Source of the DNA: Candidatus Gottesmanbacteria bacterium RIFCSPLOWO2_01_FULL_43_11b
Lineage (GTDB): Bacteria; Patescibacteriota; Microgenomatia; UBA10105; UBA927
Reading direction: 5' to 3'
Assembly: GCA_001780985.1 (NCBI GenBank)
Contig: MFJV01000001.1
Location: 37,466 to 101,465, forward strand
Length of the DNA stretch: 64,000 bases
The notes beneath the pieces are model-generated. The model worked only from the letters and a program-made list of their open reading frames with translations, did no database searches and was not told where the DNA came from. The translations under genes were made by a program, and so were the position numbers. Shown here one piece after another: positions 1-64,000 of the stretch (positions within the stretch are counted from its first letter, which is position 1; every line of letters starts with the position of its first letter).

Positions 1-133
1 ACATCCAACGTATGATTTGTTATGTTGCTTGCTTTTTAAAATATATACAAACCACATGCTCTACTCGCCGGAGGCGAAGTCTCGCCTTTGGCGGACCATT
101 GAGCTACACCCGCGCGAATGGCATAATTATAAC

Positions 134-1780
134 ATGATAATCCTGATATTGTCTTTTTTCTTATTGCTGTTTCCTGCTTCTGTTCAAGCTAAATACGATC
201 CTCGGACTGTTCCCAACAATAAATTCGGTATCCACGTTGCTGATGTGAATGACATTGCAGATACCGCAGCACTTGTTAATTCAAGTGGAGGCGATTGGGG
301 GTATGTAACGATTGTCATGCAGAATAATGATCGTGATTTTGGTAAGTGGCACAATATTTTTAATCAAATGCGACGACTTCACCTGATTCCTATTATCCGT
401 TTGGCAACCCATCCGCAAGGAAATTACTGGACTAAACCACAGATAGTTGATGCAAATATAACTGCACAATTTCTTGATAGTCTCAATTGGCCGATTGAAA
501 ATCGCTACGTGGTCCTCTTTAACGAACCAAATCATGCAAAAGAGTGGGGAAATGAAATTAATCCGGAAGGGTATGCGGAAGTTTTTGTGACATACGCACA
601 GGCTCTCAAGTCCGTTTCAGACGATTTCTTTATTCTTCCTGCAGGCTTTGACTCCTCTGCGGCAAATACATCTGATACCCTTGATGCCGAAGAATTTATT
701 AAACGAATGGTAGTTGCAAAACCGGAAATATTGGATCTTTTAGACGGTTGGACGTCGCATTCATACCCAAATCCCGGTTTTTCCGGTTCACCGCTGGCTC
801 GGGGGAAAGGTACCATCAGATCTTATCTTTGGGAGCTTGATTTTATTGGTAAAAATTTGCCCGTGTTTGTTACAGAGACAGGGTGGGTAAACACCGTGGC
901 AAATAATCTTCGCACCGCCGCATCATCTGTTTGGCAGGATCCCGCAATTGTCGCAGTCACACCGTTTGTTTTTAGTTATCAAGGTGAACCATTTGATAAC
1001 TTTTCATGGAAAAAATTAGGAGTGAACGAGTTTTATCCACATTACTTTGAATACCAGGGTTTATCGAAAGTGAAGGGAACACCGAAACAACGTCATTCAT
1101 TTATTGTAGGTACGTCACTTATACCCGACATTCTCGTTAGCTCATCTCACTATAATCTTGAATTGACGATTCAAAATACGGGTCAGGCAATTGTTGGTAC
1201 AAAAGAAGGATATAGTGTAACACTCACTGCACCGGTTGACTTTGAAATTATTCTTGATTCAATTCCGAGCTTTGAACCGGGAGAAACCGCTGCAATCAAA
1301 GCAAAACTAACGACACCAAAAACTATTGGAGAAAATAAAGTAAAACTTTCATTCATCCGCGGAAATGAAACATATACCATTGAAGAAAAAACAGTTACTA
1401 TTGTTCCTCCGCCATCACTTTCCGTTGAAGCAAAACTCGGTTGGCGTAGGGTAAGTAACGCCAGTGATGTTACCGTTCTTGTGTATGAAAGTGATACGAT
1501 AATTCATAAATTTACCGGACTATCAATTGATAATGGTATCCTTTCTGTTGACGGACTAACCGATATAATTCCGGGAAATAGCTACCGTGTCGTTGTCCTT
1601 GTACCGTACTATCTTCCTCGTCAAACTGTCGCTATTTTAAAAGGGGACATCACCACTCTTTCATTCAGACGATTTCTTCCGCTTGACATAAATGGTGACG
1701 GAGCACTCACAATTTCTGACATAGTCTTACTTATCACAAGTAGGCCTGCTGATATTCTTCCGCGCTTCTTCGGACCGTGA
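134..1780 (+). CDS. Secreted clan GH-A glycoside hydrolase (GH5-like), with a C-terminal Ig-like region and a dockerin-like calcium-binding repeat
   Basis: Signal peptide MIILILSFFLLLFPASVQA. LFNEPN acid/base motif and VFVTETGW nucleophile motif typical of clan GH-A. C-terminal DINGDGALTISDIVLLI matches the dockerin D-x-N-x-D-G-x(5)-D pattern. Start taken at an internal ATG after the in-frame upstream extension. Confidence 0.55.
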   Translation: MIILILSFFLLLFPASVQAKYDPRTVPNNKFGIHVADVNDIADTAALVNSSGGDWGYVTIVMQNNDRDFGKWHNIFNQMRRLHLIPIIRLATHPQGNYWTKPQIVDANITAQFLDSLNWPIENRYVVLFNEPNHAKEWGNEINPEGYAEVFVTYAQALKSVSDDFFILPAGFDSSAANTSDTLDAEEFIKRMVVAKPEILDLLDGWTSHSYPNPGFSGSPLARGKGTIRSYLWELDFIGKNLPVFVTETGWVNTVANNLRTAASSVWQDPAIVAVTPFVFSYQGEPFDNFSWKKLGVNEFYPHYFEYQGLSKVKGTPKQRHSFIVGTSLIPDILVSSSHYNLELTIQNTGQAIVGTKEGYSVTLTAPVDFEIILDSIPSFEPGETAAIKAKLTTPKTIGENKVKLSFIRGNETYTIEEKTVTIVPPPSLSVEAKLGWRRVSNASDVTVLVYESDTIIHKFTGLSIDNGILSVDGLTDIIPGNSYRVVVLVPYYLPRQTVAILKGDITTLSFRRFLPLDINGDGALTISDIVLLITSRPADILPRFFGP

Positions 1781-1801
1781 TATACTCTCTTTGGTATACA
1801 T

Positions 1802-3466
1802 ATGGAAGAAAAAAAGGAAGAAGAGCCAAAAGAACTCCTCACACTTACCAAACAAGTTGACCAGATGGTCCACTCATTTGAGGTGGGAATCCGTGAAACG
1901 AAAAAGAAAGAAACACCGATGCATGTGGATGAAATTGCCTCGAGAATTGCAAAATTTTATGAAATGGTAAGGAAAGTTATTGACTGGAAAGAAGATAATG
2001 TCCTTCGTCGTGCCGCAATCGTTCGAATTCTCAAACGCCTGCTTTTCCCAAAAATAAGCGGTGTATCACTGCGGCCTGATATTGATACATATCGAATTGC
2101 CTATAGTGTCACTGCAGATCTTATTCGCGGCGGGCATCTACCCAATGATGAAATTCCGCAGGAGAGCGTTCTCCTGGTCGAGACTGCAGTAAAGAAATAC
2201 CTCCACATTTTAAAACATGCATCATTTGCAACTGCTGATCCGCTTTTGGTTAAGAGAAAAATAAACTTTACGACGTTTCTTATAGACCTTGCTGCCTGTG
2301 AAATCGAAGAAATCCTTACTAACCCCATAAAAGAACGAGCAATTATTCAGACCATGACAGAACTCATGACAGAACGGATTATCGTTTTACCCGAGGGGAG
2401 CATGAATGACGACGAAAAACGAACGCATGTGTTTATTGCCATTTGCCGAACGCTCTATGAGCTTGATGATGAATTTATTATTTACCAACTCTTAAAATTC
2501 AGTTACCCCGGGTGGCATAATCCGGATGCGGAGCAACTTAAAAAACTGACAGAAGAGGTACCAAAAATTTGGAAATCATCAGATTCAATTCTCGATCATC
2601 CGCTTGCACGACAATTCTATACAATCTGTGAACGCGTCGATACAATCTTCATGCTTTTGGGAGATATCTTAGATAAATATGTTGAGGAACCCAAAAAATT
2701 AAAAGAGGCGCTGCAGGAAAAAAATGAATTAACCAAGTTAGCAACGGAAGCTTACGATAAACGGTACAAAACCCTCAAAACCAGGCTTGTTCGACTTGCC
2801 ATATTTTCGACCCTATCTGTATTTCTTTCCAATTGGGTGACGTTTTATATTATCGAAGTACCGCTTGCCGAAGTTTTTTATGAAGGATTCAACTTGTTTA
2901 CGGCATTTATTGACTTCCTCATCCCCACTGCTCTTATGTTTATTCTTGTTGCCATTATCAGGCCTCCGCCCGAGCAGAATGCAAAACGGGTACTTTCCAC
3001 CCTCTATCGATTTGTCTATGAGGATGAAAAGAAACCACTCTTTGAAGTGAGATTACGCAAACGAAGGAACATCTTTTTCACCTTTATCGTCGCTTTCTTA
3101 TATTTTGCAATGATGTTTTTAGTATTGGGTGGAGTTTGGTATATTTTCTATTTCTTCAAACTCCCAATAACATCAGTATTTTTTGATACATTCACGATTG
3201 CGCTTACTATTTTTGCCGCAGTACTCATCCGTAATAAAGCCCGGGAACTCTCAGTTGATGATCGGACAACATTCTGGGAATTTATTCTCGATATGTTTTC
3301 CGTTCCGGTTGCTAAAATAGGGGAGTTTTTAGCTGCAAAATGGAAAGAATACAACATCATTGCAATTTTATTCACCTTCCTAATCGAAACGCCGTTCGTA
3401 GTTGTACTTGATTTTATCGAAAACTGGAGCCAATACCTCAAGGAGCGGCGGAGCGAACTACACTAA
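1802..3466 (+). CDS. Hypothetical protein: soluble N-terminal domain plus about 5 C-terminal transmembrane helices
   Basis: Long ORF with hydrophobic C-terminal segments; no motif recognised. Confidence 0.45.
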   Translation: MEEKKEEEPKELLTLTKQVDQMVHSFEVGIRETKKKETPMHVDEIASRIAKFYEMVRKVIDWKEDNVLRRAAIVRILKRLLFPKISGVSLRPDIDTYRIAYSVTADLIRGGHLPNDEIPQESVLLVETAVKKYLHILKHASFATADPLLVKRKINFTTFLIDLAACEIEEILTNPIKERAIIQTMTELMTERIIVLPEGSMNDDEKRTHVFIAICRTLYELDDEFIIYQLLKFSYPGWHNPDAEQLKKLTEEVPKIWKSSDSILDHPLARQFYTICERVDTIFMLLGDILDKYVEEPKKLKEALQEKNELTKLATEAYDKRYKTLKTRLVRLAIFSTLSVFLSNWVTFYIIEVPLAEVFYEGFNLFTAFIDFLIPTALMFILVAIIRPPPEQNAKRVLSTLYRFVYEDEKKPLFEVRLRKRRNIFFTFIVAFLYFAMMFLVLGGVWYIFYFFKLPITSVFFDTFTIALTIFAAVLIRNKARELSVDDRTTFWEFILDMFSVPVAKIGEFLAAKWKEYNIIAILFTFLIETPFVVVLDFIENWSQYLKERRSELH

Positions 3467-4346
3467 CTTTATAAATTGAAAGGACGAGCGCCAGAACTCC
3501 AAGTATTTGAGTGGGAGATAGTGGTTTATGGAAATAAGTGTAATCCAAAACCACTGCAGAAAGTGGCCAGGCAAGTTCACAGATGGTTGCGATCCGGGCA
3601 GGTGTTCGTTTGAGACCGTAGTAGTAAATAGAAAGTGCAACCATTCCTGTTGAAAGAGCGATTGCAACCAGTGTCAACCATTGCACCTGTGTGAGTGTCG
3701 GTAAAACTGTATTGTGACCTAAACCTACGACGAGTGCCCCAGCCAGTATCGAGGCAAGACCAAATCTTACAGCAGTTGTTAAAAGTGTCGGGAGTCGGAG
3801 TAAGGCGTACCGGCTAAATACTGTTGAAGACCCCCAGGAAAAAGCTGCTCCGATTGCAAAAAGCGCTGCCATTGTTGTTCCGCTTCCTGTGGAAAGATTC
3901 ACCTGTAAATTTGGAAATGATATGAAATACGCAGCAATAAGGGCGGTAATAAACCAGGGGATATAAGCACGGGATAGTTTTTCCTTGAGAATTATCCGTG
4001 CAAATAGTAATACTACGAACGGCTCCAATTGCTGTAAAAGCACAACCACGGAAAATTGTGCAAACTGAACGAGTCCTAAAGCCGAAGTATATAATACCGT
4101 TCCCATAATACTTGAAAGCACTGTTACCCAGGCAAACGCTCCCCAGGTTTTGATGGATATTTTTTTTAATAAATAGCTTTTGTTAAAAACAATGGGGACA
4201 AGGAAGATAAATCCGATGAGGTGTTCTAAAAATACAACAACGATTGGGGGGAGGGAGTATAAACTTACGCGCAGTAATCCGTCAAAACTCCAAAGAAGAG
4301 CTGCAAGAACAACAAAAACCGGTCCGATTGAAAGGACTTTTTTCAT
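3438..4346 (-). CDS. EamA/DMT-family permease (10 TM); candidate ImpX-like riboflavin transporter given the upstream riboswitch-like leader
   Basis: 302 aa, about 10 hydrophobic helices with two EamA-like halves. Preceded on the minus strand by a structured 5' UTR. Confidence 0.65.
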   Translation of the reverse strand: MKKVLSIGPVFVVLAALLWSFDGLLRVSLYSLPPIVVVFLEHLIGFIFLVPIVFNKSYLLKKISIKTWGAFAWVTVLSSIMGTVLYTSALGLVQFAQFSVVVLLQQLEPFVVLLFARIILKEKLSRAYIPWFITALIAAYFISFPNLQVNLSTGSGTTMAALFAIGAAFSWGSSTVFSRYALLRLPTLLTTAVRFGLASILAGALVVGLGHNTVLPTLTQVQWLTLVAIALSTGMVALSIYYYGLKRTPARIATICELAWPLSAVVLDYTYFHKPLSPTQILGVLALVLSIYKVSVVRSAAP

Positions 4347-4391
4347 ATTCCTTCTTTTCCCCCGCTTCCTCTATCATTTCGATAGTTCTCT

Positions 4392-4556
4392 AGCGGGGTT
4401 ATCCCGTTTTTAACGGGACATCCCGACTGTACGGTCGGCCTACGTATTTCGCGTAGTCATGTCCTATTATGGACTCGTGGGCTTTAACCACCGATTGGGA
4501 CTTCCTGCCCTCCGTAGCTTTATGCGAAGGACGGGTCACCCTACCCCGAAGGATAC
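4392..4556 (-). promoter_or_regulatory. FMN riboswitch (RFN element)-like aptamer in the 5' UTR of the EamA transporter
   Basis: Minus-strand RNA reads CCUUCGGGGUAGGGUGA ... AAGCCCACGAGUCC ... CUACGCGAAAUACGUAGGCCGACCGUACAGUCGGGAUG ... closing helix ACCCCGC. The order and sequence of these segments resemble the conserved RFN blocks CUUCGGGGCAGGGUGA / AGCCCGUGACC / GCCGACAGUGAAAGUCUGGAUG. An RBS-proximal hairpin follows. Confidence 0.45.
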
Positions 4557-4561
4557 GTTTA

Positions 4562-4590
4562 TGCTATACCTTTGTGGGAATACCAGTCAA
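4562..4590 (-). promoter_or_regulatory. Sigma70-type promoter (TTGACT-16-TATAGC) driving the riboswitch-EamA transcript
   Basis: Hexamers read on the minus strand immediately upstream of the structured leader. Confidence 0.4.
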
Positions 4591-4602
4591 GAGGTTATCC
4601 GT

Positions 4603-4631
4603 TTGATACGCTTTCTTATCTACGATATACT
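4603..4631 (+). promoter_or_regulatory. Sigma70-type promoter (TTGATA-17-TATACT) for the GIY-YIG gene and tRNA-His
   Basis: Good -35/-10 hexamers with 17-bp spacing. A GC-rich hairpin (4655-4697) lies in the 5' UTR. Confidence 0.45.
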
Positions 4632-4705
4632 ATCGGTATTGGTGGCCCCTGCCCGCCATCGCAAGCATGAGCTTGCTCAGGCGTTGCGGGCGGGGTAGCT
4701 CATTG

Positions 4706-4942
4706 ATGTATTACACATATGTATTAAAGAGTATTGAGGATAATAAGTTTTATATTGGTTTTACTGATAATTTAAAAAAGCGGTTTCGAGAACATCAGAG
4801 AGGCGAAGTTGAATCGACAAGGACGAGACGTCCATTCATTCTAATTTATTACGAAGCTTGTCTTGATAAGGGACAGGCAATAAAGAGAGAGAAATATTTC
4901 AAAACTGGATTTGGTCGAAGATTTTTAAAATCAAGAATTTAA
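4706..4942 (+). CDS. Small GIY-YIG nuclease-domain protein (UPF0213/YhbQ-like)
   Basis: YTYVLKS..KFYIGFTDNLKKRFREH matches the GIY-(10)-YIG motif plus a conserved Arg/Glu. Only about 78 aa. Confidence 0.7.
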   Translation: MYYTYVLKSIEDNKFYIGFTDNLKKRFREHQRGEVESTRTRRPFILIYYEACLDKGQAIKREKYFKTGFGRRFLKSRI

Positions 4943-4944
4943 TT

Positions 4945-5018
4945 GGTGGCGTGTGCCGAACGGCTTAGGCGTCTGCTTGTGGAGCAGATTTTAGCGGGTT
5001 CAACTCCCGTACGCCACC
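4945..5018 (+). tRNA. tRNA-His(GTG) with the extra G-1 paired to C73; CCA is encoded
   Basis: Acceptor GTGGCGT/ACGCCAC with a preceding G pairing to discriminator C. Anticodon stem TCTGC/GCAGA, loop TTGTGGA. T-arm GCGGG-TTCAACT-CCCGT. CCA follows at 5019-5021. Confidence 0.8.
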
Positions 5019-5056
5019 CCAAAATATCAGCTATGTTATGCTATAATGTCGTTACT

Positions 5057-5296
5057 ATGAAAATTAAGAAATTAGACTACTTGATTGAGTTAACGTACGA
5101 CGCATCTTACAAAGGTTACGTTGCGGATGTCGTTAATTTGTTTGGCTGCATGTCTCAAGGAAAGACGAAAAAGGAAGCGTTAGCGAACGCTGAAAAAGCG
5201 ATTAAAGCCTATATGAAAGTACTCGTCAAAACCGGTAAGAATACTGACATTGTTCGAAGAAGCGTCGGCACTCCAATGCCGGTGGCATATGCCTAA
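5057..5296 (+). CDS. hicB: HicB-family antitoxin (UPF0150)
   Basis: 80 aa. YLIELTYDASYKGYVADVVNLFGCMSQGKTKKEALANAEKAIKAYMK matches the HicB N-terminal RNase-H-like-fold pattern. It overlaps the downstream hicA by 8 nt. The upstream in-frame extension is actually tRNA-His. Confidence 0.6.
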   Translation: MKIKKLDYLIELTYDASYKGYVADVVNLFGCMSQGKTKKEALANAEKAIKAYMKVLVKTGKNTDIVRRSVGTPMPVAYA

Positions 5297-5510
5297 ACTT
5301 ACCAATATCTCCGGTAAAAAGGCAGTCAAGGCATTTCTCAAATTCGGCTACGTTCATGTTCACACATCTGGAGATCACGCAATCCTGCAAAAACCAGGGT
5401 CCCCAACACTCTCAATCCCTCTCCATAAAGAAGTAGCACAATTTCTTCTGAAGTCACAAGTCAAGAGGGCCGAAATTTCAATCCGTGATTTAATCCAAGC
5501 ACTGAAATGA
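5289..5510 (+). CDS. hicA: HicA-family mRNA interferase toxin
   Basis: 73 aa. KKAVKAFLKFGY..HTSGDHAIL..PLHKE fits the HicA/YcfA dsRBD-like motif (GSH...H, P.HK). Antitoxin-then-toxin order with overlap. Confidence 0.6.
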   Translation: MPKLTNISGKKAVKAFLKFGYVHVHTSGDHAILQKPGSPTLSIPLHKEVAQFLLKSQVKRAEISIRDLIQALK

Positions 5511-5584
5511 TCTAACCTCATAATTTCCCTTAACTCCCACATCCGCCGTGTTAGTTACCACCAAAAAAATTATTCCCGGAAGAG

Positions 5585-6352
5585 TTAGTTAAAAACGATT
5601 GCGGGAGGAATGCTGATGCGATCAGCGATCGAATAGAGTTCATTCGCCTCAAATCCGAGGATTTCCGGCAAGTAAAGTATCGCCCGCATATTTTTAGCAA
5701 GAGGAGGAGGGTAGGAACTATCAAACTCGCTTTCTCTCGCAATAGTAGCAATATAGAAATGTTCTATCCCAAGTAACTCTGCCGTAGCTCGAACAGTCGC
5801 ACCCGTGCTATAAACATCTTCTGCAATTGTAAGGCCATACCCATCCGGAGTAAGTTTTGCAATCGCCCTTCGGTCTTCCGGCATTATTCCGACATATTTC
5901 GCCTTTCCGGTCGCAAGCCGTGTCACGGGTACATATGCTACTGCGACATCTCCTGTGATATGCTTAACCTCATCGGCGGACTCTCCTCCTATTAACTGAA
6001 TTACTTTCTGCGGTTTTTTGTGAAGAATTGCAATTGCGGTGTCTATAAAAAGACCTGATTTGGTTGATGGTTCTTTAATAACAATCCTGGGTTTCATTTT
6101 TTCAAGTAGACCGGCCATTTCTTTTGAAGATGCAAGTGCCAGTTCATAATTTATGTTTGGATCGGGTATGAAAAAAGCGATTGCTTTCGATTGATTGTCA
6201 CCGACATTCACGAGAGGTAATCCAAAACGACGACCACCGAGTTTTATGGGAAGCCAACGTTTGCCTTCAAAAAGGATAATATCTTCTTTACCATATACAT
6301 CTGGTTTTCCGATAATCATATCGTGCACTCGTTCGAAATAGGGGATTGGCAT
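5585..6352 (-). CDS. Type I phosphoribosyltransferase-domain protein
   Basis: C-terminal LTIAEDVYSTGATVRAT resembles the PRPP-binding motif of type I PRTases. N-terminal about 150 aa unassigned. Confidence 0.45.
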   Translation of the reverse strand: MPIPYFERVHDMIIGKPDVYGKEDIILFEGKRWLPIKLGGRRFGLPLVNVGDNQSKAIAFFIPDPNINYELALASSKEMAGLLEKMKPRIVIKEPSTKSGLFIDTAIAILHKKPQKVIQLIGGESADEVKHITGDVAVAYVPVTRLATGKAKYVGIMPEDRRAIAKLTPDGYGLTIAEDVYSTGATVRATAELLGIEHFYIATIARESEFDSSYPPPLAKNMRAILYLPEILGFEANELYSIADRISIPPAIVFN

Positions 6353-6425
6353 ATATAAGCGGGCAGATAAAAACGACTATAAAGTACCATTCACGCCATT
6401 GTCAAGCTAATCTTTCTCTCCAATT

Positions 6426-6434
6426 TGATATAAT
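6426..6434 (+). promoter_or_regulatory. Extended -10 promoter element (TGaTATAAT) for the tRNA-Arg/tRNA-Lys/GIY-YIG transcript
   Basis: TG-n-TATAAT about 10 nt upstream of tRNA-Arg. Confidence 0.4.
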
Positions 6435-6443
6435 TAGAGCATT

Positions 6444-6517
6444 GCGCCTGTAGCTTAACCGGATAGAGCGTCTGTCTTCGGAACAGAAGGTTGGGGGTTC
6501 GATTCCCTCCAGGCGCG
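6444..6517 (+). tRNA. tRNA-Arg(TCG)
   Basis: Cloverleaf: acceptor GCGCCTG/CAGGCGC, anticodon loop CTTCGGA, T-arm GGGGG-TTCGATT-CCCTC. Confidence 0.8.
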
Positions 6518-6525
6518 CATAATGA

Positions 6526-6597
6526 GGGCGCATAGCTCAACGGTAGAGCAACTTCCTCTTAAGAAGTCGGTTGGAGGTTCGAATCCTCCTGCGCTCA
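6526..6597 (+). tRNA. tRNA-Lys(CTT)
   Basis: Acceptor GGGCGCA/TGCGCTC, anticodon loop CTCTTAA, T-arm GGAGG-TTCGAAT-CCTCC. Confidence 0.8.
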
Positions 6598-6601
6598 CAA
6601 T

Positions 6602-6850
6602 ATGATATGGTTTGTGTATATAGTCCGCTGCGCGGATAATACGCTATATACCGGTATTACCACCGATATTACTAGGAGAGTACGGGAACACAATGGTGAG
6701 ATCGGAACCGGTGCCCGCTATACGCTTTCAAAACGGCCTGTTACTCTTGTGTATTCCAAAAAAATGAAATCGAGAAGTGCCGCACTTATCTACGAAGCAA
6801 AAATAAAAAAGCTTTCCCGTGATGAAAAAAATGCTATGCTTACGGTATGA
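6602..6850 (+). CDS. Small GIY-YIG nuclease-domain protein (second copy), immediately 3' of tRNA-Lys
   Basis: WFVYIVRCADNTLYTGITTDITRRVREHN is a GIY-YIG motif. 82 aa. Starts 5 nt after the tRNA. Confidence 0.7.
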   Translation: MIWFVYIVRCADNTLYTGITTDITRRVREHNGEIGTGARYTLSKRPVTLVYSKKMKSRSAALIYEAKIKKLSRDEKNAMLTV

Positions 6851-7581
6851 ACTTTGATCTTGAAGAACATCTCCGGAAGGAACATAAACGGACTGCGTTT
6901 TCGCAGTACCTCCGGGAAATTGTATACGGCGGAAACGACGGAATTGTGACGACATTTGCGGTTGTTGCAGGCTTTGCGGGTGCACAAAGGGATCCTGCCA
7001 CAAGCGCCGTTCCCGTAGTTTCGGTGCTTCTTTTCGGATTAGCAAATTTGTTTGCAGACGGATTATCCATGAGTCTCGGAAGTTTCCTTTCCATCCGGGC
7101 TGATCAGGATGTGTACAGAAACGAGAGAGCGAAAGAGCATCACGAAATTATACATTCGACGCAATCTGAATTTGACGAAACCGTTGAGATTCTCAAACGC
7201 CAGAAATTTGGGGAAGCTGATGCGCAAGCAATTGCAAAACTGTACCAAAAAAATGAAACCTATTGGACGGAATTTATGATGACCGATGAACTGCAAATGA
7301 CGAATCCTGAAAATGAAAAACCAGTTTCCATTGCACTTGCAACGTTTGGAGCGTTCATCTTTTTTGGTTTTATTCCGCTCGTACCGTATGTGCTTCGGCT
7401 GAAACAGGGAAATCTCTTTGAAATTTCCGTACTTTTTACCGCTGCCGCACTTATATTCTTAGGTTTTTTTCGCGCAATTGTTGCGAGACAGCGGATGCTA
7501 CGGGGAATCATAGAAACGCTCATCGTTGGTGGATCTGCCGCAGGAGTCGCGTATCTCGTTGGCTCATTTTTCAGAATTTGA
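6847..7581 (+). CDS. VIT1/CCC1-family (DUF125) iron/manganese transporter
   Basis: YGGNDGIVTTFAVVAGFAGA signature and C-terminal TM helices. ATGA overlap with the upstream gene. Confidence 0.75.
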   Translation: MNFDLEEHLRKEHKRTAFSQYLREIVYGGNDGIVTTFAVVAGFAGAQRDPATSAVPVVSVLLFGLANLFADGLSMSLGSFLSIRADQDVYRNERAKEHHEIIHSTQSEFDETVEILKRQKFGEADAQAIAKLYQKNETYWTEFMMTDELQMTNPENEKPVSIALATFGAFIFFGFIPLVPYVLRLKQGNLFEISVLFTAAALIFLGFFRAIVARQRMLRGIIETLIVGGSAAGVAYLVGSFFRI

Positions 7582-8216
7582 CAGAAACGCACCTCTATGT
7601 CACTATACTTTTTATGATTAGGAAACTGCTCGTTATAAGTTTTTGGTTTCCAATAGTCCTCGTCCTCCTTATTATTAACCTTGGGCTGTTAATTGATACG
7701 GTTAATCGAAATTCGGAGGAAGTTGTTGCATCTGTTTCTTCTGAACAAACGCATTTTCAGGTAGCCTCATCAGCCAATGGAACCGGAATGGTGTTAGGAA
7801 CTTCAGTTGAAGGGGCTGATGCAAGGTCCATTCTTTTGGAAACTTTTTTGCGTGAACACAAATCGCCAATGGCACCGTACGCAAACTATATTGTTGAAAA
7901 ATCCGATGAGAATGGCATTGATTTTCGCTTGGTTGTCGCAATTGCCATGTGTGAGTCAAATGCAGGAAAGCATATGCCAAAAAGAAATGAATTCAATGCA
8001 TGGGGTATAGGAGTCTATACAGGCCAGCTAACCGGAGCAGGCTTTGATAGTTGGCCGCATGCAATTGACTGGGTGACAACCTATATTCGAGAAAATTATT
8101 ATGATGAGGGACTTATCGATCTTCGGGAAATCGGTGCAAAGTGGGCGCCTCCTTCTGTTGAAAATGGATATTCATGGACAAACTGTGTTGAAGAGTTCCA
8201 GGGAAGTATCCTATAA
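7578..8216 (+). CDS. Membrane-anchored secreted protein; putative GH73-like peptidoglycan hydrolase (paralog 1)
   Basis: N-terminal TM. VVAIAMCESNAGKH...NAWGIGVY resembles the glucosaminidase (GH73/FlgJ-like) catalytic Glu region. Paralogous to 8344-8883. Confidence 0.4.
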   Translation: MTETHLYVTILFMIRKLLVISFWFPIVLVLLIINLGLLIDTVNRNSEEVVASVSSEQTHFQVASSANGTGMVLGTSVEGADARSILLETFLREHKSPMAPYANYIVEKSDENGIDFRLVVAIAMCESNAGKHMPKRNEFNAWGIGVYTGQLTGAGFDSWPHAIDWVTTYIRENYYDEGLIDLREIGAKWAPPSVENGYSWTNCVEEFQGSIL

Positions 8217-8261
8217 ATAAATATTTAGTCCTTCGATATTTCTGAAACAAAGCCTTAGGAC

Positions 8262-8290
8262 TTGACAAGTGTTGTCCTATAGGCTATACT
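8262..8290 (+). promoter_or_regulatory. Sigma70-type promoter (TTGACA-17-TATACT)
   Basis: Consensus hexamers. Followed by a hairpin plus U-run (8300-8343) directly before the start codon. Confidence 0.5.
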
Positions 8291-8343
8291 CCCAGATTAG
8301 ATCCTAAAGTTGATGCCGTCAAACGTATCTGCTTTAGGATTTT

Positions 8344-8883
8344 TTGATGCTTATGAAATACATTGCGCTCATCGCGCTTTTTTTGTCGGCCCTAACCCCT
8401 GTTTTTGCAGAAGGGGAATCTGACGCGGCAGCTTCGCTTGTCGCACACGCAGCCTCCCAGGATGAGCGGGTTGAGCGGCTTACCGACTTCCTTGCTTCCC
8501 AAAACTCGCCATTTGCGGATGAAGCCTCCTATTTTGTTGCTGAAGCTGACCGATTAAACCTAGATTGGAAACTTGTTGCCGCCATTGCCGGTGTTGAATC
8601 AACATTCGGAAAGCATATTCCTACAGGTTCATACAACGCCTGGGGTTGGGGAGTATTTACAGGAACCCAGTGGGGAGTTGCGTTTGCAAACTGGAGGGAT
8701 GGTATTACCCAGGTATCTGAGGGAATCAAGTTTAACTACATCGACAAAGGTGCAGAGACAATTGAACAGATTGGTCGAATTTACGCTGCCTCTCCGGCTT
8801 GGAGCTGGAAGGTGCATTTCTTTCTCGATCAAATTGAAGCATTTGCTCCAAACGACTCAACCCAACTAGATATCACCATCTAA
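8344..8883 (+). CDS. Secreted protein; putative GH73-like peptidoglycan hydrolase (paralog 2)
   Basis: Signal peptide. LVAAIAGVESTFGKH...NAWGWGVF mirrors the upstream paralog. Confidence 0.45.
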   Translation: MMLMKYIALIALFLSALTPVFAEGESDAAASLVAHAASQDERVERLTDFLASQNSPFADEASYFVAEADRLNLDWKLVAAIAGVESTFGKHIPTGSYNAWGWGVFTGTQWGVAFANWRDGITQVSEGIKFNYIDKGAETIEQIGRIYAASPAWSWKVHFFLDQIEAFAPNDSTQLDITI

Positions 8884-8921
8884 GGAACGGTATAATATGC
8901 TTGCCCTGAGTTCATCGAAGG

Positions 8922-9004
8922 GCTCCCGTGGCGGAATCTGGTATACGCGTACGCTTTAGGAGCGTATCCCGCAAGGGTTAGAGGTTCAACTCCTCTCGGG
9001 AGCA
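8922..9004 (+). tRNA. tRNA-Leu(TAG), class II with a long variable arm
   Basis: Acceptor GCTCCCG/CGGGAGC, anticodon stem TACGC/GCGTA with loop TTTAGGA, variable arm CCCGCAAGGG, T-arm AGAGG-TTCAACT-CCTCT. Confidence 0.75.
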
Positions 9005-9008
9005 CATA

Positions 9009-9026
9009 GAAGGTTCGCATACTTCC
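9009..9026 (+). repeat. REP-like palindromic element, copy a (GAAGGTTCGCATACTTCC)
   Basis: Exact copy of the 18-19 bp GGAAG-GTTCGCATA-CTTCC palindrome, immediately 3' of tRNA-Leu. Confidence 0.8.
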
Positions 9027-9076
9027 ACTCTCATTGACCTCTTGAAAAACTACGATGCCAGATGTATTGTGGGAGT

Positions 9077-9334
9077 ATGTTGACGAAAAACGACCTTTCT
9101 CAAATTCAGAAAATTGTTCAGGTTGAAACAAAAAAAATTGTTCAAGTGGAGACAAAAAAAATAGTAAGTAACGAACTTCAAAGAGAATTAAAACCGGTCA
9201 AGAAAGATATAAAAAAAATTAAGAGCGACATAAGTATTATTGTGAAAACATACGACCGAGATTTTGTTCATTTACGACGAAGAGTCAATCGTGTTGAAAG
9301 TCACCTCCAACTTCCTCCATTGCCTGCGTATTGA
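9077..9334 (+). CDS. Small hypothetical protein with a tandem KKIVQVET repeat
   Basis: ORF carrying an imperfect 27-bp tandem repeat; no homolog recognised. Confidence 0.3.
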   Translation: MLTKNDLSQIQKIVQVETKKIVQVETKKIVSNELQRELKPVKKDIKKIKSDISIIVKTYDRDFVHLRRRVNRVESHLQLPPLPAY

Positions 9335-10167
9335 TCAATTTTCCCCTCAATGCTACGATCGATTTAATGCGAAAGATTTTATTTCTAGTTTTACTTGCGT
9401 TGCCGGCCTTGCTTGCATACTCAGTTTATGCTTCTTCCCAACAAGCCTATCAGGACTATGTCTTTCAGGGGGACCTGTACCGCAAGGCATATTCTGAATT
9501 TACCATCGCAAAAAATGAGTATGAGAAGTTTAAGTCACTGGCTAGCGAAACCATTGCACTCGATAAAACCAAGCAGATGCTTACTACCCGCGATTCCTAC
9601 GTCCGCTCCTACTTATTGCTCCTTGTTGAAAAACTCGTTGAAAATCCGGGACTAACCTCCAGTGTACGGAATACTTCCGTTTCGCTTTTGACTGCTGAAG
9701 GTTCATTTTTAGAAAAACACAGCGCACTAGTTTCGGCAGTTGGATCGATATCCGAGACAGTGACTGTCTCTGGGCAGTTTGAATCACGATACGAACCGCT
9801 CGTTGGCATCGTTGAACAAACAAGAACAACGCTCATGCTCGGCAGTCTCAATAGCCTCGCCCTTTCCTACGATTCTACGGTTGCGATGGCACAAAATCTT
9901 ATCACTACTTACCGTGAGAGTTTACCGCCGACCAAACGCGCAACGATTGATCGATGGCTTCTAGAGATTCAAAACAAGCGCGGTCTTTACGAGCAAAAAA
10001 TCGATATCATTACGAGAAAAAATAAGGAACTGGCGGAAAGTGATGCATATGAAATACAACGACAATCCGTTGAAATTGGAGAAGAAGTTGCCGCAGCAAG
10101 ACAATTCCTTTTAGACGGTGCGTCATTTTTAAAAGAACTCGTTGCTGCTCTTAAATACGAAAATTAA
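9331..10167 (+). CDS. Hypothetical secreted coiled-coil protein
   Basis: N-terminal signal/TM (ILFLVLLALPALLAYSVYA) and helical, charged remainder. Confidence 0.4.
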   Translation: MINFPLNATIDLMRKILFLVLLALPALLAYSVYASSQQAYQDYVFQGDLYRKAYSEFTIAKNEYEKFKSLASETIALDKTKQMLTTRDSYVRSYLLLLVEKLVENPGLTSSVRNTSVSLLTAEGSFLEKHSALVSAVGSISETVTVSGQFESRYEPLVGIVEQTRTTLMLGSLNSLALSYDSTVAMAQNLITTYRESLPPTKRATIDRWLLEIQNKRGLYEQKIDIITRKNKELAESDAYEIQRQSVEIGEEVAAARQFLLDGASFLKELVAALKYEN

Positions 10168-10546
10168 TATGGATCAAAATGTGCCGGAAGAACAATCTGC
10201 TTTGATTGAACCAATACAGGAAACTCCACCGGTGCCCAAGAAAAGTGAAGTACCGAAAATAGTTATCATATCTTCACTTGTACTTCTCGCAGTAACTATC
10301 ATTGCTATTGGTGTCGTAAGTTGGAGTCAGAGTCAAAGAGAAATTGCTCAGCCTACTCCCACTCCGGTTCCACCCACGCCAACGCCTGTTCGTATACTTT
10401 CAAAAGTCGCTACAGAGTCAGCATTTATGCAATTTGAGGAAAGTACAGCCAGTCTTTCCGCGCTTATGTCCGGCTACACGATAATCGATAGTACGCTCTC
10501 ACTTCCAAACGTTCAGAGCTCTCCATTGGACTTTGGAAAACCGTAG
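10142..10546 (+). CDS. Hypothetical membrane-anchored protein with a Pro/Thr-rich linker
   Basis: Single TM, then a PTPTPVPPTPTPV linker. Confidence 0.35.
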   Translation: MLLLNTKINMDQNVPEEQSALIEPIQETPPVPKKSEVPKIVIISSLVLLAVTIIAIGVVSWSQSQREIAQPTPTPVPPTPTPVRILSKVATESAFMQFEESTASLSALMSGYTIIDSTLSLPNVQSSPLDFGKP

Positions 10547-10566
10547 TTTTGTGGTACACTCCACAC

Positions 10567-11418
10567 ATGAATTCTTCATTGCAAAAGCTTTCTGACAATA
10601 CTCTTGAGCTTACGATTACGATTCCCTGGGCGGATGTTGCCAAACAATACCAAACCTCCGTCGACGAGGCAGCTGCCAATACGGAACTTTCAGGATTCCG
10701 AAAAGGAAAAGCACCCCGCGATCTTGTTGAAAAGAATCTCGACAAAACAAAAGTCTACGAAGAAGTTCTTAAGGTACTTATCCCTAAAGTTTACAATGAA
10801 GCAGTTACTGAGAAAAAAATTAAACCTATTATTTCCCCGAAAGTTGAACTCAAAGAAGCTAATGAAAACAAAGACTGGGTTATCAGAATTCTCACCTGCG
10901 AAAAGCCGGATGTCACTCTTGGTGATTACAAAAAAGCTATTGGCGATCTTAAAGCAGGTATGAGCGCAAAAATTTGGAAGCCGGGAGATAAACAAGAAGA
11001 AAAACCTCAAACAACCAAACCTACACTCGACGAATTACTTATGGCGCTCTATGGAACGGTGACTATCAGTCTTCCGTCTCTTCTTATTGAGCACGAAGTA
11101 AATAGGCTTCTTTCTGAGCTCATTGACCAAACAAAAAAATTGGGTCTTTCTGTTGAGCAGTACCTTGCATCAACAAAACGCACAGCTGATTCTGTCCGAC
11201 ATGAGTATGAAGAACAGGCTAAGCGTACTCTAACGTTGGAATTTGCCCTTGAGACTATTGCAGACAAAGATGGGGTTCTCATTTCAGATGATGAGATCGA
11301 TACTGTTATTAACACGGCAAAAACAGATGAAGAAAAGAAGGCACTGGCAAATCAGCGATACTACCTGGCTTCGATTCTCCGTCGACAGAAAACACTTGAC
11401 ATGCTTGCGTCTTTATAA
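10567..11418 (+). CDS. tig: Trigger-factor-like chaperone (N-terminal ribosome-binding domain plus C-terminal arm; no PPIase domain evident)
   Basis: GFRKGKAPRDLVEKN matches the trigger factor GFRxGxxP ribosome-binding signature. At about 284 aa it is too short to include an FKBP domain. Confidence 0.55.
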   Translation: MNSSLQKLSDNTLELTITIPWADVAKQYQTSVDEAAANTELSGFRKGKAPRDLVEKNLDKTKVYEEVLKVLIPKVYNEAVTEKKIKPIISPKVELKEANENKDWVIRILTCEKPDVTLGDYKKAIGDLKAGMSAKIWKPGDKQEEKPQTTKPTLDELLMALYGTVTISLPSLLIEHEVNRLLSELIDQTKKLGLSVEQYLASTKRTADSVRHEYEEQAKRTLTLEFALETIADKDGVLISDDEIDTVINTAKTDEEKKALANQRYYLASILRRQKTLDMLASL

Positions 11419-11445
11419 TATAGGATAGTATAATTCCATATCGCC

Positions 11446-12039
11446 ATGACATCAAAGCAGCAAAATCAGAAAAAGTCCGTTACAAACTTCACAAACGACA
11501 ATATTCTTGAGTCGCTTCGGGGAGTAGGTGGCAACGTGGTCAAAACATCAGCTGACACAGCAACAAAAATTAGTAGCGACGTTCTCACGTCTCTTTTTGG
11601 TGCACTTCCTAAATCCGGTGAGCTTAAAGCTAATGAACCGATAGATATCAGAACTGAACAAGAGGCTGTACCTGTTGTTGCCCGAAGACCGGATATACTC
11701 TCCCCTCGAACAGATATTGCGGAATTAAACCTCAAACAGCAAATTGAGGCTGTTCGGATGGAACTCAAGGGTCTTGCTGAATCGCTCAAGAATCTCCATA
11801 CAGAGGTGGAGAAAACCATTAACGAAGTGCCTGTTGAACCGGGAATTTATCATGTCAACTTTTTTGCCCGACTCCGTTCATTTTTGAAAATTCTTCGGGA
11901 GCAAATAGATGACAGTCGCTCATGGATGGCAGTTTCTAACACCCGCAAAAAGAAAATGGGGTACTGGGGCATGTTCAAAAAACACGGAACAACTTTCGGT
12001 CTCTCCGGCGAACGCGCTATTGCCACGCAAGCTGGCTAA
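11446..12039 (+). CDS. Hypothetical protein
   Basis: 197-aa ORF, no recognised motif. TATAAT close to the ATG suggests a leaderless mRNA. Confidence 0.4.
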   Translation: MTSKQQNQKKSVTNFTNDNILESLRGVGGNVVKTSADTATKISSDVLTSLFGALPKSGELKANEPIDIRTEQEAVPVVARRPDILSPRTDIAELNLKQQIEAVRMELKGLAESLKNLHTEVEKTINEVPVEPGIYHVNFFARLRSFLKILREQIDDSRSWMAVSNTRKKKMGYWGMFKKHGTTFGLSGERAIATQAG

Positions 12040-12062
12040 TATATAATAAGGTAGTATCCTTA

Positions 12063-12134
12063 GGACGATTAGCTCAGTGGTAGAGCGCTGCATTCACATT
12101 GCAGATGTCGCAGGTTCAAATCCTGCATCGTCCA
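12063..12134 (+). tRNA. tRNA-Val(CAC)
   Basis: Acceptor GGACGAT/ATCGTCC, D-arm GCTC-AGTGGTA-GAGC, anticodon loop TTCACAT, T-arm GCAGG-TTCAAAT-CCTGC. Confidence 0.8.
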
Positions 12135-12191
12135 CAAGATCCACCTCTTGACCCCCAATAATTAGTAAGTTATCTTACAATTTCCCTGCAC

Positions 12192-12220
12192 TTGACATTT
12201 ATAACTATAGGGTGTATATT
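12192..12220 (+). promoter_or_regulatory. Sigma70-type promoter (TTGACA-17-TATATT) for the giant surface protein gene
   Basis: Perfect -35, 17-bp spacer, good -10, about 30 nt upstream of the ATG. Confidence 0.5.
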
Positions 12221-12249
12221 CCACAGACTATCGGCCTAATGCAACAAAA

Positions 12250-15200
12250 ATGAAATTTTTCCACAAAAGCATTTCATTAATAACTGGCCTTCTCCTGGTA
12301 CTTCAATCATTAGTGCCGGCCCTTAGCATCGCTCCAAATTACGTTTTCGCACAAGATGCAGAAGAACAAGTTCAGGAGCAGGTTGAGCCAACGGCAGCGA
12401 TCGAACCATCTCCCGAACCCACGTTTGAACCAACTCCTACTGAAGAAGTTTTGCCTACTCCTACTGAAGAAGTAAGTCCGACACCGGAAACATCAGAACC
12501 TCCTCATGAAACAAGCCCCCCTGAGCCTGTCGAAGGGGACATTCTTGACGGTGTATCTTCTACTATAATGCCAACACCGCAAGTCAGTTCAGCTACGACG
12601 GAAGAAGGACAAGTTAATGCAATTCTTTTACATGAAGTTGAAGCAAATAGCCTTGATTTAGATTCAGTCGATCCTAAAAGTGCAACACTCTCAACAGATA
12701 AAGCTGATTATGCTCCCACAGACACAGTTGTTATCACAGGCACAAATTTTGATCCAAACACAAACTACACATTATCGATTACATCTGGTGACGAACCGGC
12801 ATATTCATTCCAGACGGCTATAACTACAGATGGTGAAGGAAGCTTTGTCTACGCCCACCAATTGGATGGTACGTATAGGCCAAACTATCAGGTAACAGTC
12901 ACCGCAGGGGAATCTACTGTGGCATCAACCACGTTTACTGATAGCCCTCCTTCCGGCTGTTTCAATGATTCAGCAGGTGCAAATGATGAACCAGGGCAAA
13001 AAGATTTATCAAAAGCGTGTGTAGACTATACAGGGCTTCCAACCTCAATTGACGTTGATTGGAATTGGGATGAAATTGCCTGGTCTGGTGCAAACACCGG
13101 TGATGCATGTAGTCTTTTTGATACGGATAACGATGGATTTGCAAATTATTCGCTGTGTGTTCGGGTTTCAGGTGATCCCGCAACATACCAAAATCATGTA
13201 CTCTTCTCATGTACCGATACAAAAGCAGATCGCTGTAGCGGTTCAGCAGGCATCGCAAATACGAGTTCCTGCACTGCTTCAGTCCAGTCTACAGATCCGT
13301 TTTTAACAGGTGATGAGTATCCTGATGACACAGGTGCAAGTTGTACAATAAATATGGCTGATGTCGGTGGAGCCACAGCAAGTCTTATTGATGTCTGTTC
13401 CTATCCATCTCAACAGCCCAATTCCGATCCATCAGACTGTATTTTTGCTTCAACTGCAAGTCAAACCGGACTTTTGGAGGTTCGAAAAGCATTAAGTCCA
13501 ACCACTGATTCCGGACTATTTAATCTTTCGATTAACAGCATTACATATGCTTTTGATGCTGGCCACAATGGTACTACTGGAGAAAAAGTCGTCGATACGG
13601 GCAATCACACCTTTGGTGAAACCCAAGGCACAGGTACGATTCTCAGCGATTACACAACAACAGTCCAATGTTTAAACGCTGCCGGTGCACAGGTTACAAC
13701 GACTGGAACTAACCCTTGGACTGTTAATATTGCCAATAACGCAGATATTGTTTGTACGATTACCAATACGCTCAACCAGGGCACACTCATCGTTGAAAAA
13801 GTGGTGGTTAATGACAATGGTGGCACACTCCTGGCTAATAACTTTTCTTTCCAAGTTGATGGCGGTACCGCTCAACCATTTGAAGCCGACGGCCACAATG
13901 AGATTACCGTAAGCCCTGGAACATATGATGTCACTGAACCGGCTGTGTCAGGCTATAGCACCACATATGATAACTGTACAGATGTCGTTGTTCCAAACGG
14001 TGGATCTGCTACTTGTATTATTACCAACAACGACCAGCAAGCGTATATCATTGTCGACAAGACAGTAGTTAACGACAACGGTGGATTAGCGGTTGCCAAC
14101 GACTTCCTTTTAACCGTTGATGGTAATCCAGTTTCAGACGGAGCGACCTTCGCAGTTAACCCAGGCGCTCACTCAGTCGGTGAAACGCCTCTTCCTGGCT
14201 ACACGGCCGGGGCTTGGGGTGGAGACTGTGACGTGAATGCAGGTGTCACTGTTAATCTTGGAGAAACAAAGACATGTACTATCACCAACGACGATCAGGC
14301 GGGAATGCTCATAGTCAAAAAGATTGTCACCAACGATAACGGTGGAACTTTGGAAACTGACGACTTTACTTTTGAAGTAAATGGCGGAGGCGCACAGGCA
14401 TTTGAAGCAGATGGCCAAAATGATCTTACGGTAGATGCAGGATCATATACCATAACAGAACCTACGGTTACAGGATATGAAACCTCGTATGACAATTGTA
14501 CGAGAGTTGCTGTCACAAACGGCGGATCTGCAACCTGTACGATCACAAATGACGATATTCAGCCACTTTTGACTGTTACGAAGATTGTCACCAACGATAA
14601 CGGTGGAAACGCGGTTATCTCCGATTTCCCGTTGTTTGTAAATGCAACACAGGTAACTAGCGGTGTACAAAACGGATTTAATGCAGGAAGTTACGTCGTA
14701 AGCGAAACGAGTCTAACTGGCTATACCGGAAACGTTAGCGGCAATTGTGCTGGAAACGGTTCTGTTACACTCGCAATTGGTGACGTAAAAGAATGTACGA
14801 TAACCAATGACGATGTTGCTCCTACGATTACTTTGATTAAATTAGTTAAAAACGATAATGGGGGAACGGCAGACGTTGGAGACTTTATACTCTCACTTGG
14901 CAACGGCAACGTCACGAGTGGTGTTCAAAATACTGTTAATGCAAACACAGCCTATGAAATTGATGAGGCCGGTCCTCTGGGATATGAATTTGTGTCTATT
15001 GCCGGCGACCCTGAATGTCCTTTGGTGCTCGCGGGGAACGTCACTGCAGACGAAGGAAAAAACATTACGTGTACAATCACCAATACCGACCAACCGGCAA
15101 CACTTACACTCATAAAGAACTTACCCAATGATAACGGAGGTACAGCGGGTGATGTCGCCTTCAACGTCTACATTAATACCGTCGCCTCAACATGGGGTAG

Positions 15201-17772
15201 CCACATTCTTGATGCAGGATCATACACAATAAGTGAAGACACGCTTTCCGGCTACACCGCGGGAATTTGGAGCGGCGACTGTGACGAAAACGGCAATGTA
15301 ACACTGCTTCCGGGCGATCAAAAAACGTGTGAAATTACCAATGATGATGAAGCCTCAACCTTGATAGTTAAAAAGATTGTAGTTGGTGGGTCAGCCAGTG
15401 CCAATGACTTCACATTTCAAGTGAATGGTGGAGAACCCAATCCGTTTGAAGCAGACGGTCAAAATGATCTGACACTCGATGCCGGAACGTATACGGTCAC
15501 AGAACCGGAAGTAACCGGTTATTCCGTCTCTTACGATAACTGTACCGAAGTTGTTATTCCAAATGGGGGCACGGAAACATGTACGATTACCAATACCCGT
15601 GATACAGGCGGCCTCACAGTTCATAAGCTCGTCGATAGCGACGCTGACGGTGTATATGAAGGCGCTGATGCAGAAGCAACTGTACTCGGGTTTGATTGGG
15701 GATTTGATCCAAGTGACACCCCCAACGCAATGGGCGCATCACTTTCCTTAGATACTGACAGTTACAATGTCTTTGAAAGTGGCGTTACTGGATATCACTC
15801 GGTCGGTTGGTTCTATACAAATAGTGAGGGAAGCTGTGAAAATCCTGCTGGCAGAGAACCTCCTGCAGTTGTTGATGTAACAAAAGACACAACCACAAAT
15901 ATCACATTCTGTAACACCCGCGATCTTGGAACAATCACAGTTCTTAAAAATATTGACTGGGATGAAAGCGGTCAAATCGGTGATCATCCAAATGATGTAT
16001 TGGGAGATACCACATGGACTTGGGATATTGAAAGCGGGCAGCAAGATATTGCAACCGGAGAATCAAGAACTTTAGCAACTGGAAGCTACACGATAACTGA
16101 AGACGAACAAACGTATTATCAGCTCGTCGGTTGGGTCTGTGACAATGACACGAGTGGTGAGTCAAATAGCATTCCGGTTGACCTTACCCAAGACGGTCAA
16201 AACATTACGTGTACATTCACCAATACACCTGATAAGGGAACTGTGACGGTAAACAAAGACGTTGATTCAGACGGTGATGGTGTTGTTGATATTTTTGGAT
16301 CTAGCGACTGGATTTGGGAATTAGGCAGTCTCGACTACCCAACCGGTACTACAGTAGACGTCGTACCCGGAGACTACTCTCTCACGGAATTTCAGGAGAC
16401 TGATTACCATGTTACAGATCTTACCTGTGATGATATCTCTTTGGGAGCAGTTGAAAGTACCCAAGTAAGCGTTGAACCGGGACAAGATATTACGTGTACA
16501 TTCACAAATACCCGTGACACTGGCGGACTTACTGTACACAAAATGGTTGATGGAGGTGACGGTAACTTTGTCTCTGCTGATCCCGGTGCATTTACCTGGG
16601 GATTTGATTTTGGTAATACCCCCAATGCAATGGGATCAGGACTTACCCTTGTTACGGGAAGCTACAATGTTTATGAAAGTGAAGTTCCCGGATATCACTT
16701 GACTGGTTGGTTCTATACGAATGACGATGCAAGTTGTGAAGATACTGATGGTGGTGAGCCTCCTGCAGTTGTCGATGTAACAAATGGTGACACAACTGAA
16801 ATTACATTCTGTAACGTCCGCGACACCGGTGACCTTCGAGTCAATAAATTTGTCGATACAGATGGCGACGGTGACTATGACTCATTTAATCCGGAAGCAT
16901 TTAAGTGGGGTACGGAAAGTGCTGTTCTTGCCGCTACAGATATGGGATCCAGTCAAACGCTGATTACAGGAACCTACGATGTCTTTGAAAATGATGTTCT
17001 CGGATATCAATTTACCGGTTGGTACACTGGTGATCCTCGGGAAAATCAATTTAGCTGCGATAACCCTGAATTTACAACGCTGCCGACTAACCTTAATGTT
17101 ACGGGTGAAGGATTGGAGATTACCTTATGTAATAAGCTTATGAATCCGGTCTTAACTATTTCAAAGACAAATGATGCTGGTGGAGACAAAAATCCTGGTG
17201 ACAGTGTTGTCTTTACCATTACCGTTGAGGCAACACAAAGCGCAGCGTATAACGTATTTGTCACCGATCTTCCGGATGGTGGATTCACCTACCGCGCAGG
17301 AAGCTGGACTGCAACCAAAAACGGCATTCCGTTTGCGATCACTGAACCGGTCTATGCATCTCCAGGACTCTGGTCAATCGGGGATATGAGTATTGGTGAC
17401 GTAGTTGTTCTTACCTATATTGCTGATATTGCTTCGGATATTACTCCGGGGCTTTACAAAGATCTTGTCTGGGCATTTGGTTGTATATTTGATACCGATT
17501 GTGTGGTAGGAGACGGCAATGATGTTTTGGCTACGGCAATTGACCCGGGATTTGTATCAGAAAACTATGCAGGAACAGGCGTAAATATTGTCAAAGAACA
17601 GCAAAATGGTTCTTCAATTACCGTCGAACAAAAATCAGAAGTTTTGGGGGCATCAACTGAGCTTCCGGCAACCGGAGCAAACGCCAAATGGCTTCTTGTT
17701 GCAGTATTACTATTCTTATCAGGTGTCGGATTTGTCTCTGCCGGAAGATTAGTTCGGAGGTATTATGCGTAA
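12250..17772 (+). CDS. Giant (1840 aa) cell-surface protein: signal peptide, Pro/Glu-rich stalk, at least 12 tandem Ig-like repeats, C-terminal LPATG sortase-sorting signal
   Basis: N-terminal signal peptide. Repeated roughly 90-aa modules (IVKKIVTNDNGGT...TCTITNDD). The C-terminus LPATGANAKWLLVAVLLFLSGVGFVSAGRLVRRYY is an LPXTG motif plus hydrophobic segment plus basic tail. Confidence 0.75.
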   Translation: MKFFHKSISLITGLLLVLQSLVPALSIAPNYVFAQDAEEQVQEQVEPTAAIEPSPEPTFEPTPTEEVLPTPTEEVSPTPETSEPPHETSPPEPVEGDILDGVSSTIMPTPQVSSATTEEGQVNAILLHEVEANSLDLDSVDPKSATLSTDKADYAPTDTVVITGTNFDPNTNYTLSITSGDEPAYSFQTAITTDGEGSFVYAHQLDGTYRPNYQVTVTAGESTVASTTFTDSPPSGCFNDSAGANDEPGQKDLSKACVDYTGLPTSIDVDWNWDEIAWSGANTGDACSLFDTDNDGFANYSLCVRVSGDPATYQNHVLFSCTDTKADRCSGSAGIANTSSCTASVQSTDPFLTGDEYPDDTGASCTINMADVGGATASLIDVCSYPSQQPNSDPSDCIFASTASQTGLLEVRKALSPTTDSGLFNLSINSITYAFDAGHNGTTGEKVVDTGNHTFGETQGTGTILSDYTTTVQCLNAAGAQVTTTGTNPWTVNIANNADIVCTITNTLNQGTLIVEKVVVNDNGGTLLANNFSFQVDGGTAQPFEADGHNEITVSPGTYDVTEPAVSGYSTTYDNCTDVVVPNGGSATCIITNNDQQAYIIVDKTVVNDNGGLAVANDFLLTVDGNPVSDGATFAVNPGAHSVGETPLPGYTAGAWGGDCDVNAGVTVNLGETKTCTITNDDQAGMLIVKKIVTNDNGGTLETDDFTFEVNGGGAQAFEADGQNDLTVDAGSYTITEPTVTGYETSYDNCTRVAVTNGGSATCTITNDDIQPLLTVTKIVTNDNGGNAVISDFPLFVNATQVTSGVQNGFNAGSYVVSETSLTGYTGNVSGNCAGNGSVTLAIGDVKECTITNDDVAPTITLIKLVKNDNGGTADVGDFILSLGNGNVTSGVQNTVNANTAYEIDEAGPLGYEFVSIAGDPECPLVLAGNVTADEGKNITCTITNTDQPATLTLIKNLPNDNGGTAGDVAFNVYINTVASTWGSHILDAGSYTISEDTLSGYTAGIWSGDCDENGNVTLLPGDQKTCEITNDDEASTLIVKKIVVGGSASANDFTFQVNGGEPNPFEADGQNDLTLDAGTYTVTEPEVTGYSVSYDNCTEVVIPNGGTETCTITNTRDTGGLTVHKLVDSDADGVYEGADAEATVLGFDWGFDPSDTPNAMGASLSLDTDSYNVFESGVTGYHSVGWFYTNSEGSCENPAGREPPAVVDVTKDTTTNITFCNTRDLGTITVLKNIDWDESGQIGDHPNDVLGDTTWTWDIESGQQDIATGESRTLATGSYTITEDEQTYYQLVGWVCDNDTSGESNSIPVDLTQDGQNITCTFTNTPDKGTVTVNKDVDSDGDGVVDIFGSSDWIWELGSLDYPTGTTVDVVPGDYSLTEFQETDYHVTDLTCDDISLGAVESTQVSVEPGQDITCTFTNTRDTGGLTVHKMVDGGDGNFVSADPGAFTWGFDFGNTPNAMGSGLTLVTGSYNVYESEVPGYHLTGWFYTNDDASCEDTDGGEPPAVVDVTNGDTTEITFCNVRDTGDLRVNKFVDTDGDGDYDSFNPEAFKWGTESAVLAATDMGSSQTLITGTYDVFENDVLGYQFTGWYTGDPRENQFSCDNPEFTTLPTNLNVTGEGLEITLCNKLMNPVLTISKTNDAGGDKNPGDSVVFTITVEATQSAAYNVFVTDLPDGGFTYRAGSWTATKNGIPFAITEPVYASPGLWSIGDMSIGDVVVLTYIADIASDITPGLYKDLVWAFGCIFDTDCVVGDGNDVLATAIDPGFVSENYAGTGVNIVKEQQNGSSITVEQKSEVLGASTELPATGANAKWLLVAVLLFLSGVGFVSAGRLVRRYYA

Positions 17773-18703
17773 ACTTGTTACAGCTCTAACCATATTCATG
17801 TTTGCAGGCGCTGTTTATGCGGCAAACCTTGACGTGCGAATTGAACAGCCAAAGTCACCGACCAACCAAAATAGTTTTCCTGTGCATTTTGTTGCTCTTG
17901 ATATATTAGACCGTCCGGTTACTGTTAAATGTTTCAAAAAGGGTCCATCCGATGGTGGATTTGTCCAGTTTGGCAGCGACATAAATCTTGCCTCGGGAGG
18001 AAACAGCGGAAATTGTGACGTCAATAGCTCTATTCTTACAGGAAACGGGACGTATGAATTTAAAGTAGAAGCAACTGCAGGTAGCGACTCTGATTCAGAG
18101 ACCACCAGTGTTGTCTATAATACAGACGGCCCGGGTGATCCGCGTGACTATCAGAAAAACAAAACTAACAGTTGTGAATACACCATTCACTTTAAAACTG
18201 CAGATGATGCAGGTAAAACAGTAAAAGTCGAAGTATACCGTTCAGAAAACATGTCATTTAATACAGACAGCGGTACGCGCGTAGGAACAGTCGGTGCGGG
18301 CTCAAATGAAACGAAAGATTTTACAAACACCATTCCTGACTGCAACAAAACCTATTACTATGCTATTCGATCTTTCGATAGCACCGGAAATGGCTCTGGA
18401 GTCGTCGGGGATAGCGTGACAACAACAACTGTTATTAACCCAACACCGACTCCGGGCGGAACGGCATCTGCAATTGCGGTAAGTGGCGGATCAGTATTGG
18501 ATGAAACAGCTCCGGAAACTACACCTGAGTCAACACCGACACCCCAACCTTCATTGGAAGATGTGGAAGGTAGTGTTGAAGGAATTGCAACAGGAGATGC
18601 ATCGTCATCTAACAATCTCTATGGATGGCTCCTTGGCGGTGGTATACTGGGAGTAGGAATATTGCTCTATGCCATCGCAAAAAGCCGCAAACAAGCTCGC
18701 TAA
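17765..18703 (+). CDS. Secreted protein with a C-terminal membrane anchor; possible minor sortase substrate or fibre subunit
   Basis: Signal peptide, Ig-like content, C-terminal GWLLGGGILGVGILLYAIAKSRKQAR. Translationally coupled to the upstream giant gene. Confidence 0.45.
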   Translation: MRKLVTALTIFMFAGAVYAANLDVRIEQPKSPTNQNSFPVHFVALDILDRPVTVKCFKKGPSDGGFVQFGSDINLASGGNSGNCDVNSSILTGNGTYEFKVEATAGSDSDSETTSVVYNTDGPGDPRDYQKNKTNSCEYTIHFKTADDAGKTVKVEVYRSENMSFNTDSGTRVGTVGAGSNETKDFTNTIPDCNKTYYYAIRSFDSTGNGSGVVGDSVTTTTVINPTPTPGGTASAIAVSGGSVLDETAPETTPESTPTPQPSLEDVEGSVEGIATGDASSSNNLYGWLLGGGILGVGILLYAIAKSRKQAR

Positions 18704-19280
18704 ATCGTTTACAAGCCTCGGTATCCTTCTTATTCTCATATCAGCAGTTATTGCTATCCTGACGTTTCTTCCTGTTGCCAAAGAAGAAATCAGCTATGCC
18801 TTCCGTCCAAAAAATATAACTGCTGAGATTGTCCCTGTTGACACGGACTTCGGTATCGTTATTCCCAAATTAAATGCGAATAGTAAAGTGATAACAAACG
18901 TCGACCCGTTTGACAGTCGAATTTACCAAATCGCATTGACCCAAGGTGTTGCCCATGCGAGAGGGACCGGACTTCCCGGAGCTCCCGGTAATGTTTTTTT
19001 ATTCTCTCACTCCTCAGTCAATTTTTATGAAGCATCCCGCTACAATTCAGTATTTTACCTCTTAACGAAACTTGAACTTGATGATGAAATACAGATTTAT
19101 TATCAAGGAAATAAATACACCTATACGATAAGAAACAAATCTATTGTGTTGCCTACTGATGTCCAGTATCTCAAAGCATTAAATGCTGATAGAGAAACGG
19201 TGACTCTTATGACCTGCTGGCCGCCGGGGACAACGTTTAAGCGTCTTCTTGTCATTGCGGAGCGTAAAGTTGACGAATAG
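18669..19280 (+). CDS. Sortase (transpeptidase)
   Basis: N-terminal TM, catalytic His region NVFLFSHS, active-site TLMTCWP (TLxTC). Confidence 0.7.
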   Translation: MPSQKAANKLAKSFTSLGILLILISAVIAILTFLPVAKEEISYAFRPKNITAEIVPVDTDFGIVIPKLNANSKVITNVDPFDSRIYQIALTQGVAHARGTGLPGAPGNVFLFSHSSVNFYEASRYNSVFYLLTKLELDDEIQIYYQGNKYTYTIRNKSIVLPTDVQYLKALNADRETVTLMTCWPPGTTFKRLLVIAERKVDE

Positions 19281-19307
19281 GTAAATGAGTACTATAGTAT
19301 TCCGGCT

Positions 19308-19787
19308 GTGAATATTGTCGTTATCATCATTGCCTCAATAATTGTTATTGCCGGTGCCCTCGCACGTCCTTCTAAAATTGAAGAGCAAGAACCAGTCCTT
19401 GGCGAAACAGCTACAGTTGAAGAAACTCCGACGCCAACTCCACAGAAGGATGCGAACCTTCCAACTATCACCCCCACCCCAACCCTGCAGCCACCCGAGA
19501 AGGATGCGAACCTTCTATGGCAGTATCCAAACAGCAGTATTATTACAAAAAGCGAGACTGCACTTATACTTGAATCCAATGGCGATGTGGATGCAATAAC
19601 CGATTGGTACAAAGAAAAAATTAAAGCCATGGGGATGAACGCAAAATCATTTGTCGTTACAAAAACGAACGGAAATGTCCTTAATAAACTTGTGGGTGAC
19701 AACGGAAACATCGAAATTCGCGTCGAAATTTCAAAATCCGCGGGTGAAAGCACTGTTCGGATTGTTGTGACCTATCATACCTCTTGA
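19308..19787 (+). CDS. Small membrane-anchored protein carrying two in-frame REP-like insertions (KDANLP) in its Pro/Thr linker
   Basis: GTG start, N-terminal TM. The two element copies are translated as QKDANLPTI and EKDANLLWQ. Confidence 0.4.
   Translation: MNIVVIIIASIIVIAGALARPSKIEEQEPVLGETATVEETPTPTPQKDANLPTITPTPTLQPPEKDANLLWQYPNSSIITKSETALILESNGDVDAITDWYKEKIKAMGMNAKSFVVTKTNGNVLNKLVGDNGNIEIRVEISKSAGESTVRIVVTYHTS
19445..19462 (-). repeat. REP-like palindromic element, copy b (GGAAGGTTCGCATCCTTC, reverse orientation)
   Basis: C-variant of the repeat loop, lying inside the coding sequence. Confidence 0.7.
19499..19515 (-). repeat. REP-like palindromic element, copy c (reverse orientation, C-variant)
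   Basis: GAAGGATGCGAACCTTC, 37 bp from copy b, in the same ORF. Confidence 0.7.
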
Positions 19788-19845
19788 CAGAGGCTATTTT
19801 TGTTGTTACTATACGCCAAATTCGACCTGCCCCGAAATCCTCATA

Positions 19846-20505
19846 ATGAAACATCGCAATTCGTCAACAATAACGCTTGAGCTTCCCAATGCTATGGCTG
19901 TGTTTATTTCCCGATTCAAACAAATAGTCTCACGACCGCTTGCTCGTGTAAATTTTAAACTTCCGAGAGATCCGCAAAAGAAATTACCGTACATTTTGCT
20001 CGGCGTCATTATCATTGGTGCGGTCGGCCTTGGAATCAATACACTGGTTAAAACCAGTGGAGATTCTAGAGTTGAGATAAAAGCTGCAAGGGCAACGCAG
20101 GCAATCAATAAAGAATTTTCTTTCCCTCTTAAAGACGACAAGGGGAAAGTTGTTACCACAATTACGTATACAGTAGAAGCAGCAGAACTTCGTGATGAAA
20201 TTGTTGTCAAAGGCCAACGGGCAAGTTCAGTCAGAGGAAGAACGTTTCTTACCATCCCTCTTAAAATTAATAATCCATATAATCAGGCAATAGAAATTCA
20301 GTCAAAGGATTACATCAGATTAATCGTCAATGGAAAGGACAAAGATCTTTTAGCTGCTGATATTCACAACGACCCGGTAACTGTACAAGCCTCTTCAACC
20401 AAACAAACCCGTCTTGGTTTTCCGATTAACGATACGGACAAAAACATTGTTCTCCGCGTCGGAGAACTTAACGGCACAAAAGAAGATATTACGCTTACTT
20501 TTTAA
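19846..20505 (+). CDS. Hypothetical protein with an N-terminal TM anchor
   Basis: ORF with hydrophobic segment ILLGVIIIGAVGLGINTLV. Confidence 0.4.
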   Translation: MKHRNSSTITLELPNAMAVFISRFKQIVSRPLARVNFKLPRDPQKKLPYILLGVIIIGAVGLGINTLVKTSGDSRVEIKAARATQAINKEFSFPLKDDKGKVVTTITYTVEAAELRDEIVVKGQRASSVRGRTFLTIPLKINNPYNQAIEIQSKDYIRLIVNGKDKDLLAADIHNDPVTVQASSTKQTRLGFPINDTDKNIVLRVGELNGTKEDITLTF

Positions 20506-20511
20506 AAACAC

Positions 20512-20715
20512 ATGGCACAGGCATTTATTCAGGGAACAGCCAAAGTCAAACTTTCCACACAAAAAATAACCCCGCAACTTCTTTCGGAAATAGAAGCAGC
20601 CCTCCATTTGGTCAGAAATTACGGAAGCATCGAAATCTACGTGCAGAACAGTATAGTCACCCAAATCACAGTTCGGAATATAAAGAAAACACAGGTTGGC
20701 TTGACTGGTACTTGA
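20512..20715 (+). CDS. Small DUF2292-like protein
   Basis: 67 aa. YGSIEIYVQNSIVTQITVRNIKK resembles the YGSV-I-VQDG-V-I short-protein family. Confidence 0.3.
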   Translation: MAQAFIQGTAKVKLSTQKITPQLLSEIEAALHLVRNYGSIEIYVQNSIVTQITVRNIKKTQVGLTGT

Positions 20716-20867
20716 CAAACGATATTTAATTAGGCTAAATAGTTCATAGTACTAGTGAATTAGATCACAATTCCACTGCCCCAAATAGTTTTTCCCTGCC
20801 CAACTAAAGAACGCTGACCGCGAACGGAGGCTTCCCTTCTTAGATCCTGAGCTTGTCGAAGGATTGA

Positions 20868-20888
20868 GGAGAGGCGCCTCCGTTTTTT
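20868..20888 (+). terminator. Putative intrinsic terminator (GGAG-AGGCGC-CTCC + T6)
   Basis: Short GC hairpin followed by TTTTTT. Lies in the long structured leader of the repeat-protein gene. Confidence 0.35.
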
Positions 20889-20984
20889 AATCCGCTTAAG
20901 CGGAAAACGGAGTTCTGAAGTGCACTAGCCCCGCGAAGCTTTAGCGAAGTGGGGAATATACGACGAAGGGAGGTGAAAATAATA

Positions 20985-22226
20985 ATGAATAAATTATATA
21001 AACAATTCGTCTCTGTTTTGGCGACCGGGTCTTTGTTACTCAGCGTCGTTGCTCCAGTTTCAGCGACAACGCTCGAAATTTCTGGAAACGGCAGTAGTAG
21101 TGACAACGACATCACTTTTGATGTCGACCAGACCACATCAGTAACCCAGACCAATGACGCCGATGTTTACAACAACATTGATGCCGAGGCAAAAACCGGT
21201 GGGAACGATGCAAATGATAACACTGGCGGCGATGTTTCTATCGAAACGGGTGATGCCACGACTGAAGTCAAGGCTGCAACAACCGTCAATAGCAATTCCG
21301 CTTCCGTCGATTGTTGTGCAACGCAGGATGTTGACGTGCTCATTTCCGGTAACGGATCTGACAGCGACAACACGGTGGATCTTGACATAAATCAAGACTC
21401 AAAGTCTGGTACATATGTCAAACAGACGAACACTGCTGACGTGACTAATGAAGTCGATGCGGATGCAAAAACTGGCTGGAATGACGCGGAAGACAACACT
21501 GGTGGCGATGTTTCTATCGAAACCGGGGATGCTGAAACGTCAGTTACCTTATCCACAACCGCTAATGCCAACTGGGCACAGGTCGGTGATGGTGGACAGG
21601 GTAGCGCTGTCAGCTTGAAAATTCTCGGCAATGGAACCCACAGTGACAACGACATAGACTTGGATCTTGACAGTCTAATTTCTGTCATTCAATCCAATGA
21701 CGCGGATGTCTACAACGATGTTGATGCGAACGCAAAAACTGGTGGGAACGATGCCAATGACAACACTGGTGGTGATGTTTCCATCGAAACAGGTGACGCA
21801 GAAACAACAGTAGAAGTCGACAACATGGTCAACTTTAACTGGGCAGACGTTGACTGCGGATGTCTCTTTGATGTTCTCGGAAAAATAGCCGGAAACGGTT
21901 CTGATTCCGATAATACAATCACAGCAGACCTTTATCCTGAACTTTTTGTCGACCAAGACAACACTGCTTTAGGAAGTGGTGGGTTGAATAATGATATTGA
22001 TGCGGACGCAAAAACCGGCCACAACGATGCAGAAGACAACACTGGTAGCGTAGAGGGAGGAGATCCATCTATCGAAACCGGCGATGCCGAAAGTACTGTT
22101 GAAGTTTCCAACGCAGGAAACAGCAACGTCTTCGGTGAAGATGTTCCGAGTGATTGGCCAGAGTTCGAATTCAACTTCAACCTTACGTTGAGTTGGTCAC
22201 AGCTTATGGCTTTACTCGGTCTGTAA
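20985..22226 (+). CDS. Secreted tandem-repeat protein (four roughly 90-aa modules); paralog family member 1
   Basis: Strong SD GGGAGGTG. Signal peptide. Modules read ISGNGSxSDN...DADAKTGGNDAxDNTGGDVSIETGDA...VDCC. Confidence 0.55.
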   Translation: MNKLYKQFVSVLATGSLLLSVVAPVSATTLEISGNGSSSDNDITFDVDQTTSVTQTNDADVYNNIDAEAKTGGNDANDNTGGDVSIETGDATTEVKAATTVNSNSASVDCCATQDVDVLISGNGSDSDNTVDLDINQDSKSGTYVKQTNTADVTNEVDADAKTGWNDAEDNTGGDVSIETGDAETSVTLSTTANANWAQVGDGGQGSAVSLKILGNGTHSDNDIDLDLDSLISVIQSNDADVYNDVDANAKTGGNDANDNTGGDVSIETGDAETTVEVDNMVNFNWADVDCGCLFDVLGKIAGNGSDSDNTITADLYPELFVDQDNTALGSGGLNNDIDADAKTGHNDAEDNTGSVEGGDPSIETGDAESTVEVSNAGNSNVFGEDVPSDWPEFEFNFNLTLSWSQLMALLGL

Positions 22227-22323
22227 ATACCTATCGGTTCGTAGGGTGATTCTTAGGAAGCACTTCGCTAAGACACCCTACGACCGAGAAGGAAAAAAAG
22301 TTTAAAGTTTTAAAGTTAAACTA

Positions 22324-24435
22324 ATGAAGAAATTACAAAAAATAGTTTCGGTGTTAAGCGTAGGACTCTTAGTCTTTGGACAACTTGCGCCGATTGTCCG
22401 TGCTCAGGAAGCACCAACAGCTCCTACTGCGCCTTCTGCGCCTGAAGCACCGACATACGACGAACCAGCTCCCACTCCTCCTCCAGCACCGACCCTTGAG
22501 GAAGAAACAACGACTAATACTGAAGAAACACCTCCCGAAGAACAGCAAACTGAAGAAACCACTGTTACCCAAACGTCTGAAACAGAAGAAGGGGGGGAGG
22601 ACGGTTCGGGGGGAAATGTCGGTGATACAGAAATTAACACCGGTGACGCAACGACAACAGCAACAGGCATGACAGAAGCAAATAACAACTCCTCCTCCAT
22701 AGCCGATTGTTGTGAGAGCGAAGGAATAACTGTAGCAAATACAGGAAATGGGTCTGATTCTACTAATACTGGTTCAGTTGTTCTTGCTGATACAAACAAT
22801 ACCTTTCAGAATAATTCTGCAACAGTCGTAAGTGACGTCGATGGCGAGAGCAACACAGGTGACAACGATTCTTCCGGAAATGTCGGCAATACCACAATTA
22901 ATACCGGCGACGCCAATACATCCGGAACACTTATAACCGCAGTCAATACCAATGTCGACGGCATTATGGTTTCGGAGTTTAACGTTATCGACGATCATGT
23001 TGGCGATATCATCCTTGACTTTAATTCCGGCTGTATTAGCGGCTGTGGTGGCGATACAGCAATCATAAACAGCGGAAACGGATCTGATTCAACTAATACA
23101 GGAACTGCTGATATCACAAATGCTGACAACACGTTCCAGACAAATGACGCAACAGTGCTTAACGGAATGGTATTGGATTCAAATAGCGGTGACAACACAG
23201 GGGACAAGAACACTGGCGGGGACACAACTATTACAACCGGTGATGCCAATATATCTGCTAATCTTTTAACATTTGCCAACAACAACCTTTCCGGTGACGT
23301 CATCTATTCTGTTGTCAATATCTACGGAGATCTCCTGGGAGACATCATCTTCCCGGAGAGTGAATTTACAAACTGCTGCGGCACGTCAGCAACTCTGGCA
23401 AATACCGGCAATGGTTCAGATTCAACAAATACGACTGATGTAAATCTTACGAACACTGATACATCAGTTCAGAATAATGTCGCTATCATAGAAAACAATC
23501 TCGACATGGAGGCAACAAGTGGAGACAACAGTACGAGCAAAAACACCGGTGGAAACAATTCAATTACCACAGGAGATACGAGTATCGACGCACAGGTTGT
23601 TAATGTCGCAAACACAAATATTGACGGTGGAAACTGGTGGTTGGTGTTAGTGAATGAAGCAGGTAACTGGATCGGACATATATTGGGCGCAGACGGCTCA
23701 TACGCCGGATCTGTGGGAACTGAGTTTGAAGTTAATGAAGCAGGAGAGATCACAGTAACCAATAGCGGGAATGGTTCAGGATCGACCAACACGGGTACGG
23801 TCAATCAAGACACATCAAATACCACAATTCAAAATAACACTGCACACGTGGTTAATAATGTAACACTTGATGCCAACACGGGAGGCAATAGCGCGAGTAA
23901 AAATACCGGCGGCAACAGTACGATCGAAACAGGTGATGCCAATATAGTTGCCAACATCGTTAACTTCGTCAACAACAACATAATAGGCGGAGGCAAGCTA
24001 TTCGTTACGGTCATTAATGTATTCGGCAGCTGGACAGGAAACTTCCTTCCACCCGGTTTCCAAAAACCAGCGGCACAGGCAGCAAATAATCCGGAAATTG
24101 GCGGAGCAGACGTACACCAAGGATCAAACAGTCAATCAAACTCAAACTCACAATCGTCTAACTCATCCGGAAACAGCGGAAACAGTTCAACAACGACAAC
24201 TGCTACAGTTGAGACGACAGATCCGGAGGGTACAACGCAATTAACGTTTGCCGCAGGACAATTGGGGAGTGTCCATATATTAGGTACAACCACCACTGAT
24301 GATGCGGAACCGGTTACCCAGGGCCGTCAGGTAGTCCAAATAAATCTTGCATGGTTGCTTTTGTTGATACCATGTGCTATACTCCTCGTCGTGTTGCGCC
24401 GATTACGACGTAACGCATCTGCCACTGCCTCCTAA
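22324..24435 (+). CDS. Secreted tandem-repeat protein (703 aa) with a C-terminal hydrophobic anchor; paralog family member 2
   Basis: Signal peptide, a Pro/Ala/Thr/Glu-rich region, repeated NTG-D-NTGGN-I-TGDA modules with CC/CxC pairs. C-terminal LLLIPCAILLVVLRRLRRN. Confidence 0.55.
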   Translation: MKKLQKIVSVLSVGLLVFGQLAPIVRAQEAPTAPTAPSAPEAPTYDEPAPTPPPAPTLEEETTTNTEETPPEEQQTEETTVTQTSETEEGGEDGSGGNVGDTEINTGDATTTATGMTEANNNSSSIADCCESEGITVANTGNGSDSTNTGSVVLADTNNTFQNNSATVVSDVDGESNTGDNDSSGNVGNTTINTGDANTSGTLITAVNTNVDGIMVSEFNVIDDHVGDIILDFNSGCISGCGGDTAIINSGNGSDSTNTGTADITNADNTFQTNDATVLNGMVLDSNSGDNTGDKNTGGDTTITTGDANISANLLTFANNNLSGDVIYSVVNIYGDLLGDIIFPESEFTNCCGTSATLANTGNGSDSTNTTDVNLTNTDTSVQNNVAIIENNLDMEATSGDNSTSKNTGGNNSITTGDTSIDAQVVNVANTNIDGGNWWLVLVNEAGNWIGHILGADGSYAGSVGTEFEVNEAGEITVTNSGNGSGSTNTGTVNQDTSNTTIQNNTAHVVNNVTLDANTGGNSASKNTGGNSTIETGDANIVANIVNFVNNNIIGGGKLFVTVINVFGSWTGNFLPPGFQKPAAQAANNPEIGGADVHQGSNSQSNSNSQSSNSSGNSGNSSTTTTATVETTDPEGTTQLTFAAGQLGSVHILGTTTTDDAEPVTQGRQVVQINLAWLLLLIPCAILLVVLRRLRRNASATAS

Positions 24436-24453
24436 ACCTGCCTTTTATTTTTT

Positions 24454-25038
24454 ATGAAATTTTTCTTATCTATTATTTCATTTCTTCTTGCCGGATATTT
24501 TTTTGCAACCGCAATACACGCGGATGAATTTATTATTGAAGGCAATGCAGATGGAAGTGAAAATTCCATAAACTTCGAGTCGTCTTCACAAACAAACGTC
24601 ACGCAATCTAACCAAATGGATGTAAATAACCAAGTTGATGCCGATGCCAACACAGGTGGGAACAACACTGATGGTGGTTCCGTAGAAACCGGCGATGCGT
24701 CGGTCTGGGTACAAATCAAAAATTTCTTTAACTGGAATCAAGCAGATGTTGACGACTGTTGCCCGGAAGGCGTTACGCCAACCCCAACAGTCTACGATCC
24801 CGGTAAACCCACACCAACACCAACCACAGCCCCTGGAGTTGGAGGACCAGGACCATCCAATGGAGATGGCGGAAATGGTGGGGGAGGAAACGGTGGAGGC
24901 GGTGGTGCCGGAGAAGTACTTGGACTTTCAGCTGCAGCGGGTGAACCGACGACAGAAATCCTCTTCTACACTTTGGGTGCGCTATGCCTAGCCCTCGGAG
25001 GCGCCATGTTGCGCCAACCAAAAAATCTTCTCTCATAA
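24454..25038 (+). CDS. Small secreted repeat-family protein (one module) with a PT/Gly linker and a C-terminal hydrophobic anchor; paralog 3
   Basis: Signal peptide. Module NADGSENSINFES...DADANTGGNNTDGGSVETGDAS...DDCC. C-terminal TM plus RQPKN. Confidence 0.5.
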   Translation: MKFFLSIISFLLAGYFFATAIHADEFIIEGNADGSENSINFESSSQTNVTQSNQMDVNNQVDADANTGGNNTDGGSVETGDASVWVQIKNFFNWNQADVDDCCPEGVTPTPTVYDPGKPTPTPTTAPGVGGPGPSNGDGGNGGGGNGGGGGAGEVLGLSAAAGEPTTEILFYTLGALCLALGGAMLRQPKNLLS

Positions 25039-25643
25039 TAGCTTGGATTTCTTCCCATCGTCGCACAGTTGGTTTATGGTTTCTCATGCTCGGATTCCTT
25101 TTTGTCACGTTTCCGACTGCCTACAAAACTCTCTACACAGGAACATTAACACCTCCACAGGCTTCTCTAGAAACATCATCTTCAACAACAAACATTTTTG
25201 ATTTTGGCCCGATTCGCATTGACCAAAAACTCTTAGGTTTAACTGTTCCTTCTCAACAACCTCTTCGCATTGTGATTCCTTCGCGAAAAATTGATCTCTC
25301 TGTTGTTGAAGCACCTGTTATCAACGGGTACTGGGAACTTTCTGAAACAACCGCTTCTCATGGCGTAGGATCGGCTAATCCGGGTGAAATCGGCAATACC
25401 GTCATCTTTGCTCATGCCAGAGAGGGTCTCTTTTTACCTATTCGGGACATTCAAGTGAGTGAGGTTATCTATGTACTCACCAAAGACCGCTGGTATCGCT
25501 ATACAGTGGCTCAGACACAGCTTGTAGATCCCAATCAGGTAGAAGTTATCGCTCCCACCCCAGACGAAACGCTCACTCTTTTCACCTGCTCCGGTTTCTT
25601 CGATACCAAGCGTTTGATTGTAATTGCGAAGCCACAACGATAG
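24984..25643 (+). CDS. Sortase (second copy)
   Basis: N-terminal TM, catalytic His VIFAHA, active-site TLFTCSG. Its stop TAG lies within a REP-like element. Confidence 0.6.
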   Translation: MPSPRRRHVAPTKKSSLIIAWISSHRRTVGLWFLMLGFLFVTFPTAYKTLYTGTLTPPQASLETSSSTTNIFDFGPIRIDQKLLGLTVPSQQPLRIVIPSRKIDLSVVEAPVINGYWELSETTASHGVGSANPGEIGNTVIFAHAREGLFLPIRDIQVSEVIYVLTKDRWYRYTVAQTQLVDPNQVEVIAPTPDETLTLFTCSGFFDTKRLIVIAKPQR

Positions 25644-25660
25644 AAGGTTCGCATACTTCC
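25643..25660 (+). repeat. REP-like palindromic element, copy d (GAAGGTTCGCATACTTCC)
   Basis: Exact copy, overlapping the sortase stop codon. Confidence 0.8.
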
Positions 25661-25663
25661 ATA

Positions 25664-25722
25664 AAAAAGCCCCACCTGGGCAGACCTGTCCGCCAACTGG
25701 CGGGCCATGATGGGGCTTTTTC
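25664..25722. terminator. Bidirectional intrinsic terminator between convergent genes
   Basis: AAAAAGCCCCA...(internally structured loop)...TGGGGCTTTTT, with symmetrical A/T runs on both sides. Confidence 0.6.
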
Positions 25723-25738
25723 TCTCCAAAATCGAGAA

Positions 25739-26338
25739 TTACTCAGTCAATGTATTCGTTGAACCTGTGACAGTTACACCTGTCGTGTCTGTTGCATTTC
25801 CGCTTGTATTCGTAACAACACTTCCTGTGTTGCCGTTAGCTCTATTGCGTCGAGAGCGAGCTCGAGACACCGCTAAAACCCCGACTAACTGTCCATTACT
25901 TTGTCCTCTCACCTTCGTGTTAACGAGTGGAGCTACTACCGTATTTGTTGAATCTTTTCCGTTGCCACTAATTTCGGTTGTCGGAGGGTCTCCGCATCCA
26001 CACGGACTACTCAACGTTGCGGTATTAGAGCTTCCAGTCACAACAACAGATGTTGTAGCGGTCGCATCACCACTCGTGTTAGTCACTACTGAGTTAGTGT
26101 TATTATTTGCTTGATTTCCTCCCGTTTTTGCCGAAGAGAACGCACCAATCAAAATTAATGACTCGTTTGATTGTCCAACAACATCGGTATTTGTTTCTGA
26201 TGCAACAATCGTGTTCGTTGATCCTGCGCCATTATCCATGATTTCAAGATCAGCAGCTAGAGCCACTGGAGAAACGATAGTTGCAACCAAACTTAATGAA
26301 GCAACTGTTGCACCAAATTTTACTAATTGTTTTTGCAT
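25739..26338 (-). CDS. Secreted repeat-family protein on the opposite strand (paralog 4)
   Basis: Strong SD AAAGGAGGTGAAAC. Signal peptide. ISGNGKDSTNTV...ANNNTNSVVTNTSGDAT modules, CGCG pair. Confidence 0.5.
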   Translation of the reverse strand: MQKQLVKFGATVASLSLVATIVSPVALAADLEIMDNGAGSTNTIVASETNTDVVGQSNESLILIGAFSSAKTGGNQANNNTNSVVTNTSGDATATTSVVVTGSSNTATLSSPCGCGDPPTTEISGNGKDSTNTVVAPLVNTKVRGQSNGQLVGVLAVSRARSRRNRANGNTGSVVTNTSGNATDTTGVTVTGSTNTLTE

Positions 26339-26592
26339 TTTTTTGTTTCACCTCCTTTCATAAAAAAACCACTCCAAATCTATGGAATGGTTATTCTATA
26401 TAAACGAAATATTTGGGCAGAGTCATCGTAATTTCAAAAGGAGGCAACTGTTAACGCACTTTTTACTTTTGGCAGGATGCGAAACAATTGCCTCCGTTTG
26501 CGGTGGGCAGTTTTAATTATCCGCATACTAGTTTTCATGTAGCACTCTGTCAAGATCATCAAAGTGGATCTATTTGATTTATAATAGTACTC

Positions 26593-27093
26593 ATGTATAC
26601 AGCTCTCTCTATATTTTTTTTCACAGTTCATATTTTCTTTGCATTTTTTGTTTTGTATTTATGCATTTCGTTTTTTACCGGAGCACCGTTTGTTCCGTCA
26701 AACAAAAATAGTGTTGCTGCGATGATTGAAATTGCAAAATTAAAACCGGGAATGAAAATATATGATCTGGGATCCGGAGACGGAAGAATTTTAATGGAGG
26801 CTACTAACAAAGGAGCTCATGCTGTCGGGATTGAGATGAATCCATATCTCGTTTTATGGAGTCGGATAAGAAAGTTACAGGTGAGATGGCAAAGTTTTTG
26901 GCGCACAAATATTTCAGATGCAGATGTCATTTTCGTTTACTTACTGCCCAATCATATGAGAAAACTTGAAAAAAAATTGAAGAGAGAGCTTCGACCGGGT
27001 GCACTCGTCGTCTCCAACAGTTTTATTTTTCCTAACCTGCAGAGTGTGAGGCAAGACAAAAAAAACCATGTCTATGTCTTTCGTGTAGTATAA
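26593..27093 (+). CDS. Class I SAM-dependent methyltransferase with an N-terminal TM segment
   Basis: Motif I KIYDLGSGDGRILMEA. TATAAT 7 nt upstream of the ATG suggests a leaderless transcript. Confidence 0.55.
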   Translation: MYTALSIFFFTVHIFFAFFVLYLCISFFTGAPFVPSNKNSVAAMIEIAKLKPGMKIYDLGSGDGRILMEATNKGAHAVGIEMNPYLVLWSRIRKLQVRWQSFWRTNISDADVIFVYLLPNHMRKLEKKLKRELRPGALVVSNSFIFPNLQSVRQDKKNHVYVFRVV

Positions 27094-27102
27094 TGGGGGA
27101 GC

Positions 27103-27675
27103 ATGTCAATAAGTTTTGAGGGGCAGCAAACTGATGAACGAATATTGGCTGAAATTCGCTCATACGCGTTGAGTAAATACATTGCCATTGTAAAAATAAT
27201 CTTGCTGTCCGTTTTCTTCTATTTTGTATTGCGTTCTATAGGTAACGTCGTTCCCCAATTTGCCTCTCTTCTCACTATTTTCGGTTCACTCTTTTCTCTC
27301 GCTCTTTTTGTTATCGGCACATGGTGGAATAATCTTGTGTATACCCGTGACCGCACGTATATTACAGATCGGCGCATTATCCGCTTTGATCAGGTTTCTC
27401 CGTTTTTTAGAACCAAACGCGAACTATTCTGGAATGAGGCATTAAAAGCAAAAGGCTATGCACCCAATCTCTTCTTTCGCATGATGAAAGTGGGAACGCT
27501 TGAGGTAGATCCTATCATGGGGGAGAGAGAAAACGTTATAGTTAAGGATGTGTATTATTTTGAGGATTTAGCAAATTATATTGATAAAATTCTCTATACG
27601 TTTAAAAACAAACCTGTTGAAATTGCTGCAATACAACCATTTGTTGCCAAACCCCGGGGACAAAGAGACACATAG
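27103..27675 (+). CDS. Hypothetical membrane protein (2 TM)
   Basis: ORF with two hydrophobic helices. Its stop TAG is part of a REP-like element. Confidence 0.4.
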   Translation: MSISFEGQQTDERILAEIRSYALSKYIAIVKIILLSVFFYFVLRSIGNVVPQFASLLTIFGSLFSLALFVIGTWWNNLVYTRDRTYITDRRIIRFDQVSPFFRTKRELFWNEALKAKGYAPNLFFRMMKVGTLEVDPIMGERENVIVKDVYYFEDLANYIDKILYTFKNKPVEIAAIQPFVAKPRGQRDT

Positions 27676-27691
27676 AAGGTTCGCATACTTC
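27675..27691 (+). repeat. REP-like palindromic element, copy e, between convergent stop codons
   Basis: CATAGAAGGTTCGCATACTTCTA overlaps the stop of 27103-27675 (+) and the stop of the RAYT gene (-). Confidence 0.8.
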
Positions 27692-28386
27692 TATTCTTCG
27701 CCTCTATCGATAATATAGTTTTCTATCACCTTCGCTTCTTGTTCTGAAATAACCGCATCCACAAACTCTTTATATCGATTCGGCAACCCCTTAAAATACG
27801 AAAGTACCAAATCCGTACTCGTTACTTGTTGGAAGGTTCGCATACTTCCAATCGCATACACACGGTAATCGCTGAATAACCAATGTTCAGGTTTCTGTAC
27901 TAACCCAGCAACTACCGGATTCAAATGAATGTACCGAACTACTTGTAAAAGATCTGGGTCGCTAGGGATATTTTTGATTTTGAATCTTCCCTGAAAAATA
28001 GCTCCTTCACGATTATACTTTTTATTAAACTTGTGGCTGTACGTAATACACAGCCTTCGCACCAACTCCGGTATTGGTTGAAAGGAGACGGGATTTGTTT
28101 CTGCTTTTTGTTGAATCAAAAGATGAAAATGATTAGGCATAAGACAATAAGCGAGTACGGAAAGTAAAGACTTAAATAATCCGTTGCTTTTTGGATCGGC
28201 TTTATACGTGACAGGAACTGGAAGGTTCGCATCCTTCTTCTCCGGAAAACCAGCAACAAGATATCGAAGAATATCTTCAAAACTATGGTAATCCTCTGAA
28301 TCTAAAAACGTTGGAAGCTTCGCGACCCCTCTGTTGTATATATGATAGACTCCGTGTTCGAAGTATTCTGGTCGAAAATGGGGCAT
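27691..28386 (-). CDS. IS200-like HUH tyrosine transposase of the REP-associated (RAYT/TnpA-REP) type
   Basis: YHIYNRG, HUH motif MPNHFHLL, and the C-terminal catalytic-Tyr region RYIHLNPVVAGLV...HWLFSDY resemble E. coli RayT/YafM. Flanked by REP-like copies at both ends and containing two more (GSMRTF, KDANLP) in-frame. Start taken at the internal ATG (MPHFRP); the TTG-extended ORF would absorb copy h. Confidence 0.65.
   Translation of the reverse strand: MPHFRPEYFEHGVYHIYNRGVAKLPTFLDSEDYHSFEDILRYLVAGFPEKKDANLPVPVTYKADPKSNGLFKSLLSVLAYCLMPNHFHLLIQQKAETNPVSFQPIPELVRRLCITYSHKFNKKYNREGAIFQGRFKIKNIPSDPDLLQVVRYIHLNPVVAGLVQKPEHWLFSDYRVYAIGSMRTFQQVTSTDLVLSYFKGLPNRYKEFVDAVISEQEAKVIENYIIDRGEE
27831..27849 (+). 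repeat. REP-like palindromic element, copy f (inside the RAYT gene)
   Basis: GGAAGGTTCGCATACTTCC, translated on the minus strand as GSMRTF. Confidence 0.8.
28220..28237 (+). repeat. REP-like palindromic element, copy g (inside the RAYT gene, C-variant)
   Basis: GGAAGGTTCGCATCCTTC, translated as KDANLP. Confidence 0.75.
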
Positions 28387-28390
28387 TAAT

Positions 28391-28409
28391 GGAAGGTTCG
28401 CATACTTCC
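28391..28409 (+). repeat. REP-like palindromic element, copy h (just upstream of the RAYT start)
   Basis: GGAAGGTTCGCATACTTCC, 5 nt upstream of the ATG. Confidence 0.8.
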
Positions 28410-28422
28410 ATCGTGTAGTCAA

Positions 28423-29217
28423 CTACTCAGCTTTGATGATAAAAGTTAAAAGCTTCATTCCGGCACCAAAGTCCCGTTCGTAGAGGGCGATGCGCGCTGT
28501 CTCCCGAATCTTCTTTCCCCAATCTGACGGATTTTCAAAAATTCCCTCAAGAAATGCCTGTGACCCTCTCGGTTGCCAGAAAGAAAATTTGCTTGTCTGA
28601 TTCACTGTCGTAAATGAGTCAAGGTGTGCGTAAATCGTCTCAAGTTGTTCGTAGTCATGAGCATTGGGATGTTCGTTACTTGGCGGGCCGTCGGGATCAC
28701 TTGTGTAGTCCATGCATGTCCCTAAATTTGGATTATCAAAAGCTTCATCCTGATGGTCAAGCCCCAGCGTGTGGCCAACCTCCTGACACATCACGAGGTT
28801 TTTCCACGCCGGCGTATTGTATGTTGAAGTATTAAAGTAGCTATCGTTTACTTTCGCTAAACCTTTCGTAATATGGTCTCCGCTCACCCAAATCTGAGCC
28901 AGTCCCAACCAGCCATTTCGACCATAGCGATAATTACATGCTTCGACACGTCCGCTGGTTGCGCGACATCGACGCGCATTGGTTCCCCCGGCAACAATCG
29001 TAGTATCAAGCACGGACGAAACGCTCCAGTCGCTTGAGGTCGTCACCAGGTACGGATCCCAGCTTGAGGAAAGATTGTCTCCGAGTTTAAGAGTAAATGG
29101 ATTGGCGGTTCGCGCCCAGTGGTAGTTTCCCCACGAGTGATTCGCTTTTGCCGTTCCGGTATATGAAAAGAAGAAAAAACCTAAAAGAAGCAAAACAAAC
29201 AGTTTAACAAGTTTCAT
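28423..29217 (-). CDS. Secreted zinc metalloprotease of the metzincin type (HExxHxxGxxH)
   Basis: Signal peptide. CQEVGHTLGLDHQ zinc-binding motif. Snapalysin/matrixin-like size. Confidence 0.65.
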   Translation of the reverse strand: MKLVKLFVLLLLGFFFFSYTGTAKANHSWGNYHWARTANPFTLKLGDNLSSSWDPYLVTTSSDWSVSSVLDTTIVAGGTNARRCRATSGRVEACNYRYGRNGWLGLAQIWVSGDHITKGLAKVNDSYFNTSTYNTPAWKNLVMCQEVGHTLGLDHQDEAFDNPNLGTCMDYTSDPDGPPSNEHPNAHDYEQLETIYAHLDSFTTVNQTSKFSFWQPRGSQAFLEGIFENPSDWGKKIRETARIALYERDFGAGMKLLTFIIKAE

Positions 29218-29251
29218 ACATTTCGTATCCTACCTAACAAGTCTAAGTAAG

Positions 29252-29269
29252 CTTGACAATAATGTCAAG
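29252..29269. promoter_or_regulatory. Perfect palindrome CTTGACAATAATGTCAAG; candidate operator carrying a TTGACA -35 box in each direction
   Basis: 7-4-7 inverted repeat 35 bp upstream of the metalloprotease start. On the minus strand it reads TTGACA-17-TAGACT. Confidence 0.4.
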
Positions 29270-29371
29270 TGATGGTTTTCTTAAATATGGGGAGCTCGTG
29301 AAACGGGCTGAGAGTTCCGTCAGTAGACGGATGACCCTTTGAACCTGTTCGGATAATGCCGGCGGAGGGAC

Positions 29372-30064
29372 ATGAACGTAGAACGCGTATTTCTCAAACG
29401 AATCGATAAAGCAAATCTCGTGTGTCAACAACACCAAATTTGTAACCACGACCACAAGCATCACAAACGCGTTCTTGAAAACGCACTTGTTATAAACAGC
29501 ATCCTACCAAAACCTTTTAACGAACGGGATATACATACACTTGTTCTCGGCCATGACATCGGCTATAGTTGCCAAGGAATTGTCTGGGTAGGGAAAAATG
29601 CTATTAATCATGCTCAACGAGGTAATGAAGTTCTCAAACGCGCTGCGACAATATTTCTGAGAGGCCAAGAAAAAATCGCCGTAGTCGCGCTTATTAATAC
29701 ACTCCCCACAAACACAAAAGAAGCCATAGCACGTCTTGAGGCAACCGATCCTCTTCCTGCCGCAATTAAACTGGCTGATTGTCTAGACTACTTTCACACT
29801 GATCGTGTCAAGCATGTCCCTCAACCCTATCCTGACGAACATAACTACTACTTTTTAGCTAAGAGTGTTACGTCATACACAATCCATAACGAAGCACCCA
29901 AAACACTCGCATGGACCATTGATCTCAAGCCGGGCGTCGACAAAACCTTGTGGGAGTCGACCGCACAAGCAAATTTTCAACAAATTTTTACTCTTGCAGA
30001 ACTCTTTGCACAACGACTGCATTTTACATTTCGACTCGCATTGACATTGAATGGGGAGGCATGA
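29372..30064 (+). CDS. Hypothetical protein, possibly an HD-domain phosphohydrolase
   Basis: H..H...LVLGHDIGY...D pattern compatible with an HD domain. Weak. Confidence 0.3.
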   Translation: MNVERVFLKRIDKANLVCQQHQICNHDHKHHKRVLENALVINSILPKPFNERDIHTLVLGHDIGYSCQGIVWVGKNAINHAQRGNEVLKRAATIFLRGQEKIAVVALINTLPTNTKEAIARLEATDPLPAAIKLADCLDYFHTDRVKHVPQPYPDEHNYYFLAKSVTSYTIHNEAPKTLAWTIDLKPGVDKTLWESTAQANFQQIFTLAELFAQRLHFTFRLALTLNGEA

Positions 30065-30136
30065 TATAAAACGTATACTTCTCGCTTGTATGAGACCTTA
30101 CCAACCTCAAAGAGAAGCGCTCTATCTGCGTAAAGA

Positions 30137-30195
30137 TAGAAAGTGAGTCACCAAGTTGGATGGAACCTCCCGCAAAGCGGGATCCAACAAGTAGG
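30137..30195 (+). promoter_or_regulatory. Structured leader/attenuator upstream of thrS (compound hairpin plus T6)
   Basis: TCACCAAGTTGGAT-[TCCCGC-AAA-GCGGGA]-ATCCAACAAGTAGGTGGC followed by TTTTTT. A further imperfect palindrome lies at 30223-30262. Confidence 0.4.
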
Positions 30196-30324
30196 TGGCT
30201 TTTTTGATGTGTTAGTTAATAAGTGAATTCTGATTCACGAATTTACTAACTATCAATCCCGTATCAGCGCTCCTCGCGAGTGCGAGGCTGTAAGCCTCCA
30301 GCGCGAGGCAAGCTTGGTACTGGG

Positions 30325-32100
30325 ATGGTGTACAATAAAATTATGAACGACGAACAATTAACCAATTTGCGTCACTCTGCTGCACATCTACTTGCCAAAG
30401 CGGTCAAGGAATTATGGCCTGGAGCACACAACGCAATTGGCCCCGCCATTGAAAACGGGTTTTATCAGGATTTTGATATGGGTGACCATAAAATTTCTGA
30501 AGAGGACTTTCCCAAAATTGAAGCGAAAATGAGAGAAATTCTTCCCACCTGGCAAAAATTCTCATTCAACGAAGTCACACTCGCAGAAGCCAAGAAATTA
30601 TTTAAAGACAATAAATATAAAGTGGAAATGGCAACTGAATTTGCTAAAGAGGGCAAAAAACTCATGACCAACGATCCGGGCGACTTTTTGGATCTTTGCA
30701 AAATGGGTCACGTAGAAAACCCATCAAAAGAACTTATTCACTTCAAGCTTCTTTCAGTTGCCGGCGCCTACTGGCGGGGGAGTGAAAAGAATAAGATGCT
30801 CACAAGAATTTACGGCACCTGCTGGCCGTCTCAAAAAGAACTCGATTCCTACCTTCATCAACTCGAAGAAGCCAAAAAACGCGACCACAGAAAGCTCGGA
30901 AAAGACCTTGGGTTGTTCGTATTCTCAGATCTTGTTGGTGCTGGACTCCCGCTTCTCACGCCGAAAGGCGCAACAATCCGGCGGATTCTGGAGCGATTCA
31001 TAGTGGATGAGGAGCTCAAACGCGGCTACAGCCATGTGTATACCCCTCCTCTTGCTAAAGTCGATTTATACCGAACTAGCGGTCATTATCCTTACTACAA
31101 AGAGACGATGTACCCGTCGATGAAAATAGATGAGGATGAGCTCATTTTGCGCCCTATGACTTGTCCTCATCACTTTATGCTTTACAAATCCGAACCAAGA
31201 AGTTATCGCGACCTTCCTATCCGATATGCCGAAATTTCGCCACAATTCAGATACGAAAAAAGCGGAGAACTCACAGGGCTTATGAGGGTTCGTACATTCA
31301 TGCTTTCTGATGCGCATATTATTACCCAGCCTGAAAATGCAAAAAGTGAAATCAGGAAGGTTCTTGATCTTATCGACTATGTGAACAAATCTTTGGGACT
31401 TACACGTGGTCGCGATTATCGCTACCGACTCTCACTTGGCGACAGAAATGAAGAGATAAAATACCAGAAGGATGACGCTGCATGGGATAAGGCAGAAGCC
31501 ATTCTTCGTCAAGTGCTCGATGAAGTAAAAGCGCCCTATTTTGAAGCGCCAAACGAGGCGGCATTTTATGGACCAAAAATAGACGTACAGATTAAAAACG
31601 TCAACGGGAAAGAAGATACTGCATTTACAGTTCAGTATGACTTCGTCATGCCGAAACGCTTTAAACTTACATACATCGATCAGTCAGGCAAAGAAGTACA
31701 GCCGGTTGTGGTGCACAGAGCCTCCCTGGGCGCTTTTGAACGAACGATAGCGTTCCTTATTGAGAAGTACGCGGGAGCGTTCCCTTTGTGGCTCGCGCCC
31801 GTTCAGGTTGAGGTCATTCCTATTGCCGAACGGCACAATAAAGCCGCTCTAGAGGCCGTAGAGAGGCTAAAAACGGTAGATATACGGGCAGAGGCAGATA
31901 CAAGGAATGAACCTATGCAGGCTAAAGTGAGAAATCATGCGTTGCAAAAAGTGCCATATCTGGCTATAATCGGAGATCAGGAGTTAAAAAATCAGACCCT
32001 CGCAATTCGTACGCGGGGAGGTAAGGATCTCAAAGGGCTAACCTTTGAGGATTTCCTTGCCAAGCTCAAAGAAGAGATTGAAGCCAAGCTACCAACGTAA
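30325..32100 (+). CDS. thrS: Threonyl-tRNA synthetase (compact form lacking the N-terminal TGS domain)
   Basis: HSAAHLLAKA editing-site motif and class II aaRS motifs (FRYE, GLTRG). Alternative start at 30343. Confidence 0.85.
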   Translation: MVYNKIMNDEQLTNLRHSAAHLLAKAVKELWPGAHNAIGPAIENGFYQDFDMGDHKISEEDFPKIEAKMREILPTWQKFSFNEVTLAEAKKLFKDNKYKVEMATEFAKEGKKLMTNDPGDFLDLCKMGHVENPSKELIHFKLLSVAGAYWRGSEKNKMLTRIYGTCWPSQKELDSYLHQLEEAKKRDHRKLGKDLGLFVFSDLVGAGLPLLTPKGATIRRILERFIVDEELKRGYSHVYTPPLAKVDLYRTSGHYPYYKETMYPSMKIDEDELILRPMTCPHHFMLYKSEPRSYRDLPIRYAEISPQFRYEKSGELTGLMRVRTFMLSDAHIITQPENAKSEIRKVLDLIDYVNKSLGLTRGRDYRYRLSLGDRNEEIKYQKDDAAWDKAEAILRQVLDEVKAPYFEAPNEAAFYGPKIDVQIKNVNGKEDTAFTVQYDFVMPKRFKLTYIDQSGKEVQPVVVHRASLGAFERTIAFLIEKYAGAFPLWLAPVQVEVIPIAERHNKAALEAVERLKTVDIRAEADTRNEPMQAKVRNHALQKVPYLAIIGDQELKNQTLAIRTRGGKDLKGLTFEDFLAKLKEEIEAKLPT

Positions 32101-32122
32101 ATTTTACAAGCTAAACTACCAA

Positions 32123-32605
32123 ATCACGAGTCCGCAGGTGCGGCTTTTGGATGAGGCAGGGAAGCAAATCGGCGTTGTCAGTAAACTTGAGGCGCTGCAA
32201 AAAGCCAAAGAAGCTGGCATAGACGTCGTTGAAATTGCGCAGAATGCAAAGCCGCCGGTGGCAAAGCTTATTGATTTTAAAAAATTTAAGTATCAGGAGT
32301 CCAAAAAGGAGCGGGAAAGCAGAAAGAGCCAGAAAAATGTCGGTGTTAAAGAAATCAGGCTTCGGCCATTTATCGGCGCTCACGATTTTAATACACGGGT
32401 AGCAAAAGGAAAAGAGTTTCTAAAAGACGGTAATCAGGTAAAATTGAGCGTATTTTTCCGGGGTCGGGAGATTACAAGAAAAGAATTCGGGTACGATATC
32501 ATGAAGCGCTATATTGGGCAGATGGAATCGATCAAAGTCGTCAGAGAACCGCATATGGAAGGAAGGACACTCGTAGCAATGCTCGTTAATGTCAAAAAAT
32601 CATGA
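32123..32605 (+). CDS. infC: Translation initiation factor IF-3; the start is non-canonical and uncertain (ATC at 32123 or GTG at 32138)
   Basis: VRLLDEAGKQIGVVS...AKPPVAKLIDFKKFKYQ is typical of IF-3. There is no in-frame ATG after the thrS stop, consistent with the AUU/AUC autoregulatory starts known for infC. Confidence 0.7.
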   Translation: MTSPQVRLLDEAGKQIGVVSKLEALQKAKEAGIDVVEIAQNAKPPVAKLIDFKKFKYQESKKERESRKSQKNVGVKEIRLRPFIGAHDFNTRVAKGKEFLKDGNQVKLSVFFRGREITRKEFGYDIMKRYIGQMESIKVVREPHMEGRTLVAMLVNVKKS

Positions 32606-32796
32606 AAGTTAAAACGAAAAAAATTGTTTCAAAACGATTTAAAGTTACCGGAACCGGTAAAATTATGCACCGGGTGCAGGGAGCACGGCATCTTCGGAGG
32701 AAAAAAAGTAAAAGGAGACAGCGAAGACAGGATAAAATGGTTCAAGTAACCACACGAGCGTTTGAACGAAACATTGCCCGATTTCTTGATGTCTAA
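32602..32796 (+). CDS. rpmI: Ribosomal protein L35
   Basis: MKVKTKKIVSKRFKVTGTGK. ATGA overlap with infC. Confidence 0.85.
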   Translation: MKVKTKKIVSKRFKVTGTGKIMHRVQGARHLRRKKSKRRQRRQDKMVQVTTRAFERNIARFLDV

Positions 32797-32798
32797 CT

Positions 32799-33149
32799 AT
32801 GAGAATAAAACGGGGAGTAACCAGTCACGCCAAACATAAAAAATTACTGCGATCAACAAAAGGCTATCGCATGACCAAGCGCCGGCTCGTTCGTGTAGCT
32901 CGGGAAGCCTATCTTCATGCGGGTGAATATGCATTTGCAGGGAGAAAAAACCGGAAGCGCGATTTCCGAAGACTGTGGATTACAAGAATTTCCGAGGCAG
33001 TCAAACTACGGGGACTCTCATACAGTTCATTTATCCATAAACTTAAAGAAGCAAACATTGAACTCGACCGGAAGGTACTTGCAGATCTCGTCGTCGAAGA
33101 CCCTGAAGTTTTCGAAGAAGTTCTTGATGAAGTAAAATCAGTGAATTGA
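32799..33149 (+). CDS. rplT: Ribosomal protein L20
   Basis: MRIKRGVTSHAKHKKLL...RDFRRLWITRI. Confidence 0.9.
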   Translation: MRIKRGVTSHAKHKKLLRSTKGYRMTKRRLVRVAREAYLHAGEYAFAGRKNRKRDFRRLWITRISEAVKLRGLSYSSFIHKLKEANIELDRKVLADLVVEDPEVFEEVLDEVKSVN

Positions 33150-33154
33150 TTCTT

Positions 33155-33180
33155 GTCATTCCGGGCTTGACCCGGAATCC
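33155..33180 (+). repeat. Second palindromic repeat family, copy 1 (GTCATTCCGGGCTTGACCCGGAATCC)
   Basis: Stem ATTCCGGG / CCCGGAAT around a CTTGA loop, 5 nt after the rplT stop. Confidence 0.7.
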
Positions 33181-33217
33181 GCCTCATTTCCTTCTTGACC
33201 TATTATCACTCCCAGTA

Positions 33218-33243
33218 CCCCGCACAAGCGGGGTTTATTTTTT
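33218..33243 (+). terminator. Intrinsic terminator (CCCCGC-ACAA-GCGGGG + T-run) between rplT and pheS
   Basis: Perfect 6-bp GC stem followed by TTTATTTTTT. Ends the thrS-infC-rpmI-rplT unit or attenuates pheST. Confidence 0.7.
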
Positions 33244-33275
33244 GGAGCGTAAAACGTACAATAAAATAGATTGAT

Positions 33276-34376
33276 ATGGCGGAAGAAATTATATCGGCGA
33301 CGAATTTAATTAGTTTGCTTATTCAGGCTCAAGAGGAAGCGCTTGAGCTTATTAAATCGGGTAGTAAATCAAGTGAAGAACTTCGACTGCTAATTTTAGG
33401 GGCAAAAAGCGATATCGCTCGTCTCACCAAACAAATCCGGCTTGTTTCCAAAGAAGAACGGCAAAAGGTGGGGCCGGTTGTAACTCAAGTTAAACGGTCG
33501 ATCGAAGAAGCCCTCGGACAACTACCGACCCGGAATGTATCAAAAGAATGGATTGACGTTACTATGTCCGGGATTCGTCCTCCCCAAGGGCACCTTCACA
33601 TTGTCTCGCAGGCAATCATAGAAATCACGAGAATTTTTGAGCGTATTGGGTTTACCCGCGTACGGCATCCGGAGGTTGACTGGGACTGGTATGCGTTTGA
33701 ATCCCTCAATATGCCGGCAAATCATCCGGCACGGGATGAATGGGAAACGTTTTTTATAGAGTCTTCTTTGTCATTCCGGCCGTTGAGCCGGAATCCATCA
33801 TCGAGAAAAACCCGGATCCCGGGTCGAGCCCAGGATGACAATCAGCATATTGTTCTGACTCCCCATACATCCAACGGACAGGTTCGGGAAATGGAAAAAA
33901 AGAATTTACCTATACGGATGATTAACATTGCAAAATGTTACCGCAGACAATCAGATGTATCACATGTCCCCATGTTTCATCAATTCGAGGGATTATATAT
34001 AGACAGAAGTGTTTCCATCGGGCACCTGAAAGGTGTTCTTGATTATTTTGTTAAACAATTTTTCGGGCCTCAAAGAAAGTCGCGTATCAGACCATTTCAT
34101 TTTCAATTTACTGAACCGTCGTTTGAAGTCGATATAACGTGCGGAGTCTGTTTAGGAAAAGGTTGTAAACTCTGTAAGTCCGGCTGGCTGGAATTAGGTG
34201 GTGCAGGCATGGTACACCCTGAAGTTCTCAAAAACGGTGGTATTGATCCTGAAAAATATTCAGGTTTTGCGTTCGGATGGGGAATAGAGCGAACCTACAT
34301 GATGAAAGCAGGAACACAACTAGACGATATAAGATTATTGTATTCAAACGATATACGTTTCTTAGAACAATTTTAA
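33276..34376 (+). CDS. pheS: Phenylalanyl-tRNA synthetase alpha subunit carrying an in-frame insertion of about 25 aa derived from a palindromic element
   Basis: HPARDEWETF...HVPMFHQFEGL, FTEPSFEV and GLGLERT-like motifs. The insertion SSLSFRPLSRNPSSRKTRIPGRAQDDNQ sits where E. coli PheS has only TTR. Confidence 0.85.
   Translation: MAEEIISATNLISLLIQAQEEALELIKSGSKSSEELRLLILGAKSDIARLTKQIRLVSKEERQKVGPVVTQVKRSIEEALGQLPTRNVSKEWIDVTMSGIRPPQGHLHIVSQAIIEITRIFERIGFTRVRHPEVDWDWYAFESLNMPANHPARDEWETFFIESSLSFRPLSRNPSSRKTRIPGRAQDDNQHIVLTPHTSNGQVREMEKKNLPIRMINIAKCYRRQSDVSHVPMFHQFEGLYIDRSVSIGHLKGVLDYFVKQFFGPQRKSRIRPFHFQFTEPSFEVDITCGVCLGKGCKLCKSGWLELGGAGMVHPEVLKNGGIDPEKYSGFAFGWGIERTYMMKAGTQLDDIRLLYSNDIRFLEQF
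33770..33839 (+). repeat. Inverted pair of second-family palindromic units inserted in-frame within pheS
   Basis: GTCATTCCGGCCGTTGAGCCGGAATCC (33770-33796), then a 17-nt spacer, then the reverse-oriented unit GGATCCCGGGTCGAGCCCAGGATGAC (33814-33839). Both closely match copy 1 at 33155. Confidence 0.7.
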
Positions 34377-34381
34377 AATTT

Positions 34382-36280
34382 ATGAATATTTTGGTTCCTG
34401 ATTCATGGCTTCGTGAATACCTTAAAACGAAAGCTACTCCTTCTCAAATAAAAGAGTATCTGTCGCTTTGCGGTCCTTCTGTTGAAAGGATTACTAAAGA
34501 CAGGGTCTATGAAATTGAAATCACGTCAAATAGACCGGATAGCATGTCAATTTTTGGTGTTGCGAGAGAGGCAGCCGCGATATTACCCCGCTTCGGAATT
34601 CCGGCCAAATTAGCCCTACAAGGAGTCTCCTTGAAGGGCAAGGAGAGTCACCAACGGAAACTTAAACTTACGGTAAAGACTGATTCAAAACTCAATCCCC
34701 GCTGGACATCGGTTGTGTTCGATGATGTCAATGTCGGGGTATCTCCGAAATGGCTTTCAGAGTGGTTGGAACTCTCAGGTATCAGGTCAATAAATAATGT
34801 CATTGATGTAACAAACTTTCTCATGCGCGCGTTCGGCCAGCCGGCTCATGTCTTTGACTATGATACAATCTCCGGTCACAGTATGAAACTTCGTGCTTCC
34901 AAAAAAAGAGAAAAGATTACAACGCTTGATGGAAAAACACATACGTTACCCGGCGACGACATTGTGATTGAAGATGGGTCGGGAAAACTAATTGATCTAT
35001 GCGGAATTATGGGGGGAAAGAATTCTTCTGTAACGGATAAAACTACCCGCGTCATCCTGTTTTTACAAACCTATGATCCGTCCCACATTCGGAAAACATC
35101 AATGATGGTATCACACCGTACTGAAGCTGCAAGTCTTTTTGAAAAAGGACTTGATACTGAATCTATTATGCCGGTCTTTCTCAAAGGCGTTTCCATGATG
35201 CAGGAGTTGACTGGTGGAAAAATTGCAAGCGCAGTTACTGATATGTATCCGTCACCGTACAAATCTAACATCGTTTCAGTAAACCTATCAAAAATAGTTT
35301 CATACATCGGTGATATAACAGAGGCAGAAATCAAAAAAATTCTTGAACCGTTAGGATTTACGGTAAAAAAGGATTTGCATGTTGTTGTACCTAGTTTTCG
35401 TCGTGATGTCACTCTCGATGTCGATATTATTGAAGAAATTGCCAGAATTTACGGTTATCACAACATTACATCAACTCTTCCTAAAGGAGAACTCCCAATG
35501 ACAATACAAAATCCGATGTTATTTTGGGAGGAAGAAACAAAAATTCGATTACGTGACTGGGGATACACTGAACTTTTAACATATTCCATGATTTCAGAAG
35601 AACAAATGGATACTTTTGTATTAGATAAATCTAAAGCATATAAAATATCAAATCCTTTATCCAATGAATGGCTCTATATGCGACCGAGTCTTCTTCCTTC
35701 AGTACTTTCCGCGGTCAAACAAAATTTGAATATCCGTGAAGACTTAAAGTTATTTGAATTATCGTTTGTTTATGAGCTCAGACAAAACGATTTACCTCTC
35801 GAAAAACCAATGCTCATCGTTGTCTGGACAGGGAAAAAATATCCGGAAGCAAAAGGATTAGCGGAGGCGCTTTTCGATGTATTTGGTATTCCGTTTCCGG
35901 AAGCCATCAAGGAGTATGGATCAATTGAAATACTAGCTGGTGAAATAACGGTATTATATTTGGATTTTTCCCGGCTTGTTGCAAATGCTAAGCCAATAAA
36001 AACCTACAAACCCATTCCCAAATATCCGCCCATTGTTGAAGACCTTGCATTTGTTGTACCGGAACAATTCGAAGTCGGTCCGCTTATTGCGCTACTCAAA
36101 AAAGCTCACCCACTCGTTTTTCATGTCAGCCTCCTCGACGTCCATGGAAGTATGCGAACCTTCCATATTGAATATCAGAATTCGAAGAAGAATTTAACAA
36201 ACGAATATGTTACCCCAATCCGTGAAAAACTGATTCGTCTGGCCGAAGAAAAATTTGGTGTAACAATTAAAAACCCCTAG
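34382..36280 (+). CDS. pheT: Phenylalanyl-tRNA synthetase beta subunit (compact, about 632 aa) with a 6-aa REP-derived insertion near the C-terminus
   Basis: Begins MNILVPDSWLREYL. B3/4 and B5 regions recognisable. GSMRTF at the C-terminal domain is encoded by REP-like copy i. Confidence 0.8.
   Translation: MNILVPDSWLREYLKTKATPSQIKEYLSLCGPSVERITKDRVYEIEITSNRPDSMSIFGVAREAAAILPRFGIPAKLALQGVSLKGKESHQRKLKLTVKTDSKLNPRWTSVVFDDVNVGVSPKWLSEWLELSGIRSINNVIDVTNFLMRAFGQPAHVFDYDTISGHSMKLRASKKREKITTLDGKTHTLPGDDIVIEDGSGKLIDLCGIMGGKNSSVTDKTTRVILFLQTYDPSHIRKTSMMVSHRTEAASLFEKGLDTESIMPVFLKGVSMMQELTGGKIASAVTDMYPSPYKSNIVSVNLSKIVSYIGDITEAEIKKILEPLGFTVKKDLHVVVPSFRRDVTLDVDIIEEIARIYGYHNITSTLPKGELPMTIQNPMLFWEEETKIRLRDWGYTELLTYSMISEEQMDTFVLDKSKAYKISNPLSNEWLYMRPSLLPSVLSAVKQNLNIREDLKLFELSFVYELRQNDLPLEKPMLIVVWTGKKYPEAKGLAEALFDVFGIPFPEAIKEYGSIEILAGEITVLYLDFSRLVANAKPIKTYKPIPKYPPIVEDLAFVVPEQFEVGPLIALLKKAHPLVFHVSLLDVHGSMRTFHIEYQNSKKNLTNEYVTPIREKLIRLAEEKFGVTIKNP
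36146..36164 (-). repeat. REP-like palindromic element, copy i (reverse orientation) inside pheT
   Basis: GGAAGTATGCGAACCTTCC; 18 nt in-frame, giving GSMRTF. Confidence 0.8.
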
Positions 36281-36289
36281 CCCGTACGT

Positions 36290-37483
36290 ATGAAGAAAAC
36301 CATTGTTGTTGGTGTAACCGGAGGGATTGCGGCGTATAAGATGGTTGAGCTTGTCGAAAAATTGAAAACACAGGGAAATCGGACGGTTGTGGTCATGACA
36401 CCGAGTGCGATGAAGATTACATCCTCCAAAGATTTTGAAAAAGCATCCGGAGAAAAAGTCATCAGTGAATTATTTCAAAAAAACTTTGATTACAGAAAAA
36501 TACTGAAAGCGCGAAAAGTCGAACATATTAGTTTGGTACAATCAGCCAATCTTATTGTTATCGCTCCGGCAACAGCAAATATCATTGCAAAACTTGCGCA
36601 GGGAATTGCAGATGATTATCTAACCACAAGTATACTTGCTGCAACATGTCCTATTATCATTTGTCCTTCGATGAACGTGTATATGTGGCATCATCCTGCA
36701 ACGCAAAAAAATATTTCAATTCTTAAATCTTTCGGTTACCACATTATTGATCCTGATTCGGGAATGCTTGCATGCGGCTATGAAGGGCAGGGAAGGCTCG
36801 CAGCAATCGAAACGATTTTGCAGCAAATTAACAATTTAACAAAATTAACGAAACAACTTCAAGGGAAAAGGATAGTAGTTACCGCCGGCGGAACCAGGGA
36901 ACCGATTGATGATGTCCGCTTTATTACGAATAAAAGTTCAGGCAAAATGGGAGCTGCAATTGCCGAAAGCGCGTATTTGCGGGGAGCTGATGTATTGCTT
37001 CTTCGTGCAAAAACGTCTGTTAAACCGCGACTGGATATAAAGGAAAAACTTTTTGAAACTGCGGATGATTTAGAAAAATTATTATTAAAAGAAATTCGTG
37101 ACTACGATATTTGTATCCACACTGCCGCTGTGTCGGATTTTTCTATAAAGAATATTAAAGGAAAGTTATCGAGTGATGAAAAACATACGGTTATTTTAGA
37201 ACCGCGTCAAAAAATTCTTGATCAAATAAAAAGAGTAAACCCAAAAATATTTCTTGTCGCTTTTAAAGCTGAAGTCGGATTATCGGATAAACAACTCCTT
37301 GAAAAAGCGAGAAAAATTCAAGCAAACATGATTGTTGCTAATCACGTAGGCAGATCTGACCGGGGTTTCGAATCCGATAACAATGAAGTGTTTATCCTTG
37401 GTAAAACCATCCGTCATGTTCTGCTCTCCCCAAAATCTGTCGTTTCCGAAATAATACTCGATGAAATCGTTCGCGCCTGCTAA
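36290..37483 (+). CDS. coaBC: Bifunctional phosphopantothenoylcysteine decarboxylase / phosphopantothenate-cysteine ligase
   Basis: N-terminal flavoprotein domain (VGVTGGIAAYK, PAMN-like) and C-terminal CoaB domain. Confidence 0.85.
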   Translation: MKKTIVVGVTGGIAAYKMVELVEKLKTQGNRTVVVMTPSAMKITSSKDFEKASGEKVISELFQKNFDYRKILKARKVEHISLVQSANLIVIAPATANIIAKLAQGIADDYLTTSILAATCPIIICPSMNVYMWHHPATQKNISILKSFGYHIIDPDSGMLACGYEGQGRLAAIETILQQINNLTKLTKQLQGKRIVVTAGGTREPIDDVRFITNKSSGKMGAAIAESAYLRGADVLLLRAKTSVKPRLDIKEKLFETADDLEKLLLKEIRDYDICIHTAAVSDFSIKNIKGKLSSDEKHTVILEPRQKILDQIKRVNPKIFLVAFKAEVGLSDKQLLEKARKIQANMIVANHVGRSDRGFESDNNEVFILGKTIRHVLLSPKSVVSEIILDEIVRAC

Positions 37484-38207
37484 TATCAGTCTCATTTTCA
37501 AAGCACTCAAACGCGGATCTCTTGGGGTGGGATTTACCGTGGATAAAGGGGTAACTGCCGAAGTTTATCCGTCAAAAAAAACAAAGATATTTTTTAATGG
37601 TAAAAGAATACTTTTTCCAACTGTTGAAGCAATCCTCACAAAACCAACAAAAGTATTGTTGAAATCTGATTTGCCTCTGGGAGCAGGATTTGGGTTAAGC
37701 GGGGCTTCTGCATTTGCTACAGCTCTTGCGACTCGCAATAAAACAAAACTCGAATGCGCAAAAATTGCACACCGGGCAGAAGTAAAAAATAAAACCGGAT
37801 TAGGCGACGTCGTGAACCAATATTACGGAGGATTCTTAGTAAAACGGGTTTCAAGTGCAAAGTTTCAAGTGCAGAGAATTCCAATCAAGAATATTCCCCT
37901 GTACTGTATTTCTTACGGAAAACTTCTTACGTCTTCTATATTGCAAAACGAAAAACTCATCAAACGAATAAACATTGCTGCAGACAGTGCACTTGAAAAA
38001 ATTAATCGAAAAATGAAGCTTGCTGAAATTCTTACTGTTGCAAAAAAATTTGCGATCGAAAGCGGACTATTAACGTCGAAAAGAGTAATACATTTAATTG
38101 AGAACGTTGAAAACCGAGGCGGACATGCATCGATGATAATGTTAGGAGAAGGAGTCGTCAGTGATATTCCGTTTGAAGGAGCGATAAAACTTATGGTGTC
38201 GGGGTAG
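37461..38207 (+). CDS. GHMP-family small-molecule kinase, translationally coupled to coaBC (candidate pantoate/pantothenate-pathway kinase)
   Basis: PLGAGFGLSGASAFATALA matches the GHMP ATP-binding motif. 23-nt overlap with the coaBC end. Confidence 0.5.
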   Translation: MKSFAPANISLIFKALKRGSLGVGFTVDKGVTAEVYPSKKTKIFFNGKRILFPTVEAILTKPTKVLLKSDLPLGAGFGLSGASAFATALATRNKTKLECAKIAHRAEVKNKTGLGDVVNQYYGGFLVKRVSSAKFQVQRIPIKNIPLYCISYGKLLTSSILQNEKLIKRINIAADSALEKINRKMKLAEILTVAKKFAIESGLLTSKRVIHLIENVENRGGHASMIMLGEGVVSDIPFEGAIKLMVSG

Positions 38208-40758
38208 GGGTGGGGGTACTGTAGGGTTGGTTGACACCTATACGAACTTGGGTTTCGGCGCTTCTTCCGGAATTATCATACGCTTTTGCTTTAATCGTGT
38301 GATTGCCGTTGCTCATTGAAATCGTTTCCGTGATTTTATTGGATGACCTGTCCTTGACAAGGCTTCCGTCAAGGTAAAGTTCAATTTTTGTAATATCACT
38401 GTTGCTTCCTGCCTCAGCTACGACTTTCACATTATTATCATTGACCTGCGACGTATCTCCGGGTTCTTTAATGGAAACCACAATATCTTCTGCACCGGAG
38501 GCAACTTCTGTTGGGGGATGGAACTTGCTATCTGATTGACTGGCTACCCAGGCATCAATTGCTTCCTGCCATCTGTTTTTTCCGTCAGTTGAAACCGGAT
38601 CATCTTCTTTAAATACAACAAATGATTTTGCATCATATTCACCTTTTGCAATATCAACGCTGCTTGCAAGTTTATTGCTGTCTTTCCTTGAAATTTTAAG
38701 CTGCTGGTAAATATATGCAGGTCCGGTTGGTTCTGTTCCCCGAATAAATAGCTCTTTTCTCGTCGCACTTCCCTCAAATGGTAATCCTCCGCCATAGGCG
38801 TCTACGTCTATTTCAACAATTGAATCCGGTCGTCGAAATTGTTCATCGGGAATATCTTTAATCACTTCCCGCATGATACGGTTCCAAATGGGAGCCGCAC
38901 CGGTAACTCCGGATGCTAACGACGGATGCATGGGAGAATTGTCGTTATTTCCAACCCATGTTCCGACCACTCGTGTCGTGGTGTATCCAATTGTCCAGTT
39001 GTCGCGTTTATCATCTGTGGTTCCGGTTTTGACGGCAACGGTACTCCCGGGAATATAGAGATACGAGCGAAGCCCGAATATTTCCTTACGTGCTTCATTA
39101 TCCGAGAGAATATGGGAAATAAGATACGCAACATCTTCTTCCAAAACCCGTCTTCCGGCTATGGGTTTGTGTTCATATAAAACTTTTCCCTTCTGATCAA
39201 CGACTTTGAGGACCGATACAGGATCCATGCGATTCCCGCCGGTTGCAAGTACTCCGAAAGCTGTTGCCATGTCAATGAGCCGAATCTCACCACCGCCTAA
39301 TGTTAGGGATAATCCTATTCGCCGAATATTAGCATCGGTCGGTTCCAATGTAGTCAGCCCCATATCAAATGCTGTTCGAAGCACATCTTTGACTCCGACA
39401 AGCGCACTCACTTTAACGGCAATTGTGTTAATTGAGTTTGCCAGAGCAAAACGGAGTTGTATTGGTCCGCGGAATTTACTATCGTAGTTTTTTGGATTAT
39501 ATTCCGGCTTTACCGGATCACCGGAGGGATATTTCGTATCAACGTCTAAAAGAAGCATTGAGGGGGTATATCCTTTTTTAAATGCAGCAGCATAGGTTAT
39601 TGGTTTAATTGAACTTCCCGGCTGCCTCAATCCTTGGGTAACCACATTAAACATGAGTCCACCGCTATCGGTTGCCACGTAATCTTTACTTCCTACCATT
39701 GCCAAAATTTCACCGCTTGTTGCGTCTGTGACAATTGCAGCACCGTTACTTACCTTCAGTCCTTTGGCTTTATTAACTTCTTCTTTAACAATAGTTTGGG
39801 CTTTTTCCTGAATTTTCCAGTCAAGAGTTGTCGTGACAATGAGTCCTCCTGAATCAACTGCCTTTGATCCTAATTTTTCAACGAGTTGGTCGCGGACATA
39901 GGCGACAAAATGAGGCGCACGTAGCCCCACATCACCTTGAGTAAATTGAACTTTTTCAAGCTCTTCTCTTATTTGTGTTTCTTGAGTAGCTGAAATATAG
40001 CCATCCTCACGCATCCGTCGAAGAACTGCTTGGCCGCGGTTTACATATGCTTTATCTTCACCGGTAAAAGGGGAATAGCGTGATGGCGCTTGAGGAAGTC
40101 CGGCTAAAATAACAGACTCAACTAACGTAAGATCATGTACTGGTTTTGCAAAATAGTATTCAGATGCCGCAACGACTCCGACAGCGGTTCCGCCGTAGGG
40201 CGCTTCGTTGAGATACATTTGCAAAATTTCATCTTTGCTGTATTTTCGTTCAATTTGAATCGAAAGAATTGCTTCTTTAATTTTTCTGGGCAGCGTACGT
40301 TCCTGGGTAAGGAGCGCGTTTTTCACCAATTGCTGGGTTAGCGTTGATCCTCCCTGACAGCGCCTGGTTAATACACAGGAAACTAGTCCTCTGACAATTC
40401 CTGCTGTCGATAGCCCCTGATGTTCGTAAAAACCTTTATCTTCTATTGCAACGGTTGCGTCTTTAAGGTGTTGGGGGATATCTTCTGCTTTAACTGGGAT
40501 TCTATTTTCGTTTTCAAAAATATCGTAGAGTTTTTCGCCGTTTCGATCGAGGATTTCCGTTGACAGTCCTTCAACGCGTCGTACTTTATCAGGGCGGGGG
40601 AGGTCTTTAGCGTACCAGGCAAACATGATGCCGGTCATAAGTGTTAAACCTACAATTGCAAGAAATCCTACTGTTGCAACACTGGACCAAAATTTAAGCC
40701 GTGCACTCCTCGTTCCGAACATCCTCTTCCTCTGCCGCTCCATAAAGTAATCGTACAT
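38191..40758 (-). CDS. Class A penicillin-binding protein (glycosyltransferase plus transpeptidase) with C-terminal Ig-like and Pro/Thr-rich extensions
   Basis: N-terminal TM. GT51 motifs (EDKGFYEHQG, RQGGSTLTQQ). Transpeptidase SSIKP, SxN and KTGT. C-terminal PYSTPTPTPTP. Confidence 0.85.
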   Translation of the reverse strand: MYDYFMERQRKRMFGTRSARLKFWSSVATVGFLAIVGLTLMTGIMFAWYAKDLPRPDKVRRVEGLSTEILDRNGEKLYDIFENENRIPVKAEDIPQHLKDATVAIEDKGFYEHQGLSTAGIVRGLVSCVLTRRCQGGSTLTQQLVKNALLTQERTLPRKIKEAILSIQIERKYSKDEILQMYLNEAPYGGTAVGVVAASEYYFAKPVHDLTLVESVILAGLPQAPSRYSPFTGEDKAYVNRGQAVLRRMREDGYISATQETQIREELEKVQFTQGDVGLRAPHFVAYVRDQLVEKLGSKAVDSGGLIVTTTLDWKIQEKAQTIVKEEVNKAKGLKVSNGAAIVTDATSGEILAMVGSKDYVATDSGGLMFNVVTQGLRQPGSSIKPITYAAAFKKGYTPSMLLLDVDTKYPSGDPVKPEYNPKNYDSKFRGPIQLRFALANSINTIAVKVSALVGVKDVLRTAFDMGLTTLEPTDANIRRIGLSLTLGGGEIRLIDMATAFGVLATGGNRMDPVSVLKVVDQKGKVLYEHKPIAGRRVLEEDVAYLISHILSDNEARKEIFGLRSYLYIPGSTVAVKTGTTDDKRDNWTIGYTTTRVVGTWVGNNDNSPMHPSLASGVTGAAPIWNRIMREVIKDIPDEQFRRPDSIVEIDVDAYGGGLPFEGSATRKELFIRGTEPTGPAYIYQQLKISRKDSNKLASSVDIAKGEYDAKSFVVFKEDDPVSTDGKNRWQEAIDAWVASQSDSKFHPPTEVASGAEDIVVSIKEPGDTSQVNDNNVKVVAEAGSNSDITKIELYLDGSLVKDRSSNKITETISMSNGNHTIKAKAYDNSGRSAETQVRIGVNQPYSTPTPTPTP

Positions 40759-40779
40759 AGGTACTATTCTACTTGATAC

Positions 40780-40808
40780 TTGAAAAAAATGACAAATTGT
40801 GGTATAGT
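40780..40808 (+). promoter_or_regulatory. Sigma70-type promoter (TTGAAA-17-TATAGT) driving the T-box-like leader
   Basis: Consensus-like hexamers with 17-bp spacing. Confidence 0.5.
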
Positions 40809-40814
40809 AGATTC

Positions 40815-41131
40815 ACAATTGAATAGGAAAAGCGTTGAAAGAGACTCTAGTAGATGGCTTATTGAGACATAAGAGAGAAGACGGTTGTTGCAAGATCTTC
40901 CGTTAATAAGCAATCGAATTACCCTCTGGAGCTGAGTAAAATCCGGGTAAGCCCGTAAGCGCTGAAAGCGAATGTTGCCAAAGCAAAGTTCGCAAATGAG
41001 GCTAAGGTAGAACCGACCTCTGGTCGGTTTTTTAGTGCTTTAGCAGTGCAAGGTGGTACCGCCTATTTTGAAGGCCCTTGTAAATTTCTAATCCGTTAGC
41101 TGACGGATTGGGGATTTGCAAGGGCTTTTTT
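40815..41131 (+). promoter_or_regulatory. T-box-riboswitch-like leader ending in an intrinsic terminator
   Basis: AGGTGGTACCGCC (41051-41063) closely matches the T-box AGGGUGGNACCGCG. A terminator follows (GAAGGCCCTTG...CAAGGGC + T6, 41070-41131), whose 3' arm could alternatively pair with the CAAGG of the T-box. About 230 nt of structured RNA precedes it. Confidence 0.45.
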
Positions 41132-41134
41132 ATT

Positions 41135-41204
41135 GCTGGGGTATTGGAACCGCTGGCGGAGTTTATCCCGCACCGCGGGAGAGGTTCGAATCCTCCCCTC
41201 AGCA
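41135..41204 (+). other. tRNA-like element (7-bp acceptor stem plus canonical T-arm) without a normal D/anticodon region
   Basis: GCTGGGG ... AGAGG-TTCGAAT-CCTCC-CCTCAGC-A. Acceptor pairs 1-7/66-72 include one G-U. The internal 38 nt form only two short hairpins (CCGC-TG-GCGG and CCCGC-ACC-GCGGG). Confidence 0.35.
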
Positions 41205-41226
41205 CTTATGAAAGGAGGTGAAAAGT

Positions 41227-41619
41227 ATGCCAAAAGAATTATTGTCGTCTGATTTAGTAGGATTACCCAAAAACTTTGGGAACGATCGTGAGACCGCTCT
41301 CCGAGCGATGGCCATTGATTTAAATATTGAACAGTCTCTGCTCGAACCGTTTTCGCGAACCGACCACAACATAATATTCTGGTTACTAAAAGATGATCAT
41401 ATGGAAGCGATAGGTCAGTTTATTAAAGACCCTGAAACTTTCCGCAGTGAACATCAAAAACTATTTTCAGTTGCCGAAGAACACTTACACTGGCAAGACA
41501 TATGGGTAACCGGAAATTGGTTTTGGGCGTCAACCAGAGATTTGGATCGTGCAACAAAGGATTTACAGGCTGAGTTAGACAAATTAAATCAGCCAAAGGT
41601 CGATAATCGGCCACAATGA
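41227..41619 (+). CDS. Hypothetical protein
   Basis: Strong extended SD AAAGGAGGTGAAAAGT before the ATG. No recognised domain. Confidence 0.45.
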   Translation: MPKELLSSDLVGLPKNFGNDRETALRAMAIDLNIEQSLLEPFSRTDHNIIFWLLKDDHMEAIGQFIKDPETFRSEHQKLFSVAEEHLHWQDIWVTGNWFWASTRDLDRATKDLQAELDKLNQPKVDNRPQ

Positions 41620-41647
41620 ACAACATTTTAAAAGGAGGTGAAAATAT

Positions 41648-41896
41648 ATGCGTACATGTGAACATCTTGACAACGGAATGTGTCAAGGTATGAAAATTTT
41701 AAAAAATGAAAAGGGAGTCTCGTTGGCAATCAAACATTTACCTAAATTTGCAATGGCGCTTGGCGTAGATGGTGAAAATGGAAAATTTACTTGGATTGCT
41801 CAGTGCGTTGTGGCAAACGAACCTGCCAACCAAAGACATTGTTCCGATTTTAAATTTCATGAAATTTTTCACTCGGATATTGGTAAATTGTATTGA
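41648..41896 (+). CDS. Hypothetical small Cys-containing protein
   Basis: Same extended SD AAAGGAGGTGAAAATAT. 82 aa. Confidence 0.45.
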   Translation: MRTCEHLDNGMCQGMKILKNEKGVSLAIKHLPKFAMALGVDGENGKFTWIAQCVVANEPANQRHCSDFKFHEIFHSDIGKLY

Positions 41897-42016
41897 TAAA
41901 TGCCCAAACGGAGACAGGTAACCACCTTCGGCTGGGCACAAGAAATTTTTTTGTGATATACTAACGGCCTATGACAGTCCGAATACAATATTGGTACCAA
42001 TTCACTTATTCCCAAA

Positions 42017-42084
42017 CCGGGAGGGTTGGTACTGCATAAAATACTTATTTTTTAACCAACATAACTCCCGAAAGGGAGTTTTTT
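42017..42084 (+). promoter_or_regulatory. T-box-like antiterminator/terminator attenuator upstream of the racemase-tyrS operon
   Basis: GGGAGGGTTGGTACTGC approximates the T-box AGGGTGGTACCGC. GGGAGGGTTGGT can pair with ACCAACATAACTCCC. That pairing competes with the terminator CTCCC-GAAA-GGGAG + T7 (42063-42084), which ends 12 nt before the racemase ATG. Confidence 0.4.
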
Positions 42085-42096
42085 TGTGGAAATCAT

Positions 42097-42747
42097 ATGA
42101 AAACAGTAGGCATTATCGGAGGATTCGGGCCGGAAGCTACAGCACAGTTTTACATGGGGCTGACGGCTAAAACACGAACGAACATACTTGTTCGTCATGT
42201 TTTCGTGCCCAGAAAACTGGAACACGATGCCCTTATCTCGGGAAATAACTTAGATGCGTTTAAACCACTTCTTGTTTCTGCAGCAATGGAGTTGGAAAAA
42301 AACGGCGCAGATATTATTGTGCTTCCGTGTAATACGCTTCATATTCATGAAGATGCTATCCGCTCGGCTCTTGGTATACCGTTTATCAGCATTATCGAAG
42401 AAACTGCGCGGTTTCTTCACAAACAAAATATCTCAAAAATCGGATTTCTTGGAACACGTGTTACTATTCGAGAAAATTTATTCAAAAAAAGAGCAAACGG
42501 CACCACATTTATTACGATTCCTTCTTCAGTACAACGACGTATTGATTTTGGACTTGACCAGTTTGTCGGAGAACAAAAAGATAAAAATTTAAAATCTGCT
42601 CTCCATGAATCTTTCCGGTTTTTCCGTAACAAAAACGTTCAGGATGTGCTTCTGGCATGCACGGATTTTCATGGTCTTTGTCCCAATGGTGTGCGGATTC
42701 ACGATACACTCGATATACTGGTTCGTGCGACAATAGATATGATATAG
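42097..42747 (+). CDS. Asp/Glu/hydantoin racemase family protein (aspartate-racemase-like)
   Basis: GIIGGFGPEATAQFY, VLPCNTLH and LACTDFH match the two-Cys racemase family signature. Confidence 0.65.
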   Translation: MKTVGIIGGFGPEATAQFYMGLTAKTRTNILVRHVFVPRKLEHDALISGNNLDAFKPLLVSAAMELEKNGADIIVLPCNTLHIHEDAIRSALGIPFISIIEETARFLHKQNISKIGFLGTRVTIRENLFKKRANGTTFITIPSSVQRRIDFGLDQFVGEQKDKNLKSALHESFRFFRNKNVQDVLLACTDFHGLCPNGVRIHDTLDILVRATIDMI

Positions 42748-42761
42748 TTAAGGAGAAAACT

Positions 42762-43949
42762 ATGGATAATGTTGAGGAATTATTGACGCGTGGAGTTGAA
42801 AATATTATTCCGAATAAAGAAAAACTTCGGAAGCTTCTTGAGAGCGGCCTGCCTGCGCAGGCAGGTAAAAAGCTCAATATTTACCTGGGGATTGATCCCA
42901 CAGCTACACAAATTCACATTGGCCACGCAGTACCTCTTCGAAAACTTAATGCGTTTGCCCAACTTGGTCACAATGTTACGTTTCTCATCGGTGATTTTAC
43001 GGCATTAATAGGGGATACGTCAGATAAAGATAGCGAGCGCCCCGTATTAACCAGTGAACAGATTAAAGAGAATTTTCAAACATACAAAAAACAAGCGGAA
43101 AAAGTTTTGGATTTTTCCAAAGTTAAAGTTCGTTTTAACAGTGAGTGGCTCAAAGATTTGAAGTTTGCTGACATTGTGAAATTATGTCAGCATTTCTCAG
43201 CCGGAGATTTTGTCGGTCGCGAGCTTATTAAAAAAAGATTACAGGAAGGCAAAAAAGTTGGTCTTCACGAACTTCTTTACCCGGTAATGCAAGGGTACGA
43301 CAGCTATTTCATGGACACCGATATCCAATTGGGTGGTACTGACCAAACATTTAATATGCAGGCGGGTCGTGTTTTTCAAAAAGATTTACGTAATAAAGAA
43401 TCGTTTATTATTGCCAATGGTTTTCTGGACGGAACAGACGGCAGGAAAATGAGTAAAACATGGAATAATGCAATCTGGTTGACAGACGAACCTAACGATA
43501 TGTTTGGCAAGGTTATGTCGTTATCCGATACCCTCATTGTTTCCTACTTTACTCTGGCAACCAATGCGTCAATCGATGAAATCGAGTCAGTCAAAAAGAG
43601 GCTAAGTAGCAAAGAGAACCCTATGAAACTCAAAATTGATCTTGCGCATCGCATGGTTACGGAACTTCATAGTAAAGCTCTTGCTAATGCAGCTCAAAAC
43701 GAATTCGAGCGGGTCCATCAAAAAGGAGATACACAATCCGTTTCTGCGCCGACACTTAAAGCAACAGCGGGACTTACTCTTACTGATGCGTTAATCACCG
43801 GTAGTCTTGTACAGAGTAAGTCGGAAGTAAAAAGACTCCTTCAACAGAAAGCGATCGAACAAAACGGAGTAGTGGTAACCAACGATACAAAAGTTTCAGC
43901 AGGTGATATACTGAGAATCGGTAAAAAGAAATTCCTCAAACTCGTATGA
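42762..43949 (+). CDS. tyrS: Tyrosyl-tRNA synthetase with a C-terminal S4 domain
   Basis: HIGH motif (IHIGHAV), KMSKT in place of KMSKS, GDFTALIGD, C-terminal S4-like region. Confidence 0.8.
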   Translation: MDNVEELLTRGVENIIPNKEKLRKLLESGLPAQAGKKLNIYLGIDPTATQIHIGHAVPLRKLNAFAQLGHNVTFLIGDFTALIGDTSDKDSERPVLTSEQIKENFQTYKKQAEKVLDFSKVKVRFNSEWLKDLKFADIVKLCQHFSAGDFVGRELIKKRLQEGKKVGLHELLYPVMQGYDSYFMDTDIQLGGTDQTFNMQAGRVFQKDLRNKESFIIANGFLDGTDGRKMSKTWNNAIWLTDEPNDMFGKVMSLSDTLIVSYFTLATNASIDEIESVKKRLSSKENPMKLKIDLAHRMVTELHSKALANAAQNEFERVHQKGDTQSVSAPTLKATAGLTLTDALITGSLVQSKSEVKRLLQQKAIEQNGVVVTNDTKVSAGDILRIGKKKFLKLV

Positions 43950-44067
43950 ACTTTTTTAGGCGACACGAACGCGTTTGGAAAATTATTGTTATAATTGCAA
44001 CGGTTGCGCTCATCGCTACATCCTTCATCCCCCTTCTTTCCGCTGGATTGTGAATTATTTCTAATAT

Positions 44068-44688
44068 ATGAAAAAACTATTTTTGACCTCCTACTCAAGC
44101 TTGGTTTTAGATAAGATTGTTGATATTTTGCCGGCCAAACCAGAATTGCTAAAATTAGCTTTTATTCCAACCGCGCGTGACCCATATCATATCACCGCGA
44201 AAGTTGATCCGGAAAAAGAAAAACTTAAATCAATGGGATTTTCTATTAAAACCGTCGATTTAAAAAACAAATCAAAAGAACAATTACGAAAAGAGTTAGA
44301 AAATATTGATGTTATTTTTGTTGCTGGAGGCAATACTTTCTATTTGCTTGAAAAAACAATAGAAAGCGGATTTGATAGTCTTCTCAAAGAATTGATTAAT
44401 AATGGAGTTATTTATATTGGGTCAAGTGCCGGCTCTGTATTAGTTGGTCCGGATATTGATATTACGAGAGAACTAGATGACCCAAACAAAGCTCCTCGGC
44501 TTTCCACAACAAAAGGAGTTGGATTGGTAGATTTTATTGTTTTGCCTCATTTTGGAGAAGGGGTATATAGCGATAAAGTTGAGAAAATTTATGAGAAATG
44601 GAAACATTCACCGTATACTGTAATTCCGCTCACAAACAAGCAAGCAATTATTGTCGAAAATAAAACCTATAGAATTATATCTATCTAA
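44068..44688 (+). CDS. pepE: Peptidase family S51 (dipeptidase E / cyanophycinase-like)
   Basis: FIPTA...VAGGNTFYLL...GSSAGS catalytic Ser region. Confidence 0.65.
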   Translation: MKKLFLTSYSSLVLDKIVDILPAKPELLKLAFIPTARDPYHITAKVDPEKEKLKSMGFSIKTVDLKNKSKEQLRKELENIDVIFVAGGNTFYLLEKTIESGFDSLLKELINNGVIYIGSSAGSVLVGPDIDITRELDDPNKAPRLSTTKGVGLVDFIVLPHFGEGVYSDKVEKIYEKWKHSPYTVIPLTNKQAIIVENKTYRIISI

Positions 44689-44773
44689 AAACATACAATC
44701 TCATTAATTTCTACTTAATAATACTGTATAAATAAAAGTAGGTGAGTGGCCAATTAAACGCTATAATCAGGAC

Positions 44774-46795
44774 ATGGAGCTTACCCTTTCGTCTTCGGTT
44801 CAGTACGTCCCCCGGGTTGGACCCAAGATGGCAACAAAACTTGAAATACTGGGTATTAAAACAGTCGAAGATCTTCTTTGGTACGCACCTTTCCGCTACA
44901 ACGACTACTCAATTATTTCTCCGATTGCCCGTATGCAACCCGGTGAAACCGTTACTGTTCGAGGCTACGTGATCTCCATGAAAAACGCATTTACAAAAAC
45001 AGGGAAAAAACTTCAGCAGGCAAAAATCCGCGATAGTTCCGGAACGTTGGATGTTATTTGGTTTAACCAAATGTATCTGACAAACATTATAAAAGTCGGA
45101 GATACACTGAGTTTAAGCGGAAAGGTTGATTGGTTCGGGCGAAGTATAGTCATGATCTCCCCTGAATACGAGATTTACAAAGAGCAAAGTTTACATACAG
45201 GCCGGCTTGTGCCTGTGTATTCGGAAACAGAAGGCTTAAGTTCAAAGTGGCTCCGCGGCAGAATCGCGTTTGTAATCGAGTCCTGTCTTGAAAAGCTTGA
45301 GGAATACATCCCCGAATTTATTAGAAATGAAAATAAACTGCCTGATATTACTCATGCAATTTCTTCCGTTCATTTCCCAAAAACAAATCATGAGGCAGAG
45401 TTAGCGCGTCAACGGCTTGCCTTTGACGAACTATTCCTTTTAATTATGCGGGCAAAAGAGCAGAAACGGCATTGGCAAATGACTAAAAAATCCCATCCTA
45501 TGAATGTAAATACTTCGACCGTTGCTGAGATTATTTCATCGCTTCCATTTGAACTTACCGGAGATCAAAAAAAAGCAGTAAACGAAATATTAGATGATCT
45601 AAAAAAACCGATTCCTATGAACCGACTTTTAGAAGGAGACGTGGGAAGCGGAAAAACCGTCGTAGCTGCAATTGCCATGTATATAGTGAAAAAAAATGGT
45701 TTTCAGTCGCTTCTTATGGCACCAACAGAAATTCTGGCTACCCAGCATTTTGAAACGTTATCCCAGTTTTTATCTCCCCTTGGAATATCAGTTGGTCTTA
45801 TTACCGGCGCACATAAGGACAAAGGGGCTATTGATGTATATGTAGGAACCCATGCACTTCTTTTTCAAAAATATACCTCGGGGCGTATAGCACTAATTGT
45901 TATTGACGAACAGCAGCGCTTCGGCGTTGCCCAAAGGGGGCTTCTTGCAAAAAAAACGAGTCGAGGAAAAAATGCGCATCTCCTTACTATGACCGCAACG
46001 CCCATTCCGCGAACCGTTGCCCACACTATGTACGGCAATCTCGATCTTTCTATCCTTAAAGAGATGCCTGTTGGTCGATTAAAAGTAAAAACATGGGTCG
46101 TAGATCGCGAAAAACGGACTGCTGCATACGCTTGGATACAAAAACAGATTGCTGAGGAACACGCTCAAGCGTTTATTGTGTGTCCGCTTATTGAAGAGTC
46201 GGAATCAATGAGTACAGTAAAGGCGGTAAACAAAGAATATAGAAGACTTAAAAAAGACGTATTCCCACGTTTACGACTGGGGCTATTGCACGGAAGAATG
46301 AACTCATCTAAAAAATCATCGGTTCTTACGAAATTTCGTGATCAAAAACTCGATATTTTAGTTACCACTCCGGTGGTTGAGGTTGGTATCGATATCCCCA
46401 ACGCAACTATTATGATGATTGAGGCGGCTGATCGATTCGGACTATCCCAACTTCACCAGCTTCGCGGGCGTGTCGGGAGGAGAAATAAACCATCCTACTG
46501 TCTTCTTTTTACTGAAAAAGAACAAGACACCGTAATTACCCGCCTTAAAGCAATGGAGCGTGTTTATAATGGTCCGGAGCTAGCTGAACTTGATCTTAGG
46601 CTTCGGGGTCCGGGAGAACTTTTTGGAAACTTGCAGCACGGTTTCACTACTCTTCGGGTTGCGAGTTTTTCTGATACGGAACTTATTAGTCAGGCTAAAG
46701 CATCTGCGGAGCGTCTGTTTGCACTCGATCCTGATCTTACGGCTCATCCGCTCTTGAGAGGGAAGCTCAAATCTAGTATAATTCTACCCGTATGA
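44774..46795 (+). CDS. recG: ATP-dependent DNA helicase RecG
   Basis: Wedge domain, GDVGSGKT Walker A, DEQQRFGV, TATPIPRT, QLRGRVGR. TATAAT 7 nt before the ATG suggests a leaderless transcript. Confidence 0.85.
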   Translation: MELTLSSSVQYVPRVGPKMATKLEILGIKTVEDLLWYAPFRYNDYSIISPIARMQPGETVTVRGYVISMKNAFTKTGKKLQQAKIRDSSGTLDVIWFNQMYLTNIIKVGDTLSLSGKVDWFGRSIVMISPEYEIYKEQSLHTGRLVPVYSETEGLSSKWLRGRIAFVIESCLEKLEEYIPEFIRNENKLPDITHAISSVHFPKTNHEAELARQRLAFDELFLLIMRAKEQKRHWQMTKKSHPMNVNTSTVAEIISSLPFELTGDQKKAVNEILDDLKKPIPMNRLLEGDVGSGKTVVAAIAMYIVKKNGFQSLLMAPTEILATQHFETLSQFLSPLGISVGLITGAHKDKGAIDVYVGTHALLFQKYTSGRIALIVIDEQQRFGVAQRGLLAKKTSRGKNAHLLTMTATPIPRTVAHTMYGNLDLSILKEMPVGRLKVKTWVVDREKRTAAYAWIQKQIAEEHAQAFIVCPLIEESESMSTVKAVNKEYRRLKKDVFPRLRLGLLHGRMNSSKKSSVLTKFRDQKLDILVTTPVVEVGIDIPNATIMMIEAADRFGLSQLHQLRGRVGRRNKPSYCLLFTEKEQDTVITRLKAMERVYNGPELAELDLRLRGPGELFGNLQHGFTTLRVASFSDTELISQAKASAERLFALDPDLTAHPLLRGKLKSSIILPV

Positions 46796-46989
46796 CACCG
46801 CTTCCAAAACGGAGATTATCTCGTAGGAGACAAGGAAAAAGAAGAGCAGCACTCAAATTTCCCCTCGGAACTCTCATAAAGTGTGCAAACTGCGGCAAAA
46901 TGCGTTTACCACACAGAGCATGTCCTCACTGTGGTTATTACGACGGGAAAGTGATATTTGTGAAAAAAGTAAAGAAAACGAAAAAGTGA
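46792..46989 (+). CDS. rpmF: Ribosomal protein L32
   Basis: [16 protein letters not shown] plus a zinc-ribbon CANCGK..CPHCG. Confidence 0.85.
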
Positions 46990-47303
46990 AAACTTCCGCT
47001 GACCCCAGGCACCGTCGCCGAATAAAACGCATGCAGCGAATCTTTGCATCCAGTTTCGATTCGTCAAGTAATGATGCAGTTATTGACGAAAAGATTGCAG
47101 GAGCAGCACCGGAATGGCCATTACCGAAAATTTCAAAAATTGACCTTGCGATTTTACGATTGGCGGTTACTGAACTTGTTGAGAAAAAAGAGCCTCCGAA
47201 AGTTATTATTGATGAAGCAGTGGAACTTGCAAAACAATTCGGTAACGACAATAGCTCTAAATTTGTAAACGGAGTACTCGGTACAATTCTTAAATCTCTA
47301 TGA
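46986..47303 (+). CDS. nusB: Transcription antitermination factor NusB (GTG start overlapping the rpmF stop as GTGA)
   Basis: [17 protein letters not shown] then [12 protein letters not shown]...FVNGVLG. Alternative ATG start at 47031. Confidence 0.7.
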
Positions 47304-47986
47304 CATTTGATGATCTTCAAAAAAAAGTTGGAATTCAATTTAAAGACACGGCGCTTCTTAAACATGCGTTTATCCACAGATCGTATCTTAACGAAAACAA
47401 GCAAATTACTTCATCCAATGAACGACTCGAATTTTTAGGAGACGCAGTATTATCCTTCCTCACCTCAAATTTTCTCTATAAAACCTACCCGCAATATCCT
47501 GAGGGAGTACTTACAAATATCCGTTCAAGTCTCGTTAAAACACAGAGCCTTGGTGACGTAGCAAAAACACTTAATTTCGGCGAGCTTTTGTTTTTAAGCC
47601 GGGGGGAAGAAGAGTCGGAAGGGCGAAAAAATTCATCGCTTCTTGCTGACACATTTGAGGCATTCTTGGGAGCGCTCTTTTTAGACCAGGGAATTGAGAA
47701 AGCGCAACGGTTTCTTGAACAATACCTCTTCACTAAAACCAGCCATGTGATAACCAGTAGGTCCTATATTGATTTTAAAAGCTTACTCCAGGAAATCATT
47801 CAGGAAAAATCACGTATATCACCCACATATCGGGTAACAAAAACAGAAGGCCCTGATCATTCAAAAACATTTTGGGTCGAAGCGGTCATGGAAAATAACG
47901 TATTAGGAATTGGAAAAGGAAAATCTAAGCAGGAAGCAGAGCAACAAGCAGCCACGGACGCCCTTGAGAAGTTAGGCAAAATTTGA
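47300..47986 (+). CDS. rnc: Ribonuclease III
   Basis: [11 protein letters not shown] signature plus a C-terminal dsRBD. Confidence 0.85.
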
Positions 47987-47999
47987 TAAAATTTGTATT

Positions 48000-48239
48000 A
48001 TGGTAAAAATACGTCTAGCTCAAACAGGAGCCAAAAACAGTAGAAAATACAGAATCGTTGCCATAGAGGAAGGGAAGCGAAGAGACGGGCGTACAATCGA
48101 ACTGCTTGGCTTCTATGACCCACAAGTTAACCCACCACACCTTAGTATTAAGCGTGACCGTGTTTCATACTGGCTCTCTGTTGGAGCCCAGTTAACCGAC
48201 GGAACCAAAAAACTTCTCAGTGAAAAAAAGATTCAATGA
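48000..48239 (+). CDS. rpsP: Ribosomal protein S16
   Basis: MVKIRLAQTGAKNSRKYRIVA. Confidence 0.85.
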   Translation: MVKIRLAQTGAKNSRKYRIVAIEEGKRRDGRTIELLGFYDPQVNPPHLSIKRDRVSYWLSVGAQLTDGTKKLLSEKKIQ

Positions 48240-48475
48240 AAGATACCCTTCTATATCTTGTCACAGCGCTCGTTGATAATCCAAAAGATGTTGAGGTTAC
48301 AGAGTCAAACGAAAATGACCGAGTACTCTTGTCGTTATCGGTTAACCCCGCGGATATGGGCAAAATTATCGGAAAAAGCGGGAGAATTATTAAAGCACTT
48401 CGGGATCTTATGAAAGTATTGGCTGCCAAACGCAACCAATACGTTGATATCGTACTATCAGAAGAAGCAAAATGA
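48236..48475 (+). CDS. KH-domain RNA-binding protein (YlqC-like)
   Basis: GKIIGKSGRIIKALR KH motif. Conserved position between rpsP and trmD. Confidence 0.7.
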   Translation: MKDTLLYLVTALVDNPKDVEVTESNENDRVLLSLSVNPADMGKIIGKSGRIIKALRDLMKVLAAKRNQYVDIVLSEEAK

Positions 48476-49125
48476 ACATTACGATCCTTACTCTCTTCCC
48501 CGACATGATACGTTCGGCGTTAAACCACTCGATAATAAAACGGGCACTAAGTGCAGGTATACTCAAAATTACACTCGTTAATATCAGGGATTTTACGACT
48601 GACTCGTATAAATCGGTTGACGATCATCCCTATGGCGGGGGAGTCGGAATGATCATGCGCGTTGATGTTATTGACAGAGCACTCCAAAACCAGCGAGGGA
48701 AAAAAATCCTTCTTGATCCGCAAGGAAAACAATTTACACAAAGCACAGCCCGAAAGCTAAGTAAACTTGAAACTATAATACTAATCTGCGGGCACTATGA
48801 GGGAGTTGATGAGCGGGTTCGATCTATCGTTGATGAACAAATCTCCATCGGTGATTATGTTTTAACCGGTGGTGAAATTCCTGCACTTGTTGTTGTTGAC
48901 AGTGTTGCACGGCTTATTCCCGGTGTTTTATCAAAAGAAGAAGCGACTATCCACGAGTCTTTTTCCCCAAAACTCCTTGAGTACCCTCAATACACCCGGC
49001 CAGATGAGTACAAAGGAATGTCCGTTCCTGATATTCTCAAAGGTGGCAACCATGCCCAAATTGCAAAGTGGAGAATAGAACAAGCGAAAAAGAAAACATT
49101 ATCCCGCCGCCCTGATCTGGGTTAG
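48472..49125 (+). CDS. trmD: tRNA (guanine37-N1)-methyltransferase
   Basis: TLFPDM, ICGHYEGVDERV and GGE motifs of TrmD (SPOUT). Confidence 0.85.
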   Translation: MNITILTLFPDMIRSALNHSIIKRALSAGILKITLVNIRDFTTDSYKSVDDHPYGGGVGMIMRVDVIDRALQNQRGKKILLDPQGKQFTQSTARKLSKLETIILICGHYEGVDERVRSIVDEQISIGDYVLTGGEIPALVVVDSVARLIPGVLSKEEATIHESFSPKLLEYPQYTRPDEYKGMSVPDILKGGNHAQIAKWRIEQAKKKTLSRRPDLG

Positions 49126-49859
49126 GGGGCGAAGGGGTCAGGTTTGGCGATACCAATTGATGGAGGGGGCAGTTCCGTAGCTTGGGTAAGATTTGGGAGT
49201 GCTGCTACTTTTGCGATAACTTCTTCTTCCTCTGTTGATAGTGGAGATAGCTTTGCTTGTGCACTCGCTGCTCCAATTGAAAGTGGAGCAAAGTAACTTT
49301 CCATTTCTATTTTTGCCTGTACGTTTCCTGATACGCCGAGAGCCAGGTCAAAACTCTTAATTCCCATAAATCGACGAACTCTCCCTATCGTCTCAAAAAA
49401 TTGCAATACATTTTCTATGGGGCCGTCGATAAGCGCTGAAAACTGAACTGCTTTAGCACCAGAAGAATGTGCAGGCGATTTCTGGGCGGATTCCGTTGAT
49501 AATGATCCTCCTCCTGAGAGAGATACATTGAGTAAACTCACTCCGGACTGTCCGCTTACCCCCTCAAGTGTTACAAAAAGGGTCGGTACTGATGTTGTTG
49601 TTGGGACAGCAGCGCTCATTTCAAAAAGATCGCTTTTAAGAGACTCGCTGCTTTGTGAATTGAGGATATTCATTTTGTCAGAAAGATCGTTCATGTCTTT
49701 TTGAACGGTACTTTGCTGACCAAAAAGATTTATAGAAGATTGAATCGCCGGAATTATGCCAAAGATAGTTCCGAAAAAAATGACCAACAAAACAACAATC
49801 TGCCGAAGGAGCGGCTGGTATTCCCGAAAAAAACGGCGCTGTTCAATAGAAAGTTTCAT
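49122..49859 (-). CDS. pilO: Type IV pilus inner-membrane assembly protein PilO-like
   Basis: N-terminal TM plus coiled coil. Position after pilM-pilN. Confidence 0.5.
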   Translation of the reverse strand: MKLSIEQRRFFREYQPLLRQIVVLLVIFFGTIFGIIPAIQSSINLFGQQSTVQKDMNDLSDKMNILNSQSSESLKSDLFEMSAAVPTTTSVPTLFVTLEGVSGQSGVSLLNVSLSGGGSLSTESAQKSPAHSSGAKAVQFSALIDGPIENVLQFFETIGRVRRFMGIKSFDLALGVSGNVQAKIEMESYFAPLSIGAASAQAKLSPLSTEEEEVIAKVAALPNLTQATELPPPSIGIAKPDPFAP

Positions 49860-50398
49860 AAAACCGGAATAAATGTAATAACTAAACGTGATATTCCTTC
49901 TTTATCAATCCCAAATGAAGAAACTTGGGGACTGAGAATTTTTTTATTCTCTGTATCGGTTAATATCTCTGCAAGTATTGGGAACATTTCTTCAGTCGTA
50001 TTTGTTTGTATAGTCGCAACGACACGCCGTTTCGCATCAACTGCGATGGAAGATAGTGCCGGGGGAGGGGCTATTTCTGTCATTCGTGATAATGTTGACC
50101 CCCAATGTATCTGATCTTGTATAATTTTTCCTACAATTATGCCTCTTTGTTTAAGAGCCACAAGAAGTGCTTCTGCCTCCGCTTGTGCAGTAATTTGGGA
50201 TCGGAGTCTATCCCGTGCGCTTGTTAGTGTTGTTAAACGGAGCCTAAGGACTGCATACACTCCGCCAACGAGTAAACTAACGATCACAAAAATAGTTAAC
50301 CCGGTAACTGTAGTCTTTTGAAGGTTACCAATAAGATGAGAAAGACTCCCGGGAATCTTTGTTTGAGTAATGAGATTTATGGAACGGTTTTCTTCCAT
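49856..50398 (-). CDS. pilN: Type IV pilus assembly protein PilN-like
   Basis: Single TM, coiled coil, coupled to pilM. Confidence 0.5.
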   Translation of the reverse strand: MEENRSINLITQTKIPGSLSHLIGNLQKTTVTGLTIFVIVSLLVGGVYAVLRLRLTTLTSARDRLRSQITAQAEAEALLVALKQRGIIVGKIIQDQIHWGSTLSRMTEIAPPPALSSIAVDAKRRVVATIQTNTTEEMFPILAEILTDTENKKILSPQVSSFGIDKEGISRLVITFIPVL

Positions 50399-50417
50399 GT
50401 TGATTTGTATCTTTTAT

Positions 50418-51437
50418 TTACCGTAATGACAGTCCAACGGCAACGCTAAACACAGGGCCTTGTGAATCAAGTGCTGTGAACCTATTGTCGCGTTTTATTC
50501 CAATCCATGGATTAACCAACTGGGTCTCTATATTCATCTCGCTTGCTATATACACAACCATTCCGGGAACTTTTGACGTACCTCCAGAAAGAATAATAAC
50601 CTCTACGTGTTGATTGGGGTGTTCCTTTTCGTAAAATGCAATTGCCCGTTTCATTTCTCCGATAATAGTATCCATAATTGGTTTTACCGCCTCAACAATT
50701 TTTCCCTCCAGCTTATTTGTTTCTAATCCATAGATTTTTTTGTATTCCTCAGCCTGTGAAATATCAAATTCAAGCCGTTGAGCAAGCGCTCTCGAAAGCG
50801 CTTCACCACCGCTACTTATCGAACGTGTAAATGATAGAACTCCGTCTTCTAAGATGGCAAAGTCAGTGGTTTGAGCGCCTAATGAGGCAACCATCACGGT
50901 TCGAAGTGATGGCGTGGTTCTGATTACAGCGCGTGAGGCTGCAATAATTTCCGTTTCCACACCGACAGGTGTAATTTCAGCAAGTTCTAAAATTGTTAAG
51001 TACTTTTCCACTAAAACTTTAGGAGCAGCAACAAGGAGTGCTTCCATTGTTGATTTACCCGTTTGTTTACTATCGCGCAAGATTGTAAAGTCTAAATTTA
51101 CCTGATCAAGAGGAAGTGGAATATACTGTTCAGCTTCCCATCGCATGGCAGAAGAAAGTTCACGAGCAGATAGTTGCGGTACTGCGATAACTCTCGTAAA
51201 TACCTGTGATTCGGGGAGTGCCACATTGGCATCCCGGCTTTTGGCTCCGATATCTTTCAGGAGTTTTTTAAGTGCTACTGCCACTGCTTCGTAATCAACG
51301 CTGCTATTACTGCTTAATGCTCCGGGTGGTGTTGGAATTGATCCAGCAGAAAGAAGAGACGCTGTTTTAATATCTTTTGATATCTCCACGACTTTAATGC
51401 TATGAGAACCAATATCAACCCCAAGTATTGCATTCAT
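50418..51437 (-). CDS. pilM: Type IV pilus assembly ATPase-fold protein PilM
   Basis: Actin-like/FtsA fold start ILGVDIGSHSIKVVE. Confidence 0.75.
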   Translation of the reverse strand: MNAILGVDIGSHSIKVVEISKDIKTASLLSAGSIPTPPGALSSNSSVDYEAVAVALKKLLKDIGAKSRDANVALPESQVFTRVIAVPQLSARELSSAMRWEAEQYIPLPLDQVNLDFTILRDSKQTGKSTMEALLVAAPKVLVEKYLTILELAEITPVGVETEIIAASRAVIRTTPSLRTVMVASLGAQTTDFAILEDGVLSFTRSISSGGEALSRALAQRLEFDISQAEEYKKIYGLETNKLEGKIVEAVKPIMDTIIGEMKRAIAFYEKEHPNQHVEVIILSGGTSKVPGMVVYIASEMNIETQLVNPWIGIKRDNRFTALDSQGPVFSVAVGLSLR

Positions 51438-51461
51438 ATGGGCAGTCTGACAGCTATCTTT

Positions 51462-52286
51462 TTAGTAGCCAAATGAACTCTGACTATAGACAGCTGCGTC
51501 GAAAAGAGTGGGGGCGGAGGTGTATGTGTTGTCGACAACCACCTTTCTGGTCACACCTGTTTGGGTGGTGCCGACAGATTCTATCCGGCTTCCTTGAAGA
51601 GGGAGGCCTGATCCTGAACTGAAGGCAAATTGTGCATCCGCATAGACTGGGCGAAATCGTAATGCTATTAGAATATCCTGATTTGGTTGTATACTGTAGG
51701 AGGCAAATGAGAGTGTTTTTTTGTGGACATTCTCGAGTCCACATCCGGTACTTGCGGAAGAAATTTTTGTAAAATTATTGGTGTCAGCTCGTGATGAGTC
51801 AGGGTCAAATGCATCCCGGGCGACTTGGTAGGTTCCGTCAGCAGAATTCCTATATAAAAGTGAAATGACAACTGCAGTCTCGGGATTTCCCCGGCTCCAA
51901 CAGATATCGATGTTATCTCCTCCGTAGGTCACAATTTCAGAGATTGTTCCATCGGCATTATGTTCCACAAACCAGAATGTGTCTGTTGCTGCAATTGGCG
52001 TCTTTTTGGGAAATTTATAATCACCGATAACTCCACCCAAAGCATTTACTGTCGTTGTGTAGGTAATCCCTGATGTTAAAACTTGTGCGCCTGCTGTTCC
52101 TTGACCGCTTCGGAGAGCTTCTTCGATGCCTGCCTCAGCAGCTGAGAAAGCCCGTGCTGATTCTTCAACTTGGCCGCTTATTGATGTATCAATGGTTGTT
52201 CTGCCGATAACAGAGAGTGCGACGGTTACCCCAACAGCTAATACGAGAAGTGTAATAAGGACGATTTGTCCAGATTGTCTTTTCAT
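51462..52286 (-). CDS. Pilus-associated protein with a pilin-like hydrophobic N-terminus but no Glu+5 (PilX-like?)
   Basis: MKRQSGQIVLITLLVLAVG. Located between pilM and the pilin array. Confidence 0.35.
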   Translation of the reverse strand: MKRQSGQIVLITLLVLAVGVTVALSVIGRTTIDTSISGQVEESARAFSAAEAGIEEALRSGQGTAGAQVLTSGITYTTTVNALGGVIGDYKFPKKTPIAATDTFWFVEHNADGTISEIVTYGGDNIDICWSRGNPETAVVISLLYRNSADGTYQVARDAFDPDSSRADTNNFTKISSASTGCGLENVHKKTLSFASYSIQPNQDILIALRFRPVYADAQFAFSSGSGLPLQGSRIESVGTTQTGVTRKVVVDNTYTSAPTLFDAAVYSQSSFGY

Positions 52287-52307
52287 ATTTTTATTGTATA
52301 ACACTTT

Positions 52308-52850
52308 TTACTGCCGCGTCACAACAGTTGTTTGAAACTGTGTACTGGCCTTTTCAAATTGAGCTTCCGGCGTTCCAAGTTGTGATAGGGTAAACAGTAT
52401 TTGAATCTCCTTTTTTTCCTCGGCAATATCAGTGCAGATAAATGTGAGTGCGTTCGTACAAGAACTACCTAACGTAACGTTCTGATTTGTCAGGTATTCG
52501 GTTCTTGTTGCGCTTGTCGACGCAATACGTGCAATGGTGCCGTCCATTTGGCAGTCAAATGTTGTCGAATTTCCGTCAGTATTTAATAGTGAGAGGGATG
52601 ACGTTGTGGTACCCCCGGAACTACATGTCGTCGTAACCGATGAGGCATTTCGAATCATTCGTGACATCACGCTTAATGAGAAATCTCCGTTTTGCTTAAC
52701 CGTCGTCAAAAGATTTGTTTTGATATTAGTTCGCACCATGCTAAAAAAGCTTTGAGCAATCACCGAACCAACAATAGCAATAATACCCACGGAAACCAGT
52801 ATTTCAATAAGGGTAAAACCCCGCCAGTGGGCGGGCTGGCTTTTTTTCAT
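52308..52850 (-). CDS. Type IV prepilin-type protein (class III signal RG|FTLIE)
   Basis: MKKSQPAHWRGFTLIEILVSVGI; cleavage motif and Glu+5. Confidence 0.65.
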   Translation of the reverse strand: MKKSQPAHWRGFTLIEILVSVGIIAIVGSVIAQSFFSMVRTNIKTNLLTTVKQNGDFSLSVMSRMIRNASSVTTTCSSGGTTTSSLSLLNTDGNSTTFDCQMDGTIARIASTSATRTEYLTNQNVTLGSSCTNALTFICTDIAEEKKEIQILFTLSQLGTPEAQFEKASTQFQTTVVTRQ

Positions 52851-53275
52851 ATGTTTATTGTCCACTCGGTAAAAAACGTGGTGAGCGTGCTTTGGTGCGT
52901 TGCTCCACCATCTTGCCAACTTACGACACTCACTATATCCATACGTAAGTTGGTCTCGTTCCATGAAAAGGTAACAGCCCTCGTAAATGTATTATCAATA
53001 TTTATTGGGCAGGCTGTAATTGCCTGGGTCCATACACCGTCTTTATCAAGGCACCACAGGCCGGTCATATCATGAAACTCCGTCCAATTTTCATCACGGA
53101 GTTTCCGCGTTAACTCGATTGCTTCCTGGTTATATGAAACTGCTAAACTCCTCAATCTACTCTGATCGCTTGTTCTTATTGCAGTTGTTCCGCCTCCAAT
53201 TAGGCCAGTGACAAGGAGTAATACAATTCCAAGTGCGACCACGATTTCGGCTAGAGTCTGTCCTTTTTGATTCAT
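52847..53275 (-). CDS. Minor pilin/pseudopilin (KG|QTLAEIVVAL)
   Basis: Prepilin-like N-terminus with Glu+5. Confidence 0.55.
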   Translation of the reverse strand: MNQKGQTLAEIVVALGIVLLLVTGLIGGGTTAIRTSDQSRLRSLAVSYNQEAIELTRKLRDENWTEFHDMTGLWCLDKDGVWTQAITACPINIDNTFTRAVTFSWNETNLRMDIVSVVSWQDGGATHQSTLTTFFTEWTINI

Positions 53276-53289
53276 AAGAAAACATTCTG

Positions 53290-53781
53290 CTATTGGAATC
53301 CTCCGTCGGTGATCGTACCGTTCACTTCAACAACTATGTCGTAATTATGATTAAATCCGGAGACTGTTATTGTGACTGAATTATTTATATTCACTAACCC
53401 CCGCGTTAATACTCCGAATATAAGTGTCGTGGGAACGGGTACAAAAGACGTTGTGGTAGGGAGTGTTACATTCGTTATTGAGCCCACAAGCCCTTCAGGA
53501 GTACATTGTGCTTGGATACTATAGGAAGACTGGGTAAAGTTTACTGTGTAGCCGGTTAGTTCTGTGCAGCCGCTGGTTGGTTTTACACCGGATTGCGCCC
53601 TACTTTGTGCAAGACGTAAATTTGCTTTCACTGTTTGAGCTGTCTGTTTGACAACTTGGCTTTGGTTGTAGTTGTTGTAACTAATAAGTAACCCGCCCAA
53701 TAGAAGCATCAGGACTCCTATGGAAACAAGGAGCTCAATAAGGGTAATACCAAAGCAGCGTGGAATGTGACGATTCGTCAT
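53290..53781 (-). CDS. Type IV prepilin-type protein (CFG|ITLIELLVSI)
   Basis: Class III signal plus Glu+5. Confidence 0.6.
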   Translation of the reverse strand: MTNRHIPRCFGITLIELLVSIGVLMLLLGGLLISYNNYNQSQVVKQTAQTVKANLRLAQSRAQSGVKPTSGCTELTGYTVNFTQSSYSIQAQCTPEGLVGSITNVTLPTTTSFVPVPTTLIFGVLTRGLVNINNSVTITVSGFNHNYDIVVEVNGTITDGGFQ

Positions 53782-54233
53782 GGACTTTTTAATCCGTAAT
53801 TGTGGGAATTAACCGTATCGGGTGTGCAGGTATCGGTGGGGTTCTCCGTTTCAATGAGACTGCTTACGCAGTAACCGTAATAGTTACCGCTTACTAAGTT
53901 GGTTGCCTGATAGCGATAAACCTGAGTAGTACTTTTCGGGTCGCTGGGAATCGCTGCCATGTAACTTGAAACAAGTGTTGCAGATAAGTTACTTGCATCC
54001 GTCCAGCTGCCGCTTCCCGTATTTGGATACCCCCCGTTATCGGATCTGTACATTTCCAAAGCAGATCGGATCTGCTCCATATCGCTTTTCCGTTTTGTAT
54101 CACGGCTTCTTTTGTTGATATTGGTGTAGGAAACAATGCCGATAGCGGTAAGAACGGAAATTATGGTTGCGGTTACCAGAACTTCAACAAGTGTAAATCC
54201 CCGCCAGTGGGCGGGCTGGCTGTTTTTTTTCAT
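53778..54233 (-). CDS. Type IV prepilin-type protein (RG|FTLVEVLV)
   Basis: Shares a near-identical leader-coding stretch of about 35 nt with the gene at 52308-52850. Confidence 0.65.
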   Translation of the reverse strand: MKKNSQPAHWRGFTLVEVLVTATIISVLTAIGIVSYTNINKRSRDTKRKSDMEQIRSALEMYRSDNGGYPNTGSGSWTDASNLSATLVSSYMAAIPSDPKSTTQVYRYQATNLVSGNYYGYCVSSLIETENPTDTCTPDTVNSHNYGLKSP

Positions 54234-54643
54234 TGGAGATTTTTAACACAAAAGTACGCACCGCTCCCGAAGGTACAGGACGCATCGGATGCATTTCCCA
54301 ATGTCGTTGTCCCTTCAAGGAGTGCACAACTGCAGTATGTTGCGCCGGTTGCGTCGCAGGTTATGGTGTAGGCAACACTGGTTTTCGGATCTTTGGGAAT
54401 TCCGGCTGGTAGGTACGTTGTTCCTACAGTGCATGAAGCAGAGGTTGGGTACGCGCGGTTATCTGCGTAGTACTGCTCAAGTCCATTCTGGATAGCTCGG
54501 AGGTCTCCCTGACGTCTACCATCTCTGCTTTTTTTCTGTGCTGAAGTAAATGCCGCGGTACCGATGGAAATGAGAATGCCTATAATTGCAACAACAACCA
54601 AAACCTCAAGGAGAGTAAAACCACGTACGAATCGTTGTTTCAT
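54230..54643 (-). CDS. Type IV prepilin-type protein (RG|FTLLEVLVVV), with a conserved pilin alpha1 region
   Basis: MKQRFVRGFTLLEVLVVVAIIGILISIGTAAF. Confidence 0.65.
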   Translation of the reverse strand: MKQRFVRGFTLLEVLVVVAIIGILISIGTAAFTSAQKKSRDGRRQGDLRAIQNGLEQYYADNRAYPTSASCTVGTTYLPAGIPKDPKTSVAYTITCDATGATYCSCALLEGTTTLGNASDASCTFGSGAYFCVKNLQ

Positions 54644-55322
54644 AGAGAATTGAGATAAGCGCACCGAGTATAAGAAACGGGCCAAATGCAATTTTGCTTT
54701 TTAGCCCCGCACGCTTTCTTAAAATTAGTATGACACCCACAATAGCTCCAGTCAAGAATGCAACATAGAGTGCAAAAGCGATTCTGGGAAATCCTAAAAA
54801 GAGTCCCAGGAGGAATCCAAGTTTAACGTCTCCTAACCCCATACCTCGCCCTTTTGTAATTATCCACAGGAGGAGGAAAAAGAGTGCTGCACCAATGCCG
54901 GGAATAAAATATGGCTTCGATAGGAGAGCACCAAGAATTCCCACAAGAATCATGCTATCCGGGATAATTTGATATTTAAGGTCTGCAACAAAAATAACAA
55001 GGAGTGCACAAAAAATAATCATGAATGCATATTGGGGATACAGCAATAGAAAACCAAAGCCTGTTGTTAATTCAATAAGAGGATACTGTAATGATAGTCG
55101 TTTGTGACATCGTCTGCATCGGCCAAATTGTCCGATATATGAAATTATGGGAACAAGTTCAAACCAACGAAGCTTTTTGTTACAATGGTCACAGTGCGAC
55201 CTGCCCCAAATTGTCTGCCCCCTCGGTAACCGGTCAATGAGCACATTCATAAACGATCCGAAAGAAATACCGAGTAAAAAAAATACAATAGGAGTCACGA
55301 ACATACCGTAGCATACAAACAT
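54606..55322 (-). CDS. pilD: Prepilin peptidase (A24 family) with an N-terminal zinc-finger
   Basis: CDHCNKKLRWFELVPIISYI..CRRCHKRL and the catalytic Asp-containing TM core. Confidence 0.8.
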   Translation of the reverse strand: MFVCYGMFVTPIVFFLLGISFGSFMNVLIDRLPRGQTIWGRSHCDHCNKKLRWFELVPIISYIGQFGRCRRCHKRLSLQYPLIELTTGFGFLLLYPQYAFMIIFCALLVIFVADLKYQIIPDSMILVGILGALLSKPYFIPGIGAALFFLLLWIITKGRGMGLGDVKLGFLLGLFLGFPRIAFALYVAFLTGAIVGVILILRKRAGLKSKIAFGPFLILGALISILYETTIRTWFYSP

Positions 55323-55324
55323 AT

Positions 55325-57511
55325 ATGTTTACAACAAAAAGATATTGGCACGACTTAGTTTGTATTCTGTTTATTTTTTTCGTCATCGGATTATTTTTTC
55401 TGCCGCTATTTTGGCCGCAACAAAAACTTATTGTAACGCCGGATTTTGGCAGAAGCGACGCATGGCACTTCAGTTTTCCGACGAAATATCTCCTTTGGGA
55501 AAGTATCCAGCAAAATAAACTCCCGCTGTGGACCGATAAAATAGGTACGGGTTTTCCAATATTTGCAGAAGGACAGATTGGGGCTCTCTATATACCAAAT
55601 CTCATTATATACAAACTTTCGTCAAATCCGGTTGCTGCATATAACTTAAGCTATGTTTTTACCATGCTTACGCTCGGGTGGGGGATGTACGTATGGTTAC
55701 GGACACTGAAAATTTCCTATATTCCAAGTTTATTCGGCGCTCTCACTTTGATTCTTTCAGGTATTGTTGTCTTACAGTTTCCCCATGTGACCCTTCTCCA
55801 AGGATTTTCGCTATTACCCTGGTTTATGGCAGTTATTCAAAAACTCAGTGAAAAATTCAGCAGACGTCTTATTGGAATAGCTGCAATTCTTCTTTCACAA
55901 CAATTCTTTGCTGGTTTTCCTCAAGCAACGTTTCTTACATTACTTTTTGCGGGGTCATGGGCTCTTTTTGATCGTATTCTCATTCCGTTTATCCTTGTAG
56001 TTTTTCTCGGAATTGGTATAAGTGCTATTCAGATTCTCCCTTCGTGGGAGTTTATTAAGGAAGCAGGTATCTCCGGAGGATTATCTCCGGGGATGGCGAG
56101 CTACTTTTCATTCCCGCTTGTTCATCTTTTAAGTTTTTTTAATCCTTTTGCCGTCGGCAACCCAAAGTTCGGAACCTATCCGCCTTTTTCAGAATTCGAC
56201 GGGAGTATTTTTTGGGAAAATACGGGCTATGTTGGCCTTTTGCCACTCACTCTTCTCCTTATTCCTCTTCGGTATCGAAACAAACGTACTGTCTTCTTTT
56301 TTGCAGTACTGCTTATGTCCTTTCTTTTCATGTGGGGGAGTCACTCGCCGCTCTATTTTATTTACTCAATCTGGCCATTTAACCTCTTTCGCGTCCCGTC
56401 ACGATTTTTATGGATTTTTGTGTTTGCATTGCTCACTCTCTCATCCTTGGCTATACAAAAGATTTTTGATCTCAAAGTAAAAAGAACTCTCATTGGCCTC
56501 ACTCTCGTTCTCATACTCATAAATACCGGTCAATTATTCTTTCTTTGGAAACCGTATCACTTGATAGAAAATGCAGACCTCTGGGTTAAAAAACCGGAAC
56601 TAGCGACTCTCATTTCAAAAACCTCACGAATGCTTACTCTCGGAGCTGAATCTGCCCATAATGCATTCTTTTTAAAATCCGGCTGGAAAGAAGAAAATCC
56701 GTATCTATCGCTTCGATCTACTTTAGCGCCTGATAGCAATATTATTTGGGATATTTCTCAACACGAAGCATATGCAGGAAGATCACTTCGACGCCCGGGT
56801 TTTGTGGATAGCTTGCTATTGAGTCATATGCATATAAATGAAAATGAAGCATCGGGATCCGCTATGTTTCAAAAACTTATTGATCTCCTTGGAATAACGC
56901 ACGTTGTTAGTACCCTCCCTTTAACTTTTGATACTAATCTTCAGAAACCGCTCATTTTTGACCAACAGATTAACGGTACAGGTGATTATGTGCGGCTTTA
57001 TGTAAATCCAACTGCCTTACCACGAGCGTATTTTGCAACTGACACAATTAGCGTCCGTACGGTGGAGTCTGCAATTTCAGCATTAACTAAAGATTCGTTT
57101 GATCCAAAAAAATCCGTACTTGTTGAAAAAGACTTATCAGTGCCTTATGGAGAAGGGGGATCTGTAAATGTCGAATCTAGTAAATCAAATGAGCTTATCG
57201 TAACCACCCAAAGTGAGACTCCTGGGGTTTTAGTCACCCTGGATACATTCTATCCGGGTTGGCATGCATATATTGATGGAAGATCTGAGGTTGAAATATT
57301 TCCGGTTAATATTAGGTTTAGGGGGGTTGTTGTTCCAAAGGGGAGTCATACAGTAACATTCATCTATTCCCCGAATAGCGTTCGAGTTGGGGCCGCTGTT
57401 AGTTTAATGGCGTTTCTCGTTCTTGTTGTTCTTTTTCGAACTGAGAAAAAAGTTCTCCGGCCCGCACCTGTTCTCCGCAGGCGCGGTAAGCCTCGGACTC
57501 GTAGAGGGTGA
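55325..57511 (+). CDS. YfhO-family polytopic membrane protein (putative glycosyltransferase)
   Basis: Multi-TM N-terminal domain with a YfhO-like start, plus a large extracytoplasmic C-terminal domain. Overlaps the convergent DUF2723 gene by 113 bp. Confidence 0.5.
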   Translation: MFTTKRYWHDLVCILFIFFVIGLFFLPLFWPQQKLIVTPDFGRSDAWHFSFPTKYLLWESIQQNKLPLWTDKIGTGFPIFAEGQIGALYIPNLIIYKLSSNPVAAYNLSYVFTMLTLGWGMYVWLRTLKISYIPSLFGALTLILSGIVVLQFPHVTLLQGFSLLPWFMAVIQKLSEKFSRRLIGIAAILLSQQFFAGFPQATFLTLLFAGSWALFDRILIPFILVVFLGIGISAIQILPSWEFIKEAGISGGLSPGMASYFSFPLVHLLSFFNPFAVGNPKFGTYPPFSEFDGSIFWENTGYVGLLPLTLLLIPLRYRNKRTVFFFAVLLMSFLFMWGSHSPLYFIYSIWPFNLFRVPSRFLWIFVFALLTLSSLAIQKIFDLKVKRTLIGLTLVLILINTGQLFFLWKPYHLIENADLWVKKPELATLISKTSRMLTLGAESAHNAFFLKSGWKEENPYLSLRSTLAPDSNIIWDISQHEAYAGRSLRRPGFVDSLLLSHMHINENEASGSAMFQKLIDLLGITHVVSTLPLTFDTNLQKPLIFDQQINGTGDYVRLYVNPTALPRAYFATDTISVRTVESAISALTKDSFDPKKSVLVEKDLSVPYGEGGSVNVESSKSNELIVTTQSETPGVLVTLDTFYPGWHAYIDGRSEVEIFPVNIRFRGVVVPKGSHTVTFIYSPNSVRVGAAVSLMAFLVLVVLFRTEKKVLRPAPVLRRRGKPRTRRG

Positions 57512-59300
57512 TATTGGGCTGCGGAGTAAAACTTGTCTCTTTGGCTTTACTAAAATGTTCAAGTGATTTTTGGCAATCATCTAAAAATAGCTCGGTAAGT
57601 CCAAGGTACATGTAGCTATCAGAGAGTTCAGTATCACCACTAATATTGATCGCTAGTTCAAACTGATGTTTTGCCTCTGCTAGTTTACCCGCCCGCACCA
57701 GCAATTTCCCTAGCTCAATTCTTGCTCCCATATAGACGTTTAAAACATCTGAGAGCATGAGATGGCTATATCGGGATAATAAACCAGCTTTGGGGTCATG
57801 ATACGTATTCCATACTGTTTCGTTTGTTTTAATAAGATCGTCAAAAGAAGGAAGATCAACTTCTTTTGTTAGGGTAAAAACGAGACCGAGCGGAACCCAA
57901 AAATACCCATCAGGCACCGTTAGTCTCGCATTACTCACGATGGGGAAATTTTTCGCATTGGATTCAATAAACTCACGCATAGTTTTTCCTGTAGATAGAA
58001 CGTCCGGATAGTTTTTAGCTAGTATTGAAGGATAGTCTGGTGAGGATAATCGCGCTGTATGAAGTAGTTTAATATCCTTTCTTTTTCCCAAGGCGTACCT
58101 CGCATATTGAGAAGTAAAAAGCGGTGTATCTCGTTGGAGAAGAAGTATTGCTCCATATGGCGTAGAGTTAAGTATATCAAGAGCGAGATTTTCGGCCGTC
58201 CTATCGACTCTAAGCCCCCAAAATCGCCATAGGGTCGTCCCATTGGAAAGGAGCGGGTAAAAAAACAATACTATTATTAAAAGAGTGGCAATGGATTTAC
58301 GGGTAAAGTCAAATATTCCCGCAACGCCACATCCGATAAAAATAGAGAGAAAGATATAACTAGGCAACAAAAACCGTTCGTAGGTTCCTAAGGTAAACCT
58401 ATTAACCAGCGGAAAACTCGCATAAAAGAAAAAAAATGGTCCGAGAAAAAAAAGCGCAAAAAATAGTCCCAGTGCAAACCGTTTATCTTTTCGCCATATC
58501 CAAATACATCCAATTATAGATAGAAGTATTCCTACAAGTTGAAAATCGAGGTAGGTAAATGTTACGTACGTTTTTACCTGCAGAATGCGGTCAGAGAGCT
58601 GACTGCCGTAAAATCCGCTTGATACAAATGTCCCGTAATCTTCACGGGTCAGCAAACGGATAAAATTTTTAAAATTCACCGCCCTATCCCAATTAATGAT
58701 TGCATTTCCGGAAGCCGCTATGGGTATATAGAAGTAGGGCAGAAGGCCGAGAATAAGAGGAACCGGTCGAATTTTCCTTACCCAATAGAGCAGGGTGGGG
58801 ACGAAAAAGAGGATGACGTGGTGGTGGGCGAGGGACAGTCCAAAAACAAAACTCACCCAAATATTGCGACGGGTGTAGATAAGATAGGTGAGAAGTATCA
58901 GAAATAAATCAAACAGAGCAAACACTTCCGCAGTTGTGCTGTAGAGGAAAAATAAATAATTACCCACTAGTACTAGGGAAGCAAAAATTCCTGCTACGAG
59001 TCTCCCGGTCATTTTCCATACAAGAACCATCACGAGGGTTGCGGTGACTGCATGGGGGATCGATGAGAGAAGGCTAAGGCGCCATACAACAGAAAAAAAC
59101 GGCAATTTCGAAAATAGGAATCCTAACAATGTATAGAGCGGGTAGCCCGGCGGGTGGGGGACGCCGCCAAGGTATGCAGCAGTGACAAGATCCCCTGTAT
59201 CACCGCCGTAAATTCCATTCGCTTGAAATAATAAGAATAGAAGCCACAAAAAAAGGCCCCAGACATATGGCAGGACAACTGTCATACTCTTAGAAACCAT
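57399..59300 (-). CDS. DUF2723 (TMEM260-like) membrane glycosyltransferase with C-terminal TPR repeats
   Basis: GGDTGDLVTAAYLGGVPHPPGYPLYTLLG matches the DUF2723 GDxGE...HPPGYPL signature. Multi-TM; TPR-like tail. Confidence 0.55.
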   Translation of the reverse strand: MVSKSMTVVLPYVWGLFLWLLFLLFQANGIYGGDTGDLVTAAYLGGVPHPPGYPLYTLLGFLFSKLPFFSVVWRLSLLSSIPHAVTATLVMVLVWKMTGRLVAGIFASLVLVGNYLFFLYSTTAEVFALFDLFLILLTYLIYTRRNIWVSFVFGLSLAHHHVILFFVPTLLYWVRKIRPVPLILGLLPYFYIPIAASGNAIINWDRAVNFKNFIRLLTREDYGTFVSSGFYGSQLSDRILQVKTYVTFTYLDFQLVGILLSIIGCIWIWRKDKRFALGLFFALFFLGPFFFFYASFPLVNRFTLGTYERFLLPSYIFLSIFIGCGVAGIFDFTRKSIATLLIIVLFFYPLLSNGTTLWRFWGLRVDRTAENLALDILNSTPYGAILLLQRDTPLFTSQYARYALGKRKDIKLLHTARLSSPDYPSILAKNYPDVLSTGKTMREFIESNAKNFPIVSNARLTVPDGYFWVPLGLVFTLTKEVDLPSFDDLIKTNETVWNTYHDPKAGLLSRYSHLMLSDVLNVYMGARIELGKLLVRAGKLAEAKHQFELAINISGDTELSDSYMYLGLTELFLDDCQKSLEHFSKAKETSFTPQPNITLYESEAYRACGEQVRAGELFSQFEKEQQERETPLN

Positions 59301-59311
59301 TTCTTGTTAAC

Positions 59312-59836
59312 TTACTGTACGCAGTAGAAGCAACTCTCAAGTCCGCCGGATGATTCTGATATACAACCGCTCGTTGCAAGGCCGCCGCTACCGTATACTG
59401 TATTTGCGTTCGCATTGAATGTTTTTGACTCCGGATCGTAACACACCGCAAGGTGGTCAACGGCAGTCGACGTCACAAGCATTTTTGCTAAATTGCCCGT
59501 TCCCGCAATGTCCATGAACCGATTCTTGAGCTCTCCTGCGTTTACGAGCGACGTAATATCGGATCCCATGGTGTCTGCCCCTCGTGCAGTAAATGTCGTT
59601 CCGGTTCCCCATGTAAACTGACCTTTGGTAGAGTAGTACCTAAGGTTTGCATTAAGGAACTCAGCGACCATGTTGGAAACTGATGTATCTCTCCCTTTCT
59701 TCAGCTGTTCAAACGGGTCCACGGTTGCTAAAAGTCCTATTGCGAGTGCTCCCAGAAGTGCGATGACGATAAGAAGCTCAACGAGGGTAAAACCCTGCCT
59801 GCCGGCAGGCTGGACATGGGACAGATATTTTTTCAT
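59312..59836 (-). CDS. pilA: Type IV pilin (candidate major pilin; RQG|FTLVELLIVIALLGALAIG; C-terminal Cys pairs)
   Basis: Class III signal, Glu+5, conserved alpha1 helix, C-terminal CxxxxC disulfide loop. Confidence 0.7.
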   Translation of the reverse strand: MKKYLSHVQPAGRQGFTLVELLIVIALLGALAIGLLATVDPFEQLKKGRDTSVSNMVAEFLNANLRYYSTKGQFTWGTGTTFTARGADTMGSDITSLVNAGELKNRFMDIAGTGNLAKMLVTSTAVDHLAVCYDPESKTFNANANTVYGSGGLATSGCISESSGGLESCFYCVQ

Positions 59837-59903
59837 AAAATTTACCTCTACATTTAGGTCTATCAGTCTTTGTACACCCTTGTCAAGTCCCTAAATTACT
59901 CTT

Positions 59904-61115
59904 TTATTTAATTTGACTTGTAAGGTTATATATTGGGGTAATTACTGAAATAACGATAAACCCAACACCAAGACCCAAAACCACCATGATGACCGGTTCA
60001 ATTGCGGTCGTTAAACCTTTGACGAGTCGCTCTGATTCTGTTTGAAAGTATCGTGAGAGCTTGGTTAACGTGTCATCAAGTTTTCCCGTTTCCTCTCCTA
60101 CTTTCATCATTTGGGAGACAATTGGCGGAAATACACTATACTGGGCAAAACTGTCAGCCAAGGGGAGACCTTTCTCCACACGCACCGCAGCATCTGCTAC
60201 AGCATTACGAAAAAGTATATTATCAAGAGATCCTTTGAGAATGCGCAGTCCTTCCAGGATATGAATGCCACTTCCGATAAGCATTGCAAGCGTTCTTGTA
60301 AATTCAACGAGAATTACTTTTCTTTTAAGGTCACCAACTATGGGAACTTTCAGGATTAACGTGTCCATGATTGTTTGGCCGACCGGTGTTTTTTTCCAAC
60401 GGGCAAAACCAATATACATGCCGATGATTGCAGCAATGGCAAGCCACCAAAATCGGACAAACAATGAGGAAACGTCAATGAGGAATTGAGTGCTAGCAGG
60501 AAGCTCCGTTCCAAAATCTTTATACAGTTCCGTAAGTTTCGGAATCACCACCGTCATCATGATAAAAACAACAACCGTCATTCCGATCATAATAATTGCC
60601 GGATACACCATTGCTCCCCCGACTTTTCCCCGAAAGTCCCGTTCATTCTCCATAGTTTCTGCGAGTCTATTAAGCACTTTATCGAGTGTTCCGGAGGATT
60701 CTCCTGCACGAATAAGTGCAATATAAATTGAGGAAAAATACTTAGGATACCTTGCGAGTGCGTCACCAAGATTTCCACCTGCAATAATTTGCGAGGCAAC
60801 ATCATCAAGCATAGAGGATAAAAGTGGATTTTCTGTTTGATTCCGTAAAATTGTGAGTGACTCAGGTAAAGAGAGACCGGCAGTTATCATTGTTGAAAGC
60901 TGCTGAGTAAAATTTACAATATCACCAAAACTAACTCTTCGAAATCGTGACAAAATGCTCGGAAGTGGTGACTGATCTCGTCCTGTAACGAGTTCAACAA
61001 CAAAAAGCTTTTTATCCCGGAGAACCCGGACAGCAGCAGGTGAGGAGGGGGCTTCCACAATACCACTTACTTGCTTTCCATCATTATCTCGAGCCTTATA
61101 GGTATAAAAAGCCAT
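59904..61115 (-). CDS. pilC: Type IV pilus platform protein PilC (GspF family)
   Basis: Two GspF repeats and 3 TM. 403 aa. Confidence 0.8.
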   Translation of the reverse strand: MAFYTYKARDNDGKQVSGIVEAPSSPAAVRVLRDKKLFVVELVTGRDQSPLPSILSRFRRVSFGDIVNFTQQLSTMITAGLSLPESLTILRNQTENPLLSSMLDDVASQIIAGGNLGDALARYPKYFSSIYIALIRAGESSGTLDKVLNRLAETMENERDFRGKVGGAMVYPAIIMIGMTVVVFIMMTVVIPKLTELYKDFGTELPASTQFLIDVSSLFVRFWWLAIAAIIGMYIGFARWKKTPVGQTIMDTLILKVPIVGDLKRKVILVEFTRTLAMLIGSGIHILEGLRILKGSLDNILFRNAVADAAVRVEKGLPLADSFAQYSVFPPIVSQMMKVGEETGKLDDTLTKLSRYFQTESERLVKGLTTAIEPVIMVVLGLGVGFIVISVITPIYNLTSQIK

Positions 61116-61121
61116 AGGGTA

Positions 61122-62177
61122 TTATTGCGTTTTGAGTAACCTCCCGAGCTCATCAGGACGGATTGCAAAAGAGGATGCTGTTTCCAAAGTAATTTTCCGT
61201 TCAGTTACTGCTCGGGAAAGCGATGTTTCGAGCGTCATCATACCAATCTCTGCTGATGTTTGAATGACATTATCAATTAAATGAGTCTTACCATCGCGAA
61301 TGAGTGTCCGAACAGCAGGCGTTGCCAAAAGTACTTCAGAAACAACTGTTCGTCCACCTGATGTTGTCGGAACTAATCGTTGAGAAATGACTCCCTCAAG
61401 TACTGATGAAAGTTGAATTTTAATTTGCGCCTGTTGATTTTCCGGAAATACATCAACAATACGGTCAATTGTTTGGGCAGCTGAGTTTGTATGGAGTGTT
61501 GCAAATACAAGATGCCCTGTTTCAGCAATGGTAAGTGTTGCAGCAATCGTTTCATAGTCACGCATCTCACCAACAAGCACAACGTCGGGATCTTCCCGAA
61601 GGACACTTCGCAGTGCAATTGACCACGAGTGGGTATCGCTGTGCATCTCCCGTTGCGAAATAAGGGAGAGTCCCGGAGGATATATGTATTCAATAGGATC
61701 TTCAATAGTAATTATATGGAGGGATTTTGATTGGTTAATTGCACCAATCATTGCAGCAAGGGTCGTTGATTTTCCGTGACCGGTTGGACCGGTAACTAAA
61801 ATTAGCCCTTGGCGACGTTTAACAAACTCGTGACAAATTGTTGGGAGACCCAATTCATCAATCGTTCTAATTTTAGCCGGGATCAGTCGAAATGATGCAC
61901 CAATCGTTCCTTTTTGATAGTAGGCGTTGGCACGAAACCGTCCCACAGCCGCAGGAACGGAAAAATCAATTTCTTTATTTGTAAGAAAGAGTTCTTTTTG
62001 TTGAGTGCTAAAAACAGCAAATACCAGATTCTCAAGTTCTTCTTTTACGAGCGGTTTGGTTCCTTCAACCGAAACAAGTTTCCCGGCAACTCTCAGAACC
62101 GGTGGGAATCCGGCAACCAAATGTAGGTCAGACGCCTCCAAACGAACTGTTTCAGCAAATAGTTGATTGATATCCAT
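61122..62177 (-). CDS. pilT: Twitching-motility retraction ATPase PilT
   Basis: GPTGHGKSTT Walker A. Asp box and His box of PilT/GspE ATPases. 351 aa. Confidence 0.8.
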   Translation of the reverse strand: MDINQLFAETVRLEASDLHLVAGFPPVLRVAGKLVSVEGTKPLVKEELENLVFAVFSTQQKELFLTNKEIDFSVPAAVGRFRANAYYQKGTIGASFRLIPAKIRTIDELGLPTICHEFVKRRQGLILVTGPTGHGKSTTLAAMIGAINQSKSLHIITIEDPIEYIYPPGLSLISQREMHSDTHSWSIALRSVLREDPDVVLVGEMRDYETIAATLTIAETGHLVFATLHTNSAAQTIDRIVDVFPENQQAQIKIQLSSVLEGVISQRLVPTTSGGRTVVSEVLLATPAVRTLIRDGKTHLIDNVIQTSAEIGMMTLETSLSRAVTERKITLETASSFAIRPDELGRLLKTQ

Positions 62178-62182
62178 AAATA

Positions 62183-63901
62183 TTAGTCCTGGGCAACTCT
62201 CAATACTTCCTCAAGTGTTGTCACTGCCTCAAGTACTTTGAGATACCCATCCTGTTTCATTGTAATCATGCCCTCTGAAACTGCTTTATCTTCAATATCT
62301 TTCATGGGGGTTCTCGTTAAAATGAGCTTACTTATCGCATCTGTCACAGGAAACACTTCAAATATACCGACTCTTCCATGATAGCCTGTTTTTGAACAAT
62401 TGGAACAATCAGCTCCATTCATTGTTCCTTTTCCTCGATAGAGTTTCATTGAAGATCCTTGGGGGAGTAAATTGCCTAAAACTTTCTTTACATCCTCAGA
62501 AACTGCTGCCTCGGGTTCATATTCTTCTTTACAGACACTACAAATTCTCCGCGCAATCCGTTGCCCGACAACAGCATTGAGCGCACTTGCGACCAAAAAC
62601 GGTTCTGCGCCTAAATCCAAAAGGCGGGGGATGGCCCCAGCTGCATTATTCGTGTGAAGTGTAGAAAATACTAAGTGGCCGGTTAATGCTGCCTGAATTG
62701 CAAGATCGGTCGTTTCTTTATCACGAATCTCTCCAACCAAAATTATATTAGGGTCTTGTCGTAAAAAACTACGCAGTCCCGTTGCAAAGGTAAGTCCTGC
62801 GGTCGGATTAATTTGCACCTGATTAATACCTGCAATTTGGTACTCAACAGGATCTTCGAGGGTGAGAATATTCACTCTGGAATTATTGAGCTTAGATAGC
62901 ACTGCGTAGAGTGTCGTCGTTTTTCCACTTCCCGTTGGCCCGGTTACTAAGATAATACCGTGGGGTCTCGTTATTGATGTTTCAAGATGTTTAAGTGCCA
63001 GTCCCCGAAGTCCTAACTCATTCATGGTGGGAACCCCACCGGATTTTTTGAGGAGCCGCATCACAATTTTTTCTCCGTGTACGGTCGGAAGTGACGAAAC
63101 ACGGAGGTCAACTTCGTTTTCTCCCATTTTAAAATTAAACCGTCCGTCTTGTGGAATTCTTTTCTCATCAATTTTCATGTCTGCTAAAATTTTAATACGC
63201 GAAATAACCGCCTCTTGAAGTCTCCGGGGTAGTGCAAGCCGCTCTTCTAAAATTCCGTCAACACGGTAGCGAACTCGTGTATCACCTAGTTGCGGTTCAA
63301 CGTGCACATCTGATGCACGAAGTCTTATTGCTTGTTCTAAAATTGCAGATACTATTTGCGCAATCGGCGCTTCACGAATAACCTCTCCAAGTTTTCCTGC
63401 CTCATATGTTTTTATCTCCTCCGGAGCTTCTTTGAGTGCTGCGGTCACATCTGCACCCATCTCTTGTGTGTAGATATCCTCAATTGTTGCGAGAATATCA
63501 TCTTTCATTGCCATGAATGGCTTAATTGTTTTTCCGGATTTTTTCTCAAGAAATTCAAGTACCTGAAAGTCAAGTGGGTCGAGCATGGCAACGGATAATT
63601 CGTTTGTTTTTTCGTCGTAGAGGAATGGAGCTAATGTATACCGTCTACTCACAGGTTCCGGAATAAAATTTACAACGTCCGGAGAAATTGAACGCACGCC
63701 GAGAGTGACAAAGGGAATGTTGAGAGTTTTTGCCCGGGCTTTTGTGACATCAATCTCAGTTACTAACCGTTTTCTTGTTATCAGTTCTTCAATGGAAGTT
63801 CCGGTTGAAAGGGATTGGGTATTGAGCTCTTCTGCTTGCTTTGGTGTTAACTTTTTATCAGCAACAAGCGCTTCTAATAATTGTTGGGCAGCAATGGCCA
63901 T
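62183..63901 (-). CDS. pilB: Type IV pilus extension ATPase PilB (GspE family) with N-terminal GSPII_E_N domain and a tetracysteine zinc motif
   Basis: GPTGSGKTTTLYA Walker A. CSVCKEEY...CSNCSKTG. Confidence 0.85.
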   Translation of the reverse strand: MAIAAQQLLEALVADKKLTPKQAEELNTQSLSTGTSIEELITRKRLVTEIDVTKARAKTLNIPFVTLGVRSISPDVVNFIPEPVSRRYTLAPFLYDEKTNELSVAMLDPLDFQVLEFLEKKSGKTIKPFMAMKDDILATIEDIYTQEMGADVTAALKEAPEEIKTYEAGKLGEVIREAPIAQIVSAILEQAIRLRASDVHVEPQLGDTRVRYRVDGILEERLALPRRLQEAVISRIKILADMKIDEKRIPQDGRFNFKMGENEVDLRVSSLPTVHGEKIVMRLLKKSGGVPTMNELGLRGLALKHLETSITRPHGIILVTGPTGSGKTTTLYAVLSKLNNSRVNILTLEDPVEYQIAGINQVQINPTAGLTFATGLRSFLRQDPNIILVGEIRDKETTDLAIQAALTGHLVFSTLHTNNAAGAIPRLLDLGAEPFLVASALNAVVGQRIARRICSVCKEEYEPEAAVSEDVKKVLGNLLPQGSSMKLYRGKGTMNGADCSNCSKTGYHGRVGIFEVFPVTDAISKLILTRTPMKDIEDKAVSEGMITMKQDGYLKVLEAVTTLEEVLRVAQD

Positions 63902-64000
63902 ATATTCATTATTGTTACTTTCGTACTATAATGCAAGCGTACAATGCACACATTTCTCTACGTCGGAGCAACGAAGGAAAAAAGGAAAAGGGTAATTGAG

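Follow-up and report, generated by a model that had tools for sequence, protein, structure and literature searches.

The closest described counterpart of the locus analysed here is the impX leader of Fusobacterium nucleatum, whose FMN aptamer (RF00050; PDB 3F2Q) is a six-helix junction with long-range C31-G84 and G32-C83 pairs and with FMN-contacting nucleotides in J1/2, J3/4, J4/5, J5/6 and J6/1. This riboswitch accompanies a monocistronic gene for a DMT transporter that has been shown to take up riboflavin, and every bacterium in which impX has been found is also a riboflavin producer (PMC4418817). COG0697 genes are a common FMN riboswitch association (PMC6298564; Atilho, Perkins & Breaker 2019). 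The same study describes two variant subtypes, 1 and 2, that place an FMN-like scaffold 5' of a transporter gene and that the general FMN model readily mis-scores; in these, the contacting guanines are replaced, typically by A, FMN is rejected, and the associated genes encode COG3601 proteins or MFS/MATE efflux systems. The classic hosts of FMN riboswitches are Fusobacteria, Firmicutes or Proteobacteria, and a literature search for such elements in CPR/Patescibacteria returned nothing relevant.

The 64,000-nucleotide stretch of DNA analysed here (the window) looks, in contrast to those classic hosts, like part of the genome of a Patescibacteria/Microgenomates-type bacterium. On its minus strand, positions 4344-4557 form what, judged from the sequence, appears to be a genuine FMN riboswitch aptamer 5' of an EamA/DMT gene (Table 1). 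The most likely reading of the locus is that this leader is a switch that stops an ImpX-like riboflavin importer from being translated, the host being a CPR-type bacterium with a reduced genome; we hold with good confidence the joint claim that the gene is monocistronic, that its riboswitch is of the RFN/RF00050 class and senses FMN, and that it acts as an OFF switch at translation. The system is of a known kind, and the leader is a new, insertion-bearing FMN riboswitch, which standard annotation misses because of three extra hairpins inserted into it.

Table 1. Features of the transporter gene and its leader in the window
Feature	Positions	Strand	Evidence
EamA/DMT transporter gene, 302 aa, ImpX-like putative riboflavin importer	3438-4346	-	Pfam EamA, E 9e-32, two domains
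-35-like hexamer TTGACT	4585-4590	-	Promoter scan; consensus match only
-10-like region TATAGCAT, with overlapping TATAGC (4568-4563) and TAGCAT (4566-4561)	4561-4568	-	Promoter scan
P1 5' strand CGUAUCCUUC, core UAUCCUUC at 4555-4548	4548-4557	-	MFE pairing with 4354-4344
CCUUCGGGGUAGGGUGA	4552-4536	-	String confirmed
J1/2 GGGGUA; G10-G12 (4546-4544), FMN phosphate-contacting guanines	4542-4547	-	G in 59-60 of 60 relatives
P2, GGG 4541-4539 with CCC 4499-4497; loop UGA...AAGU interrupted by insertion	4497-4541	-	
Inserted L2 hairpin, 32 nt, CCCGUCCUUCG-CAUAAAGCUA-CGGAGGGCAGG	4504-4535	-	Stem predicted in every fold
C31-G32, long-range 2-bp helix with C4437-G4436; G32 contacts FMN	4492-4493	-	CG/CG invariant in 60/60 relatives
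P3 GUGG-UUAAAGC-CCAC	4477-4491	-	Aligned to RF00050 P3; GC to AU covariation in both directions
AAGCCCACGAGUCC, P3 3' strand, J3/4 and P4 5' strand	4484-4471	-	String confirmed
J3/4 GA; A48 (4475), flavin-stacking adenine	4475-4476	-	A in 60/60 relatives
P4 GUCC-AUAAUA-GGAC	4461-4474	-	4/4 pairs covary
J4/5 AUGA; G62 at 4458	4457-4460	-	G and A each in 60/60 relatives
P5 CUACG-CGAAAUA-CGUAG	4440-4456	-	5/5 pairs covary; 99.3% of cells paired
J5/6 GC, C83-G84 and A85 (G84 4436, A85 4435)	4435-4439	-	G84 in 60/60, A85 in 56/60 relatives
P6 CCG-UACAGU-CGG	4423-4434	-	Covariance-model alignment and relatives' alignment
GCCGACCGUACAGUCGGGAUG, J5/6, P6 and first part of J6/1	4439-4419	-	String confirmed
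J6/1 first part GAUG; A99 (4421), flavin-pairing adenine	4419-4422	-	A in 50/59 relatives
Inserted J6/1 hairpin A, UGUCCCGUU-AAA-AACGGGAUA	4400-4420	-	Fold z -6.25 for whole insert
Inserted J6/1 hairpin B, CCCCGCU...AGCGGGG, inner stem CUAUC/GAUAG	4360-4398	-	Folds
J6/1 last part (G)AAAA	4355-4359	-	All relatives, whether or not they have the insertion, show AAA(A) before the P1 3' strand
P1 3' strand GAAGGAAUAUG, purine-rich ribosome-binding site and AUG (4346-4344)	4344-4354	-	MFE, partition function

The aptamer core and its relatives

As in the Fusobacterium aptamer, helices P1 to P6 can all be drawn round one junction in the window, together with the 2-bp helix of C31-G84 and G32-C83. All nine ligand-contacting nucleotides listed in PMC6298564 (G10, G11, G12, G32, A48, G62, G84, A85 and A99; numbering verified on the Fusobacterium impX aptamer) are canonical, and seven of them are conserved in 59 or 60 of the 60 aligned relatives, with A85 and A99 somewhat less so (Table 1). 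With its insertion taken out, P2 reads GGGUGA plus AAGUCCC, which is the consensus GGGUGaAAUUCCC, and the helix shows exchanges between GC and UA pairs in relatives. P1 likewise covaries in relatives, with change on both sides in 7 of 8 pairs.

The first-pass annotation of this DNA had recognized several FMN-like blocks in RFN order, all of which lie on the minus strand as quoted, and the hairpin it had placed among them is P5. It had also taken the leader to diverge at several points, and these disappear once the insertions are allowed for. The block CCGGCGGUA, thought to be missing, is present as AUCGGUGGUUA at 4495-4485, displaced by the hairpin in L2; and the block GGAUGGGAGA, thought to be replaced, keeps its GGAUG (4423-4419), with the remainder, AAAA-GAAGGA, about 60 nt downstream past the two inserted hairpins. 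The closing helix had been read as CGGGG/CCCCG, which has to give way to a P1 of (CG)UAUCCUUC with GAAGG-AAUA(UG). The CGGGG/CCCCG pairing is not conserved in relatives, is about 9 kcal/mol worse than P1 plus hairpin B in the full-length leader and is absent from 127,310 suboptimal structures within 6 kcal/mol; it is the minimum free energy structure only for a nascent transcript ending at 4361.

Related loci were collected by a metagenome search with a protein alignment (80 loci) and by a single-protein search of genome contigs (3 loci). A covariance model built from these relatives (R1) matches 67 of 84 sources, a count that includes four partial matches truncated by contig ends and the window itself, and the matches in related loci sit just upstream of the orthologous transporter gene. 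CPR metagenomes contain orthologues of the transporter with 45-80% identity. About 60 orthologous genes in CPR/Microgenomates metagenomes bear the element, and its simple forms score 73-107 bits with RF00050, above the gathering score. The six-helix structure covaries in both alignments that were made. The share of paired cells in the seed of 22 sequences is 94.7%, whereas shuffles reach 79.6% and slid controls 38-52%; in the 60-sequence alignment the value is 93.5%, compared with 75.8% in shuffles, and both sides change in 23 of 30 pairs. The proposal of an FMN riboswitch is thus borne out by an Rfam match (below), by conservation of the leader and by covariation, so that neither a lack of match nor a lack of conservation speaks against it.

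Inserted hairpins and covariance-model scores

When the whole window is compared with Rfam at the gathering score, no FMN match is returned. The RF00050 model applied in E-value mode to a 451-nt stretch gives 55.3 bits (E 5.8e-12), the sole significant Rfam match; the RF00050 check suggested beforehand is therefore positive as to the match and negative as to the gathering score of 66.2 bits, of which the leader falls short by 11 bits; that score is an operational threshold and not a property of the biology. R1 gives 65.7 bits (E 7e-13), which is among the lowest R1 scores. Both values put the resemblance to the FMN blocks far beyond chance.

The sub-threshold score is due to the 32-nt hairpin in L2 and the two hairpins in J6/1 (about 60 nt), not to core substitutions; the Fusobacterium aptamer differs from the window in lacking these insertions. 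Compared by pairwise identity rather than by Infernal score, the insertion-excised core is 85-86% identical to two leaders that reach 98.7 and 106.8 bits with RF00050 (L008 and L021) and 70% identical to the impX aptamer of Fusobacterium vincentii. Among the 17 relatives tested with RF00050, those without a J6/1 insertion score 68-107 bits, except for one at 65.9 (L004), and those with the insertion score 45-66 bits, all below threshold.

P3 to P6 of the window are aligned by both models. P1 and P2 are lost by both and were assigned by manual alignment plus thermodynamic folding. RF00050 mishandles this region by aligning the 3' arm of the L2 insert (ACGGAGGGCAGG) as J1/2. R1 chooses GGGAUAA (4405-4399) as the P1 3' strand, a placement rejected here because it leaves U7 and C8 unpaired, requires a 17-nt J6/1 and disregards the AAAA-GAAGGA found after the twin hairpins of each of the nine further leaders with this insertion.

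Low scores could also arise if the leader were a specificity-changed FMN variant, like the Clostridium subtypes 1 and 2, that senses riboflavin, lumichrome or another flavin-like compound and controls efflux or some other transporter. In this direction point the sub-threshold RF00050 score, the heavily remodelled J6/1 strand, the exporters included in the DMT superfamily and the weak matches of the protein to the 2A78 and YedA models, as well as pocket changes in some relatives (A85G with G98A in four leaders, AU to UA at A99 in seven). However, what defines the variants is a change from G to A at the guanines that contact phosphate and ribityl (PMC6298564), whereas G10, G11, G12, G32, G62 and G84 are all G in the window and A48, A85 and A99 are all A; it is insertions, not core substitutions, that explain the score deficit. 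Moreover, the gene belongs to COG0697/EamA and not to the families found with subtypes 1 and 2, its product is homologous to the importer ImpX, and a P1 that coincides with the Shine-Dalgarno region gives OFF logic, whereas the tested Clostridium subtype 2 representatives are ON switches. We consider a changed specificity improbable, and infer that the ligand of the leader is FMN.

The insertions of the window have counterparts elsewhere. Seven other leaders (L005, L013, L019, L027, L029, L055 and L058) carry an insertion at the same position in L2. A twin-hairpin insertion in J6/1 occurs in 10 leaders, with differing sequences that all fold as two hairpins (z -2.5 to -9.3), and a counterpart of hairpin A is found in each of the 9 others. 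The twin hairpins always lie between GGA(U)G and AAAA-P1, in translational and terminator-type leaders alike. This recurrence at the same sites indicates that the insertions are tolerated and are not signs of decay.

The possibility that the leader is a decaying relic, in which insertions have disabled sensing and left the gene constitutive or otherwise controlled, has to be weighed against these observations. With three insertions the window carries more than any leader inspected by eye, its R1 score is among the lowest and folding predicts a permanently closed P1. Yet all core helices are intact and all conserved junction nucleotides are present, both insertion types are at sites where independent relatives have structured insertions, the stems show compensating changes, and a permanently closed P1 would silence an intact coding sequence that is 55-80% identical to the listed homologues. 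A non-functional relic is, in our view, hardly probable, and a functional, insertion-bearing riboswitch remains the preferred reading. The J6/1 insertion might nonetheless perturb the binding pocket, as this strand carries A99 and leads into P1.

It is possible, if doubtful, that the twin-hairpin insertion (4420-4360) represents an unrecognized structural subclass of CPR FMN riboswitches, perhaps with a function of its own. If so, curated models would overlook twin-hairpin riboswitches systematically. One conceivable role is that of a delay module, which would put off transcription of the P1 3' strand and the Shine-Dalgarno region long enough for FMN to bind. In addition, folding suggests that the ACCCCG (4399-4394) of the 5' arm of hairpin B can pair alternatively with the CGGGGU (4548-4543) of J1/2 in the nascent transcript; in the window, hairpin B may act as an anti-P1 decoy of this kind, which could supply an ON state that the folding model otherwise lacks.

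Expression platform

The TTGACT and TATAGC strings proposed earlier as the promoter are present, and a promoter scan favours TTGACT-18-TAGCAT (9 of 12 matches), which is a consensus match only. Relatives have TTGAC(A/G/T) at an equal distance from P1. The -10-like region would place the transcription start at about 4554-4556, where P1 begins.

Pairing of 4557-4548 with 4354-4344 is predicted by both the minimum free energy structure and the partition function, and the leader folds better than its shuffles (z = -4.99). In the partition function, positions 4354-4350 and 4347-4344 have an unpaired probability of about 0; for the bulge positions 4349/4348 it is about 0.5. The ribosome-binding site is thus predicted to be sequestered by P1 itself, in place of the separate hairpin that the first-pass annotation had pointed out. 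About 24 of 54 unique relatives share the arrangement, with a P1 3' strand that ends 0-6 nt before the start codon. Since the P1 3' strand contains the ribosome-binding purines and the start codon, an FMN-stabilized P1 should block initiation. When FMN is abundant, the junction would be bound and P1 locked, the initiation region would be double-stranded and the importer would go untranslated; when FMN is scarce, P1 would be unlocked, ribosomes would load and riboflavin would be imported. Nearest-neighbour folding without ligand still predicts the pairing of P1 with the Shine-Dalgarno region (-88.3 kcal/mol, compared with -80.7 kcal/mol for structures lacking P1), and the model alone therefore leaves the ON state unexplained. 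The spacing of 2 nt between GGA and AUG is unusual for a Shine-Dalgarno site.

The direct occlusion of the start codon by P1 in the window differs from the platform of the Fusobacterium leader, which, read by eye, has a terminator-like hairpin with a U-run behind it, both downstream of the aptamer. Control by termination or Rho would therefore have precedents both in Fusobacterium impX and in roughly half of the CPR relatives: in about 25 of 54, a terminator (ACCCCGAAAG...GGGGU-U6) immediately precedes the AUG, with a 5' arm complementary to the P1 5' strand and J1/2. Hairpin B of the window shares the ACCCCG 5' arm, complementary to CGGGGU, and Rho sites could be exposed on a ribosome-free leader. 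However, what comes after hairpin B is GAAAAGAAGG and not a run of U, a scan of the minus strand from 4557 to 4344 found no hairpin with a U-run and no terminator-like site between aptamer and AUG, and the AUG itself lies within the P1 3' strand. Transcriptional control of the window gene thus appears very unlikely, and control of translation initiation is the reading adopted here.

The transporter and FMN-dependent riboflavin uptake

The transporter resembles ImpX of F. nucleatum, and more loosely RibN, in having two EamA domains and about 300 residues and in being encoded by a monocistronic gene downstream of an FMN riboswitch. Its sole strong match in a plasmid collection is a gene of F. 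vincentii, the only place matched in a 2.1-Mb record (38% identity and 56% positives over the full length, residues 8-295; E 2e-52). This gene sits behind a 118-bit FMN riboswitch and is flanked by near-matches to the impX cloning primers of PMC4418817, each with 3 mismatches; it is taken here as the impX locus, and the match supports the earlier guess that the window protein is of the ImpX type. An identity of 38% is no proof of a common substrate, and in the window the protein is best described as a putative riboflavin importer. A search against NCBIfam yielded no riboflavin-specific model; the 2A78 and YedA models matched weakly. The riboswitch directly precedes a gene of the EamA/COG0697 type with homology to ImpX, an arrangement that conforms to the typical association, and OFF logic suits an importer. 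From these features we infer that riboflavin is what the protein brings into the cell. Elsewhere the window codes for CoaBC, a flavoprotein that depends on FMN, which indicates that the organism needs flavins.

None of these results overturns current understanding. They suggest that Rfam gathering cut-offs under-count FMN riboswitches in CPR/Patescibacteria, and they indicate that a module of two hairpins can be fitted into the strand between P6 and P1, where the flavin-pairing A99 lies, a tolerance that is useful for understanding and engineering FMN aptamers. CPR bacteria are generally considered to be without riboflavin biosynthesis pathways. The locus suggests that organisms presumed to obtain their vitamins from outside salvage riboflavin under FMN control by means of an ImpX-like importer, and the range of ImpX would then no longer be limited to the riboflavin-prototrophic phyla of its original description.

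An interrupted FMN aptamer in the transporter leader

At Rfam gathering scores, the scan of the whole window returns five tRNAs and one TPP riboswitch, and no FMN element. In E-value mode, however, the FMN riboswitch model (RF00050) is the only meaningful match to the region 4250-4700 (55.3 bits, E 5.8e-12, below the gathering score of 66.2), every other Rfam match there having E > 1. The strings quoted by the first-pass annotation, which had proposed an FMN-riboswitch-like leader, are all found on the minus strand of the transporter leader; the TATAGC of its promoter is also present, overlapping the TTGACT-18-TAGCAT site that the promoter scan reports. The leader fold is much more stable than its shuffled versions (z = -4.99).

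Relative to the RF00050 consensus, the aptamer core is complete but interrupted at two places (see table), and the low RF00050 score can be attributed to these two insertions. The CCGGCGGUA block that had been thought missing exists as AUCGGUGGUUA in the J2/3-P3 strand, and the helix assignments made earlier are corrected here. In insertion-free relatives, the strand that closes the aptamer reads GGGAUG-AAA-GAAAGAAUAUG; thus, the window retains both halves of J6/1 and the P1 3' strand, about 60 nt apart. Once both insertions are removed in silico, the window sequence shares 85.6% and 85.1% identity with two relatives' leaders, L008 and L021, which score 98.7 and 106.8 bits against RF00050, and 69.8% identity with the impX aptamer of Fusobacterium.

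Features of the riboswitch, the transporter gene and their surroundings in the window
Feature	Position	Strand	Remarks
EamA/DMT transporter ORF, 302 codons	3438-4346	minus	Pfam EamA, E 9e-32, two domains
Sigma-70-like site TTGACT-18-TAGCAT	4590-4561	minus	promoter scan
P1 5' strand UAUCCUUC, then J1/2 GGGGUA, then GGG-UGA	5' side	minus	RF00050 consensus comparison
32-nt inserted hairpin (L2)	4535-4504	minus	after GGG-UGA
AAGU-CCC, remainder of L2 and P2 3' strand	after 32-nt hairpin	minus	
AAUCG-GUGG...CCAC-GA, J2/3, P3 and J3/4	after P2 3' strand	minus	
P4	4474-4461	minus	canonical; aligned by both covariance models with high confidence
AUGA	between P4 and P5	minus	canonical; aligned by both models
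P5	4456-4440	minus	canonical; both models, high confidence
GC-CG-A	between P5 and P6	minus	canonical; both models
P6	4434-4423	minus	canonical; both models, high confidence
GGAUG, first half of J6/1	directly 3' of P6	minus	
Two inserted hairpins in J6/1	4420-4400 and 4398-4360	minus	
(G)AAAA-GAAGGAAUAUG, second half of J6/1 and P1 3' strand	after hairpins	minus	
GC-rich inverted repeat CCCCGCCCGC...GCGGGCAGGGG	about 4640-4690		
GIY-YIG nuclease ORF, 91 aa	4667-4942	plus	E 7e-17; directly upstream of riboswitch promoter
ORF overlapping tRNA gene	4943-5296	plus	weak HicB-like match
tRNA gene	4946-5018	plus	directly upstream of riboswitch promoter
CoaBC, FMN-dependent enzyme	36290-37483		

Relatives with simple leaders, or with an L2 insertion only, score 68-107 bits, above the gathering score. 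One with an insertion in the P3 region (L004) falls just under it at 65.9 bits, and all the leaders tested that carry the J6/1 insertion lie below it: L001 (65.9 bits), L013 (57.7), L035 (57.4), the window (55.3), L019 (54.7) and L030 (45.2).

Conservation of the element and its ligand pocket

Homologues of the transporter are numerous, with 53-80% identity among the matches listed, and the hosts named are Gottesman-, Levy- and Daviesbacteria, Microgenomates or 'Patescibacteria group'. The loci compared comprise 3 from genomes, 80 from metagenomes and 6 further ones for the closest proteins, and most of the relatives' leaders inspected carry the same element as the window. A covariance model (R1) was built from a seed alignment (A2) of 22 simple leaders on which the RF00050 architecture was imposed. 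In this seed, 94.7% of cells are paired (79.6% when shuffled; 38-52% in slid controls) and 19 of 30 pairs have changed on both sides; in a 60-sequence alignment, which was fitted to R1 and is hence biased towards the model's structure, the corresponding values are 93.5%, 75.8%, 39-46% and 23/30. The observed value was matched by 0/500 shuffles on any measure in both alignments. R1 matches 67 of 84 sources, a count that takes in four contig-truncated partial matches and the window itself (65.7 bits, E 7e-13), and in related loci the match lies just upstream of the transporter gene, so the leader is conserved upstream of orthologous transporters.

FMN is contacted by G10, G11, G12, G32, A48, G62, G84, A85 and A99 (PMC6298564), a numbering that we verified on the impX aptamer of Fusobacterium vincentii. 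Of the nine, G10-12, G32, A48, G62 and G84 are each kept in 59-60 of the 60 aligned sequences, A85 in 56/60 and A99 in 50/59, and this conservation argues for FMN as the ligand. The known specificity-changed subtypes 1 and 2 carry G-to-A changes at phosphate and ribityl contacts (PMC6298564); in the window, 9/9 contacts carry the canonical base, which, as far as conservation can tell, argues against its being a variant of altered specificity.

Some relatives depart from the canonical pocket. Four leaders (L022, L024, L030 and L061) have G for A at the flavin-stacking A85 (GCGGCCGU) and A for G at position 98 (GUCGGAAUG; GUCGGAAG in L030), which looks like a coupled swap within the binding pocket. 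Seven others (L003, L004, L005, L011, L012, L088 and L089) read GGGUAUAAAG in J6/1 in place of GGGAUGAAAG, so that U takes the aligned A99 position and an A follows directly after it; these seven may recognise the ligand differently or with a shift of one register.

Inserted hairpins and expression platforms

The J6/1 insertion is carried by the window, L001, L002, L013, L019, L030, L035, L040, L053 and L084. In every carrier it consists of two adjoining hairpins between GGGA(U)G and AAA(A)-P1, which vary in sequence and length (35-80 nt; z -2.5 to -9.3). Since it occurs in both translational and terminator-type leaders, it is part of the aptamer and not of the platform. L2 insertions invariably follow the UGA of the loop (window, L005, L013, L019, L027, L029, L055 and L058), and other relatives have insertions in L3, L5 or L6. 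Such recurrence of structured insertions at fixed sites argues against a decayed relic, that is, a non-functional remnant of an FMN riboswitch.

The window's L2 insert (CCUUCGCAUAAAGCUACGGAGG, 4529-4508, minus strand) is nearly identical to a hairpin inserted elsewhere, on the P3 loop/3' side, in the leader of L004 (CCUUGGCGUAAAGCUACGGGGG, about 95-125), the closest relative in the metagenome scan (78% protein identity). Similar hairpins, CCUUCG...CGAAGGAGG, are found in L2 of L019, L027 and L058, and all of these may represent a recurring or mobile module. Both L068 and L082 have a large structured insertion in L6, similar between the two (CCUUUUA...AAAGGACCCUAAGUACAAACGAAGGG), and in L040 a roughly 40-nt sequence, UUCACCCGCGCAAAUUUCUACGAAAUUUGUUCGGGUAAAG, occurs twice in one aptamer, in L3 and L6.

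In the window, the purine-rich stretch for ribosome binding and the start codon both fall within the P1 3' strand GAAGGAAUAUG (4354-4344). This strand pairs with CGUAUCCUUC (4557-4548) in the MFE fold as well as in the partition function, the latter giving an unpaired probability of ~0 at 4354-4350 and 4347-4344 and ~0.5 at the bulge 4349/4348; a minus-strand scan from the aptamer to the AUG found no terminator-like site. The platform is of the direct-occlusion type: FMN would lock P1, and locked P1 would hide the initiation region and repress the importer. The weak point of this mechanism is that nearest-neighbour energies favour P1 even without ligand (full leader, -88.3 with P1, -80.7 with P1 forbidden and -79.5 kcal/mol with the alternative helix forced). 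A kinetic route to the ON state through nascent pairing of hairpin B is possible, though speculative: in the MFE fold of the transcript ending at 4361, hairpin B pairs through its ACCCCG with CGGGGU of J1/2, and through AGGA/GCG in its 3' arm with the P1 5' strand. This complementarity is not kept in the other insertion-bearing leaders.

The P1 3' strand ends 0-6 nt before the start codon in about 24/54 unique relatives; in about 25/54 a terminator, ...ACCCCGAAAG...GGGGU-U6, lies downstream instead, and the complementarity of its 5' arm and loop to P1-5'/J1-2 (CUUUCGGGGU) makes an antiterminator. A similar logic seems to operate in the Fusobacterium impX leader, where the hairpin 5' arm UUACCCGAA is complementary, as read by eye, to UUCGGG. 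Proteins 78-80% identical to the window's transporter sit behind differing platforms, and platform turnover around the conserved aptamer is rapid. Comparison of L084-L089, L001, L002 and L004, with transporters 74-80% identical to the window's, gives at least three platforms: direct P1/SD occlusion (L004, L085-L088), P1 with a downstream sequestor hairpin CCUUCUU...AAGAAAGG (L084, L089) and a terminator (L001).

The putative importer and its genomic setting

When the plasmid collection was searched by tblastn, one strong match emerged, in a 2.1-Mb Fusobacterium vincentii record. Full-length identity between the matching ORF and the window's transporter is 38% (E 2e-52). The ORF is preceded by an RF00050 match of 118.2 bits and flanked by sites that match, with 3 mismatches each, the primers published for cloning F. 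nucleatum impX (PMC4418817). ImpX rescued an E. coli riboflavin auxotroph (PMC4418817). At the level of homology, these results support the earlier guess of an 'ImpX-type' transporter. COG0697 (EamA/DMT) is among the common FMN-riboswitch associations (PMC6298564).

The F. vincentii replicon (NZ_CP084075.1, L090) is chromosome-size, essentially unannotated and filed as a plasmid. The MAG contigs CAYUKU010000017.1, CAZKLT010000005.1 and CAYIWI010000041.1 (L001-L003) are titled 'uncultured Gammaproteobacteria', and their transporter and leader group with sequences of CPR (Patescibacteria/Microgenomates-type bacteria); both labels look wrong. Convergent with the transporter in L089 (1626-2060, minus) and L084 (1626-2069, minus) is a gene whose small product, about 145 aa long, is of PNPOx_N type (FMN-binding split-barrel family) in L089, and the neighbourhood of these transporters may be flavin-related. 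In the window, the corresponding place is taken by an ORF of 554 aa that is unrelated.

Other window genes include sortases, type IV pilus genes, aminoacyl-tRNA synthetases, DUF5660 and many Pfam-less ORFs, a content that fits a CPR genome. The TPP riboswitch (29278-29387, plus; 61.7 bits, gathering score 54.3) overlaps the start of a 230-aa ORF (29372-30064, plus). The N-terminal stretch of the ORF's product is rich in His and Cys (HQICNHDHKHHK); it matches no Pfam family at E <= 0.001, lacks any predicted membrane segment and is not obviously a protein of thiamine biosynthesis or transport.

Our analysis confirms the FMN-riboswitch observation and supports its interpretation: the riboswitch most likely controls an ImpX-like putative importer by P1/start-site occlusion. 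No paper on FMN riboswitches in CPR was found in the literature searched. The element joins a well-known riboswitch class as a new representative, and its sole unusual aspect is the insertions, especially the twin J6/1 hairpins, which are found again in CPR relatives and bring scores below the curated Rfam threshold.

Follow-up and report, generated by a model that had tools for sequence, protein, structure and literature searches.

The free-standing homing endonuclease gene SegB of phage T4, which lies in the T4 tRNA gene cluster (PMC2330249), is a GIY-YIG gene that offers a close comparison for the gene described here, g1. Like SegB, g1 is an intron-free GIY-YIG ORF among or beside tRNA genes that is present in some relatives and absent from others, and the copying of SegB-type genes together with flanking markers resembles what is proposed for the g1 module. 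However, Seg and I-TevI-type enzymes are at least 200 aa long, possess a DNA-binding domain as a separate unit and fall in the UvrC/homing endonuclease lineage, whereas g1 is a bare 78-aa protein of the Slx1/UPF0213 lineage; SegB is found in a phage, and g1 in a cellular (CPR) genome, with no close phage homologue found. We know of no palindrome or 5' target duplication described for Seg genes. The best matches of g1 are the UPF0213/Slx1-like proteins BH0048 (1zg2) and EF2693 (1ywl) and eukaryotic Slx1, which are minimal catalytic domains. Slx1 cuts branched or hairpin DNA. The UPF0213/Slx1-like lineage has been described as vertically inherited and non-selfish (PMC1564403), whereas the g1 subfamily, with its distinctive invariant C-terminus REKYFKTGFGRR, appears to behave as a mobile insertion.

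g1 is accompanied by a short palindrome, hp. Neurospora PstI palindromes flank mitochondrial tRNA genes, and the Rickettsia palindromic elements are mobile palindromes of a reduced genome. The GC clusters of yeast mitochondria are mobile GC-rich palindromes (PMC4478555). hp is like all three in being short, GC-rich, imperfect and multi-copy, in occurring in both orientations in an AT-richer genome, and in being inserted in spacers, in frame within protein genes and beside tRNA genes, with nesting. Yeast M-type GC clusters duplicate TAG, whereas hp has no target-site duplication, and, unlike those palindromes, hp is closely tied to one particular nuclease ORF, which may occupy its loop. To our knowledge, no dedicated nuclease gene is known for yeast GC clusters, PstI palindromes or Rickettsia elements. 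REP/BIME sequences and their RAYT genes likewise pair a family of short imperfect palindromes with a single small nuclease gene and lack target duplication. However, RAYT is an HUH Y1 (IS200/IS605-like) transposase and g1 a GIY-YIG nuclease, a type for which we know of no strand-transfer chemistry, and REPs, unlike the g1 module, are not known to be aimed at the 5' ends of tRNA genes. Integrase-borne islands and proviruses share with the module a tRNA landing site, direct repeats of part of the tRNA and the preservation of an intact tRNA, but they use a tyrosine or serine recombinase, span kilobases and usually duplicate the 3' part of the tRNA, whereas the module has no recombinase, measures about 300 bp and duplicates the 5' part. 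Here, we compare g1 and a second GIY-YIG gene, g2, both located in a 64-kb window (the whole stretch of DNA analysed), and conclude that g1 is probably part of a selfish insertion module of ORF and hp that may spread in a homing-like manner, and g2 an ordinary inherited UPF0213 gene.

Results

A six-frame phmmer search of the 64-kb window returned g1 and g2 as its only GIY-YIG ORFs (Table 1). An earlier note on this DNA had described two stand-alone, domain-only GIY-YIG ORFs of about 80 aa, and both are borne out as intact domains by Pfam PF01541 (g1, 62.7 bits, E 4e-17; g2, 63.0 bits, E 3e-17; cut-off 22.6), with a protein identity between the two of only 29%. The catalytic Arg and Glu, on which that note had made its proposal depend, are retained: the Tyr/Tyr-x-Gly/Arg/His/Glu residues are invariant in both family alignments (Y5, Y16, G18, R26, H30 and E62 in g1; Y6, Y16, G18, R26, H30 and E65 in g2).

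Table 1 Features of the g1 and g2 loci in the window
Feature	Position	Strand	Basis
Candidate sigma-70-like promoter, TTGATA-17 nt-TATACT	4603..4631	+	10/12 consensus matches; putative function
Direct repeat ATTGGTGGC, 9 nt, upstream copy; tRNA-His positions -3 to +5 including G-1	4638..4646	+	Sequence reading, junction analyses
hp, GC-rich imperfect palindrome CCCTGCCCGCCATCGCAAGCATGAGCTTGCTCAGGCGTTGCGGGCGGG, 48 nt	4647..4694	+	Folds as hairpin
GTAGCTCA, tRNA-like positions 7-14 (D-stem, start of D-loop); followed by TTG and the start codon	4695..4702	+	Sequence, junction analysis
g1, 78-aa stand-alone GIY-YIG nuclease gene, UPF0213/Slx1-like branch; ORF of the putative insertion module	4706..4942	+	Pfam match
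Direct repeat ATTGGTGGC, 9 nt, downstream copy; first base is last base of g1 stop	4942..4950	+	Sequence, junction analysis
tRNA-His(GTG), intact, with encoded G-1 and CCA	4945..5021	+	ARAGORN, Rfam, sequence reading
HicB	5057..5296	+	HicB_lk PF15919, 26.2 bits, marginally under cut-off 27
HicA	5289..5510	+	PF07927, 41.6 bits, cut-off 27
tRNA-Arg(TCG) and tRNA-Lys(CTT) pair	6444..6598	+	ARAGORN, Rfam; same pair before g2 orthologues in L161-L163
g2, 82-aa canonical UPF0213-type GIY-YIG gene	6602..6850	+	Pfam, family alignment, gene order

The AlphaFold model of g1 (pLDDT 95.4) has strands at residues 2-9, 15-20 and 44-52 and helices at 23-32, 55-65 and 68-77, a predicted three-stranded sheet with flanking helices (beta-beta-alpha-beta-alpha) as in the GIY-YIG superfamily. 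Profile searches gave 1zg2 (E 3e-8), 1ywl (2e-7), SLX1 (0.0045-0.1), I-TevI (0.14) and UvrC (0.29), and Foldseek matched the model to 1zg2, Slx1 and I-TevI, with TM-scores of 0.65-0.71 for Slx1 versus 0.50-0.55 for I-TevI. Judged by sequence profile and predicted structure, g1 is nearest to UPF0213/Slx1, ahead of I-TevI and UvrC. According to Pfam and the model, all 78 aa belong to the catalytic domain and no DNA-binding module is present; the C-terminal third of the family alignment holds no invariant Asn, which leaves a minimal domain without a conserved C-terminal Asn motif. The unit of about 300 bp holds the GIY-YIG ORF alone, with no tyrosine or serine recombinase. Homologues of g1 form more than 2000 clusters, 60-77% identical across CPR phyla.

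ARAGORN and Rfam place tRNA-His(GTG) at 4946-5021, tRNA-Arg(TCG) at 6444-6518 and tRNA-Lys(CTT) at 6526-6598, and the window has five tRNAs inside a span of 8 kb. The TAA stop of g1 (4940-4942) is followed by TT and then by the G-1 of tRNA-His at 4945, so that the gap of 2 nt given in the earlier note is exact. That note had seen the abutment of ORF and tRNA and overlooked what lies upstream of g1, namely a direct repeat, a palindrome and a D-arm-like piece. The last of these, GTAGCTCA, is unlike the D-arm of the intact tRNA-His in the window (TGTGCCGAACGG) and agrees with the form that is usual for tRNA-His in CPR, seen for example in L033. Read at sequence level, 4638-4702 is a 5' tRNA-His gene fragment interrupted by hp. 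The unit as we propose it therefore comprises, in order, the promoter, this split fragment, g1 and the intact tRNA-His. On its far side, HicAB does lie beside tRNA-His as previously noted, at 35 nt from the CCA (5019-5021) rather than the 36 nt given; the HicB and HicA genes overlap by 8 nt, and no evidence supports their membership in the g1 module, of which they are mere neighbours.

The candidate promoter is the sole consensus match on the + strand within 4350-6286, with no further promoter-like site found ahead of the intact tRNA-His. It is presumably the original tRNA-His promoter, now located 5' of the fragment, the palindrome, g1 and tRNA-His. At orthologous tRNA-Lys(TTT) loci a promoter TTGATT-17-TGGTAAAAT is kept in both filled and empty states and stands upstream of the ORF where the site is filled. 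Co-transcription of g1 with tRNA-His from the predicted promoter is plausible.

Relatives of g1 were compared in the 80 best-scoring of at least 586 loci, a non-random set from metagenome assemblies with 83 g1-type ORFs. A same-strand tRNA lies within 150 nt downstream of 51 of these 83 ORFs (0.5 expected, P = 4e-91), and within 20 nt for 36. Beyond the 51, three adjacent cases were missed by ARAGORN or lie at contig ends, two were lost through mis-extended ORF ends, and two further adjoining tRNAs appear to be intron-bearing. The ORF-to-tRNA polarity is strict, with no opposite-strand tRNA within 150 nt of the g1-type ORFs at the 80 loci, and the adjoining tRNAs cover 19 anticodon types. In the g2 family, only 1 of 80 loci has a tRNA within 150 nt. 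Hence, preferential adjacency to tRNA genes, which the earlier note had considered beyond chance for both genes, holds for g1; for g2 it is common to close orthologues only.

Within the window, hp is unique. Its 47-nt core recurs with one base different in L015 and L045, which derive from other organisms, and as the reverse complement in L027, L054 and L070. The hp set contains 59 copies with 49 distinct sequences, all GC-rich imperfect palindromes of 36-62 nt, and 90% fold with z below -2; their orientation is close to 1:1 (19:19 upstream of the ORF, 7:9 downstream). At 36 of the 40 loci with an upstream hp, the sequence flanking hp rebuilds the downstream tRNA. The duplicated piece starts either at the ORF stop or a few nt ahead of +1 and reaches position 15-38 of the tRNA, and hp sits within it at position 6-22 as a clean insertion; junction analyses found no target-site duplication at hp insertions in tRNA sequence. 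The intact same-strand tRNA begins 0-20 nt after the ORF. hp lies in the upstream tRNA copy at most loci and elsewhere between ORF and tRNA or around the ORF. Only 1 of 38 tRNAs without an ORF has hp nearby, and 441 kb of unrelated loci contain no hp. hp-like palindromes also occur as in-frame insertions in protein genes and nested within one another's loops, and in an 84-aa subfamily an inverted repeat of 13-18 bp encloses the entire ORF, with compensatory changes between loci. As a short, conserved, multi-copy imperfect palindrome with both orientations and insertion polymorphism, hp resembles a MITE, but it lacks the target-site duplication.

Genes other than tRNA genes are also affected. 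Three genomes have the layout of ORF, duplication and hp where the N-terminus of an NAD-epimerase is encoded; L007, L017, L042 and L180 carry the ORF within hp, and modules of the g1 type were found in AT-rich spacers. Removal of 2964-3275 from L180 exactly restores a 55-aa ORF, with a Pfam MazE_antitoxin match that spans the junction; here the hp arms are the exact limits of the DNA insertion.

Filled and empty states were obtained for one locus type, tRNA-Glu/MscS-like/tRNA-Lys(TTT). The ORF and hp are present in L003, L008, L023, L034, L039, L046 and L177, and both are absent from L171-L174, where the flanking protein is 71-83% identical. The identity of g1-type ORFs does not track that of their flanks. 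The ORF most similar to g1 of the window (77%) is at a tRNA-Lys, not a tRNA-His, and nearest-neighbour ORFs share the tRNA type in only 16 of 52 cases. The module is persistent at orthologous tRNA loci with flank identities of 45-60%. Degenerate copies include an ORF with an in-frame stop (L026, a pseudogene), a collapsed ORF (L036) and hp with a tRNA fragment from which the ORF is gone (L060), and tandem arrays occur in L006 and L065. In L061, the ORF and a different, intact tRNA-Thr allele interrupt a tRNA-Thr that bears hp, with GCT microhomology at the join, a junction that by its sequence is an indirect, repair-type footprint. The intact tRNA behind the ORF may be an imported allele. g1 thus shares with homing genes the presence/absence at an orthologous site, a history decoupled from the host and degenerate copies, but not an extended DNA-recognition module.

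g2 closely follows tRNA-Lys, as the earlier note had it, although 4 nt and not 5 nt past the discriminator (6597), and its stop codon and the start codon of a VIT1 gene overlap (ATGA). Among its orthologues, L161-L163 show the order tRNA-Arg/tRNA-Lys/g2 and a gap of 0 nt, L167 has inverted tRNAs, and in L164-L166 and L168-L170 a protein gene is directly upstream. All compared orthologues have the downstream order 198 aa/186 aa/tRNA-Leu in common, and g2-type genes abut any upstream neighbour at 0-6 nt. Given that this neighbourhood is common to orthologues, it is inherited and not random: as judged from gene order, the block tRNA-Arg/tRNA-Lys/g2/198 aa/186 aa/tRNA-Leu is vertically inherited in the Microgenomates lineage, in a compact genome. 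The two genes, which the earlier note had treated as one phenomenon, are hence two.

Discussion

The reading of g1 as a selfish insertion module rests on its tRNA adjacency, hp, the filled and empty sites, the decoupled ORF similarity and the decayed copies. Of the options offered in the earlier note, a selfish endonuclease that lands at tRNA loci fits g1 best, given the polar adjacency, the 19 anticodons and the turnover at these sites. The module would consist of a 78-aa Slx1/UPF0213-like nuclease ORF and an hp of 36-62 nt, and would insert at gene 5' ends, in the great majority of cases those of tRNA genes. The 5' duplication keeps a working tRNA, so that the insertion is tolerated. The tRNA promoter may drive the ORF, whose message would be released when RNase P cuts at the 5' end of the tRNA. 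The nuclease would then break DNA at hairpin-forming sites (hp, tRNA-gene stem-loops), and repair would copy the ORF, hp and at times the adjacent tRNA from an occupied locus, as in homing. If tRNA DNA is the target, the intact tRNA beside the ORF would stay cleavable, which counts against the homing-like reading, as does the bare catalytic domain of g1, since characterised GIY-YIG homing enzymes have a DNA-binding domain as well.

Chance placement of two 250-bp genes beside tRNAs in a gene-dense genome draws on the compactness of the genome, the tight packing of g2-type genes and the clustering of tRNAs in the window. It accounts neither for the tRNA-fragment and hp architecture of g1 nor for the inherited neighbourhood of g2, and we give it practically no weight; for g1, the 51 of 83 adjacencies rule it out. 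A link to tRNA metabolism would have the GIY-YIG proteins act in the processing, repair or quality control of adjacent tRNAs or tRNA genes, which would be the reason for their co-transcription. Such a link is compatible with the tight same-strand arrangement, with the strong purifying selection on g1-type ORFs and with the position of g2 orthologues directly behind tRNA-Lys. Dunin-Horkawicz et al. also reported prokaryotic Slx1-like domains fused to a TrmH-type tRNA methyltransferase (PMC1564403). However, the neighbour can be any of 19 tRNA types, the module also occurs at the epimerase gene, in spacers and within the MazE-like gene, it is wholly missing from close relatives that share the tRNA-Lys locus, the nearest kin of g1 are DNA nucleases and the g2 family has no tRNA association. 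The upstream tRNA fragments and palindromes would be left without a role. The end-processing or repair function offered as one option in the earlier note is accordingly very unlikely.

Two further readings concern what the module does now and how it works. It may be of mobile origin and since kept for the host, for example for resolution of hairpins or R-loops at highly transcribed tRNA genes or for recombinational repair of tRNA genes. Persistence at orthologous tRNA loci, identities of 60-77% with invariant catalytic residues across CPR phyla and a modelled Slx1-like fold that would suit structure-specific DNA processing are in line with this, and a host-beneficial role would give the same pattern of strong ORF conservation and persistence across deep divergence. 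Against it, presence and absence alternate among close relatives, ORF similarity is decoupled from flank similarity, pseudogenes, collapsed copies and tandem arrays occur and one insertion disrupts a MazE-like gene; we consider domestication improbable, if less so than a role in tRNA metabolism. Alternatively, hp, and the inverted repeat of the 84-aa subfamily, could act in RNA rather than as the DNA substrate of the nuclease. As a site for RNase III-type processing, or as a hairpin that confers stability, they would part the message of the ORF from the transcript of the host, much as intervening sequences do in rRNA. The repeat enclosing the ORF with compensatory changes and the location of hp in the predicted transcribed leader agree with an RNA function, and GIY-YIG ORFs are known in non-intron insertions of CPR rRNA genes (PMC11270868). 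However, hp occurs in both orientations at 1:1, so that its asymmetric internal loops are swapped, palindromes of the hp type sit in frame within protein genes and in the loops of one another, and the hp arms coincide with the exact boundaries of a DNA insertion. A role in RNA is rather unlikely on this evidence, though it is the strongest of these alternatives. It concerns mechanism and is compatible with a selfish module.

Beyond the selfish module itself, we tentatively propose, with less than even confidence, that the g1 family and hp form an unrecognised class of bacterial mobile element, in which an Slx1-like structure-specific nuclease would mobilise a flip-flop palindrome, whose loop may or may not hold the nuclease gene, into hairpin-forming DNA, including tRNA-gene stem-loops, while break repair would duplicate the 5' part of the target and preserve the host gene. 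No description of a module of g1-type ORF and hp was found in the searchable literature, and the g1-type family, widespread in CPR bacteria, apparently represents tiny mobile genes that have gone undescribed.

CPR/Patescibacteria have tiny genomes, yet a module of about 300 bp is found in more than 2000 protein clusters across phyla. It would account for a large share of CPR annotations as "GIY-YIG nuclease family protein" and of stray tRNA fragments; these fragments and the in-frame N-terminal extensions of g1-type ORFs are annotation artefacts. The module also suggests how a selfish gene in front of an essential, strongly transcribed gene can be non-lethal, with the 5' part duplicated and the promoter presumably borrowed. 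A mobile GC-rich palindrome gains a candidate enzyme, a link that mitochondrial GC clusters and Rickettsia palindromic elements have lacked. If the proposed class of element is real, it would be the first selfish lineage in the Slx1/UPF0213 branch, considered vertically inherited, and a bacterial counterpart of the mitochondrial GC clusters with the responsible enzyme identified.

The g1 and g2 genes in the window

The window has a G+C content of 43%, five tRNA genes and only two GIY-YIG ORFs, the small stand-alone g1 and g2, which are 29% identical to each other (table). A protein of Candidatus Gottesmanbacteria bacterium RIFCSPLOWO2_01_FULL_43_11b, from the Microgenomates within the CPR/Patescibacteria, matches g1 at 100% identity. 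Their assignment as GIY-YIG proteins in the earlier note is borne out, with catalytic residues that are invariant in both family alignments. The 2-nt gap that the note gave between g1 and tRNA-His is exact: TT separates the g1 stop codon (4940-4942) from the G-1 of the tRNA. The note also placed g2 just 3' of tRNA-Lys and HicB after tRNA-His; both positions stand, with the spacing of g2 corrected to 4 nt past the discriminator (not 5). HicB starts 35 nt past the CCA, and HicA overlaps HicB. The ORF with an alternative start at 4667 is a gene-calling artefact, which translates a GC-rich imperfect palindrome (hp) and a tRNA fragment upstream of g1. The long N-terminal extensions of two g1 homologues, P0076 and P0111 (..PATPRK..LRGGRGS..), are artefacts of the same origin.

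Features of the window around g1 and g2, with one distant riboswitch
Feature	Position	Strand	Remark
EamA-family transporter gene	3438-4346	-	
FMN riboswitch-like element	4411-4517	-	upstream of EamA gene; 55.3 bits, E 3.5e-11; Rfam gathering score 66.2
EamA promoter-like site	4590-4561		diverges from tRNA-His promoter
Promoter-like site	4603-4631		before tRNA-His fragment
Direct repeat ATTGGTGGC	4638-4646, 4942-4950		two copies
hp	4647-4694		
ORF with alternative start	4667-4942		91 aa, artefact
GTAGCTCA	4695-4702		D-arm-like part of tRNA-His fragment
TTG	4703-4705		between fragment and g1 start
g1	4706-4942	+	78 aa, Pfam GIY-YIG match well over threshold
tRNA-His	4946-5021		4945-5021 counting G-1
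Extended -10 box TGATATAAT	6426-6434		before tRNA-Arg, by eye
tRNA-Arg	6444-6518		
tRNA-Lys	6526-6598		
g2	6602-6850	+	82 aa, Pfam GIY-YIG match well over threshold
VIT1-family gene	6847-7581		start overlaps g2 stop as ATGA, 6847-6850
tRNA-Leu	8922-9005		
tRNA-Val	12063-12135		
TPP riboswitch	29278-29387	+	61.7 bits, over gathering score

The EamA-family gene near g1 is probably a riboflavin-regulated transporter, as its riboswitch-like element suggests. Together with this element, the g1 unit, tRNA-His and HicBA it forms a segment (3438-5510) flanked by genes of 554 aa and 255 aa, whose distant homologues (23% and 28% identity) directly adjoin in the g2 orthologue locus L161. This entire segment may have been inserted or rearranged around tRNA-His.

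Linkage of the g1 family to tRNA genes

Homologues of g1 form more than 2000 clusters, mostly of 78 aa and 60-77% identical, in many CPR phyla. We analyzed the best-scoring 80 of at least 586 loci from a scan of species-representative genomes, which is not a random sample, and called tRNAs with ARAGORN. All relatives are metagenome-assembled contigs, and the taxon under which some of them are deposited ("uncultured Gammaproteobacteria") appears incorrect judging from contig content. The tRNA adjacency seen in the window extends to relatives of g1: in the 80 loci, a same-strand tRNA lies within 150 nt downstream of 51 of the 83 g1-type ORF copies, and within 20 nt of 36. Only 0.5 adjacent cases are expected by chance (P=4e-91), given the density of the other 51 tRNAs within the same 641 kb, and no opposite-strand tRNA was found within 150 nt. 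The adjoining tRNAs cover 19 anticodon types. Several apparent exceptions are tRNA-adjacent as well: the ORF ends of L069 and L072 had been mis-extended; the contig end is reached in L047 and L052; ARAGORN missed the tRNA-His adjoining the L048 ORF; and the adjoining tRNAs in L014 and L025 appear intron-bearing. We count about 63 of 83 copies as tRNA-linked. The tRNA-Asn gene of L014 (5240-5440) and the tRNA-Lys gene of L025 (4093-4300), also missed by ARAGORN, stop in or just past the anticodon loop and continue with approximately 200 nt of group I intron-like appearance. The nearest-neighbour ORF is at the same tRNA type in 16 of 52 cases versus 5 expected, and this weak clustering implies that there are no stable type-specific lineages.

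Most g1-type ORFs are preceded by a 5' fragment of the same tRNA that comes after the ORF. The fragment is split by hp, which has the form CCCGCCCGCC..GCGGGCGGG and a length of 36-62 nt. With hp removed in silico, the fragment corresponds to the downstream locus over a stretch that begins at the ORF stop or a few nt upstream of +1 and ends at tRNA position 15-38 (a repeat of 11-46 nt); an AT-rich linker and the ORF start codon come next. The spacing from +1 to the ATG clusters at approximately 37-41, which we read as the anticodon loop. hp itself sits at tRNA position 6-22, chiefly at the D-loop edges, without duplicated bases, and in either reverse-complement orientation (19:19 upstream and 7:9 downstream of the ORF). 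Among the 59 copies there are 49 distinct sequences, and in 90% folding is far better than for shuffles; a 47-nt core is common to the window, L015 and L045, with one base different in the window copy. Among ORF-less tRNAs in the g1-type loci only 1 of 38 has hp nearby, and 441 kb of unrelated loci contain no hp. Elsewhere in the window there is no further hp or other perfect GC-rich 9-bp inverted repeat. Rfam reports no structured RNA over 4640-4705; its only match in the vicinity, on the opposite strand, is a sub-threshold FMN riboswitch. The D-arm of the window fragment is unlike that of the intact tRNA-His and resembles ordinary CPR tRNA-His genes (for example L033); hence, the fragment and the intact gene are different alleles, as is also the case in L012 and L061. 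Similar GC-rich palindromes interrupt protein genes in frame in two loci (L065 6123-6152, 30 nt; L031 1679-1741, 63 nt), where one of the genes is tsaD-like. They add a PAR...GG peptide, much as Rickettsia palindromic elements do.

Evidence for insertion and mobility of the g1 unit

Sequence comparison establishes the architecture and exact boundaries of g1-type units, the latter where the ORF lies inside hp, and their nature as insertions that leave the target gene intact. Empty sites were obtained for one locus type, tRNA-Lys(TTT). In L171-L174 the flank protein is 71-83% identical to the MscS-like neighbour of the L003 ORF, and the tRNA-Glu/MscS-like/tRNA-Lys(TTT) order is kept along with the same TTGATT-17-TGGTAAAAT promoter. 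Both the ORF and hp are missing from these loci, and their spacer measures 102-298 nt compared with 452 nt in the filled L003. Filled tRNA-Lys loci have the ORF start approximately 20 nt past the -10 box and hp after tRNA position 3, with the terminal GGG of hp regenerating the tRNA 5' end. One of the empty loci (83% flank identity) is nearer to L003 than several filled loci are, which implies repeated gain or loss. The comparison of Saccharibacteria tRNA-Gln loci in search of empty sites revealed a rearranged gene order unsuited to this purpose. Large serine recombinase genes stand beside the tRNA-Lys/tRNA-Glu locus in L177 (3338-5062, minus strand, directly after tRNA-Lys) and L172 (3462-4709, minus strand), so a conventional integrative element seems to use the same tRNA locus too.

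The unit is also found in protein genes: in L019, L031 and L056 an NAD-epimerase 5' fragment is followed by hp, the ORF and a complete epimerase gene restarting at its ATG. In L007, L017, L042 and L180 the ORF lies inside hp, the two arms of which form terminal inverted repeats. Deleting 2964-3275 of L180 restores an uninterrupted 55-aa ORF, with a Pfam MazE_antitoxin match spanning the junction; the hp termini are therefore the exact element boundaries. Solo hp looks like the ORF-less form of the element.

Further signs of mobility come from the ORFs, the identity of which does not follow flank identity in syntenic pairs; the closest relative of g1, P0003 (77%), is located at tRNA-Lys. Decayed ORFs are present in L026 (in-frame stop) and L036 (collapsed, ATGTTTTTAAAAAATAGAATATAA), L060 retains fragment and hp with the ORF missing, and L006 and L065 carry tandem arrays. 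The hp loops are insertion hot spots, with nested hp copies and, in L062, a nested tRNA-Val. There, at 5238-5470, a second, decaying tRNA-Val(CAC) carries an hp in its D-loop, and the loop of this hp in turn holds a complete tRNA-Val(CAC). The hp-bearing tRNA-Thr of L061 is interrupted by the ORF together with a different, intact tRNA-Thr allele. The right junction shows GCT microhomology, a repair-type footprint as expected if a break had been mended by copying an occupied donor.

Several other explanations of the g1 unit were set aside. An ORF within a tRNA intron, whether group I or RNA-excised, is rejected because a complete tRNA including the 5' acceptor strand comes after the ORF, and Rfam finds no intron. 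A simple transposon would give a target-site duplication of fixed length, but repeat length ranges from 11 to 46 nt and hp has no such duplication. If a mini-circle had integrated in Campbell fashion into other tRNA types via D-arm homology, chimeric, non-functional acceptor stems would be expected, and none is seen. A phage origin of g1 is also rejected, the best phage matches being at most 42% identical.

The g1 protein and related small GIY-YIG ORFs

The AlphaFold model of g1 is confident (pLDDT 95). Sequence-profile and fold searches group g1 with the Slx1 nuclease domain and the stand-alone UPF0213 proteins 1zg2 and 1ywl, all of which score better than I-TevI and UvrC. The sole NCBIfam match, to group I intron endonucleases, is sub-threshold. 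A basic C-terminus, REKYFKTGFGRR, is invariant in the g1 subfamily. Slx1 is a structure-specific nuclease acting on branched DNA (PMC6902002, PMC4407285). According to Dunin-Horkawicz et al., prokaryotic Slx1-like proteins are minimal, vertically inherited domains, and selfish GIY-YIG enzymes trace to the other lineage (PMC1564403).

An 84-aa subfamily of g1 homologues (L055, L059, L064, L071, L073 and L075-L080; proteins ending ..SYLTG) occurs in some CPR and in several non-CPR phyla, among them Desulfobacterota and Aminicenantes. Its loci are without hp and without tRNA, and the ORFs frequently sit right where a host gene begins. A 13-18-bp inverted repeat (ACCCTGTTAAATA ... TATTTAACAGGGT) encloses the whole ORF, and its compensatory changes between loci leave a possible RNA-level role of the stems in play. 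Divergent small GIY-YIG ORFs lie approximately 35-180 nt downstream of CPR tRNAs in L174 (3198-3607), L008 (5465-5698), L022 (1128-1277), L001 (4660-4895) and L037 (5486-5704); further GIY-YIG subfamilies may share a weaker tRNA association.

Adjacency to tRNA genes does not extend to the g2 family, a canonical UPF0213 type of broad taxonomic range in which only 1 of 80 metagenome loci has a tRNA within 150 nt. The closest g2 orthologues keep the window order of tRNA-Arg(TCG), tRNA-Lys(CTT), g2, a 198-aa and a 186-aa gene, tRNA-Leu(TAG) and, further on, trigger factor. The gap from tRNA-Lys to g2 is 0 nt in L161-L163, tRNA-Arg and tRNA-Lys are inverted in L167, and a protein gene abuts g2 in place of the tRNAs in L164-L166 and L168-L170. 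The position of g2 is inherited gene order in a compact genome, not a family property, and g2 is possibly co-transcribed with tRNA-Arg and tRNA-Lys in this lineage. The VIT1-family gene is missing at its window position in all g2 orthologue loci examined.

Discussion

A published description of the g1/hp/tRNA arrangement was not found in the searched literature, which covers few subscription-journal papers. It goes unmentioned in a 2026 survey of Patescibacteria tRNA introns (PMC13011429), and a 2024 survey reports GIY-YIG ORFs in non-intron insertions of CPR rRNA genes (PMC11270868). REP/RAYT pairs and tRNA-targeting islands are comparable to the g1 unit. The mobile GC-rich palindromes of Rickettsia are likewise analogous. 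Among the nearest analogues are T4 segB, a free-standing GIY-YIG homing gene in a tRNA cluster (PMC2330249), and mitochondrial GC-rich palindromes that are mobile (PMC4478555). The combination of a bare Slx1-like domain, a flip-flop palindrome able to carry the gene and a 5' target duplication is found in none of these systems.

The g1 unit would most likely be transcribed from the tRNA promoter, as suggested by the single promoter-like site that precedes the fragment, with none before the intact tRNA-His, and by the promoter kept in tRNA-Lys loci whether filled or empty. RNase P, by cutting where the tRNA begins, would free a message ending just past the ORF stop. The product, a small, probably multimeric, structure-specific nuclease, would nick or cut hairpin-forming DNA, namely hp and tRNA-gene stem-loops. 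The first 5' duplication at a new site might arise from nicks that are offset between the strands and filled in ahead of fragment joining. Cutting would be followed by repair from an occupied copy, with transfer of the ORF, hp and sometimes the neighbouring tRNA.

What the first reader, a model, noticed from the sequence alone, without database searches (positions are those of the whole stretch)
12192..26338. Sortase-dependent cell-surface island: 1840-aa LPXTG fibre protein, four paralogous NTG/TGDA-repeat secreted proteins with CC motifs, and two sortases
Within 13 kb lie: (i) a giant protein with at least 12 tandem Ig-like repeats and a canonical LPATG-hydrophobic-RRYY sorting signal; (ii) a coupled 312-aa secreted protein with a C-terminal anchor; (iii) a sortase; (iv) three consecutive secreted proteins plus one divergent paralog. 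The paralogs are built from a roughly 90-aa module (ISGNGSxSDN ... DADAKTGGND-DNTGGDVSIETGDA ... VDCC) that I do not recognise. Their C-terminal hydrophobic tails lack LPXTG. (v) A second sortase closes the block. Three genes carry the strongest Shine-Dalgarno sites in the window (GGAGGTGAAA), implying high expression. This looks like a dedicated surface-fibre or S-layer-like assembly system, possibly with a non-LPXTG sorting signal for the repeat family. Such a system would be interesting for an episymbiotic small-genome bacterium.
Basis: partly seen in the sequence, partly recalled or inferred. Interest (0 to 1): 0.65.

Follow-up and report, generated by a model that had tools for sequence, protein, structure and literature searches.

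The report
Two sortase-linked surface-protein cassettes in Microgenomates
This stretch of a tiny-genome Gottesmanbacteria (candidate phyla radiation, CPR) bacterium holds two separate sortase gene cassettes: an ordinary giant wall-anchored fibre, and a widely conserved, undescribed operon of beta-solenoid surface proteins that probably forms part of the cell coat.

Summary
The genes, repeats and both sortases are real, with minor corrections.

**Not one island.** It is two cassettes placed side by side downstream of tRNA-Val.
- **Cassette 1:** a 1840-aa SpaA-domain LPATG protein, a 312-aa membrane-anchored partner and sortase 1. This triad recurs in unrelated genomic neighbourhoods.
- **Cassette 2:** D, E, X (DUF2292), F, G, H, sortase 2 and divergent J. 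It keeps this order in about 48 Microgenomates genomes.

**The repeat proteins.** F, G, H and J are built from an ~88-aa module. The module matches no Pfam, NCBIfam or PDB sequence. It has 3,086 cluster representatives among 1.84 billion proteins. AlphaFold models it as a beta-solenoid with no close structural relative.

**Four anchoring modes.** F and J are secreted without an anchor. G has a transmembrane helix behind a conserved INLAW motif. H carries a sorting signal.

**Sorting signal tracks sortase type.** H orthologs next to sortase-1-like enzymes carry LPxTG. Those next to sortase-2-like enzymes carry L[SA]x[TA][SA]G; the window's H has LSAAAG.

**Conservation.** F is as conserved as trigger factor.

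**New RNA leader.** An undescribed, strand-specific hairpin leader precedes F in about 40 loci, and J here.

**Best reading (inferred, not shown).** Wall- and membrane-anchored paralogs tether abundant secreted paralogs into a surface coat, following chaplin/curli-like logic.

The parts
12063..12135 (+). tRNA-Val(CAC). It marks the variable slot where cassette 1 sits.
   Evidence: ARAGORN and Rfam. In relatives L002, L003, L004, L016, L019 and L020 the same tRNA lies upstream of D-E-F-G, directly or after up to ~3 kb of other genes, with no A-B-sortase 1 there.
12250..17772 (+). A: 1840-aa fibrillar LPATG surface protein made of SpaA/CnaB-type domains. Predicted substrate of sortase 1.
   Evidence: Pfam SpaA_2 at 219 bits with 9 stretches, plus SpaA_4 and SpaA_3. 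Tail is VLGASTELPATG, TM, RRYY. Nine E-box-like Y.[VI].E..GY motifs and no YPK pilin motif. A promoter-like TTGACA-17-TATATT lies at 12192-12220.
17765..18703 (+). B: 312-aa secreted protein with a C-terminal TM anchor. It is translationally coupled to A by an 8-nt overlap.
   Evidence: No Pfam or NCBIfam hit. The family has 284 homologs of about 310-330 aa. B sits between a giant SpaA protein and a sortase in L022, L050, L051 and L052; the 8-nt overlap with A is the same in L050-L052.
18669..19280 (+). Sortase 1, distantly class-C-like and unclassified.
   Evidence: Pfam Sortase 75.6 bits. Best NCBIfam model is class C at 63 bits against a cut-off of 160. Best PDB relatives are class C sortases at 34 bits or less. 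Orthologs in A-B-sortase triads are 51-57% identical.
19308..19787 (+). D: 159-aa protein with an N-terminal TM helix, a Pro/Thr linker and a small extracytoplasmic domain. First gene of the conserved operon.
   Evidence: Found upstream of E in 28 of 48 loci. No Pfam family.
19846..20505 (+). E: 219-aa membrane-anchored protein with a weakly DUF4352-like beta-sandwich domain.
   Evidence: Present in 45 of 48 loci directly upstream of F. DUF4352 is matched by 6 of 45 orthologs, best E 2e-4.
20512..20715 (+). X: 67-aa cytoplasmic DUF2292 (YezD-like) protein.
   Evidence: Pfam DUF2292 at 24.9 bits against a cut-off of 22. Conserved between E and F in 42 of 45 loci, with motif YGSVEIYVQNxxVTQITVRNIKKT.
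20810..20984 (+). Conserved leader of F. It has a 5' box GCTGACCGCGAACGGAGGC, then a hairpin with an invariant 10-bp base and a co-varying upper stem, then a U-tract (20810-20892). After that come GAAGTGC, a second hairpin and the SD GGAGGTGAAA.
   Evidence: nhmmer. Alignment and RNAalifold give 23 pairs, 10 of them with compensatory changes. The covariance model scores 48-79 bits upstream of F in about 39 loci. In metagenomes, 31 of 31 testable copies precede a module-bearing ORF. No Rfam family matches.
20985..22226 (+). F: 413-aa secreted protein of four modules. It has no anchor, is very acidic, and is the probable major subunit.
   Evidence: 100% identical to P0001. 4 modules. AlphaFold pLDDT 77, all-beta. 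Only beta-solenoid structural hits. 59-62% identical to L002-L004, against 61% for trigger factor. Net charge -67.
22324..24435 (+). G: 703-aa paralog. It has a signal peptide, a disordered Pro/Thr-rich N-terminal linker, 4.5 modules each followed by a conserved aromatic hairpin, a disordered stalk, an INLAW motif and a TM helix with a basic tail.
   Evidence: AlphaFold module cores reach pLDDT above 90, residues 585-665 are disordered, and residues 675-701 form a helix. The INLAW-TM tail is conserved in 47 of 48 orthologs (the exception is a contig-end fragment).
24454..25038 (+). H: 194-aa paralog. It has one module, a CC pair, a Pro/Thr- and Gly-rich stalk, then VLGLSAAAGE, a TM helix and a basic tail. 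Predicted substrate of sortase 2.
   Evidence: A source (UniRef) gives P0393 a name that begins 'Gram-positive cocci s...' (cut off in the output), consistent with an LPxTG-anchor annotation.
24984..25643 (+). Sortase 2, distantly class-E/A-like and unclassified.
   Evidence: Pfam Sortase 80.8 bits. Best NCBIfam model is class E at 55 bits against a cut-off of 160. Best PDB hit is 5utt at 38 bits. Only 25% identical to sortase 1, and it falls in a separate cluster.
25739..26338 (-). J: 199-aa secreted two-module paralog. It has no anchor, is near-neutral with a basic patch, and carries a CGC pair between the modules.
   Evidence: J-like genes lie on the opposite strand after the sortase in 22 loci.
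26429..26511 (-). Second copy of the leader hairpin, upstream of J.
   Evidence: Box match with 2 mismatches. Covariance model 49.3 bits, E 8e-10. Fold z-score -6.2. A promoter-like site at 26553-26525 lies just upstream.

Best explanation
The region holds two independent sortase cassettes.

Cassette 1 (A-B-sortase 1). Sortase 1 cleaves the LPATG signal of the 1840-aa SpaA-domain protein and links it to the cell wall as a single-molecule fibre. B is a membrane-anchored partner of unknown role.

Cassette 2 (D-E-X-F-G-H-sortase 2, plus J) is a core operon of Microgenomates. Its four paralogs are rods built from an undescribed ~88-aa beta-solenoid module and differ in how they are held:
- H is attached covalently to peptidoglycan by the operon's own sortase through a variant signal, L[SA]x[TA][SA]G (LSAAAG in this genome).
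- G is held in the membrane by a C-terminal helix on a long stalk.
- F (very acidic, four modules) and J (two modules, basic patch) are secreted in large amounts without any anchor.

I infer that F and J dock onto the anchored paralogs by module-to-module contacts. The conserved Cys pairs at module junctions may stabilise these contacts. The result would be a surface coat of fixed composition. This is the logic of chaplins (sortase-anchored long forms plus secreted short forms) and of curli (nucleator plus major subunit).

Shown here: gene content, paralogy, synteny, anchor types, and the match between sortase type and motif type.
Inferred: cleavage by sortase 2, co-assembly, and the coat function.
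For: Separate cassettes:
- D-E-F-G-H-sortase-J is syntenic in 48 loci without A-B-sortase 1. Only L022 has both side by side.
- A-B-sortase triads occur in three unrelated neighbourhoods. Their tails are LP[AS]TG and their sortases are 51-57% identical to sortase 1.

Sortase and substrate pairing:
- All 21 operon sortases of the sortase-1-like cluster whose neighbouring H gene was identified sit next to an H tail with LP[AVI][TS]G, or LAAAG in one case.
- Sortase-2-like enzymes sit next to GL[SAP]x[TA][SA]G tails (10 of 12; the two exceptions, L040 and L044, have aberrant H ORF ends).
- 15 of 16 one-module H homologs retrieved independently carry L[SA]x[TA][SA]G. The most divergent one carries LAYTG.
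- A and H are the only proteins in the window with such tails.

Fold:
- The F model has pLDDT 77 and is all-beta.
- Functional amyloids FapC and CsgA rank among the best Foldseek hits, though none is significant.

Core structural role:
- F is as conserved as trigger factor.
- Module counts are fixed: F 4, G 4-5, J 2, H 1 or 3.
- Cys pairs sit at the same junctions in all four classes.

High and coordinated expression of the unanchored subunits:
- F and J carry GGAGGTGAAA, and strong SDs are conserved upstream of J orthologs.
- F and J share a dedicated leader element.

Disulfide plausibility: MdbA-like oxidoreductase and VKOR families are reported as enriched in CPR (PMC6744442).
Against: - There is no direct evidence that F, G, H and J bind one another or polymerise. 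No multimer prediction was possible.
- AlphaFold confidence is moderate. Four of the five F models were poor (mean pLDDT 35-53), and the arrangement between modules is uncertain.
- Structural matches are generic. Foldseek finds nothing at E <= 0.001.
- The window's own H has Ala at the position of the canonical Thr (LSAAAG). No sortase is known to cleave such a site, so H could simply be a membrane protein here.
- The sortase/motif match involves related genomes, so the number of independent changes is small.
- The roles of D, E, X and B are unexplained.
Confidence: 0.55

Rival explanations
1. One reading: one dedicated island, in which both sortases and all the proteins build a single fibre or S-layer-like structure. 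A would be its shaft and the repeat proteins its accessory or basal parts.
For: All the genes are adjacent, and all but J lie on one strand. L022 also has A-B-sortase next to E-F-G, with an H-like LAVTG protein between them.
Against: In 46 of 48 loci the repeat operon lacks A-B-sortase 1. The closest relatives have tRNA-Val followed by D-E-F without A-B-sortase 1 in between. A-B-sortase triads occur far from any repeat operon. A varies from 1502 to 2684 aa, and in L050 carries an added VWA domain, whereas F and G are fixed in size.
Confidence: 0.05
2. F, G, H and J are independent adhesins or host-recognition proteins of an episymbiont. Each acts alone, and they do not co-assemble into a common structure.
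Against: Host-recognition proteins usually diverge fast and vary in length. Here F is as conserved as trigger factor. Module numbers, Cys positions and gene order are fixed across Gottesman-, Woese-, Levy-, Davies- and Chisholm-bacteria. Four differently anchored copies of one module in a fixed operon fit an assembly better than four separate adhesins.
Confidence: 0.2
3. H's tail in this genome is only a membrane anchor. Sortase 2 then serves other substrates encoded outside the window, and the L[SA]x[TA][SA]G motif is a decayed, non-functional remnant of LPxTG.
For: The window's motif LSAAAG lacks both the Pro and the Thr of the canonical signal. All characterised sortases recognise a PXT core, or AXT for class E (PMC5148588). 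Only 64 kb of the genome could be scanned for other substrates.
Against: The variant motif is conserved in position and pattern in 15 of 16 one-module H homologs and in 10 of the 12 loci with a sortase-2-like operon enzyme. It always sits next to that sortase type. A decayed signal would drift instead. The H and sortase 2 genes overlap by 55 nt. Sortase 2 keeps TLFTC and is 52-61% identical to its orthologs in L002-L004 and L016 (46-54% in L019 and L020).
Confidence: 0.15
4. The repeat proteins are not a structural coat. Instead they provide a physico-chemical function of an Asp/Asn/Thr-rich solenoid surface, for example binding Ca2+ or other metals, spacing the wall, or binding ice or minerals.
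Against: There is no GGxGxD nonapeptide and no HemolysinCabind or other Pfam match. This reading does not explain four anchoring modes, the dedicated sortase or the conserved Cys pairs. It is also compatible with a Ca2+-stabilised coat, so it is not fully exclusive.
Confidence: 0.1

Closest known systems
Streptomyces chaplins with class E sortases (ChpA-C with LAXTG, SrtE1/SrtE2; short secreted ChpD-H)
   Same: One paralogous family is split into sortase-anchored members and freely secreted members that assemble on the surface. The sortase recognises a signal without Pro at P3 (LAXTG; PMC5148588). Sortase 2's best class model is class E. Conserved Cys pairs are present (for chaplins this rests on my own knowledge).
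   Different: The domain is unrelated: an ~88-aa acidic beta-solenoid module instead of the ~40-aa hydrophobic chaplin domain. There is no Pfam match. This system has an additional TM-anchored paralog (G). Its motif also departs at P1 and P1' (T/A, S/A). Here everything lies in one operon with its own sortase.
Curli (CsgA/CsgB) and Fap (FapC/FapB) functional amyloids
   Different: The matches are not significant and there is no sequence relation. Curli and Fap need an outer-membrane channel (CsgG, FapF) in diderm cells. Here anchoring is by sortase and a TM helix in a monoderm-like CPR cell. Polymerisation is not shown.
Sortase-anchored fibrillar adhesins of Gram-positive bacteria with SpaA/CnaB-type domains
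   Same: Protein A has tandem SpaA_2, SpaA_3 and SpaA_4 domains, E-box-like motifs, an LPATG signal and an adjacent sortase.
   Different: A has no YPK pilin motif. Its sortase reaches no class-specific cut-off, with class C at 63 of 160 bits. The conserved, translationally coupled partner B has no described counterpart.
Beta-helix/RTX S-layer proteins such as Caulobacter RsaA
   Different: There are no RTX nonapeptides, no type I secretion signal or genes, and no known S-layer anchoring domain. Lattice formation was not tested.
Pam pili of CPR bacteria (bioRxiv 10.64898/2026.03.03.709456)
   Same: A CPR-restricted surface filament operon, reported to include Microgenomatia, with membrane-anchored accessory proteins.
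   Different: Pam pilins have Ig-like folds and assemble by donor-strand exchange with chaperone-like PamC and PamD; the paper names no sortase as part of the pam system. The proteins here are beta-solenoids with a sortase.

Membership tests
Sortase superfamily (PF04203, peptidase C60) | Sortase domain above the curated score | tested here: met
   75.6 and 80.8 bits against a cut-off of 26.6.
Sortase superfamily (PF04203, peptidase C60) | TLxTC active-site motif with a conserved His upstream and Arg downstream, and an N-terminal membrane anchor | tested here: met
   Read directly. Sortase 1 has LFSHSS, TLMTCWP and KRLLV. Sortase 2 has IFAHAR, TLFTCSG and KRLIV. Both have N-terminal hydrophobic segments.
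Sortase classes A-F (NCBIfam class models) | Score above the class-specific cut-off (140-166 bits) | tested here: not met
   Sortase 1's best is class C at 63.3 of 160. Sortase 2's best is class E at 55.5 of 160. PDB relatives reach 38 bits at most.
LPXTG cell-wall sorting signal substrates | LPXTG, then a hydrophobic stretch, then a basic tail at the C-terminus, plus an N-terminal signal peptide | tested here: met
   Protein A ends in LPATG-ANAKWLLVAVLLFLSGVGFVSAG-RLVRRYYA.
LPXTG cell-wall sorting signal substrates | The same tripartite signal in the repeat proteins | tested here: inconclusive
   H has the hydrophobic stretch and basic tail, but LSAAAG in place of LPXTG. Orthologs carry LPxTG, LAxTG or LSxTSG at the aligned site, matched to the sortase type. 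G has an INLAW-TM tail without the motif. F and J have no such tail. Cleavage is not testable here.
Sortase-assembled pili (class C sortase plus pilins) | Pilin motif (WxxxVxVYPK) with a Lys for polymerisation | tested here: not met
   There is no YPK anywhere in A.
SpaA/CnaB-type prealbumin-fold domain proteins | Tandem SpaA-family domains above the cut-off | tested here: met
   SpaA_2 scores 219 bits with 9 stretches. SpaA_4 scores 33.2 against a cut-off of 27.3.
Curli (Curlin_rpt) and Fap amyloids | Sequence match to the repeat family, and an outer-membrane secretion partner | tested here: not met
   No Pfam match in F, G, H or J, nor in 52 F orthologs. Structural similarity is weak only. 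No CsgG- or FapF-like gene lies in the operon.
RTX beta-roll proteins | GGxGxD nonapeptide repeats (HemolysinCabind) | tested here: not met
Bacterial S-layer proteins | A known anchoring domain (SLH, CWB2 and the like) | tested here: not met
   No Pfam or NCBIfam domain is found in F, G, H or J.
Bacterial S-layer proteins | Self-assembly into a two-dimensional lattice, and high abundance | not testable with these tools
   Only indirect signs of abundance are available: strong SD sites and a dedicated leader.
Pam pili of CPR | Ig-like pilin fold with donor-strand exchange, and chaperone-like PamC/PamD | tested here: not met
   The predicted fold is a beta-solenoid. The paper's description of Pam differs from this.
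Rfam RNA families (for the F/J leader) | Match at the gathering score | tested here: not met
   Nothing at the gathering score over the whole window. Only noise (E 0.6-0.9) appears at 20700-21000.

The most novel reading that the evidence does not exclude
The D-E-X-F-G-H-sortase-J operon encodes the main proteinaceous envelope layer of Microgenomates, that is, the S-layer or sheath seen on ultra-small CPR cells. The layer would be a self-assembling lattice or fibre coat made from a previously undescribed beta-solenoid module. It would be tethered to both membrane and peptidoglycan, use a new sortase specificity (L[SA]x[TA][SA]G), and be controlled by its own undescribed RNA leader, possibly through the DUF2292 protein X.
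Probability: 0.3. Interest if true: 0.85.

Novelty: new variant of a known kind. Interest (0 to 1): 0.7.

Why it matters
CPR/Patescibacteria make up a large share of bacterial diversity, yet little is known at the molecular level about their cell envelope. Apart from type IV pili and the recently reported Pam pili, I found no described surface structure for them.

This operon is a concrete, lineage-wide candidate for a core envelope structure of Microgenomates. It has thousands of homologs, a fixed architecture and a housekeeping-level rate of change.

It provides three directly testable items:
- a new domain family for structural work;
- a sortase clade paired with a non-canonical sorting signal, which bears on sortase specificity and protein-ligation tools;
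- a conserved RNA leader specific to the genes for the secreted subunits.

Tried and rejected
- Pfam, NCBIfam and PDB sequence searches of the module and of 52 F orthologs found no family. This includes a permissive scan at E up to 0.5.
- The afdb50 library was not available.
- Identity with the CPR Pam pilus operon was rejected. Pam has an Ig-like fold, assembles by donor-strand exchange, and names no sortase as a component.
- RTX, curli and chaplin membership was rejected on sequence.
- A as a polymerised pilin was rejected, because it has no pilin motif.
- G's INLAW motif as a sortase signal was rejected. It is near-invariant whichever sortase type is adjacent, and it forms the start of the predicted TM helix.
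- The leader hairpin as a known RNA was rejected by Rfam at the gathering score and at E <= 1.
- A simple coding explanation for the leader box is unlikely. It has 19 consecutive near-invariant bases at a divergence where the proteins are about 50% identical.
- Literature searches for sortase or LPXTG together with CPR or Microgenomates found no description of this operon.
- I could not inspect model coordinates. Cys-Cys distances and the stacking of modules therefore remain unknown.


Full report
**Source and observation.** The window comes from Candidatus Gottesmanbacteria bacterium RIFCSPLOWO2_01_FULL_43 (Microgenomates, CPR). Protein F is 100% identical to its hypothetical protein A3A79_00360 on a 1.02-Mb contig.
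- A (12250-17772) has 9 SpaA_2, 2 SpaA_4 and 1 SpaA_3 stretches and a canonical LPATG/hydrophobic/RRYY tail.
- Both sortases pass the Pfam cut-off and have TLxTC motifs.
- An HMM of F's modules finds 4 modules in F, 4.5 in G, 1 in H and 2 in J (E 1e-13 to 1e-166). It finds nothing else in the 64 kb.
- Corrections: F starts at 20985 (413 aa). F and J have no hydrophobic tail. GGAGGTGAAA precedes F and J only, and two unrelated genes near 41.2-41.6 kb.

**Two cassettes, not one island.** A search of one genome per species returned 48 loci with an F ortholog. They come from Gottesman-, Woese-, Levy-, Davies- and Chisholm-bacteria.
- Mapping the window's proteins onto these loci gives a near-constant order: D, E, F, G, an H-type protein, a sortase, and often a J-type gene on the opposite strand.
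- A-B-sortase 1 is absent there, except in L022.
- In the closest relatives the order is trigger factor, DUF5660 protein, tRNA-Val, then D-E-F-G directly or after up to ~3 kb of other genes.
- In the window, A-B-sortase 1 sits between that tRNA-Val (12063-12135) and D.
- B has 284 homologs. In three unrelated neighbourhoods B lies between a 1640-2684-aa SpaA-domain protein and a sortase 51-57% identical to sortase 1. The 8-nt A/B overlap is the same, and the tails read VLGASxxLP[AS]TGA.
- Cassette 1 is therefore an ordinary, if CPR-flavoured, sortase-anchored fibrillar protein with a conserved partner. It has nine E-box-like motifs but no YPK pilin motif.

**The repeat module.**
- It matches nothing in Pfam, NCBIfam or PDB sequences, even in a permissive scan of 52 orthologs.
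- A profile of the window's 11 modules finds 3,086 cluster representatives (E <= 1e-3) among 1.84 billion proteins. They fall mainly into classes of about 410-430 aa with 4 modules, about 720-790 aa with 5, and about 500 aa with 5.
- Those that carry names are CPR, mostly Microgenomates.
- AlphaFold with 52 orthologs gives an all-beta model of F with mean pLDDT 77.
- Foldseek finds nothing at E <= 0.001. Its best hits are FapC (0.037) and a CsgA (0.24).
- The G model shows confident module cores, a disordered N-terminal Pro/Thr linker, an ~80-residue disordered stalk and a C-terminal helix.
- My reading of the sequence is that each module has about four ~20-residue rungs with Asn/Gln/Gly ladders.
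- A Cys pair (CC, CxC or CxxxC) is conserved after odd-numbered modules in all four paralog classes.

**Anchoring, and how the sortase and the motif match.**
- F orthologs end in an acidic/aromatic stretch plus LSxLLxLLGL. J orthologs end without a tail. G orthologs all end in (K)KxxxINLAWLLL..P, a TM helix and a basic tail.
- H orthologs end in a sorting signal whose form depends on the neighbouring sortase. The operon sortases fall into two clusters that are about 25% identical to each other.
- All 21 sortase-1-like enzymes whose neighbouring H gene was identified sit next to LP[AVI][TS]G tails, with one LAAAG.
- Sortase-2-like enzymes sit next to GL[SAP]x[TA][SA]G tails (10 of 12 loci; L040 and L044 have aberrant H ORF ends): LSAASG, LSATSG, LAATSG, LSDTSG, LPVTSG, and the window's LSAAAG.
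- 15 of 16 one-module H homologs retrieved independently carry the variant. The most divergent has LAYTG.
- A source (UniRef) name for the window's H begins 'Gram-positive cocci s...' (cut off in the output), consistent with an LPxTG-anchor annotation.
- Neither sortase reaches any class-specific NCBIfam cut-off. The best are class C at 63 of 160 bits and class E at 55 of 160.
- Class E enzymes are the known case of a signal without Pro (LAXTG; PMC5148588).
- The genome thus seems to hold two orthogonal pairs: sortase 1 with LPATG (A), and sortase 2 with LSAAAG (H). Cleavage itself is inferred.

**Other operon parts.**
- D and E are small proteins anchored by an N-terminal helix. E is weakly DUF4352-like.
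- A 67-aa cytoplasmic DUF2292 protein, X, lies between E and F in 42 of 45 loci.
- Downstream of X lies a conserved non-coding element. It starts with a 5' box, GCTGACCGC(A/G)AACGGAGGC.
- A hairpin follows. Its 10-bp base (AAACGGAGGC/GCCTCCGTTT) is invariant. Its upper stem changes by compensatory substitutions in 10 of 23 pairs. A U-tract comes next.
- A covariance model finds the element upstream of F in about 40 of 48 loci, at 48-79 bits on the sense strand against 39 bits or less on the antisense strand.
- In 977 kb, the model's only other independent hits are upstream of J in the window and in L003, apart from weak secondary hits in the same X-F spacer of L035 and L045.
- Of the metagenome contigs holding the 16-mer plus the hairpin, 31 of 31 with enough sequence have a module-bearing ORF within 383 nt.
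- No Rfam family matches.
- I cannot tell whether it is an attenuator, an mRNA-stabilising 5' structure, or an insulating terminator placed next to a promoter.

**Mechanism.** Four paralogs of one solenoid module come in four anchoring states: wall-linked, membrane-linked, and two free forms. They sit in a fixed operon with a dedicated sortase.
- Module numbers and Cys positions are fixed.
- The free forms carry the strongest ribosome-binding sites and a shared leader.
- F is 59-62% identical to L002-L004, the same as trigger factor at 61%.

This pattern fits a multi-subunit envelope structure in which anchored paralogs tether or nucleate abundant secreted ones. It fits better than a set of fast-evolving adhesins. 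The closest functional analogies are chaplins with class E sortases and curli or Fap. None of these families' defining sequence features is met, so this is an analogy of logic, not membership.

The acidic charge of F and G (-67 and -68) and the basic patch of J suggest electrostatic or cation-mediated contacts. Disulfide formation is plausible, since oxidoreductase families are reported as enriched in CPR (PMC6744442). Co-assembly, coat geometry and the roles of D, E, X and B remain untested.

**Novelty and limits.** I found no paper describing this operon, module, motif or leader. The CPR Pam pilus is a different system. The claims about function rest on comparative genomics and moderate-confidence models. 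The sortase/motif match involves related genomes, so it does not represent many independent events.

Noticed in passing
window 20810-20984 (+) and 26429-26511 (-); also L001-L046 just upstream of F, and L003 15741-15844 (-): An undescribed, strand-specific RNA or DNA element specific to the F and J genes. It has a conserved 5' box GCTGACCGCAAACGGAGGC, a hairpin with an invariant SD-like/anti-SD-like base (CGGAGGC/GCCTCCG) and a co-varying upper stem, and a U-tract. No Rfam family matches. It could be an attenuator, a stabilising leader or an insulating terminator.
   Followed up: partly
window 20512-20715 (+): A small cytoplasmic DUF2292 (YezD-like) protein is conserved between E and F in 42 of 45 loci, directly upstream of the leader element. 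It is a candidate regulator of that leader. This is speculation.
   Followed up: partly
window 24395-24435 (G C-terminus) and G orthologs in L001-L048: A near-invariant (K)KxxxINLAWLLLxxP motif sits at the start of G's transmembrane helix. Conserved aromatic hairpins (for example VVNIFGDLxGDIILP and WWLVLVNEAGNW) follow each G module and are absent from F. They look like interaction surfaces, but their partner is unknown.
   Followed up: partly
F residues 110-111 and 291-293; G 129-130, 237/241 and 351-352; H 102-103; J 113/115: Cys pairs (CC, CxC or CxxxC) are conserved at module junctions in all four paralog classes across the loci. Whether they form vicinal, inter-chain or metal-binding sites could not be tested.
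   Followed up: partly
window 12063-12135 (+): The slot between tRNA-Val(CAC) and gene D varies between relatives. Here it holds A-B-sortase 1. In L002 and L003 it holds the methyltransferase-like gene and its neighbour, which in the window lie after J (26593-27675).
   Followed up: yes
window 29278-29387 (+): A TPP riboswitch scores 61.7 bits against a gathering score of 54.3, downstream of the region.
   Followed up: no
window 27691-28422 (-): An IS200-like Y1 transposase domain protein (Pfam Y1_Tnp at 29.2 bits against a cut-off of 23) lies close to the cassette. Relatives of it are present in L003, L008 and L042.
   Followed up: no
window 41214-41223 and 41634-41643 (+): Two more exact copies of the strong SD GGAGGTGAAA precede small cytoplasmic-looking ORFs of 133 and 82 aa with unknown function.
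   Followed up: no
loci L003, L004, L006, L010, L023, L025, L029, L032, L033, L035-L038 and L041-L047 (record titles): Many public MAG records that carry this operon, whose clearly named members are all CPR, are titled 'uncultured Gammaproteobacteria bacterium'. Some F or G orthologs are named 'SNF2 domain/helicase...' or 'Filamentous hemagglutinin family outer membrane protein'. These labels look like placeholders or mis-annotations.
   Followed up: no
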